The notes: generated by a model not told the origin, from the sequence alone. DNA of 64,000 nucleotides from Octopus sinensis (GCF_006345805.1 NC_042999.1:156426001-156490000), one strand, 5' to 3'. Shown: positions 1 to 64,000, counted from the first letter of the stretch. A program made the numbers and translations.

Positions 1-172
1 ATTTAGACTTCTTGTCATTCGACCGTCTAACGGCTTGGCCGATTAGACTCAAACTCCATACACAATAACATTAGTCATAAAAATCGCTGTAATTAGCCGA
101 AAGAAAGCAATGTTGCACAAACCCTTTATACTAGTGAAAAAGGAATGATATATGAAAGTAAAGAGAAAAAAA

Positions 173-608
173 GGATCTTTTCGGTTTGAACGGCAGTTTT
201 TAACATAATTTCTAGGTAACTAAAAAATTTTAAACTTCGTATACTGGTAGAATGTGTTTATAAAACATCTATTTCTCTTGGCTTTATTGAGAAAATTCTA
301 TAGTTTGTAAGATATTTGTTGTTTTTTTCTTCAATTTCTGCAATTTCAACCAATCACTGACGTCCATTGAGGTAAAAACATTCTGTACCGTATGAATACG
401 TCCCTCGTTTAAGAAACAGATTGGGTTTATTTACATTTGTGAAGGAGAAAAGATACCATTCCCCCAACCGTAACCCTAACCCTAACCCTAACTAACCCCA
501 ACCCTAAAAGAGGTTCACATGCAATAGATCGATACTAAGGTCATAATTATGGGTGACAATTTCATATGACACCCCTAGAAAAAACTGCCGTTCAAACCGA
601 AAAGATCC
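173..608. mobile_element. MITE-like non-autonomous DNA transposon containing a telomere-like (CCCTAA)n tract
   Basis: 29-bp terminal inverted repeats GGATCTTTTCGGTTTGAACGGCAGTTTTT (from 173) and the complement ending at 608. Apparent 8-bp TSD GAAAAAAA on both sides. No ORF. CCCTAA repeats at about 467-507. Confidence 0.8.
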
Positions 609-686
609 GAAAAAAATAATAAAGAGAAGAATGAGACAGTGGTAAGAAGTAGAAGAAAAAAAAAAAGATAGCTATGGAACACCTAC

Positions 687-784
687 CTTCGAAGCCTCTT
701 CATATGTTATTACGAGAGCATTGGGGTTGTCTTTGAGTATTGGCCACCACTGTCTTGTGTATTCAAAATAATCACCCCTCGGGA
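687..784 (-). CDS. SULT-like gene A, coding exon 3 (VPRGDYFEYTRQWWPILKDNPNALVITYEEASK)
   Basis: TTACAG acceptor and GTAGGT donor. 98 nt, the same length as gene B exon 3. Matches the SULT G-S-W-F...W...L...YE region and is in phase with exon 2. Later exons lie left of the window. Confidence 0.9.
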
Positions 785-1024
785 CTGTAACGCCAGAAAA
801 CGAAATTTGTTCACAATTAATGTATACGTTGTGGGACTGTCCATTCGTTTGAAATTGAAGAATTTTTAACTACCCTATAAAAATCATTTACTTTGTGAAA
901 GTGTCTAAGTTTTTTTTTTTATCTCGAAATCTTTCCTTTGCCCAATAACACTTTCATTGTTTCTTCTACGGCCCAACGGGTTACAACATTTACCTGACAA
1001 TTCCCTGACTTAAACATGACTTAC

Positions 1025-1342
1025 CGTTTCCGTCCATGAAGAGCTCAAAGAAACTGTGGAAGTTGCCATCATACTGAATAATTTCGATACTCCACATATG
1101 TCTGTAATAAGAAACTACCACAGACTTAGGGTTACGCGCGATGAAAATGATTTTGTTATTCTTAAGTAATGCTTCAGGCAGAAAGGTAGGGTGTAAGTGT
1201 GTGTTGAGCACCCTTGGAGATGGTTTTGAATCCAGTTGATCTTTAAGCATGAAGTCTATCATATTTTCTTCTTTAATACTGGGAATTCTTTCAGCTTTTC
1301 CATTGACGATCATACTCGTTACCTCCCAGATCCAGTGGGTTC
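1025..1342 (-). CDS. SULT-like gene A, coding exon 2 (catalytic His and 3'-PB motif)
   Basis: ACAG acceptor and GTAAGT donor, 318 nt. Encodes THWIWEV...SPRVLNTHLHP...IARNPKSVVVSYY, the typical cytosolic sulfotransferase core. Confidence 0.92.
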
Positions 1343-1466
1343 CTGTTATTAAAATTTAATACAACGTAATTATATGACCGCAGACTAATGACTGAAACAA
1401 CTAAAGATAAAATATATGATTATGCTATTCTCGACATAATAATGATAATAATAATAATAATAATAA

Positions 1467-1501
<35 letters not shown>

Positions 1502-1502
<1 letters not shown>

Positions 1503-2523
1503 CTGTTCTCAGTATTTAAGGAAGCTGACAAATACAAACAAGAAATCATACCACCCAACAAATATGAAGAAGAAGAAGAAGAAGATGAAGAAACAACAAA
1601 GGCTATAAAACAAATGAAATCCAAACTAAAACTAGAACAGCAAAGACCCATGATAAAACGATGGCAAGAAAAGCCCCTTCATGGTAAATACTGGACTAAA
1701 CTAAATGCAAAAGAAATAGACAAGGAAAAATCCCAGCAATGGTTGAGAAGCTCAGGACTGAAAGCAGAGACAGAAGGATTTTTAATTGCAGCACAAGACC
1801 AAAGCCTCCCCACCAGAAATTACCAAAAACATGTAATGAAAAGAAATATAACAAGTAACTGCAGAATAAGTGGAGATGGACAAGAAACAATAAATCATAT
1901 TATCTCTGGCTGCCCAGTCCTGGCTAAGAAGGAATATATCCACAGACATGACAGAGTTGGGACCTACATACACTGGAAGCTATGCCAACATTATGGAATA
2001 ACAACAGAAAAAAGATGGTATAGGCATACACCAGAAAAGGTCACAGAAAACGAGAAAGCAACCATACTCTGGGATATGCCGATACACACAGATAGAGAAA
2101 TTAAGGCCAACAGACCAGATATAGTTGTCAGAGATCATGAAGAAAAAAAATGCATTCTAATTGATGTATCAATACCAGCAGATGACAACGTGTCTCTAAA
2201 AGAAATGGAGAAACTTTCAAAATACAAAGACCTGGAAATAGAGGTAACCAGAATGTGGAATCTAAAAACAGAAACAATTCCTATCATAGTAGGTGCATTA
2301 GGAATGATAAAAAAATATTCAGACAAATACATAACAAAAACACCAGGACTTACAAACACATATAACATACAGAAAATTGCACTACTAGGCACTGCACACA
2401 TCCTACGCAGAACGCTTTCCATACAATAACCATCAGAGCATCACAACAAATCACAGCACATACCCAAGGCACACAGAGCTGCGCTCGGTTGCGAAGTGAA
2501 AGCACGCTATAAAAATAAAACTA

Positions 2524-2527
<4 letters not shown>
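1502..2527 (+). mobile_element. 5'-truncated R4/Dong-clade non-LTR retrotransposon (CCHC + REL endonuclease)
   Basis: ORF 1614-2429 contains ETINHIISGC...RHD...RPDIVV...IDVSIP...EKLSKYKDL...IIVGALG (restriction-like endonuclease). Flanked on both sides by (AAT)n tracts (about 1437-1498 and 2528-2593). Confidence 0.85.
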
Positions 2528-2580
<53 letters not shown>

Positions 2581-3088
2581 TAATAATAATAATTCCTAAA
2601 GATTTGAACAAATGGATAGAGGAAATAGGTACAAAATGTAGTTTAGTGCAGTTCCAGTAAACAGTATTATTATTAACTTGATCCTGAACGCGGTTGTCTC
2701 GAAATTTGTATATGGTTTCACCAAGCTAAAATCTTTATTGCTTACAATGATGGTCAATAGTTCATAGATGTTTGAGCATCTGTAATCCAAGTAATAGAGT
2801 TTAGTAGACGAGATGATGTGGAAAAACAGGTACAGAAGCGCATTTAGAAGCGATGTCTAGGCTAAAAGAGTATCTGTCCTGTGCGACGATGTTGAAGTTT
2901 TGAGTCTGTTTATGACTTTACTGTAGCATTCAACATATCCCAAAAAGATCTGAAGTAAAAATTTGAGAATTTAGTGATTCAATTTTCGAGATGTTTTGTT
3001 TTTGAATGGGTAAATCACAAGGGGCGCTGTAACTGAAGAGAAAATTTCGGAATATACATGTATGCATACAGACATGCCTGCATACATG

Positions 3089-3181
<93 letters not shown>

Positions 3182-3194
3182 ATATGTGTGTGTG

Positions 3195-3252
<58 letters not shown>

Positions 3253-3459
3253 ATGTTTATTATCACAATATTAAGTCGAAAAACTGAGACATTGAATGTG
3301 GAACACATATATATGTTTACTAATTTATATTATTTATTTATATCATTATGTATATGTATATTTTTATATGTATGAGTGTGAGTATATGCACTCATATGTA
3401 TATGTTGTATTATGGGTATGTACCCACACCCATGTGGGTATATATGTAGACTGATTTAT

Positions 3460-3599
3460 ATTACATAATCTCCGAAGAGGCCTTATGATACTTTTGTAAA
3501 TGTCCCATTTATATCTATATATTGACCTACCATAAAAGGCTAATATTGGTAAAATGAGACATACTTATCTACATGGCCGAAACAGCTGTAAGATGTAAT
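3460..3599 (+). ncRNA. Type I hammerhead ribozyme motif with about 90-nt loop II
   Basis: Stem I ATTAC-ATA-ATCT / AGAT-GTAAT. Core CCGAAGA. Stem II GGCC/GGCC. GAAA. Stem III AC-AGCT-GT. GUA cleavage triplet at 3588-3590. Confidence 0.75.
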
Positions 3600-3983
3600 C
3601 TATACTTATATTTATATTTACTTATATTTATATTCTCTTTTATATATATTCTACTTATTATACAACATTACTCTTTTATGTACACTTTTTTATGTACATT
3701 CCTTTATGTACACTGATTTGTTCTGCTTTTTATATTTAACCCTACAGTCTCTTATGTGGTGGTTTAATAAAGTATGTGATTGAGTATTATCTGGTAATTT
3801 GATTTAGATCTATTTCTCCATTTTCTTATCTTGTATTAGTAATTTGTGGTAAATCATTTTACCTTTGCCTATATAATACAGTAAATGAATTGATTGCATC
3901 GCAGTCATTGGTACTTCACTAACAGTATATTGGAAATATGTTATCCCATGGAGGGTTGTATTTGCAACCCCTATCTCAATTTG

Positions 3984-4016
<33 letters not shown>

Positions 4017-4082
4017 GAACATGTATACGTACAAAAAACATATATGCAATTGGCGTACGTACGTGTGTGTATGTCTGTTGCC

Positions 4083-4154
<72 letters not shown>

Positions 4155-4160
4155 GTATAA

Positions 4161-4549
4161 ATATTAATAGCTATCGCCAAGCTAACATGGAAGTCCTGAA
4201 AAATAGGACGAATGCTACCGTTGATTACCTCCAAGAGGCCATCGCCTCTAGCTAGCTATGTGACACACGAATCTGTGTCCATTATAACCTTCGAACAGGG
4301 GAGGTCAGCAGCGACGCCTGCTGGGTTCGGCTACTCCACATTGATACGAGGCAAACACCTCGAAACTAGTCTGTGGATGCCAGACCAGCAAGGGGAAGCT
4401 GCTGACCTCCCCTGTTCGAAGGTTATAATGGACACAGGTTTGTGTGTCACATAGCTAGCTAGAGGCGATGGACTCTTGCAGCTAATCAACGGCAGCATTC
4501 GTCCTATTTTTCTGGACTGCCATGTTAGCTTGGCGATAACTATTAATAT
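4161..4549. repeat. Fold-back element: about 170-bp imperfect inverted arms around a hammerhead-containing spacer
   Basis: 4161-4331 is the reverse complement of 4379-4549 (e.g. GCTATCGCCAAGCTAACATGG / CCATGTTAGCTTGGCGATAAC). Confidence 0.9.
4335..4377 (+). ncRNA. Minimal type I hammerhead motif, U3-A8 core variant
   Basis: Stem I TCCACA/TGTGGA. Core TTGATAC. Stem II GAGG-CAAACA-CCTC. GAA. Palindromic stem III ACTAGT. GUC triplet at 4369-4371. Confidence 0.72.
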
Positions 4550-4639
4550 CCTGTACCGCTGCCGTAGTTACCCTTAGAGAGAGAATTATAAATAATTATA
4601 TATATATATATATATAGTGTATATATATATATATATGAA

Positions 4640-4759
4640 CCAATTTCAACACATTTCGCCCAAATTTGACGTCGCTGTTACTTAGTATAATTTGAAATAA
4701 AGAACTTGATTAGCTTAATAATCCTAACTTAATCCCGGGCAAAGCCGGGTTATACTGCT

Positions 4760-4761
<2 letters not shown>
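4640..4761 (+). mobile_element. 3' end of a non-autonomous Helitron
   Basis: GC hairpin CCCGGGCAAAGCCGGG followed by TATACTGCTAG|T, the same terminus type as the other Helitrons in the window. Confidence 0.6.
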
Positions 4762-4801
<40 letters not shown>

Positions 4802-5030
4802 CACTGTATATGTACATGCATACATACATATATACATATATATACACACACATACATAGATTAAGATAGTATAACGATAAATTAATATCATAGTACATTA
4901 AATACGTTATAATATAAAGTAAGTAAAAACCAGAAAGGTAGAATACATAAATGAGAGTGCAAAATAGCACTTACAATTGCTAGAAATAAGAGCTAAAATT
5001 ATAACTGGAATAGCCACACAAAACCACCAA

Positions 5031-5070
<40 letters not shown>

Positions 5071-5100
5071 TTGCTTTGATTATATATATATATATATATA

Positions 5101-5416
5101 TGCTGAAACCCCTTCGGTCATGACTGACCATGGGATTGCACCTAGAAAGTTACCCTCCCAGGCACAAGTCCGGGCAAGGTTGTTTACGGAAGACCAGCAG
5201 TCACCCATGCATACCGGCCTCCCCTCTCCGCGCCACCAAGGAAAAGGCAAAGGCCGATACCACTTCGCACCTGTGACGTCGCAACTCATTTCTACAGCTG
5301 AGCGAACTGGAGCAACGCGAAATAAAGTGTCTTGCTCAAGAACACAACACGGAGCCCGTCTGGAATTCGAACTCATAACCTCGCTCGACGCTCTAACCAC
5401 TGAGCCATGCGCCTTC
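5101..5416 (-). mobile_element. tRNA-derived SINE
   Basis: Reverse strand begins GGCGCATGGCTCAGTGGTTAGAGCG (A box) with a GAGTTCGAATTCC B box, followed by a non-tRNA body. Confidence 0.8.
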
Positions 5417-5748
5417 AGACACACACACCCTCACGTATAGTTATTTAGTGTTACGTTAAGAGTGGGGTGTGTAATTGTGAGTGTATGAGTATAAGTGTGT
5501 GTAGGTGTGTCTTTGCATTTGTCCCACCTGACACCGTTTGTCAACCGGTGTTAGTTTGCATACATCCTCGTAACCTACCGGCTAAGCAAATGTGACCAAT
5601 AGAATAAGTGATAAATTTTTAAAAAAGAAGTTCTGGGGTCGATTTTTGCCACTCAAAAATTTCAAGTTGGTGCCCCTACGTAACCACAGTCCATTGGATG
5701 AAGCAAATAGAAAGAAAGATTAGGAAAAATATCAGTAAAGCCACTCAC

Positions 5749-5947
5749 CCGCGGTTGGATATGCAGAAATGACAATGTCATCAGCTCGAAGTGGTAGAGA
5801 GGAGATATTTGCCAAAACAGAGGGAACTGCTGGTAAGGCTGGCAGTGGAATCCCTTTATAGAGGTAGAGAGAAAAGCTATGTCCATCTCTGTCGTAGATT
5901 TTTGTTAGAGAGTTTTCAACTTCTCTTTTGATCATCTCGCTCTCCAT
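5749..5947 (-). CDS. SULT-like gene A, coding exon 1 (ends ...RADDIVISAYPTAG)
   Basis: ATG at 5947, 199 nt, phase-1 GTGAGT donor that splices in frame to exon 2 (YPTAG|THW). Homologous to exon 1 of genes B and C. Confidence 0.88.
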
Positions 5948-6757
5948 GATTTTATTTGTGGATAATTACGATTTTACTATCATATACACGAACGAATAAT
6001 AAAACTTTTCAGTATAAGGATATATACATACGTACACACACGGTTCAAATTTGACTAAACGAAATGGACTCACTCTATGTGCACACATGCAATTTCATCT
6101 GCCGTAGTAGTCTCGTTTGTATGTGTTTAGTTAAGAATTTAGGTCGCTTATAAAAGTGTTACGAAACGTTATCTGTATTCTTGTGTATTTTCACAAAGTC
6201 ACAATAGATACGCCTTAAAGTTGTCCACTTGTTTATATAAGTGTGCACATGTGTATTTCAACGTGTGTGATATGCTGTAAACGAAGAGAAAATTTCGGAA
6301 TATACATGCATGCATACTGACATGCCTGCATACATCTGCATGCACAGATACATATGTCCGCACACACACGCACGCACACATACACACACTAGTTCTTACT
6401 GATTATGTCCTATACCATCAACAAACTGACGAGCGAGCACACGCACACACATTTCTGTTTATACAATGTAAATGTGAATACGTCGCTACACAAATCCGTT
6501 GAAATTAGTTATATAATATATATATATATATATATATATTAGTAGGTGAATGAATTATCCTATGTTTATTGTCAGCATGGAAACTTCGTTTAACCGAAAC
6601 CTGGGTAGCAAATTCACGTCAGAAACACGGTTGAAGCGACCTGTCAAAGGTAGAAATTTGTGTGTTGTATATGAATAAATGAAAGAAAGGAATTTTGTTA
6701 ACATCTTCGTTCGACACCATTCTTTCATTTATATATATATATATATTTATATGGTGA

Positions 6758-6822
<65 letters not shown>

Positions 6823-6827
6823 ATATA

Positions 6828-7113
6828 TCACGTGACCGACCAGTCCATCAGATGTAGTTACACATCGCTGGTCACAATGCGTTCGCATTGTTTTAGCCTT
6901 CGAATGACGCCACCCCGCTGGCTAAGCGAGCAGGCCAACAGAAGAAAGAGTGGGAGAAAGAGTACAGCAGGGATCACCACCCCCTGCTGGAGCCTCGTGG
7001 AGCTTTTAGGTGTTTTCGCTCAATAAACACTCACAACGCCCGGTCTGGGAATCGAAACCGCGATCCTACGACCGCGAGTCCGCTGCCCTAACCACTAGGC
7101 CATTGCGTCTCCA
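6828..7113 (-). mobile_element. tRNA-derived SINE (GGAGGCGCAATGGCCCAGTGG family, variant tail)
   Basis: A and B boxes and body shared with copies at 18988, 32728, 37241, 42934 and 54060. Confidence 0.85.
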
Positions 7114-7141
7114 CTATATATCTTCTCTTCTCCGTCTGTCT

Positions 7142-7222
<81 letters not shown>

Positions 7223-7331
7223 GTTAATCCAAACAAGAAAACACAGAAAAAAAGAGAAAAAAAACACAGCAACGCAGGACGTGGAACAATTAATTAAAGT
7301 ATTATTGACGCTCAGGAAGAAGGGAAGGAGG

Positions 7332-7366
7332 GTTTAAGGTTTCGAGCGGAGCTCTTCGTCGGAAAC
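7332..7366 (-). ncRNA. Degenerate minimal hammerhead motif in a PLE-like terminal fragment
   Basis: Reverse strand GTTT-CCGACGA-A-GAGC-TCC-GCTC-GAAA-CCTT-AAAC. Same family as 45608-45642. Stem III has one mismatch. Confidence 0.5.
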
Positions 7367-8109
7367 AAGGAGAAGGAAAGATCCCAAGAAGGGAAGACAG
7401 AGGAAAAAATATTTGAGCTGGTGGTGCTCAAGAGATTATATATATATATATATTATATATATTATATATCTTTATACATATAAAACTGAGAATGTGTGTC
7501 TGTCTGTCTGGCTGTCTGTGTGTTTCCCTAAAACTTGAGAACTACACAACCAATTTCATTCAAATTTTACATATGCCTCACTTAGGGTCCGGGTAGTGTT
7601 CAACTTCTTGCCTAGAGCGAGCCCATAGCAATATCATATCTTCCCCACTATTTCAGTATTACGTGTTAAAAGTGAAACAAAAATATTTCTCTATTTTATG
7701 TCAGATGCTTTCACTTTAACAATAAAAATAATAATAACAATTGAATTATATGTAGTAAGTAATAATTAAAATCAAACTAAAGTATAATATAAGTAAAAAT
7801 AGCAATTGGTATAAAATTGCATCAATGATTTGAACTTGAATAAGTGGTTTCACATGAATGGGAATTAAATTAAAAATAAAATTAGCGTGCAGAAATCCAG
7901 ATGGATAATAAAAAATTAAATCAAAGAAAAGACTACTGTCTATAAAGTATACAATGTAGAGAAAAAAGAAGAGCTAACATTTCCATTTTTCATTGATTGC
8001 TAATCTGTTTTGTCGATTGCTATTTATTACCGGTTTGTTAATTTAATTACTGTTACTTTGTTTTATATATTGTGTCTTCTGTGTAAGACTGTTATTATCC
8101 TTCGCGCGA

Positions 8110-11100
8110 AGGCTACGTATTAAAATTCCCAGCCCCGCGGGGGAATTATTATTGTGAAACAATTATTGTGGAACTATTTAAAAATACACACAAAAGGCTT
8201 GCGAAGCCAGATTTTTTTGAAGGCTTGTTAAGCCACATCCGGAGATGGATCCTCCTATCTCCTATTCACCTGTATCAGGTGAAGAAAACTCACCGGCGGT
8301 GACGCCGAAAACAGAAGAAGCCCCAGCGAAGAAGTTCGCAGAAGTTGCGGGCAAAAAACAGAAAAAAATTAACACTGAAAAAAAGCAACCTAGAAAAATA
8401 TGCAGCATGTTTGAAAAAGGAAGGTAATGAAGTGACAGTAATACCAGACGTCAGAAAGACAGAGGAAGTAGATAAAAGAAGGATTATTTACAAAACGTAT
8501 AATACGACGATGAAAACCATTCAAAGAGTGAAAGAGAAAAAAATCGAGAATTGTCTAAAGACAATACGGATGGACATCACATAAATACGAGGGACGTTCA
8601 ATAAGTAATGCCCCTGACCCACTTGCAGTTGTGTGATCTAGCTGAAATTTTGCATGTGCAATTATTTATATCTCTATAAGTGGCAAATTACAGCTCTGAA
8701 TTGATTGTCGTTTCTGATTTACAGGTGTTTGAACTGAGTCAAGTGTGAAATGGAGCCTGTTGAGTATCGAGCCGTGATCCGGTTTTGTATTTGAAAGGAC
8801 GCACACCACGGGAGACTTTTGATGAAATGAAAGTAACTTGTGGTGATGATGCCCCATCATATGACCTTGTAAAATGCTGGAATCGTGAATTCAAACATGG
8901 TCGGAACTCTGTGGAAACAGCTCCCAGATCTGGTCGCCCCCATTCTGCCATTGATGAGGCATCTGTCCGTCAAGTTGAGGCTGCCATTTTGGAAGATCGA
9001 CGCATAACTATTCGCCAAATAGCCCATGAGGTCAAGATTAGTACCGGGTCTGTGAAAACTAACATTCATGACCATTTGCATATGCAAAAGGTGTCTGCCA
9101 GATGGATTCCCAGGTTGCTCACACCTTTCCAGAAGCAAGAACGCGTCAAGTGCTCGAGGATGAATTTGGAGATATGCCAAGAAGATGAGTCAAAATTTTT
9201 CAAAAGACTGATTACACAGGATGAAACCTGGGTCCATCACTATGATCCAGAGACCAAAGCACAGTCAATGCAGTGGAAGCACCGTGACTCACCTCCTCCA
9301 AGAAGGCAAGGGTGCTGCCCTCCGCTGGCAAGGTCATGCTCACAGTCTTCTGGGACCAGGACGGACTAGTGATGACAGATTTCCTGGCAAAGGGTACCAC
9401 AATTATAGGAGCCTATTATGCTTCACTTTTGAGGAAATTAAGAGAAGCTATCAATTCAAGAGGCGGGGCAAGATCAGCAAAGGCATCCTCCTCCTGCAGG
9501 ACAACGCTCCGGTCCACAACTCGCGTGTCGCCAGATCAGAAGCACAGGCATGCGGCTATGAAATCTTCCCCCATCCCTCCTACTCTCTTGACCTTGCACC
9601 CTCTGATTTTCATCTCTTCCCAGCCATGAAGTTGTTTTTGAAAGGAAAGCGTTTCCCAGATGATGCAGCCTTGATTTCTGAAGTCACGTCGTGGTTGGAG
9701 ACCAAGGTGGGGTCTTCCACAAAAACGGTCTCCAGAGCTGCATCAAACGATGGGAGAAATGCGTAATTCTGAATGGTTCCTATGTAGAAAAAGACTAATA
9801 ACTGTGCCAAGTTTCGTTGCTCTACTGCTATGGGAAGTGGGTCAGGGGCATTACTTATTGAACGCCCCTCGTAAACTGTGGCAGAAAATTCGGAACGGCT
9901 GAGGTCAGGTTCAGGACAGAAGAGATAGCCAAGAAGCTATCAACTGAACCTCTAAAAGCGGAAAATATAGTCCTCCTCCCCCTGTACAGAGGTAGAAGGA
10001 CCTCGAAGATCAAAATAAACAACATTCCCCCAGAGACAGACACCACATGCCTGGTGGCGGCAGTGATGTTAGGCCCGGAGGACAAGATCACTATCCTCCA
10101 GGCTACAGTAGAGGAGGAGGAGTATTGGCAAGGCCAATGCATCTCAATGGCGATACAGGCGGAGGTTCAGACGTTGGAAGAAATTCCAGAGACATTGAGG
10201 ATCAGCGAGGAGGAGAGGGTGATATTGTTTGTGGAGGGCAGAAAGCCGAGGTGCTTCGGCTGCGGTAAAAAGGGGCACGTGAGAGTGGAGTGCCAACCTA
10301 GGCCGCATGAAGCAGCTGCGCCAGAAAAAGAAAAATCAGAAGCGAAAACACCAGAAACTACAGAATCAACAGAAACCAAAGAAGCAACAGAAACAACAAG
10401 CGGCGAAGAAAAAGAAAAAGAGGGGTGGTCAAAAATCACCATGAAAAAACGGAAAACAGAAACCAGAAAGTGAGCCAAAAAAAAAAAGAAAAGAAACTAC
10501 GAATACATTTATGGCCATTAAGACAGCCAACAACAGGTTGATTAACGTTTTGGCAGCTAATTAGAAAAGTAGATAGAGAAATAGCTAAGTGACCACAGTT
10601 TTACCCGGTCAGCTACAGTGATCATAAAATGGTCACCTGTAAGCTTAACATAGATAAGGTTAATAATAGAGGCTCCGGTTATTGGAAACTTAATACGTCC
10701 CTTTTGGCGATTAAGGAGTACAGAGACCGGATTAGGACTATAATTCAGAGGGCGCTATCTGGTGCCATCATTAATAACAAATGGTGGTATGCCCTCAAGC
10801 GAGCCATCAAATTCGAGTCTATTAGATATAGCATAGGATTAGTGGCTAGAGGGCTAGGAGGGATTCAACTTTAGTTAAGGAATTAGAGGAAGCCATGAGA
10901 ACTGGCTCTGCGGATCAGGTGACGGCCAAGAGACTGGCGTTAAACCAGCACCTCGAGGCCAAACACATGGGCTGCATTGTCAGGGCTAGGATCCGCGCAA
11001 TGGGTTGTGAGGGAATCAACGCCGTGAGATGGGCCCGAGTGGTGGAAGCTCAGCGTGGTAATGATGCCACAATTCGATCTTTGACGAACCAACAAGGTAA

Positions 11101-13560
11101 GTTGATAAACAAACCAGAGGAGATGTGTGAGGCCTTTCAGGAGCACTTCGCTCAGCTTTTCGGTGGAGGCGGCGGACCGGATAGGAGGAGGGACTTTACG
11201 GACCTCCTCGACGGGCTGCCGCGCCTATCGGGGCGAGATGCGGAGGGCTGTGAAGGGCCAATCCCGCCTGAGGAAGTGGCAGAGGCGATGGCGGACTGCG
11301 GCGCGGGCAAGGCGCCAGGTTTGGATGGTCTACCCTATGAGTTATATAAGAGTATGCCAGACTTGTTCGGGCACCTACTGACGGAGGTCTATGCGAACTG
11401 GCAGCAGAACGGGTTCATTCCCAGATCTGTGCGCCGGGGAGTAGTGACGCTTGTCAGAAAGGATCCGAACAAGAGGGAGTGCATTGATAATTTCAGGCCC
11501 ATCACTCTGCTAAACACAGAGTTGAAGATTTTGGCCAAAGTGTTATCGAAACGATTGGCGCGTGTCGCGGATGGTCTGATCGGGGAGGCACAGACATGTG
11601 CCGTTCCCGGCAGATCCATTCAGGATAATCTCCATCTTATGCGGTACACTATAGAGGGGTTTAATAGCGATTCTGGCAAGGGTGGGGCACTGGTCCATTT
11701 AGACCAATCTAAAGCATTTGATAGGGTCGACCATCGCTACCTGGTGTCCGTTCTGGCACAGTTCCGACTGGGCATTGGCTTCCTTAGGTGGATTATTCAA
11801 ATTTACGATAACATCGACTCGGTAGTTCGGGTGAACGGCTTCTTTTCGAAGCTGTTCAACATCAAGCGCTCGGTTCGTCAAGGGTGTCCGCTCTCCCCGC
11901 TTTTGTACGTGGTGGCTCTTGAGCCATTACTGCGAAAACTGAGCGGCATCCCGAGACAGCCAGGTTATGGAAAATCGGTGTCAGCTTACGCGGATGACAT
12001 CACCATCATCGTAACCGAAATGGATCACCTACAGAGGGTAGGCAAGGCCATAGAGGTTTACAAGACGGTGACATGAGCAAAGGTTAATCGTGAAAAGTCA
12101 GTCGGCTTGCAGCTCGGCACCTGGAGAGGCAAGTCGATGCCTCCCGACAGCGTCGTGGGACGTTGGACAGAGGGTCCGATTAAGTTGCTAGGGGTTTGGT
12201 TTGGACCAGACCTCTAAATAGAGAAGAACTGGGGCGAGGTATCGAGCAGGGTGGCTGCAGCAGCCAAGACCTGGTCTTGGCGGTGGCTATCCCTTAAAGG
12301 AAGGGCAGAGATAGCCAATGTGTTTATCGCATCGGTTATCACCTACCGCCTATCTGTCGTTCCTTGCCCTGATTCGTGGTTGATTAAGTTGGAAAGACAG
12401 CTCTTCTACTTTTTGTGGAAGGGCGGGAAACCACTTGTGAAACGCTCTACTTGCTGTCAACAACCGTTAAAGGGTGGGCTAGGGATGCCCTGGCTGATGA
12501 TGCGCAGACATGCGCTGCGGTTAAGACATCTGTGGCTCTACCTTGATGGTGAACGGGTGTGGTCTCCCCTCGGAATACTGATGTTTCCCAAGTTCACTAG
12601 TTTCGGTGGATGGGAAACCTGGCTGAATCGTAGATCGAAACTGGGCACATGGTACACGGAGTGTCGCAAGGCTCTCCTGCTATTCCGTCGTTCGGGCAAC
12701 GCCTGCGGTGGGGGTTCCACCACATTCTTCTATAGAGGGTTAGTAGAGGCGGAATGTGAAGATACCTTAGGGGAAGCCCTAGGTCTCGACGATAATCAGC
12801 TGGCCAGTCTGTTCCAACGTACATACGGGCCGAAGACCCTGGACAACTTCCAGAAGTCTCTGGCATGGCAGTGTTACAGAAGAGATCTACCTGTTCGGGA
12901 TAAACTCGCAAGGCACGGTGGCCAAGACAGTCCGATATGTCCAAGATGCGAGCGGGATAGGGAAACCGTCCCTCACGCTATTGTTCATTGTTCGGTCGTG
13001 TCAGAGGTGTGGGTTTATGCCGAACAGCTGTTGTCAAGCACACGAATAGTACAGCTGTCGACTGAGTCTATTATAAAAATTGACCCACCAGATTTCCTCG
13101 CGAAAGAAGGTAAGAATTGTTTTCTCGTTGTAGTAGCAATTGCGAAAGAGGTAATTTGGAAGACGAGAATGAAAGGTTTACGGTCAGGCAAGTTCATATC
13201 CGGCCCTGGATTGATGAATTATTTCATCTTTCACCTAAAAAGGAAGATAGGGCTGGAGAGAAAATTCCTGACTAAGAGAGTGTATGAAGAACGATGGAAG
13301 GATGTAGCACGAAAGTTGTGAGTGGATGATACCACATAAATGTAAAACAAGACGAAACCAAAGTATCAGTGGTGAGGCGGGGCTCGTGGGGTCCGAGCTA
13401 AAGAGTCATTCTCTTTTAGAGCCTTATTATTTAACACACTCACCGGTAAAATTTCCACTTATTTCTTATTTTTATTTTCTAAAGTTTTCGTTGCGTTTTG
13501 CAACCTTTTCAATAGTCTTGACTCTGTCTGTTATTTTTTATATTTTTAATTTTTTTAATT
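8110..13560 (+). mobile_element. L1/Tx1-clade LINE, decayed, interrupted by a mariner
   Basis: ORF1 remnant 8245-10473 with CCHC knuckle CFGCGKKGHVRVEC. ORF2 remnant about 10550-13321 with APE tail (SDHKMV...GSGYWKLNTSLL), RT (KAPGLDG, FRPITLLN, DQSKAFDRVDH, VRQGCPLSPLLY, AYADD) and C-terminal CPRC...H...C. Stops and frameshifts present. T-rich tail. The 5' boundary is approximate. Confidence 0.9.
8588..9871 (+). mobile_element. Full-length mariner (DD34D) transposon with frameshifted transposase
   Basis: 37-bp TIRs CGAGGG(A/G)CGTTCAATAAGTAATGCCCCTGACCCACTT and TA target duplication (8586-87, 9872-73). Transposase 8750-9798 with WIPRLL, QDETW, QDNAPVH and YSLDLAPSD motifs. Confidence 0.95.
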
Positions 13561-13999
13561 TTTTCTATTTTTTATTTTCTATTTTTTATTTCTGTATGTA
13601 AGCATTTAGATATGTAAATAAACAGATCAATATACAAATAGATAGGTATATAGACTATACGAACAGATACGTATGGAGACACGGATTCACACATATAAAG
13701 ATGCACATCCATACATACAAACATGGTACATAGTTGCATAACACACACACACATACACAGACATGCACATGCAAGGACACAGAGGTGCATACATATACAA
13801 ACACATGCTCACACACACATACATAGAAAATACACAAACACGGACAGGCAATCACATAAATATGCACACACATACATACATATGCATACACACACATATA
13901 TACATACATACACATGCAAACACACACACACATAATACGTACATGCATGCATGTATAGGCATACACACACACACTGACCCACACACATGCGCACAAACA

Positions 14000-14155
14000 A
14001 ACAAAAGGGAACGCAGTGTAAATAACGGACAGAGTCAAGACTATTGAAAGGGTTGCAAGACGCAACCAAAATTTTAGAAAATAAAAATAACAAATAAGTG
14101 GATATTGCACCGGTGAGTGTGTTAAATAATAAGGCACTAAAAGAGAATGACTCTC
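14000..14155 (-). repeat. Inverted, diverged copy of the LINE 3' UTR
   Basis: Reverse complement of about 13405-13545 (GAGTCATTCTCTTTTAG...TTCAATAGTCTTGACTCTGTC). Confidence 0.8.
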
Positions 14156-14476
14156 CCCAGACACAACAGAATATGCTTCAACACACGAACTCACATAAAG
14201 AATCTTGCAAACTAAATCCCGAAACGAAATTATTAGCATTAGTTATCTGTTGACGCTCAAATCTCGAACTGCACCGTTTTTTGATGTAAATAATTTTTAG
14301 TGTTAACATGGTCCGATTTGAATTTTTTCTTCTACGGAGGGAAGAGCAAGCCTTCTTCTATCATACTCTCAATTTTGCTCAACTTGCGCCGCAGGGTCTC
14401 GGAGAAGATAGTGTTAGTTGAAGGCTACAAAATCTCCATCCACCACTCACAGAGACAACTTCAGCTGATATATATA

Positions 14477-14527
<51 letters not shown>

Positions 14528-14572
14528 ATATTATATATATATATACTACATATATATATATATGTACATATG

Positions 14573-14606
<34 letters not shown>

Positions 14607-14626
14607 ATATATATATAATATATATG

Positions 14627-14665
<39 letters not shown>

Positions 14666-14670
14666 TATAT

Positions 14671-14695
<25 letters not shown>

Positions 14696-14701
<6 letters not shown>

Positions 14702-15062
14702 AGAAAATAGTAAGTGTGAAAAAACGACAGAAGTCTTAAATGTTAAAAAATATATATATTTGTGTCAAAATGTCTGGAGAATATTGGAAATTTTTTTTCC
14801 TTTCCTTAAAATGACATAATTAAAAAATTTTAAAAGAAATTACCGGTTTCGCGTGTAGCTTTTCAAATTTCTTGTGACGTCACAAGAATTTGAAAAGCTA
14901 CACGCGAAACCGGTAATTTCTTAAAAATTTTTTAAATTATGTCATTTTAAGGAAAGGAAAAAAAATTTTTCCAATATTCTCCAGACATTTTGACACAAAT
15001 ATATATATTTTTTAACATTTAAGACTTTGTCGTTTTTTCACACTTTACTATTTTCTTATATA
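14696..15062. repeat. Spacer-less about 365-bp palindrome, copy 1
   Basis: Arms mirror about the centre GTGAC|GTCAC (14878/14879). Embedded in (TA)n. Confidence 0.92.
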
Positions 15063-15179
15063 TTCACCCACGTGCTTTACCAAACAAACTTTCTTATCTA
15101 TATATATATATATATACATATATATATAATATACATATATATAATATATACATATATATATGTATATATATATATATAC

Positions 15180-15210
<31 letters not shown>

Positions 15211-15365
15211 TATTATATATACATATGTATATATATATATATATAACTATATATATATATATATATTACATATATATACATATATATATGTATATAGTAT
15301 ATATATATATGTATATATATATACTATATATATATATGTACATATGTATATATATATATATGTAT

Positions 15366-15441
<76 letters not shown>

Positions 15442-15472
15442 TATATAGGTATATATATATATATATATTATA

Positions 15473-15840
15473 TATATAAGAAAATAGTAAAGTGTGAAAA
15501 AACGACAGAAGTCTTAAATGTTAAAAAATATATATTTGTGTCAAAATGTCTGGAGAATATTGGAAATTTTTTTTCCTTTCCTTAAAATGACATAATTTAA
15601 AAAATTTTTAAAGAAATTACCGGTTTCGCGTGTAGCTTTTCAAATTTCTTGTGACGTCACAAGAATTTGAAAAGCTACACGCGAAACCGGTAATTTCTTA
15701 AAAATTTTTTAAATTATGTCATTTTAAGGAAAGGAAAAAAAATTTTTCCAATATTCTCCAGACATTTTGACACAAATATATATATTTTTTAACATTTAAG
15801 ACTTCTGTCGTTTTTTCACACTTTACTATTTTCTTATATA
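15473..15840. repeat. Spacer-less about 365-bp palindrome, copy 2 (tandem unit about 780 bp)
   Basis: Same sequence as copy 1 with centre 15655/15656. Both copies are followed by the same tag TTCACCCACGTGCTTTACCAAACAAACTTTCTTATC. Confidence 0.92.
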
Positions 15841-15999
15841 TTCACCCACGTGCTTTACCAAACAAACTTTCTTATCTATATATATATATTACATATATAT
15901 ATATATATTATACATATATATATATATATACTATATATATATATATTATATATATACATATATATATATATATTATATATATATATATATACATATATA

Positions 16000-16030
<31 letters not shown>

Positions 16031-16095
16031 CCTATATATATATATATATATACATATATATACATATATATTATATATATGTATATATATATATG

Positions 16096-16130
<35 letters not shown>

Positions 16131-16261
16131 GTAGGTCCCGGGTTGATCCGGGGTTAACCACAGTAAGTAAGGTACTCAATACATAGCAGAGTAAAATTAA
16201 TTATTATATAGAAGGAGCTTGAATGAAACAGTACTAGTCCTGTAGAAGCTCCTTCTATATA

Positions 16262-16299
<38 letters not shown>

Positions 16300-16316
16300 A
16301 TATATATATATAATAT

Positions 16317-16354
<38 letters not shown>

Positions 16355-16359
16355 ATATG

Positions 16360-16391
<32 letters not shown>

Positions 16392-16392
16392 C

Positions 16393-16425
<33 letters not shown>

Positions 16426-16457
16426 TATATAACTATATATATATAATATATATCATA

Positions 16458-16489
<32 letters not shown>

Positions 16490-16532
16490 CATATATATAT
16501 GTATATATATATATATATATACATATATATAT

Positions 16533-16569
<37 letters not shown>

Positions 16570-16577
16570 GTATATAT

Positions 16578-16613
<36 letters not shown>

Positions 16614-16644
16614 ATATATATATATATATATATATATATCTATA

Positions 16645-17024
16645 TCTCTCTATATAAACGGCAGTTTGTCTGTGCGTGTTTCTGTGTGTCTGTTTGCTTG
16701 TACCTCACCCTGACCACGGCTTTCAACCGATTCTGATGAAACTTGACACACACATAGCCCAATGTCATAATTCAAAACTAACGCAGCGAAAATTTTGAAA
16801 AGTTCCCCCAGTTCTGAAAAAAATCGATAAATTCGACATGGGGTCGAGAATGAGAAACACAAACCGCAAATTGTCTAGGGGACGCAACTCCACCTTTTTT
16901 AACTAAAAAAAAATTTACCATCATTTTTTTCCATTTTTTTTGCTATTTTTTGGCTATAACTCTCTAAAAATGCTTTATAGTTATTTCCCTTACAAACCTG
17001 AGCAACGCCGGGCGATACTGCTAG
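16645..17024 (+). mobile_element. Non-autonomous Helitron
   Basis: 5' TC/TATATAAA start, and 3' GAGCAACGCCGGGCGATACTG-CTAG followed by T. No TIR or TSD. Confidence 0.75.
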
Positions 17025-17251
17025 TATATATATATATACATATATATAAGCGAAAATAAACTTCACAAACTGTTGCTCAGAGTTTCATGTGACCGTGTGT
17101 CAGACACTTTTTATAATAAAGTTTAATGAAATTTTGAAATTTATAAATTGTGTGTATATATCATATTTTGTGGACACCAGTTCAACAAAGAAGCATTCAC
17201 ATCTTAATGGTTGACAAATTAAAAAAGAATTAATTGTGTATAATTCGCTGC

Positions 17252-17652
17252 CAGTGGGGGTTGGCCGTGTGGTAAGTAGCTTGTTTACCACCCACATGGT
17301 TCCGGGTTCAGTCCCACTGCGTGGCACCTTGGGCAAGTGTCTTCTGCTATAGCCTCGGGCCGACCAATGCCTTGTGAGTGGATTTGGTAGACGGAAACTG
17401 AAAGAAGCCCGTCGAATATATGTATATATATGTATGCGTGTGTGTGTTTGAGCGTCTGTGTTTGTCCCCCTAGCATTGCTTGACAACCGATGCTGGTGTG
17501 TTTATGTCCCCGTTACTTAGCGGTTCGGCAAAAGAGACCGATAGAGTAAGTACTGGGCTTACAAAAGAATAAGTCCATGGGGTCGAGTTGCTCGATTAAA
17601 GGCGGTGCTCCAGCATGGCCGCAGTCAAATGACTGAAACAAGTAAAAGAGTA
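17252..17652 (+). mobile_element. SINE, second family (GTGGCTGTGTGGTAAGTAGCTTG head)
   Basis: tRNA-like head with GGTTCAGTCCC B box, shared body and (AAAGAGT) tail. Other copies at 23603-24090, 33571-33712 and 42063-42473. Confidence 0.85.
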
Positions 17653-17989
17653 ATAGTTGAATAAAAAACTGTGCGAAAACGATTGGAAAAATATACGGAA
17701 TAGACAATGTCAAGAAAGAGAAATTGCAAATGATTAAAAGGAATATAAGTAAGTAAAAAATATATATATAGAAGAAAGGGAGAAGGTTTTAAATTGAAAT
17801 TAAAATTAAGATTAAATACAAAACGGATCAAGAAATGAAATTATAGTGAGACATCTGTACATCATTTGATGCTTGTACGCCACTTTTGTACACCACTTTT
17901 GCCACTCTCTCGTCGGTTCCAATGACAAGTATTGCAAGGTGACTGGTACTAGTTTGGCGGTACGTTTTATGCCAGAGTATCTTTCTCCT

Positions 17990-20900
17990 TGAAGATCTGC
18001 TTTCCCAACAGCTTTGTCAAAGATAATAGGAGCCTCCTCATCACCTGGAATATCTATTTAACCCAAATATTGGCCTCTGATAGGTACTGCTTTCTAGAGT
18101 CAGGAGTGATGATAATTAACAACTCCAGAATTCCCGAACAACTCCAGAATTCCCGAACCATATTGACCCTGACACGTTTGAATATATCGCGGACTGCAAC
18201 ACGTACACCTGATCCCTTGATGTTCTTACCTCACTATACGTGAAACTAAAGAATGTAGTGCATACACATCACCTGTTATACACTTGCAAAAAGGAGTACG
18301 GACGGAGTTTAGATCAAAACTTCCAGAAGCTCAAACTTTTGGCGAAAGACTGTGGATACAAAGTTGCCTCAGCTACCGAAAATCTCAACGAAGTTGTAAG
18401 AGATGCCTTCATAAGTGGCATGCATTCTAGTAGCATAGGCCAACAGTTGTTGGAGCAGGACAATCTAGATCTCGCCCGAGCCCTCATCCAAGCACGGATG
18501 CCGGAGACGGCAGAGACTCAATCTTCAAGTTACTTAAGGTCAGTCGTTCCTCTTAATGAAGCCTGTGTTGCACGTCCTCCCAGCACGAAACACGACACTG
18601 TACCCGACGCCAATTTATCAGCCGCCACGCCTATGTGTTTGTTCTGTGGCTACAACAGACACCCACACTCCAAGTGTCCAGCTCGGGAAGCGACATGTAA
18701 AGCTTGCAACGAAGTCTGTCACTTCCATCGTGTATGGCAATCGTCTCGCATGAACAAATGCTTTGTTACATACACAGATCCCACATTGTCTGCCATATTC
18801 TCTGCAGCTCTTCCGGCATCATTGTTTTCTGCCGTTATTAAGGTGTACGTAAATGGTATTAAACTCAATGCACTGATTGATAATAGAAGCTCTAATAGTT
18901 ATACATCATCTCATATTGTACACTCACATTGTTGGCGTATCTATTCATCAAACATTCCGATTTCGATGGCCTCTACTACATTGTCTGTGGAGGCGCAATG
19001 GCCCAGTGGTTAGGGCAGCGGACTCGCGGTCATAGGATCGCGGTTTCGATTCCCAGACCGGGCGTTGTGAGTGTTTATTGAGTGAAAACACCTAAAGCTC
19101 CACGAGGCTCCGGCAAGGGATGGTGGTAATCCCTGCTGTACTCTTTCACCACAACTTTCTCTCACTCTTACTTCTGTTTCTGTTGTACCTGTATTTCAAA
19201 GGTGCGGCCTTGTCACTCTCTGTGTCACGCTGAATATCCCCGAGAACTACGTTAAGGGTGCACGTGTCTGTGGAGTGCTCAGCCACTTACACGTTAATTT
19301 CACGAGCAGGCTGTTCCGTTGATTCGGATCAACCGGAACCCTCATCGTCGTAACCGACGGAGTGCTTCCACTACATTGTCAAGCGTTACACAAAGTCACT
19401 GTTTTGCCGAATTGGTCTATCGTGACAATGATTACCCCAATGTGAAGCTTTGTTTTACCTGGGCTTTGTTCAAATGTCTTACTTGCGTACGATTTTTTGA
19501 AACAGTATGAACAAGTAAACATAGCCATACTGATATTGCTATCACCGCAACCTTGAACCAGAATGGACGATGCGTAACCTTCTTCTCCAAAGCGCATACG
19601 CGCAACGAACGGAACCAGTCGAAAAGGAAGTCTACGCCATCATTGAAGCTCTTCGTAAATGGAAGCACTACCTTATCGGAGTTCCTTTTCAGTTAGTAAC
19701 CGACCAACGGTCCATGGCTTTCATATTCAACAACGAAGATAAAGGTAAAGTCAAGAACGACAATGGCGTATTGAGCTATCTTGTTTCAAATATGATGTCG
19801 TTTATCGGCCGGGTAATAACAGAGCTGATGATGCTTTTTCTCGGGGTTATTGCGCATCTTCTACCCTCATGGACCTTACACAGCTCCACGAATCCTTGTG
19901 CCAGCCAGGCGTGACGTGATTGTTCTGTTTCGTGCGGTCAAAGAATCTACCATTTTCCACTCATGACGTAAAATCTGTGACGTCTCAATGTGCCACATGC
20001 GCCGAAATGAAGCCTGATGCTTTGTGTCACTGACAGCCAAACTTGTGAAGGTCACTCAGCCGTTCGAGAGATTAAGCATAGACTTTAAGGGTCCACTCCC
20101 ATCCACTAATCACAACAAATACCTACTTACAATTATCCATGAATTTTCTAGATTCTCATTTGCGTTCACATATTCAGATATATCAGCCGCTATTGCCATT
20201 CCTTGTCTCTGCCAACTATTTCGATTTTTAGACTTTATTTCATCTATTCCGATCGTGACGCTGCCTTCATGTCAGCTGAACTGAGACAATTCCTCCATAA
20301 TAAAGGCATAGCGACCAGTAGGACAATCTCATACAGTCCAGCGAGGAATGTTGAGGTCGAAAAGCTCAATTCAATCTTAAGGAAAACCATTACTTTGGAA
20401 CTGAAGTGTAAGGGATTGAGTGCAAGTCACTGGCAGCGCGTACTTCTTGATGCTCTGCACTCTATCCGTTGCCTCCTCTGTACGGCCACTTACACCACGC
20501 CTCACGAGAGGCTGTTCAGTTTTTACCGCAGCACATCTTCTGGGATCTCACTACCAGAATGGCCAGTGGAGGGTGGATCAGTGCTCCTGAAGAAAATACA
20601 ATCCCGCAGTAGAAAAGGTTGAGTTACTTGAATGCAATCCACTGTATGCTTATGGAGCGGCATGGGGGAAACGGTTTCGTTGAAACATCTAGTTGCGGGG
20701 CATGGGGGAGATACGAAATTTTTCGATACACCGGCCGAGTTTGATACCTCATTGTGCAACCTGTGAACGATCTCAAAGCGGAAACACTGGCAGTTGAAAC
20801 TAGAACCAGTGATATCGATCCTAAAGAAGAAGCTAACAGCTCAAAATTTGATAACCCTGAGCAATTGAAAGCAGGTCAACAGCGTCTACACTCATAGAAC

Positions 20901-21108
20901 TTGAGAAACCAAAAGGCTGGTCAACAGCACCTACACACGCATACAATTTGCGAAGTCAAAAGACGTAAACTATCTGGAATATTGTAATACTCCATGCTAT
21001 ATTTTGATGCCTAAGAACTTTACAAAACTCACTTGGTAGTACTCAGATTCTTCAGCGGGGAGAATGTGGTAATAATTACTGATATTATTACTGTAACTAT
21101 ACGTGCTA
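17990..21108 (+). mobile_element. Degenerate Ty3/Gypsy LTR retrotransposon
   Basis: Gag with zinc knuckles (CLFCG...H...C, CKAC...H), protease remnant LIDNRS, RNase H EKEVYAIIEALRKWKHYL, integrase LSIDFKGPLP. Purine tract AGCGGGGAGAA then TGTGG (3' LTR start at 21065). Most of the RT is missing. Confidence 0.85.
18988..19369 (+). mobile_element. tRNA-derived SINE inserted in the Gypsy pol
   Basis: Full head and body. 11-bp TSD ACTACATTGTC (18975-18985 and 19370-19380). Confidence 0.92.
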
Positions 21109-22336
21109 TCAGGTTAAGTAAAAAGTAAGCAACATTTTGAACTATGGAGAATTTATACCGGACTTTTGCAGTTTTGAATTTCTTTAAGCATTTTTTTGAA
21201 ATTGTCTGATAACACAGACATAGACTCGCCCAAATGCATCAATAAATTAACATTGATATTTTTTTCACCGTTGTTACAATCATCTGAGATATTCGAGCAA
21301 TTTTGCTATTCAACTATAAAAAAGGACGTAAAGCAGCTGAAACGGCTCGCGATATCAATGAAACGCTTGGTGAGGAAATGACCAGTGATCAGCTCGAAAG
21401 TGGTTTAAACGATTTCGCAGTGGAGACCTGGGCCTTGAAGATCGCGAGCATAGTGGATGCCCATCTGTCATCGATGACGGTCAATTAAAGACCGTCATTG
21501 AGAAAGATCCACATAAAACTACTCGAGAACTAGCAAAAGAACTTCTGCCTGCAACCATTTACATGTGATCGGAAAATCAAAAATGCTCGACAAATGGGTA
21601 CCACGCGATTTGAATGAAAGTCCGAAAATATGCAGATATGAAATTTGCTTATCTCCGTAACCGATCCATTTCTCGACCGTATTGTAACTTGCGATGAAAA
21701 GTGGATTCTATACAATAATAAAAAACGTTCTTCGTAGTGGTTTGAGCAAAAGGAAGCTCCGAAAACCTTCCGTAAACCCGAACTCTTCATAAAGAAGGTT
21801 GTGATGACTGTTTGGTGGTGTACTACTGGACTCATCCACTATAAATTCTTAAACCCGGAAAAGCCATTACTACAGAAACATATTGCCATGAAATTGCGAA
21901 AATGAACGAAAAACTGCTCCTCCTCCGTCCCAGACTGGTCAACAGAAGAGGGTCAGTCATTCTCCATGACAATGCTTGACCACACGTTTCACTAATGATG
22001 CTCCAGAAGTTGAGGGAACTTGGCTACGAAGTTCTTCCCCACCCAGCTTATTCCCCAGACCTCTCTCCTACCGACAACCACTTTTTCAAGCACCTTGATG
22101 GTTTCCTGTGAGAGAAGGAGTTAAAAACTCAAACCGATGCTGAAAGTGTGTTCAAAGAGTTCATCAGCTCCAGAACTCCAGATTTTTATGTTACTAGAAT
22201 AAACAAACTTGTAACTCGTTGGCAAACATATTTTTTGTAATAGTTCTTACATCGATGAATAAAACTTCCGCATTGTTGAAATATATTGTGATCAATTTCA
22301 TGTTTCAAAACGTTGCTTACTTTTTACTCAGCCTTA
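21109..22336 (+). mobile_element. Full-length decayed mariner transposon
   Basis: Imperfect TIRs (AGG..AGTAAAAAGTAAGCAAC) with TA flanks. Transposase remnants WVPRDL, VTCDEKW, LHDNA and YSPDLSPTD. Confidence 0.9.
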
Positions 22337-22859
22337 TATATTCACTACCGTTAATATTACTACAGCTAGCTGAAAACGAGGCTTTGGAATGAAAACTAGG
22401 CATAGAAAAATGATATTGAAACATGGCTGTCCGCTGACCAGCTAGGCCAATGACTAAAACTACTACTGACGGATACTGTACTCTCGTTCTTAGAAGAGTA
22501 AAGCTTATGTTTGGTCAATCTTTTCAACCTCTGTATTAACAAAATTGAGAATTGCTACACTACTACACTCATTCCAACGTTTGAACCACTTGATTGGACG
22601 CTTGATGAAATCCGAACCACAAAAAACTCGTAAGATATTGACTAATACAAATAATATTCACATAAACAGTGCGTAGACTGCCTCTGCCAAAAACGATACC
22701 AAGTATCGACGTGCATCTCTTGACCAAATTTGCATAGACGAGGTAGATAACACCGCGAGACTTCCTTGAGAAATATTTCACGTCTGATAACTTTGATTAA
22801 ATTGCCAGAGAAGTTGCACGACTCTACCACAACATATCACCAGATGAAAGGATGAGTGC

Positions 22860-23590
22860 ATATCAGCAATAGACCATGAATGGATATGTTAGAAGGTTCC
22901 AGGATGATTTTAACATAGATAATCAAAGTAATCTATTGTGGGTCAACAAATCAGGTCACTGACTCTCACTTTGAAGGGTGTGCATTTGAAATCCAGGGAC
23001 AAGAAATAGCAAATTCATGGTGCACAAAGGGGGTAGCTACTGGAAAAACACCAAAATAAGAAAACCGATGCAGATGTGGAGTTAACACGGAAAATATCAC
23101 CCACATCATGAGCAGTTGTTTGAAAATGTCCTTGCATTATTATCTACCGATGAGACATAATGTAGCCAAAACACTATATAATGAAATCCGTCAGAAAGAC
23201 GATTCTGGTGCCAAAGTGAGAGGAATGCACAGTGTGGTACAGACCATAGCCACTCATAATTTTTAAGTGTACTGGTGGAATGACCTAGTGAAAACTTCAA
23301 TAGAGTGCAAACATAAGAGACATGATTTTCTGATTTGAAACAGAGAAGAGAAACTAGGTACATTAGTGGAAATCAGTTGATCAGCGGATGTCAACAAAAG
23401 ATTTGCGAAAAAGAAGATACCTGCACTGAACTACTAAGAAAGTTACAACTTTATGTTCAAATTTATACCCGTAATTATTGAGGAACTGGGGTATGAAACA
23501 AACTGCATCAGCACCAAATTTGTGAAGTTAGGCTTCTCAGAACCAGAGAAAGCTAATTAAGAGATTACATATACCAGCCATCAATGGAAC
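22860..23590 (+). mobile_element. Highly decayed R4-clade LINE 3' remnant
   Basis: Broken frames give FEGCAFEIQGQEI...CRCG...ENITHIMSSC...RHN.AK...WWND...LVEIS...FIPVII (REL endonuclease region). Confidence 0.65.
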
Positions 23591-23602
23591 TGTCAAAATA
23601 CT

Positions 23603-24090
23603 CTCTTTACTCTTTTACTCTTTTACTTGTTTCGGTCATTTGACTGCGGCCATGCTGGAGCACCGCCTTTAGTCAAGCAAGTCGACCCCGGGACTTATTC
23701 TTTGTAAGCCCAGTACTTATTCTATCGGTCTCCTTTGCCGAACCGCTAAGTTACGGGGACATGAACACACCAGCATCGGTTGTCAAGCAATGCTAGGGGG
23801 ACAAACACAGACATACAAATGCATACACACACGACGGGATTCTTTTCAGTTTCCGTCTACCAAGTCCACTCACAAGGCTTTGTCGGCCCGGGGCTATAGT
23901 ATAAGACACTTGCCCAAGATGCCACGCAGTGGGACTGAACCCGGAGCCATGTGGTTGGTAAGCAAGCTACATGCAACACAGCCACTCCTGCGCCTCCAAA
24001 AGTTTAGCATAGACACTTGCCCAAGATGCCACGCAGTGGGACTGAACCTGGAACCATCTGGTTCATAAGCAAGCTACTTACCACACAGCC
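23603..24090 (-). mobile_element. SINE, second family, with partially duplicated head
   Basis: Reverse complement of the 42063-42473 family. The segment GACACTTGCCCAAGATGCCACGCAGTGGGACTGAAC occurs twice. Confidence 0.85.
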
Positions 24091-25899
24091 TTCAAAAGTT
24101 TAGCATTTAAGTATATATGCACGTGTCTAGACATGCAACTACATTCTTGAGAATACATACACAAAACAAAACACAAATCTGCATCAAAACTGACTCCACT
24201 TATTGCACACATACACACAGACATGCACAAATACCATGTTGATGTTTAAAATTCCAATGAATCTAGGTTAGGAGTGGTCTTATCTCAATTATCAAAAAAT
24301 CTAGACATAAAACTGAATACAATACAATTTAAAAGAGATTTACATGAACACACCAGCACTTTAATATTGTATAGAGACATTGTACGAGAGTAAAAAAAAG
24401 ACAAAGATAAGAGATATGCGACAAAATTATCTCTCTGCTCAGTAGGTCAGGGAAACGTAATTTAAATCCTGTATACATATTTTCTGATCTTCATGTCGTC
24501 TCGTCTACGAGACAGATATATCGGCAGCCCAGTGCGATTAAACAAGCTGTTAAATATCTCGGCGTAAGATAGCAGTTTTACTATGTCAATGACCTACTTA
24601 AATAACAAACTAACCACAAAGGTCGCTGTACATACAAGGGCAGAAGATAAGATTTTAACGATATCTCTGAAATCTCTAAAAGAGTCTCTTTAGTATTTTA
24701 CACTCATACGGTTTACCTTGGTCTTCTACATTATTACAAAATACTCCTCCCTAAAATCCTGCATCATATCATTCATCACATAGTTCATAACTCATGAGGT
24801 GCATGCAGAACAGCGAGAATCTACATTTATAGAGAGCGAAAACAAGCTTTTTCTAAGTAAACAACCCTTGAATTGTATTTTTTTTAAATCTACAAGTCCG
24901 TCTACGAGTGCTTGTGAATCAGCGATCGGGTTTACAAGTGATGGTGTGTGCGAGTTTCAAGATGACAGCAATGCAAATAATTTTCACATAAACAGTGCGT
25001 AGACTGCCTCTGCCAAAAACGAAAACAAGGAGACAGAGGCTTAACATCACTCGAGATAGTTTTTTAATATCACATCATATCACTTCGGCAACATCTTTTA
25101 GCTACCAAGTGCCTTCATTTTCTGGATCCTTTAATCTATAGCTTCAATCATGCGAAGACTTTCTGTTTGATGCTATGCTAAACGTCCCGTCTAATTATTT
25201 TCAGAAGTTGTTGGGTATTGTCTTGAAATTCATTTTGTCTGAGTTCTGAAAAATTACTTCTTTGTTTGAAATTTCATTATTCTATGTCTGTATAACTGTT
25301 TTTCATGCTTATCTAATTTAACATGAAAGTGAAAGTGACTTTAGGTAAATAAATTATTCTCCTCCATGTTTCTGTTTAAGTCGGTCAACCCAGCTAACCT
25401 TGAGTCACCCGAAACAGCAATACACTAAGAGCGCTTATTCGTGAGTTCACCTAATTTCATAATATCATTACTTTCGCTATTGTGCATACATTTTATCTAC
25501 TCATTTCCCTCTTCACTGTTCAGTAGGTGTTCTCTAAGTGATAAGATGCAACATAGAGAGGCCTCTGGACTGAACTTATGCATGTGCCTCAAGAACTTCG
25601 TTTAACATAGTTTCTGTCGGTATTACTGTTGATGCAGAAGTAACCAGTAGCTATTAGTATCTATCAGATCCTTGTTGTCCAAGTTATGAAATTCTTCAAA
25701 TATCCAATCTAGTATCCAAAGTGTTGGTGCCAGCTGTGGAACTGAGAAAGCACTGTGCGATACAGTTAAATGCAGGCAGTTCTGACTTACGTAGCTTCTG
25801 AAAACTTCTAAAGTATTCTTTTGTCTTAGTGATATCATGCAACACTCAAAAGCAAGCTTTACTCACAACACCAACGCATGTAATATTCCCAATAATTCA

Positions 25900-26116
25900 A
25901 GATATTTGTGACGTCCATCATAGGAGATAGAGGTGATAGACAGAGAATTGATATTTCCTTTTCTGGTCGAAATCTTTCCTCGTTTTACAATCAAGTATGT
26001 GCCATTATCTTGATCAAACTCCATTTATATGTCCCATTTATATCGTTGTTTAAAATTTTTGGTTGATCCTATGTATATGGCTGTAGAGTTGTGTAATAGA
26101 TTAAGGACAGTGCATT
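25900..26116 (-). mobile_element. Penelope-like element remnant, GIY-YIG part (left of the Gypsy insertion)
   Basis: Reverse strand encodes CTVLNLLHNSTAIYIGSTKNFKQRY and continues across the Gypsy TSD from 31980-32700. Confidence 0.7.
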
Positions 26117-29100
26117 TGTAGTGGATGCGTGGATGTATTAATAAATACATAAGTGCTTTGTAATAAATTAAAGATTTATTATCACTACATCAATTTGTAA
26201 GCAATGTTACACATCGCTTGTACAAAATGCATATTAAATAGTGGTTGCAAATAATACATATTAAAGGAATGCATAATACAGGATACACATTAAAGCAGAA
26301 TATGTTTGATGGTGTGTGTGTGTGTGTGTGTGTGTAAATCATGCAGTACAGAGTCACCTTTCTGAATATTCTTTCGTCGTCCTCATAAATGCGTGGCGTT
26401 CTCTTAAACGTTGGTTCGGGTTCTCTCTAGATACCTATTTCTCCGTTCTATTTATAACATCTCAAATAGCCAGAAAAATAGATATACCGCAAGAGTGTTA
26501 TTGCGTACAGTAGGTCGCTGGTCGTCCTGTTAAACTTCGCCTGACCTGCTCGGGTCAGAGGTCGAAGGGAGACGATCCATCATTTTTTGTCAGAACAAAG
26601 AGATTCTGATTTCGCGCCTTTTTGTGCATTGGTATTTTACGACCAATGATTCTTGGGTCTGATTTCGAATCCAAGCTTTGAGAAGGAAGTGCTAATTCTT
26701 ACACACCCCCCTTCTAGTGAGAAAGCCACAGAGATCGAACGATATTGGAAATGTATTATTATTATTTTTTTATTATTTTTTTTTTTTTTGATTGTGTGCA
26801 TGTAGAAAAAAAATTTTTTTTACACATTGAACGATAAAAATATGGATGAAAGGTTTACAATTTGTATGTGCTATATGGTGGGCAATATGTATATGTGCCC
26901 AGGCAGAATTATGTTGGCGCGTTGAAAGAGATGTGCGTCTATTGATTACTCGACCTACTAGAGGTCTAATAGAGACAAGGTATCTTTCAGTGGCGAAAAA
27001 AAAATCGAGTGATAGCACGCATGAGAACAAGATTTGTAAATGTGTGTGGATATACAGTTAGCAAAAAATATATTTATGAGAAAGCAAACATTTTGAAGAG
27101 AAAACAAAAAATATGTACATGCAAAAATGAAAGAAATGTTCATCGGCAAAGTTCGATTTTGAAATGTTCCGTAAAAGTTCATACAGACAGTTTTTGTTTT
27201 CATTTTTTTTCTTTACGTACACAAATGTTCTTTGATTTCTCTGGGTGGGTGATGCAGTTATGTGTTCATTAGGAAGAGGGATACGTTAGGAGTTCAGAAC
27301 TTACCCGAAAAACTTGCACAAACCTTGCTGGCCATCGAACTGTTCTTCCTGATTTGGTGTGTCGGGGTTGTGCAGCATCTGTGGTGTTCGCTGGAGTTGC
27401 CGAGTCTGTTTGAGGAAAAGAGGGGACTGAATGTAAGTCCTCCTCGATGAAAGCTTTTTTAAAAACGATCAATCGAGACCGTATTTCGTTTACCTCCAAT
27501 ATCGAGGACGAATACTTGGTTCTCTTTTGATGACCTTGTAGGCCCGGAATATGGTGGTCGAAGTTGAGAGGGTATCCCATCATTCCTCACGAAGACATGA
27601 GTCCATGTGTTGATATCTTTTGGGACACGTGAAACGACGTTCTGTTGTCTAGGCCTGAGGGTGATACTTGCGACATGGATGTTCGTAATCGGTGCACATA
27701 TTGTTGTGGGTCAGGGAAGTTTTGTGAAACAGGTTCGATCATCTGCCAGGTAAGGTGAGTGTTGTGCCATAAACGAGTTCGCCGGAGTATATCCCAGTTC
27801 TTCCTTAATCGTGGATCGAATTCCAGGAGGATAGAGGGAGATGTTCCAACCAGTGAGAACTGTCTGGAGCTGCTTTTATAGATGCCTTGAGTTGGCGGTG
27901 AAAGCGTTCCACCATGCCATTTGCTGCAGGGTGGTAAGCTGTAGTGCGGGTGTGTTTACACCCGAGGAGACGAGTCAGCTCGGTGAAAAGGTGGGAATCG
28001 AACTGACGTCCTCTGTCGGTGGTAATTGTTGCGGGTGTGCCAAAACACGAAACCCATTGTGATATCAGCGTTTTAGCGACCGTTTCTGCTGATATATCAG
28101 ATAAGGGCCAGGCTTCGGGCCATCGCGAGAACCTATCTACGCAAGTTAGCAAATATGAATAGTTCTGCGAAGGTGGCAGGGGTCCAACGATATCAATGTG
28201 AACGTGCTGAAATCGTGCATCGGGCTGCGAAAATGAACCGATTGGTGATTTTATGTGCCGGTGGATTTTCGCTTTTTGGCACGCAACACAGCACTTGGTC
28301 CATTCTCTGATATCCTTGTTGATACTGGTCCACACAAAACGGGTCGATATTAGCTTTTGAGTGGAGCGAATACCAGGATGTGACAGAGAATGTAGAGCGG
28401 AGAAAACTTCTCGACGATATTTCTGTGGTACATAAGGGCGTTGGTAACCAGTGGAAATATCACACCAAATATGGGCTGTGGATGATGTAGTGGAACATGC
28501 TGAAATTTCAGAGATGACGAATTCCGGAGCTTTAGAAGTTCTTCGTCATTCTCCTGGTCAGCTGCTATACTTGCCAGATCAATTGTAGACGTGGTGTGGA
28601 TAGCATTGATCTGCGCACGTGAAAGTGCATCGGCTGCCACGTTGGTCGTCCCTTTGATGTGGCGATATCCGTCGTGTACTGCGATATGAAGTCGAGGTGA
28701 CGAATTTCTCTCGGCGAATGGCGATCCGGTTTGGTGTTAAATGCGTATACTAATGGCTGTGGTCGGTATATATGGCAAATTGGTACCTTCTAGCATATGA
28801 CGGAAATGCTTAACGGCCAGGTATGCCGCCAATAATTCCCGACTGAATGTGCTGTATTTGGTTTCCGCGGGTTTTAACCGCTTAGAAAAAGAAAGACAAC
28901 GGTTGCCATATACCGTCAACAAGCTGTTGTAGCACACCTCCGATTCCGGAATCGGATGCATCAACGAGTAAACATCGTGGGGCGTCTGGTTTTGGATAAA
29001 CCAACATGGTAGCGCTAGATAACGCTTTTTTCAGGGCAGCGAAAGAAACGAGTTGATCTTCGGTCAGAGCTATATCTGCGTTTTTGCAGGTTCGCTGACG

Positions 29101-31979
29101 TAGCAAATCCGTGAGCGGTTGCGCTATTTCAGCGAGGTGGGGCACGAACCGTCGATAGAAATTCGCTAGACCGAGATATTCCCTTAATTTGCGGAGAGAT
29201 GTGGGTGGTGGAAAATCCACGATGGCCTTGACTTTCTCGGGAAGGGGACGAATTCCATTTTTATCGACTATATGCCGAGAAAATGAAGGGAAGCAACTCC
29301 GAACAAACATTTGGTAGGGTTGATAACAATTCCAAATTGACGTAGTCGTCCGAATAGCAGGTGAAGTGTTGATTATGATCTTCGTCCGAGTTACTGGCCA
29401 CGAGTATGTCGTCTATGTAGGCATAGACGAAAGGCAAACCTCTAGTCACCATGTCGATAAACCTTTGGAATGTCTGTGCCGCGTTTCGTAAACCGAAAGG
29501 CATACGCAGGAATTCAAACATTCCGAAAGGTGTAGTCACTGCTGTCTTTGAGATGTCTGCAGGTTCGACTGGGATTTGTTGTTATGCTCGCACCAGGTCG
29601 ATTTTTGAAAAGATGCGAGCTCCATGCAGCGAGCTCGAAAAGTCCTGAAGAAAAGGCACCGGATAGGCATCACTGATAGTGCTTTTATTCAGTGATCGAT
29701 AATCGCCGCAAACCCGCCAATCGATCGATGATTTTTTTGGGACGCAGTGTATCGGCGAGGACCAGTTGCTGCTGGAAACGCGGATGATTCCGAGGTCGAG
29801 CATGTGCTGGAATTCCCGCTTGACGGCCTGGAGACGATCAGGTGGTAACCTTCTGGGCCTTGCAGCAACAGGTGGACCGCTGGTTTTGATGTGGTGGGTA
29901 ACGTCGTGCTTTATCGGCTGGTTATGAAAAACTGGCCGGGCGACATCTGGATAATCATTCAGGATGGAACTGTGACGAGTCGTTGTCGTAAGCATTACAG
30001 TTGGGCTGACTGTGTCCATTCGAGCGGCTATACCGCGCACAGTAAGCTTGGTGGTGGTGTCGACAAGTCGTCTGTTCTTTATGTCTACCAGGAGACCGAA
30101 ATGATGCAGGAAATCGGCTCCTAAGATAGGGGTCGGCAGTTTAGCGACGACGAATACCCACTGAAATGTGCGGCGTAGTCCTATGTTTAATGTAGGGACT
30201 GTTCACCGTAGGTTGGAATGGGTGAATGGTTGACTGCCTGAAGACAGACTGATGTCTCTTTTCTTTTTCCAGAAGTGTTGGAGACTGGGATGATGCTGAC
30301 TTCCGCACCTGTGTCAACCAGGAAACGCGTGCCTGTTACACGATCGCAAACGAAAAACAGGCGACTGTGTGGGTGCGAACCAGGAACTTCCGTCGCGTTC
30401 AATTCCTGGCTGTGCCGTTTCCGAACTGGGTGAGGAAAACGAGCACGGTACCGTACATTTTTTTGTCCCGTGTTCCGAATGTTCGGTGGTACCAACACGT
30501 GTCATGTGAGTTTCGGGTAGCACTGGGGCTTCGAGACCGTCTGCCATCTCGTCGAGATCGGCTGGTGCTTCGACGCTGGGGACTAAACTTTAGGGCTTGT
30601 ATTTGGGCTGTGAGAATTTGTATTTGCGCAGCTTGCTGCGTCATTAATGCACGCAAATCCGAAATCTCTGAAGAACTGGTTTGTGCACGGAAAGGATTGG
30701 TACTGGGAGCGGCTGGCGTCACCGTCGATACCGTTGGATATCTGTGCGGTACTTCGGCTATTTTGTCAGCTAGCTCCGCCAGTTCTTCAAGGGATGTGTT
30801 TTCTCTGGTGGACGCGAGAACAACCTGGGTATTGGAGGGCAGACGCTGGAGAAAAAGTTGCTTGAAGATTTTTTCTGGGAGCGTCTCATCTCCGAGAAGC
30901 TGTTTCATTCTCCGAAGAAGCTGGGACGGCGTTTTGTCACCCAATTCTTCCGATATCAGAAGCTGGTGAAGTCTTTTTTGTTGGGATTCTGAGGTTCTGT
31001 TTATTAACGTGGTTTTAAAAACTTCATATGAAACAGAACCGGGTGGTGCCATGATAAGGTCGCGTATCACGTTCGTTATTTCTGGTGACAGAGAACTGAT
31101 AACGTGAGAAAGTCGAGCCGCATCGCTCGATATTCTGTGAGAGGCAAACTGTGCCTCTATATGGTGAAACCACAATGTCGGGTCGTGGGTCCAGAATGGT
31201 GGAATTTTTAACGAGATCGCCGCTTGGAATGCCATGTTGATGTTGGCCGCTGGGTTTTGTTCCGGGAGATTCATTGTTTTCGTCGGAATTTTCAGTTGCT
31301 TCGTTGCTGGTGATGTGCAAACTGTAATTCTTCGACGCGGTTGATGAAGCTGGTTCCAGGGAAGGCGCGATTCGTTTTACGGGGTCACCAAATGTAGTGG
31401 ATGCGTGGATGTATTAATAAATACATAAGTGCTTTGTAATAAATTAAAGATTTATTATCACTACATCAATTTGTAAGCAATGTTACACATCGCTTGTACA
31501 AAATGCATATTAAATAGTGGTTGCAAATAATACATATTAAAGGAATGCATAATACAGGATACACATTAAAGCAGAATATGTTTGATGGTGTGTGTGTGTG
31601 TGTGTGTGTGTAAATCATGCAGTACAGAGTCACCTTTCTGAATATTCTTTCGTCGTCCTCATAAATGCGTGGCGTTCTCTTAAACGTTGGTTCGGGTTCT
31701 CTCTAGATACCTATTTCTCCGTTCTATTTATAACATCTCAAATAGCCAGAAAAATAGATATACCGCAAGAGTGTTATTGCGTACAGTAGGTCGCTGGTCG
31801 TCCTGTTAAACTTCGCCTGACCTGCTCGGGTCAGAGGTCGAAGGGAGACGATCCATCATTTTTTGTCAGAACAAAGAGATTCTGATTTCGCGCCTTTTTG
31901 TGCATTGGTATTTTACGACCAATGATTCTTGGGTCTGATTTCGAATCCAAGCTTTGAGAAGGAAGTGCTAATTCTTACA
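26117..31979 (-). mobile_element. Full-length Ty3/Gypsy LTR retrotransposon, CsRn1-like
   Basis: 587-bp LTRs (26117-26703 and 31393-31979) with TGTA...TACA ends and 4-bp TSD CATT. PBS TGGTGACCCCG (complementary to the tRNA-Trp 3' end) and PPT AGAAGGGGGG. Gag (PPFW...WF...EAQF, CHCC motif), protease LVDTGAEVS, RT, RNase H and integrase ([18 protein letters not shown]) in fragmented frames. Confidence 0.96.
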
Positions 31980-32700
31980 CATTTGTAATTACCTTATATC
32001 TTCTGCAATGGATTTGTAACGCGCAGGCGGTTCCAGGACAGCAATTGCAATTAGGTGAATTTTGGGGACTGTGTTCAGGAATAGAGGAAGTAATATCGTC
32101 AGAGGAGAGGTTAAAGAAGGGGTTAGAAGATTCTATATTATTAGTATTATTAACGTTATCATTACCAACATTGCTATTATTACTATTGTCGTTATTAATT
32201 GTACTATTTGTAAGGGTGGTAGAGATCGTAGTGGTGTTTCGGGTAGTGGTAGTAGGAAGGGTTGGGTTGTGGTTGTGGTCTAATGTAAGGGTATCTTTGC
32301 TGGAGCTGTGTGTGTGTTGAGTGTTCGTATGGCTAGAATTGTAGTTATGTGAGTTTTGATAGTAAAGAGAAAGCTTTTGCTTATTAGAGGATGCTACAAT
32401 AGATTCGAAATTGGATGAGGTAGAATAAGATAGTTTCAGGGTGGATCGATTAAAGATAGAATGATATTTATGTTTTCGAGGGAAGTTAGTCTAGAATTTT
32501 AAAGAAGGATTTAGCTAAGTTCTTAACGTTAAGCGAGAATGGGGGTATGTACCACAGAATAGAGCGTCCGCCGCTTTTTTTAGGGGGTCTGGGAGTAGTA
32601 CTGTCTAAGTTTTTAGATAAAGGAGTGCTATCTATTTTCTTGGAGAAGATATGTGGGTGACGAGACACAGCTTGCATACTTTCTCTCAAAATGATCACTT
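31980..32700 (-). mobile_element. Penelope-like element remnant (thumb/linker and Cys-rich motif), right of the Gypsy insertion
   Basis: Reverse strand ILWYIPPFSLNV...FKILD.NFP...IFNRSTLKLSYS...CNCCPGTACALQIHC aligns by eye with the PLE at 61305-63504. Confidence 0.72.
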
Positions 32701-32727
32701 ACTTTCTCCATTCAGTAATTTTCCACC

Positions 32728-33090
32728 GGAGGCGCAATGGCCCAGTGGTTAGGGCAGCGGACTCGCGGTCGTAGGATCGCGGTTTCGATTCCCAGACCGG
32801 GCGTCGTGAGTGTTTATTGAGCGAAAACACCTAAAGCTCCACGAGGCTCCGACAGTGGTGGTCCCTGCTGTACTCTTTCTCTCACTCTTACTTCCTGTTT
32901 CTCTTGTACCTGTATTTCAAAGGGCCGGCCTTAGTCACTCTCTGTGTCACGCTGAATATCCCGAGAATTGCGTTAAGGGAACACGTGTCTGTGGAGTGCT
33001 CAGCCACTTACACGTTAATTTCACGAGCAGGCTGTTCCGTTGATCGGATCAACCGGAACCCTCGTCGTCGTAACCGACGGAGTGCTTCCA
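32728..33090 (+). mobile_element. tRNA-derived SINE
   Basis: GGAGGCGCAATGGCCCAGTGG head. Near-TSD ATTTTC(C/T)ACC. Confidence 0.9.
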
Positions 33091-34588
33091 TCCATTTTCT
33101 ACCGTTCTCTCTTCATTATCTTTCTGCATATTCATTTATTCTCTCTTTCTGTCTGTTATGTCGCACGTTCAGATGACCTCCACTAAACTTCACTCTCGAC
33201 TCTAGTCTACCTTGACGTCTAGACTTCTCCCTCTATATCTACGTATTGGGCCAGCCTACTTCATCGTCTGGGGCGTCCACACAGCACTCTCCTTCCTTCA
33301 CTTTCTGTGTAATTTTCTATTTTCTTTTCCTTTTACTTTCCTTCTAACTTGTCTCAACTTCTTTTTCTTATTTTCTGTCCTTTTTCCTTTTCACTTTTTT
33401 TTCTTCTCAAATTATTAGCAGTGTAATCATATCAAAGTTGCAACTTTAATAATGCTGAAGGATATGAGGGTTGCATTCATGTTGATAGAGTGGACACTGA
33501 GGTGGGACAAAGATAGAAGAATGTCTTTACGACTGACATCATTTTCTTAAAGATTTTGAAGTTAATCTGAGGCGCAGGAGTGGCTGTGTGGTAAGTAGCT
33601 TGCTAACCAACCACATGGTTCCGGGTTCAGTCCCACTGCCTGGCATCTTGGGCAAGTGTCTTCTGCTATAGCCCCGGGCCGACCAATGCCTTGTGAGTGG
33701 ATTTGGTAGACAGTGTCATTTACGTAAATACCTAATATATTTAAATATCCTGTGAATCATCCCTTTTCGTAAGATATGCGGTGCGATCTGAGTTATTTGT
33801 CTGCTTTATGGTGGAAGTTCAGTGTCCTTGGAGAGGATTGCCTTAATCACGTTGAATCGTTTCTCACCCTCTCGACAAATAGTTGTAAATTGAGTAGAAA
33901 CCACCATGCTTCATCACACACGCACAAAAAAAAAAAAGAGAAGAAAGAAGAAAGAAAAGTAAAGGAAAGAAAAGAAAATACCAATTGATAACATGAGTAA
34001 ATGGTGACTCGTCTGATACCAAATGACAAATAATAAAAGTTGTCAGTCTTTGGTTTAAATGGTTAACATATCTTCACGACGAGTTCAAATTTTGCCGAGG
34101 GCGACTTTGTCTTTCATCCTTTCGGCGTCGATAAAATAAGTAGCAGTTAAACACTGGGGTCGATGTAATTGACTTGCTCACCTCATCTGAAATTGCTGGC
34201 CTTGTGCCAAAAATTTGAAACCAATATTTGTTACGCTGCAATCGTTTTAGTTTCAACACGCGGTCTCAAATGAAACCACTTGCAAATTAGTTGTAAATTG
34301 AGCAGAAACCATCATGCTTCATCACACACGCACAAAAAAAAAAAAAAAAAAAGAGAAGGAAAAGGAAAGAAAAGAAAAGGAAAGAAAAGAAAAGGAAAGA
34401 AAAGAAAATACTAATTGATAACATGAATAGATAGACAACTTTGAAATGACAGTGGTGCCATTCTGCTTTTCATTTATCTTAGTTGCTGTGGAATGAATCC
34501 GAGGTTGGGGAGCATTGTAAATTGTGAGCGAGGTGTAAAAGTAGAAGGCTGATTACCTTTGCCCTGTAGCACACACACACACATACAC

Positions 34589-34641
<53 letters not shown>

Positions 34642-35120
34642 GCAGACACACATTACCGATAAGGAGAATGCTAATATTTACATGACCAGCAGTTTTGGAG
34701 GTGAGGGGATGTTAGACGCTATAAATGCAAGATATAACACTACTTGCAGCCGCAACACCAACCAATTCTTCTACAGTGAATATATTACATAATATAAATG
34801 ACATATAAATAACATATGCTGTTTAATAATCGATGTCCGAGCTGTCATTTTTATTATACAGTCACACAACAAAAAGGCAGATAAAACGAATATATATTTT
34901 GTACGTAAACAGAATATTAGGCAATTGGAGTTCTTTATGAAACAGAAAAAAACTCAGTAACAAGCATACACACCCGTTGGGAAACAGTATCGTCAACACT
35001 AACACCACTACCACAACCAACAGCGCAAACTGTTTATATCACAAATCAGCTGCCACTAGAATTTGCTACATCAACCGCAATCAGTTTTACTAATATTACA
35101 AATAGCTACACAAACACATT

Positions 35121-35316
35121 ATGGATAAGAAAGCTGTCGGAACAGTAAATGATGGACTCACTAAAGTATATGACAGAGCTGGAATATCATATTTCGTTTA
35201 TAAATATCGGGGTCACAATATGATTCCTATACCTGTAGTGGCGGAGAATTTAGGGAAATTAAATTCACTCACAATTCGAACTGATGATGTTTTAATATGC
35301 AGTTACCCAGGAACAG
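35121..35316 (+). CDS. SULT-like gene B, coding exon 1 (ends ...RTDDVLICSYPGTG)
   Basis: ATG at 35121 and phase-1 GTAATG donor. Homologous to exon 1 of genes A and C. The intron position matches the conserved SULT intron after the PSB-loop Gly. Confidence 0.9.
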
Positions 35317-35534
35317 GTAATGTTTTAAAACTAATGATTTACTTGTTTTCAGGTGCGATTGTAATTGACGGCAAACTCGTTAGCACATTTAGGTGCGATT
35401 GTTATTGAGTTGGCAAATTCATTAGCACATCGGACAAAATTTTTAGCGGCATTTCTTCCGACTTTGCGTTCTGAGATCAAATCACGCTGTTGTCACCTGT
35501 GCGTTTCAACTTCTCTGGGGCGAAGAAATAAGTA

Positions 35535-36900
35535 GGGGAGACCGGGGTTAGTTGACTACATTTTTTTACATTTTCACTGACAGAGCAATACTATTTAATG
35601 TATTCTACTGCATCTTGTATTACACGCATAAATCAACCGTAGCAGAAGATTTACAAAGCTAGAGATCTCATCTGCTCATTGTCTGGATTTATATTTTGTG
35701 CATTTTCTAAGACCACTTAAATGTGTCAACTTGCCCCAATACCGGGGCAAGTTGACACATATAATGGGGTATGTTGACACATGAATGCATTTTCTTGGAA
35801 CATACATGTTAGTGGACAGAAACACATGATATAAGCTTGTTGGTTTGATCAAGGGCCTTTATTACGGTTTCATTACCTATCATCATCAGAGTCACAATTT
35901 GGGCATGTGAATATTGTCAGACCTGGTGTGCATGCTTCGTGAGCCCAACCTTTACAATCAGAGCATTGAAGCCACACTTCCCTTCCTTTGCTGTTGGAAA
36001 AAGGCTCGCAGCACACTAAGCAATACCACTCTTCCTCATCAGAGGTATCCCTTTCTTGAATTTGAACTTTTTTCTTAACAGTTGGACCTTTTCCCTTCGT
36101 TGACCTGCCCTTACTGAGTCCCTTTCCTGTCGTTCCTTTTATCAATGTTTGTCTTCTTTTTACTTTTACTTTTTGTCTTTTCTTCTATGATTGCTCTTTT
36201 AACCGGCGAGTCACTGAGGATTTCAGAACAACGTTTCTTTCTTCCTCTGGTTGATTCTTTCCTAGGGCCTGCTTTGGGTAGTAGACAGATTTGAAAGGGT
36301 GAAAGAAAAGGCCTGGTGGCTATGTTGCTTGAAGGCCCAGGTGTTGCAGGTGCTGAAGGCCCAGGTGCTGAAAGTGCAGGATCCGCCGGTCGGTCAGTGA
36401 CATAGCTTGGTGCAAAGTCGCTGTCTGTGAAAATGTTGCGATTAAAAGAGCATATTCCTGTAGAAGAAAAGCCACTAAGAATGTTTGTCGGAGTTGCAGT
36501 CAATGGCCATGCAGTTTTGACAATACACGGGATGTCATAAATGGTCATGGTCTGGCCAGGATGGTTGATATGCCAGTCATCAATGGCAGTGTTTGTATAC
36601 TTCTTCAGTGGTCCATAGACCGCTTTGTCCAACGGCTGTAACCTGTGTGTGCAGTGAGGTGGGAAAGAAAGCATGGTGATGCCATTGTCTGATGCATAAG
36701 TCAGCCCCTCGATACTAAGGTGAGAATCGTGATTGTCCAGCAAGAGAACTTGACTGCTTTGAACATTTCACGTTCCTCACAAAGTGTTGAAGGAATTTCA
36801 CAAAATGCTCCTCACACAACCAACCAGATGGATTAGCACCTCCATCGCTGCTTGATGGTCCACTGTTTAGGAAATGTGGCCTAAAGTTCTTCCAAGGAAA
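35535..36900 (-). mobile_element. 5'-truncated pogo-like (DDE_1) transposon with C-terminal PHD finger
   Basis: LDNHDSH...FPPHCTHRLQPLD...GPLK DDE motifs. CLVC...C..C...H..C...CPNC PHD finger. TA|GGGGAGACCGGGG terminus at 35533-35547. In intron 1 of gene B. Confidence 0.85.
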
Positions 36901-37240
36901 AAAAAACAAAAAAAAAACGGTGGTATGCTGTTTCCAGCGGCATTTACACAGCATGCCAATGTGACCAGAACGTGAAGACGGACGAAATACTACTAAGCAT
37001 TTTGACGGCGTGCTAACGATTCTGCCAATTGGCCACCTTAAGAAGATAGATAAATAATAAAAGTTTTTTAAAAAGCTATCGGTGACTCAGATGTTTGAAA
37101 AGACTTCTCTAAAAGGTCTCGTTGAGAATTTTATCTCCGAATCAGTTGTGTATAAAAAAAACTATAGCGATGACTTTATGATGCTTTAGTATATTATAAG
37201 TTCAAACTGTAGGCCTTTAGCATTTCTTTATTGGTGAATA

Positions 37241-37623
37241 GTGGAGGCGCAATGGCCCAGTGGTTAGGGCAGCGGACTCGCGGTCGTAGGATCGCGGTTT
37301 CGATTCCCAAACCGGGCGTTGTGAGTGTTTATTGAGCGAAAACACCTAAAGCTCCACGAGGCTCCGGCAGGGGATGGTGGTGATCCCTGCTGTACTCTTT
37401 CACCACAACTTTCTCTCACTCTTACTTCCTGTTTCTGTTGTACCTGTATTTCAAAAGGCCGGCCTTGTCACTCTCTGTGTCACGCTGAATCTCCTCGAGA
37501 ACTACGTTAAGGGTACACGTGTCTGTGGAGTGCTCAGCCACTTACACGTTAATTTCATGAGCAGGCTGTTCCGTTGGTCGGATCAACCGGAACCCTCGTC
37601 GTCGTAACCGACGGAGTGCTTCC
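37241..37623 (+). mobile_element. tRNA-derived SINE in gene B intron 1
   Basis: Full-length. 11-bp TSD ATTGGTGAATA. Confidence 0.92.
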
Positions 37624-38158
37624 ATTGGTGAATAAATTCAGCGTAGAAAGAAATCACGGCAGTAGAGAAAAAAGGGTCATGTCATAGTTGAGGCTGTCAA
37701 AAAAGTGGTTCCATTTTATTTTCGTCAGTCGATTTACTCGAGTAACTGAATAGAAATCTGTAGTTAATACGTTCAACTTACACGTTCAACGATAAATAAA
37801 AGCAATACAAGATTCATGCTGCTCTGTTACAAAATCTCGTATAATCCTGGATTTCCTTGATACTGTTACAGGTGCTTCATATCCTGAGTTTTGTGGTGTT
37901 ATTTTACAGAGTACTTTCTTAGAACTTTACAAATCCTTCAGCAGTTTACATGGTTTATGCAGTTCGTTCAAGCATGAAATCTACTATATTTAGTGGTTGG
38001 CGTTAAACGTATATTTTCTGGTTAACGCATTCTGTCAGCAATAATATCGTCTGGAACCAAATCAGCTGATCAGATCTATCTGGGTATTCATTATATTTCA
38101 TTATAGATTTGCATATGGATTTCTGCTGCATTGGGCGCGCGCGCTTCAATGTGTGTTA

Positions 38159-38197
<39 letters not shown>

Positions 38198-38351
38198 GGA
38201 GAATTTCATAGTTTAGTTTTATAGTAACAGAAATATTTGATTTACGACGAAATTTTGCCCCTGCATATTTATATATATATATACTTTATTTAAAGCAGCA
38301 GACAATTCAACAAAACCTGTTACTCCGAGTTTCCCGTTGCTGTTGCAAAAA

Positions 38352-38389
38352 CTGTCCGATGAACGGCAACGGAAAACTCAGAGTAACAG
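38352..38389 (+). ncRNA. Hammerhead motif in gene B intron 1 (sense strand), within a 139-bp inverted repeat (38284-38422)
   Basis: Stem I CTGT/ACAG. Core CCGATGA. Stem II (A)CG-GCAA-CG. GAAA(A). Stem III ACT-CAG-AGT. GUA triplet at 38383-38385. Confidence 0.62.
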
Positions 38390-38661
38390 GCTTTGTTGAA
38401 TTTTCTGCTGCTTTAAATAAAGCATATTACTCTACCACTGGTATTTGAGTACTCTTTTTTCCACCTTGTTTCACATTTATGTGTTTACTCCGCTATATAT
38501 ATATATATATATATATGTTTTGGAAACTGATGTCTTTGGCCGTTCTACTAGTTGAATGTTAAGTAAATAAATTAACTATAAACTAACTTGTATGTTGCTT
38601 TGCCGAGCAACAAATACGCCTGTACTCTTATATTTTGTGTAAAGACAATTTAATTTTCCAG

Positions 38662-38979
38662 GTTCCCACTGGTTGTTTGAAATGACGAATATGATACTAA
38701 AAGAAAAAAGCGAAAGAATATCGACAATTAAAGAAGACCATATGCTGGAAATTTCTAGACCAGAAATGCTAGATGCCATTGATTCACCTCGCTTACTGCA
38801 TACTCATTTACCTCCTGATATTATTCCCGAGGGTCTTTTGAAAGACCACAAAATTCTTTATCTGACTCGCAATCCTAAAGCTGCATTTGTGTCATACTTC
38901 AGACACATGGCAGCACTTGATGAATATGGATACCGAGGAACTTTGGAAAACTATTTGGAAAAGCTTATGAATGGAGAAG
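38662..38979 (+). CDS. SULT-like gene B, coding exon 2
   Basis: TTTTCCAG acceptor. Encodes SHWLFEM...SPRLLHTHLPP...LTRNPKAAFVSYF. The 3' end is ambiguous: the only GT is at 38979 (phase 0), whereas exon 3 needs phase 1. Confidence 0.88.
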
Positions 38980-38980
38980 T

Positions 38981-38981
38981 A

Positions 38982-39042
<61 letters not shown>

Positions 39043-39046
39043 TTAC

Positions 39047-39079
<33 letters not shown>

Positions 39080-39105
39080 AACCACCACAACTACTACTAC
39101 TACCC
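38981..39105 (+). repeat. (ACT)n trinucleotide microsatellite abutting the exon-2 donor
   Basis: Directly visible. Read in frame it produces a poly-Thr ORF extension. Confidence 0.95.
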
Positions 39106-39349
39106 CCCTTACTATATATATATATATATATATACAGATATATATATGTGTGTATATACATACATATATCCACATACAAAAACATACACACATAAAATAC
39201 CTGTACATACATTTACACCCACCCACATATATCCGCTTGTATGTTCATATATGTAGTATTAAATGATTGTGATCCTTAAAGTAAGATAGGGGAGTTAATT
39301 AAAGATTAAATATTATGATGGAGATAAGTAGGGTTGTTGGGGATTGCCT

Positions 39350-39700
39350 ACGGGGTCTTGCAGATATATGCTGTGTCGTTATTTAGGTTGCTTTAGATTT
39401 GTGGTAAAATTTGAAGGTATGAAAAAAGCGGTGGTTGCATGTACTTAGGGTCTCATTATATTTGTTTAGTAGTGTTGAAGAGTTGTGTTTTAATATATGG
39501 AATACTTCTTTAAGGCAGCATAGCTTACAGGCTAAGCGTTGACCTTGGTATGGAAGCCCAGAATCTATTGTGAACCATGACAAAGTGTAGGAAATATTTC
39601 TATTTTTGAGATGATGTGCGACTGGCGAGTGTTGTGGATTTACTTTGTTTCTCGTATCTAAAAGAATTGAGATGAACGGCATATCGCTGTTTAAAATTTA
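39350..39700 (-). mobile_element. Penelope-like element C-terminal remnant
   Basis: ORF 39383-39682 contains CKLCCLKE...LLNKYNETLSTCNH, similar to the C-terminus of the PLE at 63000-63130. Confidence 0.65.
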
Positions 39701-40190
39701 TGGTTGACCCCATATATATATAGCTGTAGAAATGTATAATGTGTTGAGGTCGGTGCGTTTATAAATTACATTAGATCTTCTACAATGGGTTTGTAGAGGG
39801 CATATATATATATGTATGTATATGTATATATTGCACCCAGTATTAAAATAGTGACAGATATCCTTACGTTGCATTTGAGCAAGCACAGCAGGGCTGAACA
39901 TTATTCAAAATGGGGCACAATAGTAATGGCAATAATCGTGGAGCTATGCGATAACGAAGACTTCATATAGGCAATGTATACTATCCGAGAGACAAGACAA
40001 TATTAAGAATTATAAGAATGATTAGCTCAACTCAGGTAGACCCTCAGACATGCACCACCATCCCACGTTTATATACAAACACAAGAACTTATAATGTATA
40101 TTTGTACGATATACTCAGAAATAGCTGATTTCTAAAATCAATTTGCAGTTTTTGTTATACTTTGTATGAAATTTCTCTCTAATTTTATAG

Positions 40191-40288
40191 TGGTCGGCGG
40201 GCAATTTTTCGAATACACGCATGAAATTTGGCGCCTGATTAAAGACAATCCAAATGCTATAGTAATAACTTATGAAGAAATGAAAAAG
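40191..40288 (+). CDS. SULT-like gene B, coding exon 3
   Basis: TTTTATAG acceptor and GTAAGT donor, 98 nt. Encodes VGGQFFEYTHEIWRLIKDNPNAIVITYEEMKK, paralogous to gene A exon 3. Confidence 0.92.
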
Positions 40289-40505
40289 GTAAGTATGTTT
40301 ACGTCACCTGTTATTTTGCCATTCATCGACTGAAATAAATTCATCGATGAAATAAAACTTATTGGTTCTTAGACCAACCCGAACATACTCGTAGTATCAA
40401 GGATTATATTCATTTTTATATGTAGTTAAAGCAGATAATATTTATTAGATAACAAAGATTACGAGCTCTGAAATTCTAATTTCTTCTGCTATGATGTATG
40501 CGTTT

Positions 40506-40760
40506 GGAGGCGCGTGGTTTAGTGGTTAGGGTGTCAGCATAATGATCGTAAGATTGTGGTTTCGATTCCTGGACCGGGCGATGCGTTTTGTTCTTGAGCA
40601 AAACACCTCGTTTCACGTTGCTCCAGTTCACTCAGCTGGCAAAAATGAGTCACGCTGCGATGGACTGGCGTCCCGTCCAGCTGGGGAACACATACGCCAT
40701 TGAAACCGGGAAACCGGGCCCATGAGCTTGGCTAGGTTCTAAAAGGGCGCATTTATTTTT
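40506..40760 (+). mobile_element. tRNA-derived SINE (third family), left member of an inverted pair
   Basis: GGAGGCGCGTGGTTTAGTGGTTAGGG head. Near-identical reverse copy at 41281-41535. Confidence 0.88.
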
Positions 40761-41280
40761 ATTTTTATGATGTATGCGTACATACATACATATGTACATA
40801 TGTACAAATAAGCAAACATACACTTACATAATGACATACACAACCATACATGCCTATATAAACGCATATATAAATAAGCATATGCAAAGAAAATACTTTA
40901 GCAACATCGCTCTCAATGGCTTTATGATATCTTGTTTATTCTGCGCTTGACGCTTCTCATTCATAAACAGGAGGAAAATATAACCTATGATGATACTTGT
41001 AACAGAGAACTCATAACCAAAAACATTACACAGTGATCAAAAGCATAGGCCTCAGAACTCGCAGAAAACAAGCAATGAACAGCACACAATGTATTTGTAG
41101 TACTACTACTCGCACCAATATTTGTGGTTGTTGATTGGACACTAGATGATATACGAACCGTTCCTTTTAAAGCCCGAGAGCTAAAATCTCTGTAAAATGG
41201 AGCCATAACAGATCAAGAAAAAAGGGTTTGGGACTGATCATTACCTTACTAACAACCCATCAGGCACAATGTCGTTAAAT

Positions 41281-41535
41281 ATAAATAAATGCGCCCTTTT
41301 AAAGTCTAGCCAGGCTCATGGGCCCGGTTTCCTGATTTCAATGGCGTATGTGTTCCCCAGCTGGACGGGACGCCAGTCCATCGTAGCGTGACTCATTTTT
41401 GCCAGCTGAGTGGACTGGAGCAACGTGATATGAAGTGCTTTGCTCAAGAACAAAACGCATCGCCCGGTCCAGGAATCGAAACCACAATCTTACGATCATT
41501 ATGCTGACACCCTACCCACTAAGCCATGCGCCTCC
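41281..41535 (-). mobile_element. tRNA-derived SINE (third family), right member of an inverted pair
   Basis: Reverse complement of 40506-40760 with scattered substitutions. Confidence 0.88.
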
Positions 41536-42062
41536 ACGCACAGTGTCGTTACCACATCATTAATAGCACTGATTTAGAGCCCTCACAGCTGCTACAAATG
41601 ATGCGTCTCACTATCACAGTGGATTTATCAAGGCGAAATCACATTCTTACCATATATGGGACAGCTTTTCACTTTATTGCCAGAAAATATTTCATACCCA
41701 ACATCTACTGTCACTTTACAGGAAGTGTTTCTACTCGTAACAAGTTACCTTTGAAAGGTTATACCATACTTTCGAGGTTCAATTGGATATAGTTACAGCT
41801 CGATGTCTATCGGGAACAAAATTTAGGCCGGAACATTTTGGGAAAGATGTGTTTTGTGTTGGGCATGAGTACAGTAAAGGGAAGTGAGATGTAGGTGAAG
41901 AAATTGGTACATAATCCGTTAGAGAATAAGAGTAGAAAGAGTTGTAGGAACGAAAAAGTCAGGGGAAGGATACATCACCCAGATTAGGGTTTGTGGAGCA
42001 TTGTTGTTACTTATCTTTCTAAACACCAGCTTATACATAGTATACGTTAAATACGTACATAT

Positions 42063-42473
42063 AGGCGCAGGAGTGGCTGTGTGGTAAGTAGCTTGCTAAC
42101 CAACCACATGGTTCCGGGTTCAGTCCCACTGCGTGGCACCTTGGGCAAGTGTCTTCTACTATAGCCCCGGGCCGACCAATGCCTTGTGAGTGGATTTGGT
42201 AGACGGAAACTGAAAGAAGCCTGTCGTATATATGTATATATATGTATATGCATTTATGTGTTTGTGTGTCTGTGTTTGTCCCCCTAGAATTGCTTGACAA
42301 CCGATGCTGGTGTGTTTACGTCCCCGTCACTTAGCGGTTCGGCAAAAGAGACCGATAGAATAAGTACTGGGCTTACAAAGAATAAGTCCCGGGGTCGATT
42401 TGCTCGACTAAAAGGCGGTGCTCCAGCATGGCCGCAGTCAAATGACTGAAACAAGTAAAAGAGTAAAAGAGTA
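42063..42473 (+). mobile_element. SINE, second family, full length
   Basis: GGCGCAGGAGTGGCTGTGTGGTAAG head through the AAAGAGT tail. Confidence 0.9.
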
Positions 42474-42639
42474 TACCAGTAATAGCTATTAAATTAAACA
42501 GCAATACTTTCTACAGTTTAGAAATATTTTCTTTAATATAAATGAGTTATTCGTATATCACACGCATATTTCATAATGATAGTTAAGAGCAATTATCAAA
42601 ATAGTCTGTTTAATTTTTTTATTGTATTTCTTATAACAG

Positions 42640-42817
42640 GTTCCCTTTGAAGTAGTGTCTCGCATTGCCAAGTTGCTCGGGAAGTCTATTAGCAACCAAC
42701 TAGCTGAAAACATCATTGACATGTGTTCGTTTGAGAAGATGACATCCGAAAAAAGTACCGAGAGTTCCAACTTTACAAAAGAATTGTTCCGGGACAATGG
42801 ATCTTTTTATCACAATG
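42640..42817 (+). CDS. SULT-like gene B, coding exon 4
   Basis: TAACAG acceptor and phase-1 GTATGT donor. Encodes VPFEVVSRIAKLLGKS...MCSFEKM...GSFYHNG, aligning to SULT I..FLG....TSF..MK...FMRKG. Confidence 0.9.
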
Positions 42818-42933
42818 GTATGTTTACAGTTGATATCAGTATGTTTAAGAGGAATAACAAAATGAAGGTGTGATGTTAGTGCAGTTTCCACGGACATTAA
42901 ATCTATAAGTAAAGCTAAATAACTAATGGGATC

Positions 42934-43316
42934 GAAGCACTCCGTCGGTTACGACGATGAGGGTTCCGGTTGATCCAAATCAACGGAACAGCCTGCTCGT
43001 GAAATTAACGTATAAGTGGCTGAGCACTCCACAGACACGTGTACCATTAACGTAGTTCTCGGGGATATTCAGCGTGACACAGAGAGTGACAAGACCGGCC
43101 CTTTGAAATACAGGTACAACAGAAACAGGAAGTAAGAGTGAGAGAAAGTTGTGGTGAAAGAGTACAGCAGGGATCACCACCATCCCCTGCCGGAGACTCG
43201 TGGAGCTTTAGGTGCTTTCGCTCAATAAACACTCACAACGCCCGGTCTGGGAATCGAAACCGCGATCCTACGACTGCGAGTCCGCTGCCCTAACCACTGG
43301 GCTATTGCGCCTCCAC
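42934..43316 (-). mobile_element. tRNA-derived SINE in gene B intron 4
   Basis: Reverse-orientation full copy of the 37241 family. Confidence 0.92.
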
Positions 43317-43932
43317 TTGATATTTTATTAGCAACTCTATCACAATCGGATCAACTTTGAGGAAACATTTCTGGAAAAGAAGTACCTATGTTTCAAACTT
43401 CTTCAACTTCAACAGGAACAACTATACTGACCAATTTTTACCCCCAAAGATGATGCAACAGTACAAAATGATGATGAAATACTTACAATGTAATGGCATC
43501 AAAACGGTAGGGAAAAAATAACGAGAAATCAGAAATTACTCATTTTGCTCCAGTTACCGCTTTTGCTCCTGCCCCATGTATATAAAATTATTTGTAATTT
43601 AAATAACGTGAAACGCCTTCAACAAAGTATTGAAGTCACATAATGTTCTGGGACATGTCGACAGATCACCTTTTGGTATAAGGCACCTACTTTAACAAAA
43701 TGTTAATTTTGCACATTTGCATAAAACCAGAAGTCTGTAAAGAAGATGGATAGATCTCAGTATGTTATGACTATTTGTTTTATTGCACCACAAAATTTAA
43801 AATAGAAATACAAAGGGACATAACTATATACCAAATTTGAATATGTTTGATAATCTGCTGTTTTTAGCATTCTTTACTGTGATAAATGCTAAAATTGAAT
43901 TCATAATAGAATTTTTAATAATTTTTTTTTAG

Positions 43933-44039
43933 GTCAAATTGCGACTTGGAAAAAGTGGTTAACTGTAGAACAAAGCGAGAGAATAGATGCTTGCATCCAA
44001 TCACAGCTCATTGACCAGGGAATCAATTTAAATTTTTGA
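43933..44039 (+). CDS. SULT-like gene B, last coding exon
   Basis: T-rich AG acceptor. Encodes QIATWKKWLTVEQSERIDACIQSQLIDQGINLNF-stop, matching the SULT C-terminal G..GDWK..FTV.Q.E.FD region. Confidence 0.92.
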
Positions 44040-44470
44040 GTTATTTAATGTCTTTCAAGTAAGGGTTCGTAACATTATTTACAAGAGATTGTAAACAAAT
44101 ATCTGATGAAAAATAATCTATTTTATTGGAATTATTAAAATATTTGATTTGTTTCAATGTGTTATACTTAATAATAAATAATGTAGACATTGTGATAAAT
44201 ATAATTAATGATTATATAAATACGGATTGTCTTCGGCTTTATCTTTTGCATTTTGTTATCACTGGACTGCGGTCATACTGGAACACCAATTTGAAAGGCT
44301 TTAGTCGAATGGATCTATCCCATGATTTCTGTTTTTTAAAGCGCGATACTTATTCTATAGGTCACTTCTGCGGAACCACAAAATTACGGGGATATAAACA
44401 AACCAACAATATATGTCACAGAATCAAGGAAATTGGGTTTAATCGGGATTAAACGTTGATCTTATATATA

Positions 44471-45383
44471 CCGTAAATCCTCGAGTATAATTCGCATTTT
44501 CCCCCCAAAATTTAAAGGTCAAAATCCCTAGTGCGTATTATATACGAGGTTAAAAATGAAAAATATTTTCTAAGCAATGTCCGAGTCTCTATTTGCTGTC
44601 CGGCAATGTTTATTCAGACACATTTTGTGATGTCGGGTTCGAAAATACCTTAAGCTAAGCCTGAAAGCAATGAAGTCATAAAAGAATCATCCATAACTTG
44701 CAGTAAGCAACATTTATTAAAATAAAAAGTATTCAGAACACAGAATAACATGTAACAAAAACAATTTGCAAACATATTTACATTTCCATATAACAGTTAA
44801 GAACATCACCATAATTGTATTACGCATGCGCGGAAGCGTCTGTTCGACTAAATGCTGCTGGCTTAATTTCCGCACGAATTGTGCATAATAGTTCATCCTG
44901 CTGTTTGTATTGGTACTCTGGATGACGTTGAATGGAAAGATGAAATAAATGAAAGTGAATCTTCTGATGTTGACTATGAATCTGACGATGACGGAGATTT
45001 ACACTACAATGATGCTGACATGCTTACGGAGGAACAAATGGAACAGTTATTTGATGCTGAAAGTGACGTTGAATTCGAAGGATTTGAATAAATGTTTTTG
45101 CTTTTGCTTTTGTAACTGATAGTGATAAATATGTAAATGCAGCTTACTTAATATTTATTTTTCACTGACGTTATTATTGTTATTTCTTTATTTTCTGCAA
45201 ACAAAATACACAAAAAAGCTATACAATAATGATAAAGGACGTTACCGTATACATTTTTACAAACCAAGGACGTTGTATAGACCTCCTTGACTCAAGTTAG
45301 CGAAGGGATGCGTATTATACACAAAGTTTAGGTTTTTCGGAGGTACAGCCCCCTAAAAATCCCCTGCTTATTATACTCAAGGG
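44471..45383 (+). mobile_element. Non-autonomous pogo/Tigger-like element
   Basis: TA|CCGTAAATCCTCGAGTATAA left end and partial complement TTATACTCAAGG at the right end. Acidic transposase-tail remnant ending LFDAESDVEFEGFE. Confidence 0.7.
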
Positions 45384-45607
45384 CATTGGTCGGCCCGGGG
45401 CTATAGCAGAAGACACTTGCCCAAGATGCCACGCAATATATATATTATATATATATGTGTGTGTGTGAGTGTGTGCGTGTGTGCGTGCGTGTGTGTGTAT
45501 GTATGTATGTGTGTGTGTGTATATATATTCAAAATGTAGCTACATGTGGATTGTTGGCGATTTTTTTCTTCCGTCTTCCTTTTCTCTTGGACCTTCCTCT
45601 GTCTCCT

Positions 45608-45642
45608 GTTTCTGAAGAAGACCTTTGCTCGAAACGTAAAGC
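45608..45642 (+). ncRNA. Minimal hammerhead motif in a PLE-like terminal fragment
   Basis: GTTT-CTGAAGA-A-GACC-TTT-GCTC-GAA-ACGT-A-AAGC. Palindromic stem III ACGT and GUA triplet. One stem II mismatch. Confidence 0.6.
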
Positions 45643-45842
45643 GCTCTTCTTTTCCTTCCCTGAGCGTCTTGTAATACTTTGTATGTACCACGACCTCGCG
45701 TTGTTCTTTTCTTGTGTTTTCTCTTTGTTTTTTTGTTTGTTAATTATATATAAGTCCTTGGGTCGATTTGCTCGACTAAAGGCGGTGCTCCAGCATAGCC
45801 ACAGTCAAATGACTGAAACAAATAAAAGAATAAAAAATAAAA

Positions 45843-45878
<36 letters not shown>

Positions 45879-46036
45879 AAAAATACAAACTGGGACAAGA
45901 ACGAGAAACATTTAGAAGACGATGCAAAAAACACGGACGGGACATTCGAAGCCTTCAATCTTCAGTCAAGAACCGGATCATCGTAGCAATTTCGGCTGAT
46001 TAATCTTGATTTGCTCCGATCTGGCCAGCCCCAAAG

Positions 46037-46072
<36 letters not shown>

Positions 46073-46167
46073 ATAAAAATGGTAAGACAACAAAAGAATG
46101 AAAGAGACCTCGATATTATGTAAATAGAGGAATTTATCTGTAAATGTAATATGTGACAATTATTCGG

Positions 46168-46241
46168 TAGCCATGATAAAACTTCGAGTTTCGGATGCTG
46201 AGGTGGAAATCCACGCCGCCATCTCTTCAGTTATCCGGCCA
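46168..46241 (-). ncRNA. Type I hammerhead in a solo 3' fragment of the PLE family at 59942-63504
   Basis: Reverse strand GCC-G-GATAA CTGAAGA GATG...CATC-C GAA ACT-CGA-AGT T TTATC-AT-GGC. Confidence 0.7.
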
Positions 46242-47567
46242 TCGGAAAAAATGCTATGAAAAATGACCGTTATACAAAGGGAAATTACTGTGTGATTGAC
46301 CGTCATTAAGACAAAAGAGCTATTAGAATGATCGCTAAGTGAAGGGAGGGAGTAAAAGTAAGGGGGTAAAAAAGTTTATAGTATTCACATAAGCGCACAT
46401 GTTCATACCTACACATGAGCGCCCGCACACGTACGTGCATGCGCCTAAAAGTATACACTCATCCACCCTCACTTTAAACGTACACAACCTCACCCGCACC
46501 ATAAACCAATATCTCTATAAATTGTAAAAAATATATGTATATTTATGTATATATAAGTAAAAGGTATATGTGTGTGTGGTGTGTGTGTGTGTGTGTGTGT
46601 GTGCGTGTGTTTGAGTGAGAAAAAGAGGAAGAGAGATAGAAAAACTGACTCAGAGAGACTCAGAGAGAGTGAACGTGCGTGTGAATATGTTTGTGAGTGT
46701 GTGTGTGTATTTATATCTGTGTGTGTATGTTTTTTATACTTGTATGTGTGTGTGTATGTGTGTGTGTGTGTTCGTGTTTGGTTAGTGTGGCTCCTTAATG
46801 ACATTCTGCATGGGTCTGTTAGTGCGAGTGTTTCTTACAGATGTGCGGGCGAATGCGTGTGTGCGTGTGTATTTTCGCGTGTGTATGCATACTTGTGCAG
46901 GTTTTGTGGTAAAGGTTGCTGTAAAGGAGTTGAGAGAGGTTAGCTTTTGAGAAGGGCTTCATATTACAGCACTTGGATTCTAGTTTGATGCCAAACATTG
47001 CCAGCAAGCTAGTTTATTCTGAACATGTACTCATGCGCACACAATGGGCTCCAATAATTTCTGTTTTTATTATTACTGGAGATGCAAAACCGATGATCTC
47101 TTCCTGGGTCCCTTTCCTTCAAATCGATAACCCTCCTTCCAAGTATGTGTATGTATGTAATCATTCATTATTAAGTGGTAAACTTAGTATTGTTGATATT
47201 GTTTGGACTCTTCTTTTACTTGTTTCGGTCATTTGACTGTGACCATGCTGGGGCACCGCCTTGAAGGGTTTTAGACAAACAAATCGACCCTAAAAACTTT
47301 CTTATGTTTAGAAGCTTAGTACTTATGCTATCCGTCTCTTTTGCCGAACCGCTAAGTTAGAGGACGTAAACACACCACTACCGGTTGTCAAGCGGCGTTG
47401 GGCGACAAACACAGACACAGAGGCACACACACATAGATATATACATGCATACACACACACACACACATATACGACGGGCTTCTCTCAGTTACTGTTTACC
47501 AAATCCCCTCTCAAGGCTTTCGTTGACCTGAGACTATAGTAGAAAATACTTGCCCATGGTTTCACAC

Positions 47568-47609
<42 letters not shown>

Positions 47610-48093
47610 TTTTGGGAAAGCACTGTAACAGCGCATCGCTGCTCCCACCATTTGTTAGTGATTCTCTACTCCCGGTAGATGTCGCCTTTGCACCACTTAG
47701 GCGAAATCACTCCAGCCCATGGGTCTGTTTTGGGTAGTCGATGCTGGTAAGGATTTTACGAAGTCTGAGTGCAAGTCCTACTTCAACCTCTTTTAGTCGC
47801 CTTTTTACGACACGCAGAGGAAATATAAGACGAGAGATTAGAAATTTTCATACAGATAGGTTTTTAGAACAAAAGGCGTGGCTCTCAATCAGTTTATGGA
47901 AAGTTTTGTAGGTGTGTGAATGTAGGTTCAAGGAAGCATCAAGATAGTCGACCTCAGGTTATTACTAATTGTAATTTTTAGCCCTATGTTGATAAGTGCA
48001 GAGTTGGTACAAACTAATGTTGCGGGTAGGGAATTTAGTTTTAGTATATGGAAGCTTGGCATATATCAGCACTGTCATAGGAACACAAAGGGT

Positions 48094-48270
48094 GGAGGCT
48101 CAATAGCCCAGTGGTTAGGGCAGCGGACTCGCGGTCATAGGATCGCGGTTTCGATTCCCAGACCGGGCGTTGTGAGTGTTTATTGAGCAAAAACACATAA
48201 AGCTGTTCCGTTGATTCAGATCAACCGGAACCCTCGTCGTCGTAACCGACGGAGTGCTTCCATCCATTCC
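48094..48270 (+). mobile_element. Internally deleted tRNA-derived SINE
   Basis: Head and tail are joined. TSD AGGAACACAAAGGG. Confidence 0.85.
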
Positions 48271-49247
48271 AGGAACACAAAGGGACGTCAAATAGGTCCC
48301 TTGGTTAATAATTTATAATCCAAGCTGGTTCTTTTTGAAAGAGGCGAATTCTACGTGCATGCACGACCAGTCCAATATCTATCTGATTTATACTGAATTA
48401 TTTGCTGGTAAACTCCGTAGCTTTGACCAGCAACGGTGTCGATATGGTGAACTTCTACGTCTACGATGTCAAACTTTTGGAACCGATTCTTTGACTTACT
48501 CTTTACTCCCTTGAACTAACTGATGACAGGGTCACTGTTTTCCCACTATGTGATAAAAACAACATATATCCTGCTGAAGTTAATGAGTTACAACAATTAT
48601 TTAAATACATAAGACAAAAGTAATTTACCAGCTTGTTCCAACTAGGGCACACAAATCAAGGACTGTGGATACCTTCCGTCATAAGACGTGGCCACCTGGG
48701 TTTGCTATTTCTAAAAGCCAAGAATCATTTCCTATTAAAAGAACTGACCAACTGCAAACATGTCAACACATTTTTTCTTCTTTCACTCTTCCTTCTTCCT
48801 TTCCTTCTCTTTTCCATTGACACACCTTTCAGACACAAAAGTACACACACACACACACCACACACACATGCTCTCTCTCTCTCACTTTCTCCCCATTCAT
48901 CACCCTCTTGTACTATCTTATATCTCTCTCCACCCCTACACACTCAATAATACTATAAAAAGAGACAAAATTCCTGAAAAAGCATAAGCTTCTGAGAATA
49001 AGAAAACTTATTGATATGTAAGAGATGACATATAGTGTGTATGTGCGTGCATATACACACACATACATACATACATAAATACATATATACATACATACAT
49101 ACATACAAACATACATGCATACACAGGCGTATGTACGTACATGCATACATACATACATACATACACACATGTATACATACATACACACATACATACGTAC
49201 ATATATATGACGAACTAACTGTTACTTTCTCAGATGCAGCACGGATT

Positions 49248-49297
49248 TTTGTCAGTGAACAGGTCGCGGATTTTAGCGACGAAAATATTTTGACAAA
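49248..49297 (+). ncRNA. Type I hammerhead motif, G3-C8 core variant (other copies 50665-50713 minus, 54831-54880 minus, 56275-56323 plus)
   Basis: Stem I TTTGTCA/TGACAAA. Core GTGAACA plus an extra G. Stem II GTCGC/GCGAC. GAA. Palindromic stem III AATATT. U at position 17. Confidence 0.68.
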
Positions 49298-49376
49298 TTA
49301 AACTTAAATGTTGAAGTTAATCGAACGGCTTTTGTGTGTTTCTTAAATGGCTTATAAACACCTTCCACGCTGCAAT

Positions 49377-49409
<33 letters not shown>

Positions 49410-49419
49410 TATATATATA

Positions 49420-49454
<35 letters not shown>

Positions 49455-49873
49455 CTTATTATAAAAGGCAGATTTTATCTGCCTCCCTTTGTATCTTATA
49501 GAAATCTACAATATAGGATTTCTTCAATTACAATTTACCTAGCATTTTAAGAGTAGAATGCATCGGGTCATGCCAGGTCCAGTTTTAAAATTTAAACTCC
49601 AATTAAGCAAAATTTACAGAAAACTCACATTCTGGTGTGTGTGTCAAATGCTTTCTTAGTCTGGTTTACAGCACACGCAAACGCACACACACAGTGGGCA
49701 GCGAATAAAATGAAAGTAATTTACTTACTGTAGTGAGTGATTCTTTCACTCTGCCTCCCACTTCCTCTCTTTCAACACATAGACACGCAAATATATAAAT
49801 AAAAATTGTAAGCTAACGTGCGTGTGTGTGAGTGTGTGTGTGTGGCGCGGTGTGTGTGTGAGGGTGCGCGCGG

Positions 49874-49905
<32 letters not shown>

Positions 49906-49960
49906 GCGTGAGTGTGTGACAGGAAAGTTTTTTACGACGACGAATATAAGTAGCAGAAAG

Positions 49961-50225
49961 ATAAGACAGTAAGGTGTGATTTGAGGGAGATTTGGCTGCT
50001 ATTTCTACCATGTCTAGCTGCCATGTAGGGGTCTCCCTCATAGGCTCATACATACATATATACATAGATAAGACAGTAAGGTGTGATTTGGGGGAAAATT
50101 GGCTGCTATTTCTACCAGGTCTAGCTACCATGTAGAGGTCCTCCTCATTGGCTCATATATATATACATACATAAGACAGTAAGGTGTGATTTGAGGGAGA
50201 TTTGGCTGTGTTTCTACCAGGTCTG
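49961..50225 (+). repeat. Three diverged tandem copies of a 55-80 bp unit
   Basis: ATAAGACAGTAAGGTGTGATTTG.GGG..ATTTGGCTG recurs at about 49961, 50069 and 50171. Confidence 0.85.
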
Positions 50226-50586
50226 TTAGGCCTTCTCATGTAAACTCAAGCTTTCTCATGCCTTGAACATAAGACCAAAGCAGAGAATGTATTTTATTCT
50301 TCTGCTTTTTCCAGCCATTGGTCTGTGGCCATGCTGGGGCAATGCCTTGAAGAATTGTAGTTTAATGAATCAACTCCAGTTTTATTTTTGTAAGCATTGT
50401 ACTTATTCTATCTGTTTCCTTTGTGAAACCACTAGGTGACAGGGATGTAAACAAACCAACATTCGTTGTCAAGCAGTGGTGGAGGACAATCACAAGCACA
50501 GACACGCACACACACACACATACATGCATACACATATACACACATACATATACAAACATATATATATATATGTGTGTATATATATA

Positions 50587-50842
50587 TTGCAGCGTGGAAG
50601 GTGTTTGTAAGCCATTTAAGAAACACACAAAAACCGTTACATTCACTTCAACATTTAAATTTCATTTGCCAAAATTTTCGTCGCTTTGAGACCGCGACCT
50701 GTTCACTGACAAAAATATCGTGCTAACAGGTCGCGGTCTCAAAGCGACGAAAATATTTTGACAAATTAAATTTAAATGTTGAAGTGAATCTAACGGTTTT
50801 TGTGTGTTTCTTAAATGGCTTTAAACACCTTCAACGCTGCAA
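50587..50842. repeat. Fold-back of the G3-C8 hammerhead element
   Basis: Arms 50587-50703 and 50725-50842 are reverse complements, with a 21-bp spacer. Confidence 0.9.
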
Positions 50843-51007
50843 CTGTTTTCGTTCCAGCACACGATCTCAGATCAAGTCACTTGCTATGCAAGTACATCTC
50901 TGTAACTATTTATATATTATATATATATATATATAATATGTATATGGTAAAAACAGTAAGATAACAAAAGAAAGAAAGAGACCTCAATATTATGTAAATA
51001 GAGGAAA

Positions 51008-51402
51008 TCTTATATATAAAAGTGAGGTTGTGTGTCTGTCTCCTACGATTTAGATTCCTAACTACTCCCACATTTTGCGGTGCAGTTTAACCAAAACCGG
51101 GTATCTTATAGTCGTGATTCATATCGAGACCGTCTGGGTATTAGCGCGCGTCTACGATGAGTCTACGATTTAAAAAAAAATTACCATCAATTTTTCCCAT
51201 TTTTAATCCATTTTTGACATATATAAGGGAAGAGTAACTCTCTAAAATTTATTATTAAATCTCAGAACGTAAAAAGCTACAGTAAACACCCTCCCCCTTT
51301 GTGGTTAGCCATATTGAGATGGCTATTATACTTTACATCTCTAAAAATGGTTATATAATTATTTCCCTTACAAACCCGAGCAACGCCGGGCGATACTGCT
51401 AG
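51008..51402 (+). mobile_element. Non-autonomous Helitron, immediately followed by a second Helitron-like 5' end (51403 onward)
   Basis: A|TC start and GAGCAACGCCGGGCGATACTG-CTAG|T end. The next element starts TCTTATTATAAAAGGCAG, also seen at 49454 and about 56457. Confidence 0.78.
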
Positions 51403-51916
51403 TCTTATTATAAAAGGCAGATTTTATCTGCCTCCCTTTGTATCTTATAGAAATCTACAATATAGGATTTCTTCAATTACAATTACCTAGCATTTTTAAG
51501 AGTAGAATGCATCGGGTCATGCCAGGTCCAGTTTTTAAAATTTAAACTCCAATTAAGCAAAATTACAGAAAACTCACATTCTGGTGTGTATGTCAAATGC
51601 TTTTCTTAGTCTGGTTTACAGCACACGCAAACGCACACACACAGTGTGCTACGAATAAAGTGAAAGTAATTCAGTGTGTTGACAGGTAGACAATAGAATG
51701 CGGTGACGATGGCGATGTAATATTTGTTTCTGTCTATGACGCTGATAGATACATGAGTAAAATGTATGGGAAGCTAATAGATAAGAGTGAGTGAAAATGT
51801 TCTTGGAAGAGAGTAAATAGCGAGAGAGAGTGATTTGAGGAAGACTTTACATTAAATAACCGTAGTGGCTTGTGTTAGTAATAAAGTAAACATACACTCA
51901 TACATACATACATACA

Positions 51917-51948
<32 letters not shown>

Positions 51949-52037
51949 CACACACACATACACACACACATACATACATACACACACACATACATACATA
52001 CACACATACATACATACATACATATACATACATACAT

Positions 52038-52074
<37 letters not shown>

Positions 52075-52293
52075 GTATTGAAGCTTGAGAACAATCAGAT
52101 ACATTTGCAACACATCTGTTGAAAATATTATTGTTCACACACATACATATACATATATACATACAGACAGACAGACAGATAGACACACACACACACACAC
52201 ACATGATCCAGCATGCCACAACCTCAAGCTGAAACATATAAAAGAATAACAGAATATAATGTGTGCATGTGTGTGAGAGAGAGAGTGTGTGTG

Positions 52294-52325
<32 letters not shown>

Positions 52326-52399
52326 TGTATATATATATAATAATGCGGTTTTTTCAACAGCTTGAACTAAAAGTCAGAGGGGAATGGGATAAACTACTT

Positions 52400-52940
52400 A
52401 TATTAACTTGCTATAAAAGCAGGTAGTAATTTTATCTTGTCCTTATTCATAGTGCAAGTTTTGAAGAGTGCATTTCGATTTTAACAGCTATTTGTTTCAA
52501 AGCTATGTTGGAAGTAACAAAGGAGCATATCTGGCATATTTTACTTTATGAGTTCAATAAAGACAACAACGCAACGGAAAGTACAAGAAATATTAATGCA
52601 GTATATGGGGATTGGACAATAAGCGTAAGGCAGTGTCAATGGTGGTTCCAGAAATTCCGAGCCATAAACTACAGCCTAGAAGACGAGCCTCATCCTGAAA
52701 GATCTGTAGAACTCGACAAGGACATCCTGAAAACCCTGGTGGAACAAAATCTCATCGTAACTGTTGAGGAACTAGCAGAGAAGCTTGGATTTGGTCATTC
52801 AACCATCATTGAGACCTGTGTGCTATCGGAAAAGTCAGGAAATTGGGTCAATGGGTTCCTCACGAACTTTCCGAGTCTAATTGCATGCAGAGAGTGAATG
52901 TATGCTTTTCTTTGCTGTCACATCTCACCACTACTGCGCT
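52400..52940 (+). mobile_element. Mariner 5' fragment (HTH region), duplicated at about 57510-58045
   Basis: ORF HIWHILLYEFNK...QWWFQKFRA...LEDEP...TVEELAEKLG...QWVPHEL. Confidence 0.85.
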
Positions 52941-53686
52941 ATGTATATCTTATAATATAAAAATGTAGTTGTGTGAGTGTCTGTCCCCTTCGATTTAGAT
53001 TCCTAACTACTCCCACATTTTGCGGTGCAGTTTAACCAAATTCGGGTAGCTTATAGTCGTGATTCATATCGAGTCCGTCTGAGTATTAGCGCGCGTCTAC
53101 GATGAGTCTACGATTTTAAAAATAATTTAACATCATTTTTTATTCCATTTTAATGCATAATTTTTCGTGTGTCGATGGCGGCGGAGTTGGCGTCCACGCT
53201 CATACCTGCACCTGTGGGGAAGGGAGTGTAAGGAAATCAACGTCGTAATGCGTTGTCAAGGAGACCAGCGTTCTTTTAGAACAACGACTATATCTTTTTC
53301 AAGACTTAATTGACAAGTAGAAACCTCTGTTTAAACCAAAAATCACCGATAACTTTTATATATTCATAAGGAGATTTCAAACAATTTATCTATTGCACAA
53401 TCATCATATCACAAAACATATCAATTCTGCTAGAAACAAGCAACGCACAGCATTAAGGTCATTGATAAAATTCGTACATAGATAAGGAGTCGTTAAACAT
53501 CTAGTCTATTGCACAATCACCATATCAAAAGTTACATCAAAACTGCCCAACAAACCCACTTATTTTACACACGTGACTTTCACTAACCAGGGACCATATA
53601 AAATAATAATTTTTTAATGCGAAGAAAACTTTGAAGCAACGACAGTAACATCGAAGTTGTCAACATCAGTGAATGAAGAAAAGATC

Positions 53687-53885
53687 ATGGATCCTGAAGA
53701 AATAAAAAAAGAGATCGAAAGTAATTTTACACAATTCTTCGGCAAAGACGGTAATGCCATGCCAGTTTATAAATATAAAGGCCATAATATACTTTACTTG
53801 GAAATGGCATCATCAGCTTTATCCAAACTAAATACCGTGAAATTTAGACCGGATGATGTTTTGCTTTATACATATCCTGGAACAG
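53687..53885 (+). CDS. SULT-like gene C, coding exon 1 (ends ...FRPDDVLLYTYPGTG)
   Basis: ATG at 53687, 199 nt (identical length to gene A exon 1), GTAAGA donor in phase 1. No further exons were recognised before 64000. Confidence 0.85.
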
Positions 53886-54008
53886 GTAAGATTTCATATT
53901 ATTATTTTCTTAGCTAAACTGTTTGGGTAGAAAACTCATTGAACTGGCTACTCTAAGGATATAACTCGTGTACATGTAAATGTCATGTCCCATTTAGTGA
54001 CATTTGTA

Positions 54009-54041
<33 letters not shown>

Positions 54042-54059
54042 TATATATATATATCACGT

Positions 54060-54495
54060 GATCACGTGACCGACCAGACCATCAGATGTTGTTACACATC
54101 GCTTAGCCTGCGGGGTGGCGTCATTCGAATACATGTGTGTATGTATGTATGTATGTATGTATGTATGTATGTATGTATGTATGTATGCATGACGTACATA
54201 CGCCTGTGCATGCATGTATGCATGTATGTATGTATGTATGTATGTATATATGTATGTGTGTGTACATGCACGCACATACACACTATAACTGAATGACGCC
54301 ACCCCGCAGGCTAAGCGAGCAGAAGAAAGAGTGGTGAAAGAGTACAGCAGGGATCACCCTCCCCCCTTGCCGGAGCCTCGTGGAGCTTTTAGGTGTTTTC
54401 GCTCAATAAACACTCACAACGCCCGGTCTGGAAATCGAAACCGCAATCCTATGACCGCGAGTCCGCTGCCCTAACCACTAGGCCATTGCGCCTCC
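54060..54495 (-). mobile_element. tRNA-derived SINE with an internal templated insertion
   Basis: Same variant as 6828-7113, but interrupted at 54100-54290. Confidence 0.85.
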
Positions 54496-54561
54496 ATATT
54501 ATATATTTATATATATATATTATATATATATATATATATATAATATATATATATATATTAT

Positions 54562-54592
<31 letters not shown>

Positions 54593-54625
54593 TATATATT
54601 ATATAATATATATATATATATATAT

Positions 54626-54671
<46 letters not shown>

Positions 54672-54761
54672 GTAGTATGTATGTATGTATTACGGAGATG
54701 TACTCGCATAGCAAGTAATTTAATCTGAGATCGTGTGCTGAAACGAAAACAATTGCAGCGT

Positions 54762-56402
54762 GGAAGGTGTTTATAAGCCATTTAAGAAACACACAAAAGC
54801 CGTTCGATTCACTTCAACATTTAAGTTTAATTTGGATCAATATTTTCGTCGCTAAAATCCGCGACCTGTTCACTGACAAAAATCCGTGCTGCATCTGAGA
54901 AAGTAACAGTTAGTTCGTCATATAATGTACGTATGTATGTGTGTATGTATGTATACATGTGTGTATGTATGTATGTATGTATGCATGTACGTACATACGC
55001 CTGTGTATGCATGTATGTTTGTATGTATGTATGTATGTATGTATGTATGTATGTATATATGCATGTGTGTGTATATGCACGCACATACACACTATAAACA
55101 TAAAGCTATAAAGCTGTAGCGATGGTTAGATGTAGAGTGACCACTCATCACAATAATATCAAATTTCAACTCCCCCCCACCGAAGCCAGGAAGTGATTTA
55201 TGACCCTTACTCCCAAAATTATACCCTAAAACCTATTATCAGATATTTATCTCTATATCACAGAATTTCTGTTTTACTATTGTGCGTATGTATGTATGTA
55301 TGTATGTACGTATGTATGTATGTATGTATGTATGTTATGTATGTATGTACATACGTACGCAGGTGCGTATGTATGTATACGCGCATGTATGCATGTGCCC
55401 ATGTATGTGTGTGCGTATGTACGTGTGTATGCCCATACGTATGTATGTACTCATGTGCTACGTATGTATGTGAGTGTCTAGGAGAATGGGCAGACGTGTA
55501 TGTGAGAGTGTGTACATGTGTATGTGTATGTGTACGTATGCCCATTCTCCTAGACACTCACATACATACGTAGCACATGAGTACATACATACATACCTAC
55601 GTAGGGCATGCACACGTACAACGCACAACACATACATGGGCACATGCATACGTGCGCGTATACATACATACGCACCTGCGTACGTATGTACATACACACA
55701 TACAGACATACATACATACATACATACATACATACATACATACATACATACGCACATACAACATACATAATACACCACAATAGTAAAACAAAAGTTCTGT
55801 GATATAGAGATAAATATCTGATAATAGGTTTTAGGGTATAGTTTTGGGAGTAAGGGTCATAAATCACTTCCTGGCTTCGGCGGGGGGGGGAGTTGAAATT
55901 TGATATTATTGTGATGAGTGGTCACTCTACATCTAACCATCGCTACAGCTTTATAGCTTTATGTTTATAGTGTGTATGTGCGTGCATATACACACACATG
56001 CATATATACATACATACATACATACATACATACATACATACATACATACATACATACATGCATATACAGGCGTATGTACGTACATGCATACATACATACA
56101 TACATGCATACACAGGCGTATGTACATACATACATACATACATGCATACACAGGCGTATGTACGTACATGCATACATACATACATACATACACACATGTA
56201 TACATACATACACACATACATACGTACATATATATGACGAACTAACTGTTACTTTCTCAGATGCAGCTCGGATTTTTGTCAGTGAACAGGTCGCGGATTT
56301 AGCGACGAAAATATTTTGACAAATTAACTTAAATGTTGAAGTTAATCGAACGGCTTTTGTGTGTTCTTAAATGGCTTATAAACACCTTCCACGCTGCAAT
56401 TA
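54762..56402. repeat. About 1.6-kb imperfect palindrome
   Basis: About 54762-55500 mirrors about 55545-56402, including unique sequence (GCGATGGTTAGATGTAGAGTGACCACTC / complement). Centre hairpin GAGTGTCTAGGAGAATGGGCA...TGCCCATTCTCCTAGACACTC. Confidence 0.9.
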
Positions 56403-57120
56403 TATATATATATAATATATATATCTATATATATATATTATATATATATATATGTGTCTTATTATAAAAGGCAGCTTTTTTATCTGCCTCCTTTGGGAGT
56501 TATACAAATCTACAATATAGGATTTTCTTCAATTACATTTACCTTGCATTTTAAGAGTACAAGAATCGCGTCATGCCAGGTCCAGTTTTTAAAAATTTAA
56601 ACTCCAATTAAGCAAAAATTTACAGAAAACTCACATTCTGGGTGTACGTTCAAATGCTTTTCTTAGTCTGGTTTACAGCACACGCAAACGCACACACACA
56701 GTGTGCTACGAATAAAGTGAAAGTAATTCAGTGTGTTGACAGGTAGACAATAGAATGCGGTGACGATGGCGATGTAATATTTGTTTCTGTCTATGACGCT
56801 GATAGATACATGAGTAAAATGTATGGGAAGCTAATAGATAAGAGTGAGTGAAATGTTCTTGGAAGAGAGTAAATAGCGAGAGAGAGTGATTTGAGGAAGA
56901 CTTTACATTAAATAACCGTAGTGGCTTGTGTTAGTAATAAAGTAACATACACTCATACATACAACATACATACATACATACATACATACATCATACATAC
57001 ATATCACACACACATACACACACATACACACACACAATACATACACACATACATACATACATACATACATACATACATACAATACATACATACATTACAT
57101 ATACATACATACACATACAT

Positions 57121-57163
<43 letters not shown>

Positions 57164-57400
57164 CAAACACACACCAGTAGTGAAGCTTGAGAACAATCAG
57201 ATACATTGCAAACACATCTGTTGAAAATATTATTGTTCACCACACATACATATACATATATACATACAGACAGACAGACAGATAGACACCACACAACACA
57301 CACACCACATGATCCAGCATGGCCACACCTCAAGGCTGAAACATATAAAAGAATACAGAATATAAATGTGTGCATGTGTGTGAGAGAGAGAGTGTGTGTG

Positions 57401-57432
<32 letters not shown>

Positions 57433-58389
57433 TGTATGTATATATATATAATAATGCGGTTTTTTCAACAGCTTGAACTAAAAGTCAGAGGGGAATGGAT
57501 AAACTACTTATATTAACTTGCTATAAAAGCAGGTAGTAATTTTATCTTGTCCTTATTCATAGTGCAAGTTTTGAAGAGTGCATTTCGATTTAATAGCTAT
57601 TTGTTTCAAAGCTATGTGGAAGTAACAAAGGAGCATATCTGGCATATTTTACTTTATGAGTTCAATAAAGACAACAACGCAACGGAAAGTACAAGAAAAT
57701 TAATGCAGTATATGGGGATGGACAATAGCGTAAGGCAGTGTCAATGGTGGTTCCAGAAATTCCGAGCCATAAACTACAGCCTAGAAGACGAGCATCATCT
57801 GAAAGATCTGTAGAACTCGACAAGGACATCCTGAAAACCCTGGTGGAACAAAATCTCATCGTAAACTGTTGAGGAACTAGCAGAGAAGCTTGGATTTGGT
57901 CATTCAACCATTCATTGAGACCTGTGTGCTATCGGAAAAGTCAGCAAATTGGGTCAATGGGTTCCTCACGAACTTTCCGAGTCTAATTGCATGCAGAGAG
58001 TGAATGTATGCTTTTTTTGCTGTCACATCTCACCACTACTGCGCTATGTATATCTATATATATAAAAATGTAGTTGTGTGAGTGTCTGTCCCCTTCGATT
58101 TAGATTCCTAACTACTCCCACATTTTGCGGTGCAGTTTAACCAAAATCGGGTAGCTATAGTCGTGATTCATATCGAGTCCGTCTGAGTATTAGCGCGCGT
58201 CTACGATGAGTCTACGATTTTAAAAATAATTTAACATCATTTTTATTCCATTTTAATGCATAATTTTTCGTGTGTCGATGGCGGCGGAGTTGGCGTCCAC
58301 GCTCACCCTGCCCCTGGGGGAAGGGAGTGTAAGAAATCAACGTCGTAATGCGTTGTCAAGGGGACCAGCGTTCTTTTAGAACAACGACT
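55967..58389 (+). repeat. Direct, indel-rich duplicate of 49022-49700 plus 51650-53289
   Basis: Collinear microsatellite, hammerhead element, Helitron 5' end, mariner fragment and Helitron. Differences are mainly homopolymer indels. Confidence 0.9.
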
Positions 58390-58680
58390 TCATGGCTTGA
58401 AGACACCAAAATAGAAATGGCTAAGAAAGCATCTACATGAGTCTACTATTTAAAAAAAATACCATCGTTTTTTTTCCATTTTTAATGCATTTTTTCGCTA
58501 TTATATAAGGGAAGTAACTCTCTAAAAATGTCTACGTTGAGTCAACGATTTAAAAAAAAAATTTACCATCATATTTTTCCATTTTTAATGCATTTTTTGC
58601 TATTTTTTGGCTATAACTCTAAAAAAATGCTTATTAGTTATTTCCTTACAAACCCGAGCAACGCCGGGCGATACTGCTAG
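58053..58680 (+). mobile_element. Complete non-autonomous Helitron (its twin at 52948-53289 is 3'-truncated)
   Basis: TC start and GAGCAACGCCGGGCGATACTG-CTAG|T end. Confidence 0.78.
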
Positions 58681-58857
58681 TATATATCTATATTAGAAGG
58701 TTTGGAGATTGATGTAAAGGTATTATATATTAGAAGAAATAAGGTACTCAGAAATCTGGATGGTTTTATATTTACTGATATTTAGTAATATGTCACATGT
58801 TTTTATAAATCATATATTAGCGCTTGCGTCCACTCTAGTGGAGTCGTCAGATTGAAC

Positions 58858-59141
58858 TTTTTCAGGAATTTTGTCTTTTTCTAGTATTTAGTATTATTGA
58901 GTGTGTAGGGGTGGAGAGAGATATAAGATAGTACAAGAGGGTGATGAATGGGGAGAAAGTGAGAGAGAGTGCTTGTGTGTGTGTGTGCTTTTGTATCTGA
59001 AAGGTGTGTCAATGGAAAAGAGAAGGAAAGGAAGAAGGAAGAGTGAAAGAAGGAAAAATGTGTTGACATGTTTGCAGTTGGTCAGTTCTTTTAATAGGAA
59101 ATGATTCTTGGCTTTTAGAAATAGCAAACCCAGGTGGCCAC
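58858..59141 (-). repeat. Inverted copy of 48691-48982, followed by a second diverged partial copy (about 59280-59448)
   Basis: GTGGCCACCTGGGTTTGCTATTTCTAAAAGCCAAG...CAAAATTCCTGAAAAAG is present in reverse complement. Confidence 0.9.
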
Positions 59142-59198
59142 TTCAAGGAGTAAATGTTATTTTTCAAAAAATTGTCTGGATTTCTTTTTATCATTGTC

Positions 59199-59259
<61 letters not shown>

Positions 59260-59522
59260 TGTATGTGTGTGTGTATATGCGCGTGTGTGTCGGTGTCTGT
59301 GTATCTGAAAGAAGTGTCAATGGAAAAGAGAAGGAAAGAAAGAAGGAAGAGAGAAAGAAGAAAAAATGTGTTGATATCTTTGCAGCTGGTCAGTTCTTTC
59401 AATAGAAAATGATTCTTGGCTTTTAGAAATGGCAAACCCAGGTGGTCACTCCAAGGAGGGTGGGGTGAATGTTAGTTTTCAAAATATTCAGGTTATTACT
59501 ATACAATATTCTCATGGAATAA

Positions 59523-59557
<35 letters not shown>

Positions 59558-59746
59558 ATAATAAATATTAGGGAATAAATCCAAATTTACAAGGAAAAAT
59601 CAGATTTAAGATTGAATCCAATATTATAATAAAATATTATATTATAATAAATTAGACAAAACCACTATTATGCAAATCAAACAAAGAAATTAAGCCATAC
59701 ATAAAATATAAAATAATTTATATAAATTAAAATTTAACAAATGAAT

Positions 59747-59798
59747 AACCACTACGATCGTTCGTGTCAGCACATCTTAGAACATTCTTCAGGTGGTT
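59747..59798 (-). ncRNA. Degenerate minimal hammerhead motif
   Basis: Reverse strand AACCAC-CTGAAGA-ATGT...ACAC-GAA-C-GATC-GT-A-GTGGTT. Perfect 6-bp stem I, but one A of GAAA is missing and G10.1 is A. Confidence 0.5.
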
Positions 59799-59839
59799 TC
59801 TAAACCTTCTTAGCGAGTTATAAACTATGAAGTTTATAT

Positions 59840-63585
<3,746 letters not shown>

Positions 63586-63730
63586 TATAATAAGTATAGG
63601 AAAGAATTGAGCTGAACGAAGATTTAACAAAATTCCTTTATTTTATTTATTTTATTTTTCGACATAAAATTTGAATTATCCGTAATAAATAATTCATTTA
63701 TCTACTTTCAATATATGTTATATATATATA

Positions 63731-63896
<166 letters not shown>

Positions 63897-63897
63897 C

Positions 63898-63928
<31 letters not shown>

Positions 63929-63930
63929 CG

Positions 63931-63996
<66 letters not shown>

Positions 63997-64000
63997 ATAT

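What the first reader, a model, noticed from the sequence alone, without database searches (positions are those of the whole stretch)
687..53885. Cluster of three sulfotransferase paralogs that all lack the PAPS-loop lysine
Seen: exon 1 of genes A, B and C ends YPTAG, YPGTG and YPGTG, continuing THW/SHW in A and B. Splice sites and exon lengths are conserved (199/196/199, 318, 98 nt), and the His (THL) and RNPK..VSY motifs are intact in A and B. Established: cytosolic SULTs have YPKSGT, whose Lys contacts the PAPS 5'-phosphosulfate and is needed for sulfuryl transfer. Inference: the paralogs are very diverged yet their reading frames are open, which argues for purifying selection on a non-canonical function (ligand binding, structural recruitment or altered chemistry). 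Cephalopod S-crystallins derived from GST are a precedent for enzyme co-option.
Basis: partly seen in the sequence, partly recalled or inferred. Interest (0 to 1): 0.8.

Follow-up and report, generated by a model that had tools for sequence, protein, structure and literature searches.

The report
Lysine-less sulfotransferase gene cluster in octopus
Three neighbouring octopus genes belong to a cephalopod-wide family of sulfotransferase-like proteins that lost a lysine regarded as essential for catalysis yet are still kept by selection, so they either work in a re-wired way or do something other than normal sulfation.

Summary
The window is Octopus vulgaris DNA. It carries SULT1-like gene A (minus strand, exons 1-3; the rest lies off the window), gene B (plus strand, complete, 298 aa) and exon 1 of gene C. 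The residue that is Lys48 in SULT1A1 is Thr in A and Gly in B and C. It lies inside exon 1, so no alternative junction can restore it.

B has also lost Arg257 and Lys258 (RKG to HNG; GDWK to ATWK). Among 90 nearest canonical relatives, position 48 is Lys in 82 and Arg in 8. All 31 proteins without a basic residue form one clade (NJ bootstrap 84-93%). It includes at least 10 paralogs per Octopus species, Argonauta, and an expressed cuttlefish gene. The loss therefore predates the octopus-cuttlefish split, and RKG eroded stepwise afterwards.

dN/dS is 0.38 (A), 0.18 (B exons 2-5) and 0.11 (C exon 1). His108, Arg130, Ser138, Trp53, His52 and the other PAPS contacts stay conserved. These are selected genes with a preserved nucleotide pocket, not pseudogenes. 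Whether they are slow or re-wired sulfotransferases or non-catalytic binders is untested.

Caveats: B's exon 2 donor lacks one G compared with O. sinensis, and only exon 1 of C is visible.

The parts
5749..5947 (-). Gene A exon 1 (199 nt; Met1..Gly67 first base). YPTAG: the Lys48-equivalent codon is ACC (Thr) at 5755..5753. Donor GT.
1025..1342 (-). Gene A exon 2 (318 nt): (G)THW..., THL (His108 equivalent, 1202-1194), RNPKSVVVSY (1136-1107). AG acceptor, GT donor.
687..784 (-). Gene A exon 3 (98 nt): VPRGDYFEYTRQWW...ITYEEASK. Exons 4-5 lie beyond the window's left edge.
   Evidence: the O. bimaculoides ortholog locus L002 has exon 4 with FFRSG
35121..35316 (+). Gene B exon 1 (196 nt). YPGTG: the Lys48-equivalent codon is GGA (Gly) at 35310-35312. 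Donor GT.
38662..38979 (+). Gene B exon 2 (318 nt): (G)SHW..., THL (38802-38810), RNPKAAFVSY (38868-38897). In this window the donor is G|TA, one G short of O. sinensis GAAG|GTAACT.
40191..40288 (+). Gene B exon 3 (98 nt).
42640..42817 (+). Gene B exon 4 (178 nt). It ends ...FYHN(G), where canonical enzymes have RKG; His replaces Arg257 and Asn replaces Lys258.
43933..44039 (+). Gene B exon 5 (107 nt, includes the stop): (G)QIATWKKWLTVEQSE. GDWK has become ATWK. The KxxxTVxxxE dimer motif is kept.
53687..53885 (+). Gene C exon 1 (199 nt). YPGTG: the Lys48-equivalent codon is GGA (Gly) at 53879-53881. Donor GTAAGA. No later exon of C is in the window.
   Evidence: conserved in another octopod (L001)

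Best explanation
Shown. A, B and C belong to a coleoid-cephalopod clade of SULT1-like cytosolic sulfotransferase-fold genes, tandemly expanded in octopods. The clade lost the PSB-loop lysine (SULT1A1 Lys48) once, before octopuses and cuttlefish diverged. Position 48 then became free to vary (A, S, Y, T, G). One old subfamily (the P0010/P0197 type) kept the full RKG..GDWK 3'-phosphate motif. The lineage leading to A lost Lys258 (R-S/T-G). The lineage leading to B and C also lost Arg257 (H-N/S/T-G). The genes are under purifying selection and paralogs are transcribed and correctly spliced. The rest of the PAPS pocket (Gly50, Trp53, Arg130, Ser138, Tyr193, Phe229, Gly259, Trp264, Lys265), the catalytic His108 and the PSB-loop His52 are invariant or nearly so.

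Inferred. The proteins still bind an adenine nucleotide cofactor (PAPS/PAP or a less charged relative) and hold an acceptor hydroxyl at His108. I think they most likely remain sulfotransferases whose transfer step is Lys-independent and probably slow or pH-dependent. Leaving-group and sulfonate stabilisation would come from His52, which sits at the position of the catalytic His48 of mouse SULT2A8. Two clade-specific arginines may also contribute: B residue 84, gained together with the Lys48 loss, and B residue 146, gained together with the Lys258 loss. They are not inert scaffolds and not pseudogenes.
For: Identity and fold.
- Pfam PF00685 E=4.8e-52.
- Best solved relatives SULT1C2, 1A1 and 1B1, E about 1e-37.
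- AF2 pLDDT 84.9, pTM 0.86; Foldseek TM about 0.8 to SULT1E1 and 1B1.

Loss pattern.
- 31 of 31 clade members are non-basic at position 48, against K82/R8 in 90 relatives.
- RKG is intact in 11 P0010-type sequences, R[ST]G in P0006 and the A-like group, H[NST]G in 16 B/C-like sequences.
- The Lys-less set is monophyletic in 93% of NJ bootstraps, and in 84% when the motif columns are removed. Nested sub-clades get 84-99.7%.

Age and expression.
- P0197 (YPASGTHW, RKG) is a full CDS on roughly 1.2-kb contigs from Sepia esculenta RNA-seq runs.
- P0181 (YPGAGSHW, HSG) comes from an octopus metatranscriptome.

Selection.

Pocket retention.
- Entropy of the remaining PAPS-contact columns is 0.39 bits against 1.36 bits elsewhere (p=3e-5), the same pattern as in canonical enzymes.
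- His108 and His52 are present in 31 of 31.
- Contrast: an unrelated three-domain SULT-like protein (P0060) that lost Lys48 has also lost His108 and Tyr193, and its C-terminal part does not align to SULT1A1.

Precedent: mSULT2A8 K44A keeps 10-30% activity at pH 5.5 with His in the G-T-H-W loop (PMC8134075).

Arg co-variation.
Against: - Every characterised sulfotransferase known to me has Lys or Arg at this position, and Lys is described as mediating cleavage of the sulfonate-PAP bond (PMC8134075).
- mSULT2A8 K44A is inactive at pH 7.5.
- The later loss of Lys258 and Arg257 looks like progressive decay of cofactor binding after catalysis was lost.
- Position 48 shows no single replacement residue (entropy 1.96 bits).
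- The 3'-PB loop is modelled with low confidence (residues 250-265).
- The spatial position of Arg84 and Arg146 could not be measured because no coordinates were available.
- No activity, binding or expression data exist for A, B or C themselves.
- His52 is also present in 82 of 90 canonical relatives, so it is not a specific compensation.
Confidence: 0.45

Rival explanations
1. Non-catalytic pseudoenzymes. After the Lys48 loss abolished sulfuryl transfer, the fold was kept as a binding, buffering, carrier or regulatory protein for small hydroxylated or hydrophobic ligands, and/or for PAP(S). His108 serves only as a ligand hydrogen-bond partner. The tandem paralogs diversify ligand specificity.
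For: - Loss of the universally basic residue.
- Stepwise further loss of Lys258 and then Arg257.
- Position 48 is unconstrained.
- B's N-terminal exon, which lies near the acceptor pocket in SULTs, shows 16 nonsynonymous to 1 synonymous change against O. bimaculoides. The rest shows 9:11 (Fisher p=0.0017). This fits diversifying ligand recognition.
- Purifying selection on the core.
Against: - The nucleotide-contact residues, His108 and Ser138 are as conserved as in active enzymes over a deep, many-paralog clade.
- The oldest subfamily kept the complete RKG..GDWK motif since before the octopus-cuttlefish split.
- A truly degenerate SULT-like protein (P0060) loses His108 as well.
Confidence: 0.35
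2. Altered chemistry or cofactor. The site now uses a less negatively charged donor or ligand, for example APS or a nucleotide without the 3'-phosphate. Alternatively it catalyses a different reaction, such as hydrolysis or dehydration, as the SULT-fold retinol dehydratase does.
For: - Three positive charges that contact the two phosphates are removed in B and C (K48, R257, K258). Asp263 becomes Thr and Gly262 becomes Asp/Ala/Ser.
- The adenine-stacking residues are retained.
- SULT-fold enzymes with other chemistry exist (retinol dehydratase 1FMJ appears among the hits).
Against: - Arg130 and Ser138, which bind the 3'-phosphate, are retained.
- There is no positive evidence for any other ligand.
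- As far as I recall, retinol dehydratase keeps the Lys.
Confidence: 0.1
3. Ordinary decaying pseudogenes, or a sequence or annotation artefact: a wrong junction, or Lys restored in transcripts.
For: - In this assembly B's exon 2 donor is G|TA, one G missing. The nearest GT donor (38979-80) would shift the frame.
- Only one exon of C is visible, and the O. sinensis contig lacks the 10.1-kb segment that holds it.
- O. bimaculoides and O. vulgaris models of some paralogs skip exon 2.
Against: - omega is 0.11-0.38 and 0.18 for B exons 2-5. B is identical in protein to O. sinensis, with 1 difference in 897 nt against 7.4 expected.
- C exon 1 is far better conserved than its flanks.
- The Lys-equivalent codon lies two codons inside exon 1, so no junction can change it.
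- mRNA contigs of paralogs carry the Lys-less loop.
- The gaps in the O. bimaculoides orthologs are runs of N, not lesions.
Confidence: 0.05

Closest known systems
Canonical cytosolic sulfotransferases of the SULT1 type (human SULT1C2, 1A1, 1B1, 1E1; PDB 3BFX, 1LS6, 3CKL, 1BO6) and their lophotrochozoan homologs (Lingula, Haliotis, chiton, oyster)
   Same: - Same domain (PF00685) and fold (TM about 0.8).
- About 290-300 aa.
- Same His108, Arg130, Ser138, Trp53, Tyr193, Phe229, Gly259, Trp264-Lys265 and KxxxTVxxxE motif.
- The G-[ST]-H-W form of the loop is shared with lophotrochozoan SULTs.
   Different: - No Lys or Arg at position 48 in any clade member.
- A-like proteins lack Lys258; B/C-like proteins lack Arg257 and Lys258.
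- GDWK is changed to [SAD]TWK.
- Clade-specific Arg at B84 and B146.
Mouse SULT2A8 (PDB 7EOV), a SULT with a re-wired catalytic set
   Same: - It departs from the canonical His/Lys/Ser triad.
- It uses a His in the PSB loop (K-S-G-T-H-W, His48) that lies 4.7 A from the PAPS sulfonate. That is the position of the invariant His52 of the octopus proteins.
- K44A keeps 10-30% activity at pH 5.5 (PMC8134075).
   Different: SULT2A8 keeps the Lys and has lost the canonical His (Leu99). The octopus clade keeps the canonical His and has lost the Lys. SULT2A8 activity has been demonstrated; the octopus proteins are untested.
SULT4A1, the orphan brain SULT with no established substrate (PDB 1ZD1)
   Same: A conserved SULT-fold protein under strong constraint whose catalytic competence is doubtful. 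Only residues 38-233 of B align to it, so the 3'-PB region differs.
   Different: From memory, SULT4A1 retains the PSB-loop Lys. It is a single-copy vertebrate gene, not a tandemly expanded family. Not examined further here.
   Same: A cephalopod enzyme family expanded in tandem, with loss of catalytic residues (from general knowledge).
   Different: There is no evidence of lens or any other high-abundance structural expression here. The active-site and cofactor-contact residues other than Lys48, Arg257 and Lys258 are still conserved, which does not fit a purely structural recruitment.

Membership tests
Cytosolic sulfotransferase (SULT; Pfam PF00685 Sulfotransfer_1) | Sulfotransfer_1 domain / SULT alpha-beta fold | tested here: met
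   PF00685 E=4.8e-52 over residues 55-290 of B. 45 solved SULT chains hit, best 2e-37. AF2 pTM 0.86; Foldseek TM 0.78-0.83 to SULT1E1 and 1B1.
Cytosolic sulfotransferase (SULT; Pfam PF00685 Sulfotransfer_1) | 5'-phosphosulfate-binding loop TYPKSGTTW with Lys48 (Lys or Arg in all relatives) | tested here: not met
   A has AYPTAGTHW, B has SYPGTGSHW, C has TYPGTG. The loop length, Gly50 and Trp53 are kept but Lys48 is T/G/G. 90 relatives show K82/R8.
Cytosolic sulfotransferase (SULT; Pfam PF00685 Sulfotransfer_1) | Catalytic base His108 | tested here: met
   THL in A (1202-1194) and B (38802-38810). His in 31 of 31 clade members. Not visible for C, because exon 2 is missing from the window.
Cytosolic sulfotransferase (SULT; Pfam PF00685 Sulfotransfer_1) | 3'-phosphate-binding Arg130 and Ser138 (RNxKDxxVS) | tested here: met
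   RNPKSVVVS in A and RNPKAAFVS in B. Arg in 31 of 31; Ser in 28 of 31, Thr in 3.
Cytosolic sulfotransferase (SULT; Pfam PF00685 Sulfotransfer_1) | Arg257-Lys258-Gly259 and GDWK (RKGxxGDWKxxFT) | tested here: not met
   B has FYHNGQIATWKKWLT. A's exon is outside the window; its O. bimaculoides ortholog has FFRSG and its Argonauta relative has YRSGKASTWK. C is unknown. The P0010-type subfamily still has RKG..GDWK.
Cytosolic sulfotransferase (SULT; Pfam PF00685 Sulfotransfer_1) | C-terminal KxxxTVxxxE dimerisation motif | tested here: met
   B has KKWLTVEQSE (43950-43979). K270, T274, V275 and E279 are invariant in 15 clade members.
Cytosolic sulfotransferase (SULT; Pfam PF00685 Sulfotransfer_1) | PAPS-dependent sulfuryl transfer to an acceptor | not testable with these tools
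   Needs recombinant protein and an assay.
Pseudoenzyme (inactive homolog of an enzyme, retained by selection) | Loss of a residue required for catalysis | tested here: met
   Lys48 is absent in the whole clade. The role of the Lys is stated in PMC8134075.
Pseudoenzyme (inactive homolog of an enzyme, retained by selection) | Purifying selection / long-term retention | tested here: met
   omega is 0.38 (A), 0.18 (B exons 2-5), 0.11 (C exon 1) and 0.20 (cuttlefish-type pair). The clade spans octopods and a cuttlefish.
Pseudoenzyme (inactive homolog of an enzyme, retained by selection) | Expression of the protein or mRNA | tested here: inconclusive
   Spliced full-length mRNA contigs exist for paralogs P0181 (octopus) and P0197 (Sepia esculenta; listed in 83 blocks of the collection). 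None was found for A, B or C themselves.
Pseudoenzyme (inactive homolog of an enzyme, retained by selection) | Demonstrated absence of catalytic activity | not testable with these tools
   No biochemical data. Conservation of His108, Ser138 and the nucleotide contacts argues against filing these genes here yet.
Unitary or duplicated pseudogene | Disrupted frame or splice sites and dN/dS near 1 | tested here: not met
   The frames of A (205 aa seen), B (298 aa) and C exon 1 are open, and omega is well below 1. Exception: B's exon 2 donor in this assembly, which could be a null allele or a 1-nt assembly error.

The most novel reading that the evidence does not exclude
Coleoid cephalopods have kept, since before the octopus-cuttlefish split, a multi-gene family of SULT-fold proteins with no basic residue in the PSB loop. 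These proteins would either carry out sulfuryl transfer without the Lys or Arg found in every characterised sulfotransferase I know of (assisted by His52/His108 and newly acquired arginines), or have become PAP(S)- or ligand-sensing pseudoenzymes. No cephalopod SULT with a canonical Lys appeared among the 20 nearest named relatives I could check. That leaves open the possibility that this family is the main or only cytosolic SULT complement of octopods, for instance in the steroid or bile-acid-like hormone metabolism of the optic gland.
Probability: 0.3. Interest if true: 0.75.

Novelty: new variant of a known kind. Interest (0 to 1): 0.55.

Why it matters
The PSB-loop Lys or Arg is treated as indispensable in all PAPS-dependent sulfotransferases. 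Here is an old, expanded and selectively maintained animal clade without it, in which the 3'-phosphate motif erodes in ordered steps while the rest of the active site stays intact. That makes it a natural experiment on what the Lys really contributes.

If the proteins are active, the textbook mechanism needs a Lys-independent variant. If they are not, they would be, as far as my literature searches show, the first cytosolic-SULT pseudoenzyme family (no paper pairs 'cytosolic sulfotransferase' with 'pseudoenzyme').

There is also a practical point. These genes are currently auto-annotated as 'estrogen sulfotransferase-like', 'sulfotransferase 1C2-like' and similar. Such names have been used to infer steroid sulfation in octopus endocrine tissue (bioRxiv 10.1101/340984). 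That inference is unsafe if the gene concerned belongs to this clade.

Tried and rejected
- Later exons of gene C. tblastn with A and B (E up to 50) found nothing between 53886 and 64000. The rest of C is outside the window or absent.
- O. bimaculoides P0163 as the ortholog of C. Rejected: it lies 34 Mb from the A/B orthologs, in a second cluster.
- O. bimaculoides orthologs as a test for lesions. A's exon 1 and most of B's exon 2 fall in runs of N, so they say nothing about pseudogenisation.
- Alternative junction restoring Lys. Rejected: the codon is inside exon 1, and the mRNA contigs of paralogs agree.
- The deposited O. vulgaris model of B (EVIGGQ). It can be reproduced only with a CT..GG intron, so I used the O. 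sinensis-type junction instead.
- The word-indexed homolog search gave 1 hit per single query. The exhaustive representative search and a profile search were needed.
- Literature. No paper was found on Lys-less cephalopod SULTs, on 'cytosolic sulfotransferase' with 'pseudoenzyme', or on 'catalytic lysine' with 'inactive' and 'PAPS'.
- Looking for a canonical Lys-bearing cephalopod SULT among 20 named nearest relatives. All were brachiopod, gastropod, chiton or bivalve. This is inconclusive, not evidence of absence.
- Structure. The AF2 model confirms the fold only. No coordinates were available, so PAP docking and the distances of Arg84 and Arg146 to the phosphates could not be measured.
- tRNA scan of the window: none found.

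Full report
WHAT THE WINDOW IS. A 171-aa query built from the two 5' exons of gene B matched one database protein at 100%: CAI9719099.1, 'estrogen sulfotransferase-like [Octopus vulgaris]', 298 aa, on a 182-Mb contig. The window is therefore O. vulgaris chromosomal DNA (37.9% GC). It is rich in repeats and retroelement fragments.

THE OBSERVATION. Six-frame motif searches, tblastn and inspection of every junction give these models.
- Gene A, minus strand: exons 5947..5749 (199 nt), 1342..1025 (318 nt) and 784..687 (98 nt), all GT-AG. The remaining exons lie left of the window.
- Gene B, plus strand: exons 35121-35316 (196), 38662-38979 (318), 40191-40288 (98), 42640-42817 (178) and 43933-44039 (107, includes the stop). 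The product is 298 aa and identical to O. sinensis XP_029656503.
- Gene C, plus strand: only exon 1, 53687-53885 (199 nt). tblastn found no further exon up to 64000.

Exon 1 ends TAT CCA ACC GCG G|GT in A (YPTAG). It ends TAC CCA GGA ACA G|GT in B and TAT CCT GGA ACA G|GT in C (YPGTG). Exon 2 continues (G)THW in A and (G)SHW in B. The intron is phase 1, inside the Gly50 codon. The residue equivalent to Lys48 lies two codons upstream of the junction, inside exon 1, so no alternative splice can restore it.

There is one exception and one omission. The exception concerns B's exon 2 donor, which in this window reads GAAG|TAACT. The O. sinensis ortholog reads GAAG|GTAACT. The window lacks one G, right next to an (ACT)41 microsatellite. 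The deposited O. vulgaris model reaches 298 aa only through a CT..GG junction at 38982/40194. This is either a 1-nt assembly error or a real null allele in the sequenced animal, and I cannot tell which. The omission is that B has also lost the RKG motif. FMRKGxxGDWK has become FYHNGQIATWK, so His replaces Arg257, Asn replaces Lys258, and GD has become AT.

IS IT MORE THAN CHANCE? An exhaustive HMMER search of 1.84 billion representatives gave 4675 hits. I aligned the 150 best, plus cluster members and human SULT1A1 for numbering. Among 90 canonical relatives, position 48 is Lys in 82 and Arg in 8. Arg257 is present in 88, Lys258 in 86 and Asp263 in 82. Every sequence that lacks a basic residue at position 48 and still has the other catalytic motifs comes from a cephalopod. 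It is found in Octopus vulgaris, O. sinensis, O. bimaculoides, Argonauta hians and Sepia esculenta. A profile search added many more octopus paralogs. Each Octopus species has at least 10 distinct proteins. They lie in two clusters on one O. bimaculoides chromosome: the A/B orthologs at 123.08-123.17 Mb and a second cluster at 157.13 Mb.

PHYLOGENY. In a neighbour-joining tree, all Lys-less proteins form one clade. Bootstrap support is 93%, or 84% when the PSB and RKG columns are removed to avoid circularity. The branching order reads as a stepwise erosion.
- P0010/P0197 type: YP[AS]SGTHW with RKG..GDWK intact.
- P0006 and the A-like group: YP[YT][SA]GTHW with R[TS]G..[AS]TWK.
- B/C-like group: YP[GA][AT]GSHW with H[NST]G..[DA]TWK (support 99.7%).

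P0197 is 69-70% identical to the octopod P0010-type proteins, whereas Argonauta and Octopus are 86% identical to each other. Its contigs come from Sepia esculenta RNA-seq runs: SRR19578110 (PMC10141105) and SRR23936169 (PMC10571815). The Lys48 loss therefore predates the Octopodiformes/Decapodiformes split.

SELECTION. I computed Nei-Gojobori estimates on ungapped exon alignments.
- A against O. bimaculoides (138 codons): dN 0.038, dS 0.100, omega 0.38. The binomial test against neutrality gives p = 0.03-0.08.
- B against O. bimaculoides: omega 0.50 overall. This splits into exon 1 with 16 nonsynonymous and 1 synonymous change (omega about 4.9; not significantly above 1, p=0.08) and exons 2-5 with 9:11 (omega 0.18, p=3e-4). 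The two parts differ (Fisher p=0.0017).
- B against O. sinensis: 1 synonymous difference in 897 nt. About 7.4 are expected from the 0.82% mismatch rate of the surrounding 10.3 kb (Poisson p=0.005).
- C exon 1 against a genomic contig of another octopod (L001): 94% identical and ungapped, against 76-78% with many indels in the flanks. omega is 0.11 (p=6e-4).
- A cuttlefish-type pair gives omega 0.20.

The missing pieces of the O. bimaculoides orthologs are runs of N, not lesions. These are not decaying pseudogenes.

EXPRESSION. I found no transcript contig for A, B or C themselves. Paralogs are transcribed and correctly spliced. P0181 (YPGAGSHW/HSG) is a full 300-aa CDS on a 1213-nt contig of SRR3401912, an octopus metatranscriptome. 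P0197 is listed in 83 blocks of the collection, all on contigs under 2 kb; the ten shown are about 1.1-1.3 kb. These mRNA contigs carry the Lys-less loop across the exon 1/2 junction.

WHAT IS KEPT. Across 31 clade members, Gly50, His52, Trp53, His108, Arg130, Phe229, Gly259, Trp264 and Lys265 are invariant. Ser138 is Ser in 28 and Thr in 3. Tyr193 is Tyr in 29 and Phe in 2. In 19 non-redundant members, the remaining PAPS-contact columns have a mean entropy of 0.39 bits, against 1.36 bits for other columns (Mann-Whitney p=3e-5). Canonical enzymes show the same contrast (0.83 against 2.45 bits). Position 48 is among the most variable columns, at 1.96 bits. The KxxxTVxxxE dimer motif is intact. 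AF2 gives a confident SULT fold (pLDDT 84.9, pTM 0.86) with low confidence only at residues 1-9 and 250-265, the loop that carries the former RKG. Foldseek's best matches are SULT1E1 and SULT1B1 at TM about 0.8.

For contrast, an unrelated three-domain SULT-like protein (P0060) that has Met or Asn at position 48 has also lost His108 (Gln or Glu) and Tyr193, and its C-terminal part does not align to SULT1A1. That is what a fully dead SULT domain looks like, and the cephalopod clade does not look like it.

Two basic residues are clade-specific. Arg at B84 is present in 18 of 19 Lys-less proteins, where relatives have Tyr, Phe or Thr. Arg at B146 (SULT1A1 position 141, one helical turn after Ser138) is present in 15 of 15 proteins that lack Lys258, but is Asn in the RKG-intact subfamily. 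Their spatial relation to the phosphates could not be measured.

MECHANISM.
- Established: the PSB loop 45-TYPKSGTT-52 binds the 5'-phosphate and RKGxxGDWK binds the 3'-phosphate (PMC6969939). Catalysis is described as His (base), Lys (cleavage of the sulfonate-PAP bond) and Ser (which positions the Lys) (PMC8134075).
- Precedent for re-wiring: mouse SULT2A8 has lost the canonical His and uses His48 of its K-S-G-T-H-W loop, 4.7 A from the sulfonate. Its K44A mutant keeps 10-30% activity at pH 5.5 and none at pH 7.5. That His is at the position of the invariant His52 of the octopus G-[ST]-H-W loop.
- Inference: the cephalopod proteins still bind a nucleotide and an acceptor. I favour a Lys-independent, probably slow or pH-dependent sulfotransfer (0.45) over a purely non-catalytic binding role (0.35). 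A change of cofactor or chemistry gets 0.10 and pseudogenes or artefact 0.05.
- The main argument for the binder reading is the ordered loss of two further phosphate-binding residues after Lys48.
- The main arguments against it are the long retention of a complete RKG motif in the oldest subfamily and the enzyme-like conservation of His108, Ser138 and the adenine contacts.
- The 16:1 excess of replacements in B's N-terminal exon fits diversification of ligand recognition under either reading.

COMPARISON AND NOVELTY. The genes belong to the SULT superfamily by fold and by most motifs, but they fail two defining motif tests (Lys48 and RKG). They resemble SULT2A8 in having a re-wired triad, with the opposite residue lost. 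They resemble SULT4A1 in being conserved SULT-fold proteins of doubtful activity. The genes themselves are already in databases under automatic names such as 'estrogen sulfotransferase-like' and 'sulfotransferase 1C2-like'. The searchable literature holds nothing on the missing Lys, the stepwise erosion or the coleoid-wide distribution. I class the finding as a new variant of a known kind. One practical consequence follows. A 'sulfotransferase 1C2' listed among the cholesterol-metabolising enzymes whose expression rises in the optic glands of brooding octopuses was read as a steroid-sulfating enzyme. If it belongs to this clade, that reading needs testing.

LIMITS.
- There are no biochemical data.
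- No expression data exist for A, B or C.
- C is known from one exon.
- B's donor defect is unresolved.
- The NJ trees use simple distances.
- dN/dS rests on 12-37 substitutions per comparison.
- I could not establish whether octopods also keep a canonical Lys-bearing cytosolic SULT. None was seen among the 20 nearest named relatives.

Noticed in passing
window 38976-38985 (B exon 2 / intron 2 boundary): The window reads GAAG|TAACT where O. sinensis reads GAAG|GTAACT, so one G of the donor is missing. The deposited O. vulgaris protein CAI9719099 (EVIGGQ instead of EVVGGQ) can be reproduced only with a CT..GG intron at 38982/40194. This is either a homopolymer assembly error or a null allele.
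   Followed up: partly
window 38982-39103 and 39113-39169: An (ACT)~41 microsatellite starts 3 nt after B's exon 2, followed by (TA)~28. The exon 2 reading frame stays open through it as poly-Thr, up to 39263.
   Followed up: no
window 35121-35316 vs L004 3449-3644: B's exon 1 differs from O. bimaculoides by 16 nonsynonymous and 1 synonymous change (omega about 4.9). Exons 2-5 show 9:11 (Fisher p=0.0017). The N-terminal segment is evolving neutrally or adaptively while the core is constrained.
   Followed up: partly
window 26117-31981 (inside 24411-34129): An LTR-retrotransposon-like element with two 589-bp direct repeats that are 100% identical (26117-26705 and 31393-31981). It has an integrase-core ORF (27805-28335, minus) and a DUF7041 gag-like ORF (30399-31274, minus). 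The whole 9.7-kb segment 24411-34129 is absent from the O. sinensis contig, so this looks like a young insertion. Its sequence was not printed or reconstructed.
   Followed up: partly
window 8785-13321 and 1614-2429: Other mobile-element remnants lie between A and B: HTH transposase-like ORFs (8785-9766) and a LINE-type reverse transcriptase with zf-RVT (10895-13321, plus). A weak zf-RVT ORF lies inside A's intron 1 (1614-2429).
   Followed up: no
window 45258-55366; repeats 49031-49721 / 56087-56728 and 51402-53289 / 56456-58389: The 10.1-kb segment that holds C exon 1 is missing from the O. sinensis contig VCDQ01000490 (L005 jumps from window 45257 to 55367). The segment is bracketed by repeats, including a 1.9-kb direct repeat (93.7% identical) on either side of C exon 1. 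This could be an assembly collapse in O. sinensis or a real structural difference.
   Followed up: partly
window 18987-19370, 32728-33091, 37240-37625, 42934-43317: A dispersed repeat of about 385 bp (90-96% identity between copies, SINE-like in size). Two copies lie in B's introns 1 and 4.
   Followed up: no
L003 (O. bimaculoides CM046603.1, 157.13 Mb); proteins P0163, P0192: A second cluster of B/C-like Lys-less paralogs lies 34 Mb from the A/B orthologs. Several deposited models there, and in O. vulgaris, join exon 1 directly to exon 3 (YPGA|VPYGDYF), skipping the exon that carries His108. In L003 a run of N (10902-13377) lies where that exon would be, so this may be an assembly or annotation artefact rather than a real isoform.
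   Followed up: no
protein P0060 (Logan contig, 889 aa, organism unknown): An unrelated protein with three tandem SULT-like domains. Position 48 is Met or Asn, His108 is Gln or Glu, Tyr193 is Ala, and its C-terminal part does not align to SULT1A1. It is an independent and much more degenerate Lys-less SULT-like protein.
   Followed up: partly
literature: bioRxiv 10.1101/340984: The study discusses a 'sulfotransferase 1C2' among the cholesterol-metabolising enzymes whose expression rises in the optic glands of brooding octopuses, and interprets it as steroid-sulfating. Automatic names of this clade include 'sulfotransferase 1C2(-like)'. Whether that transcript is a Lys-less member was not determined.
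   Followed up: no
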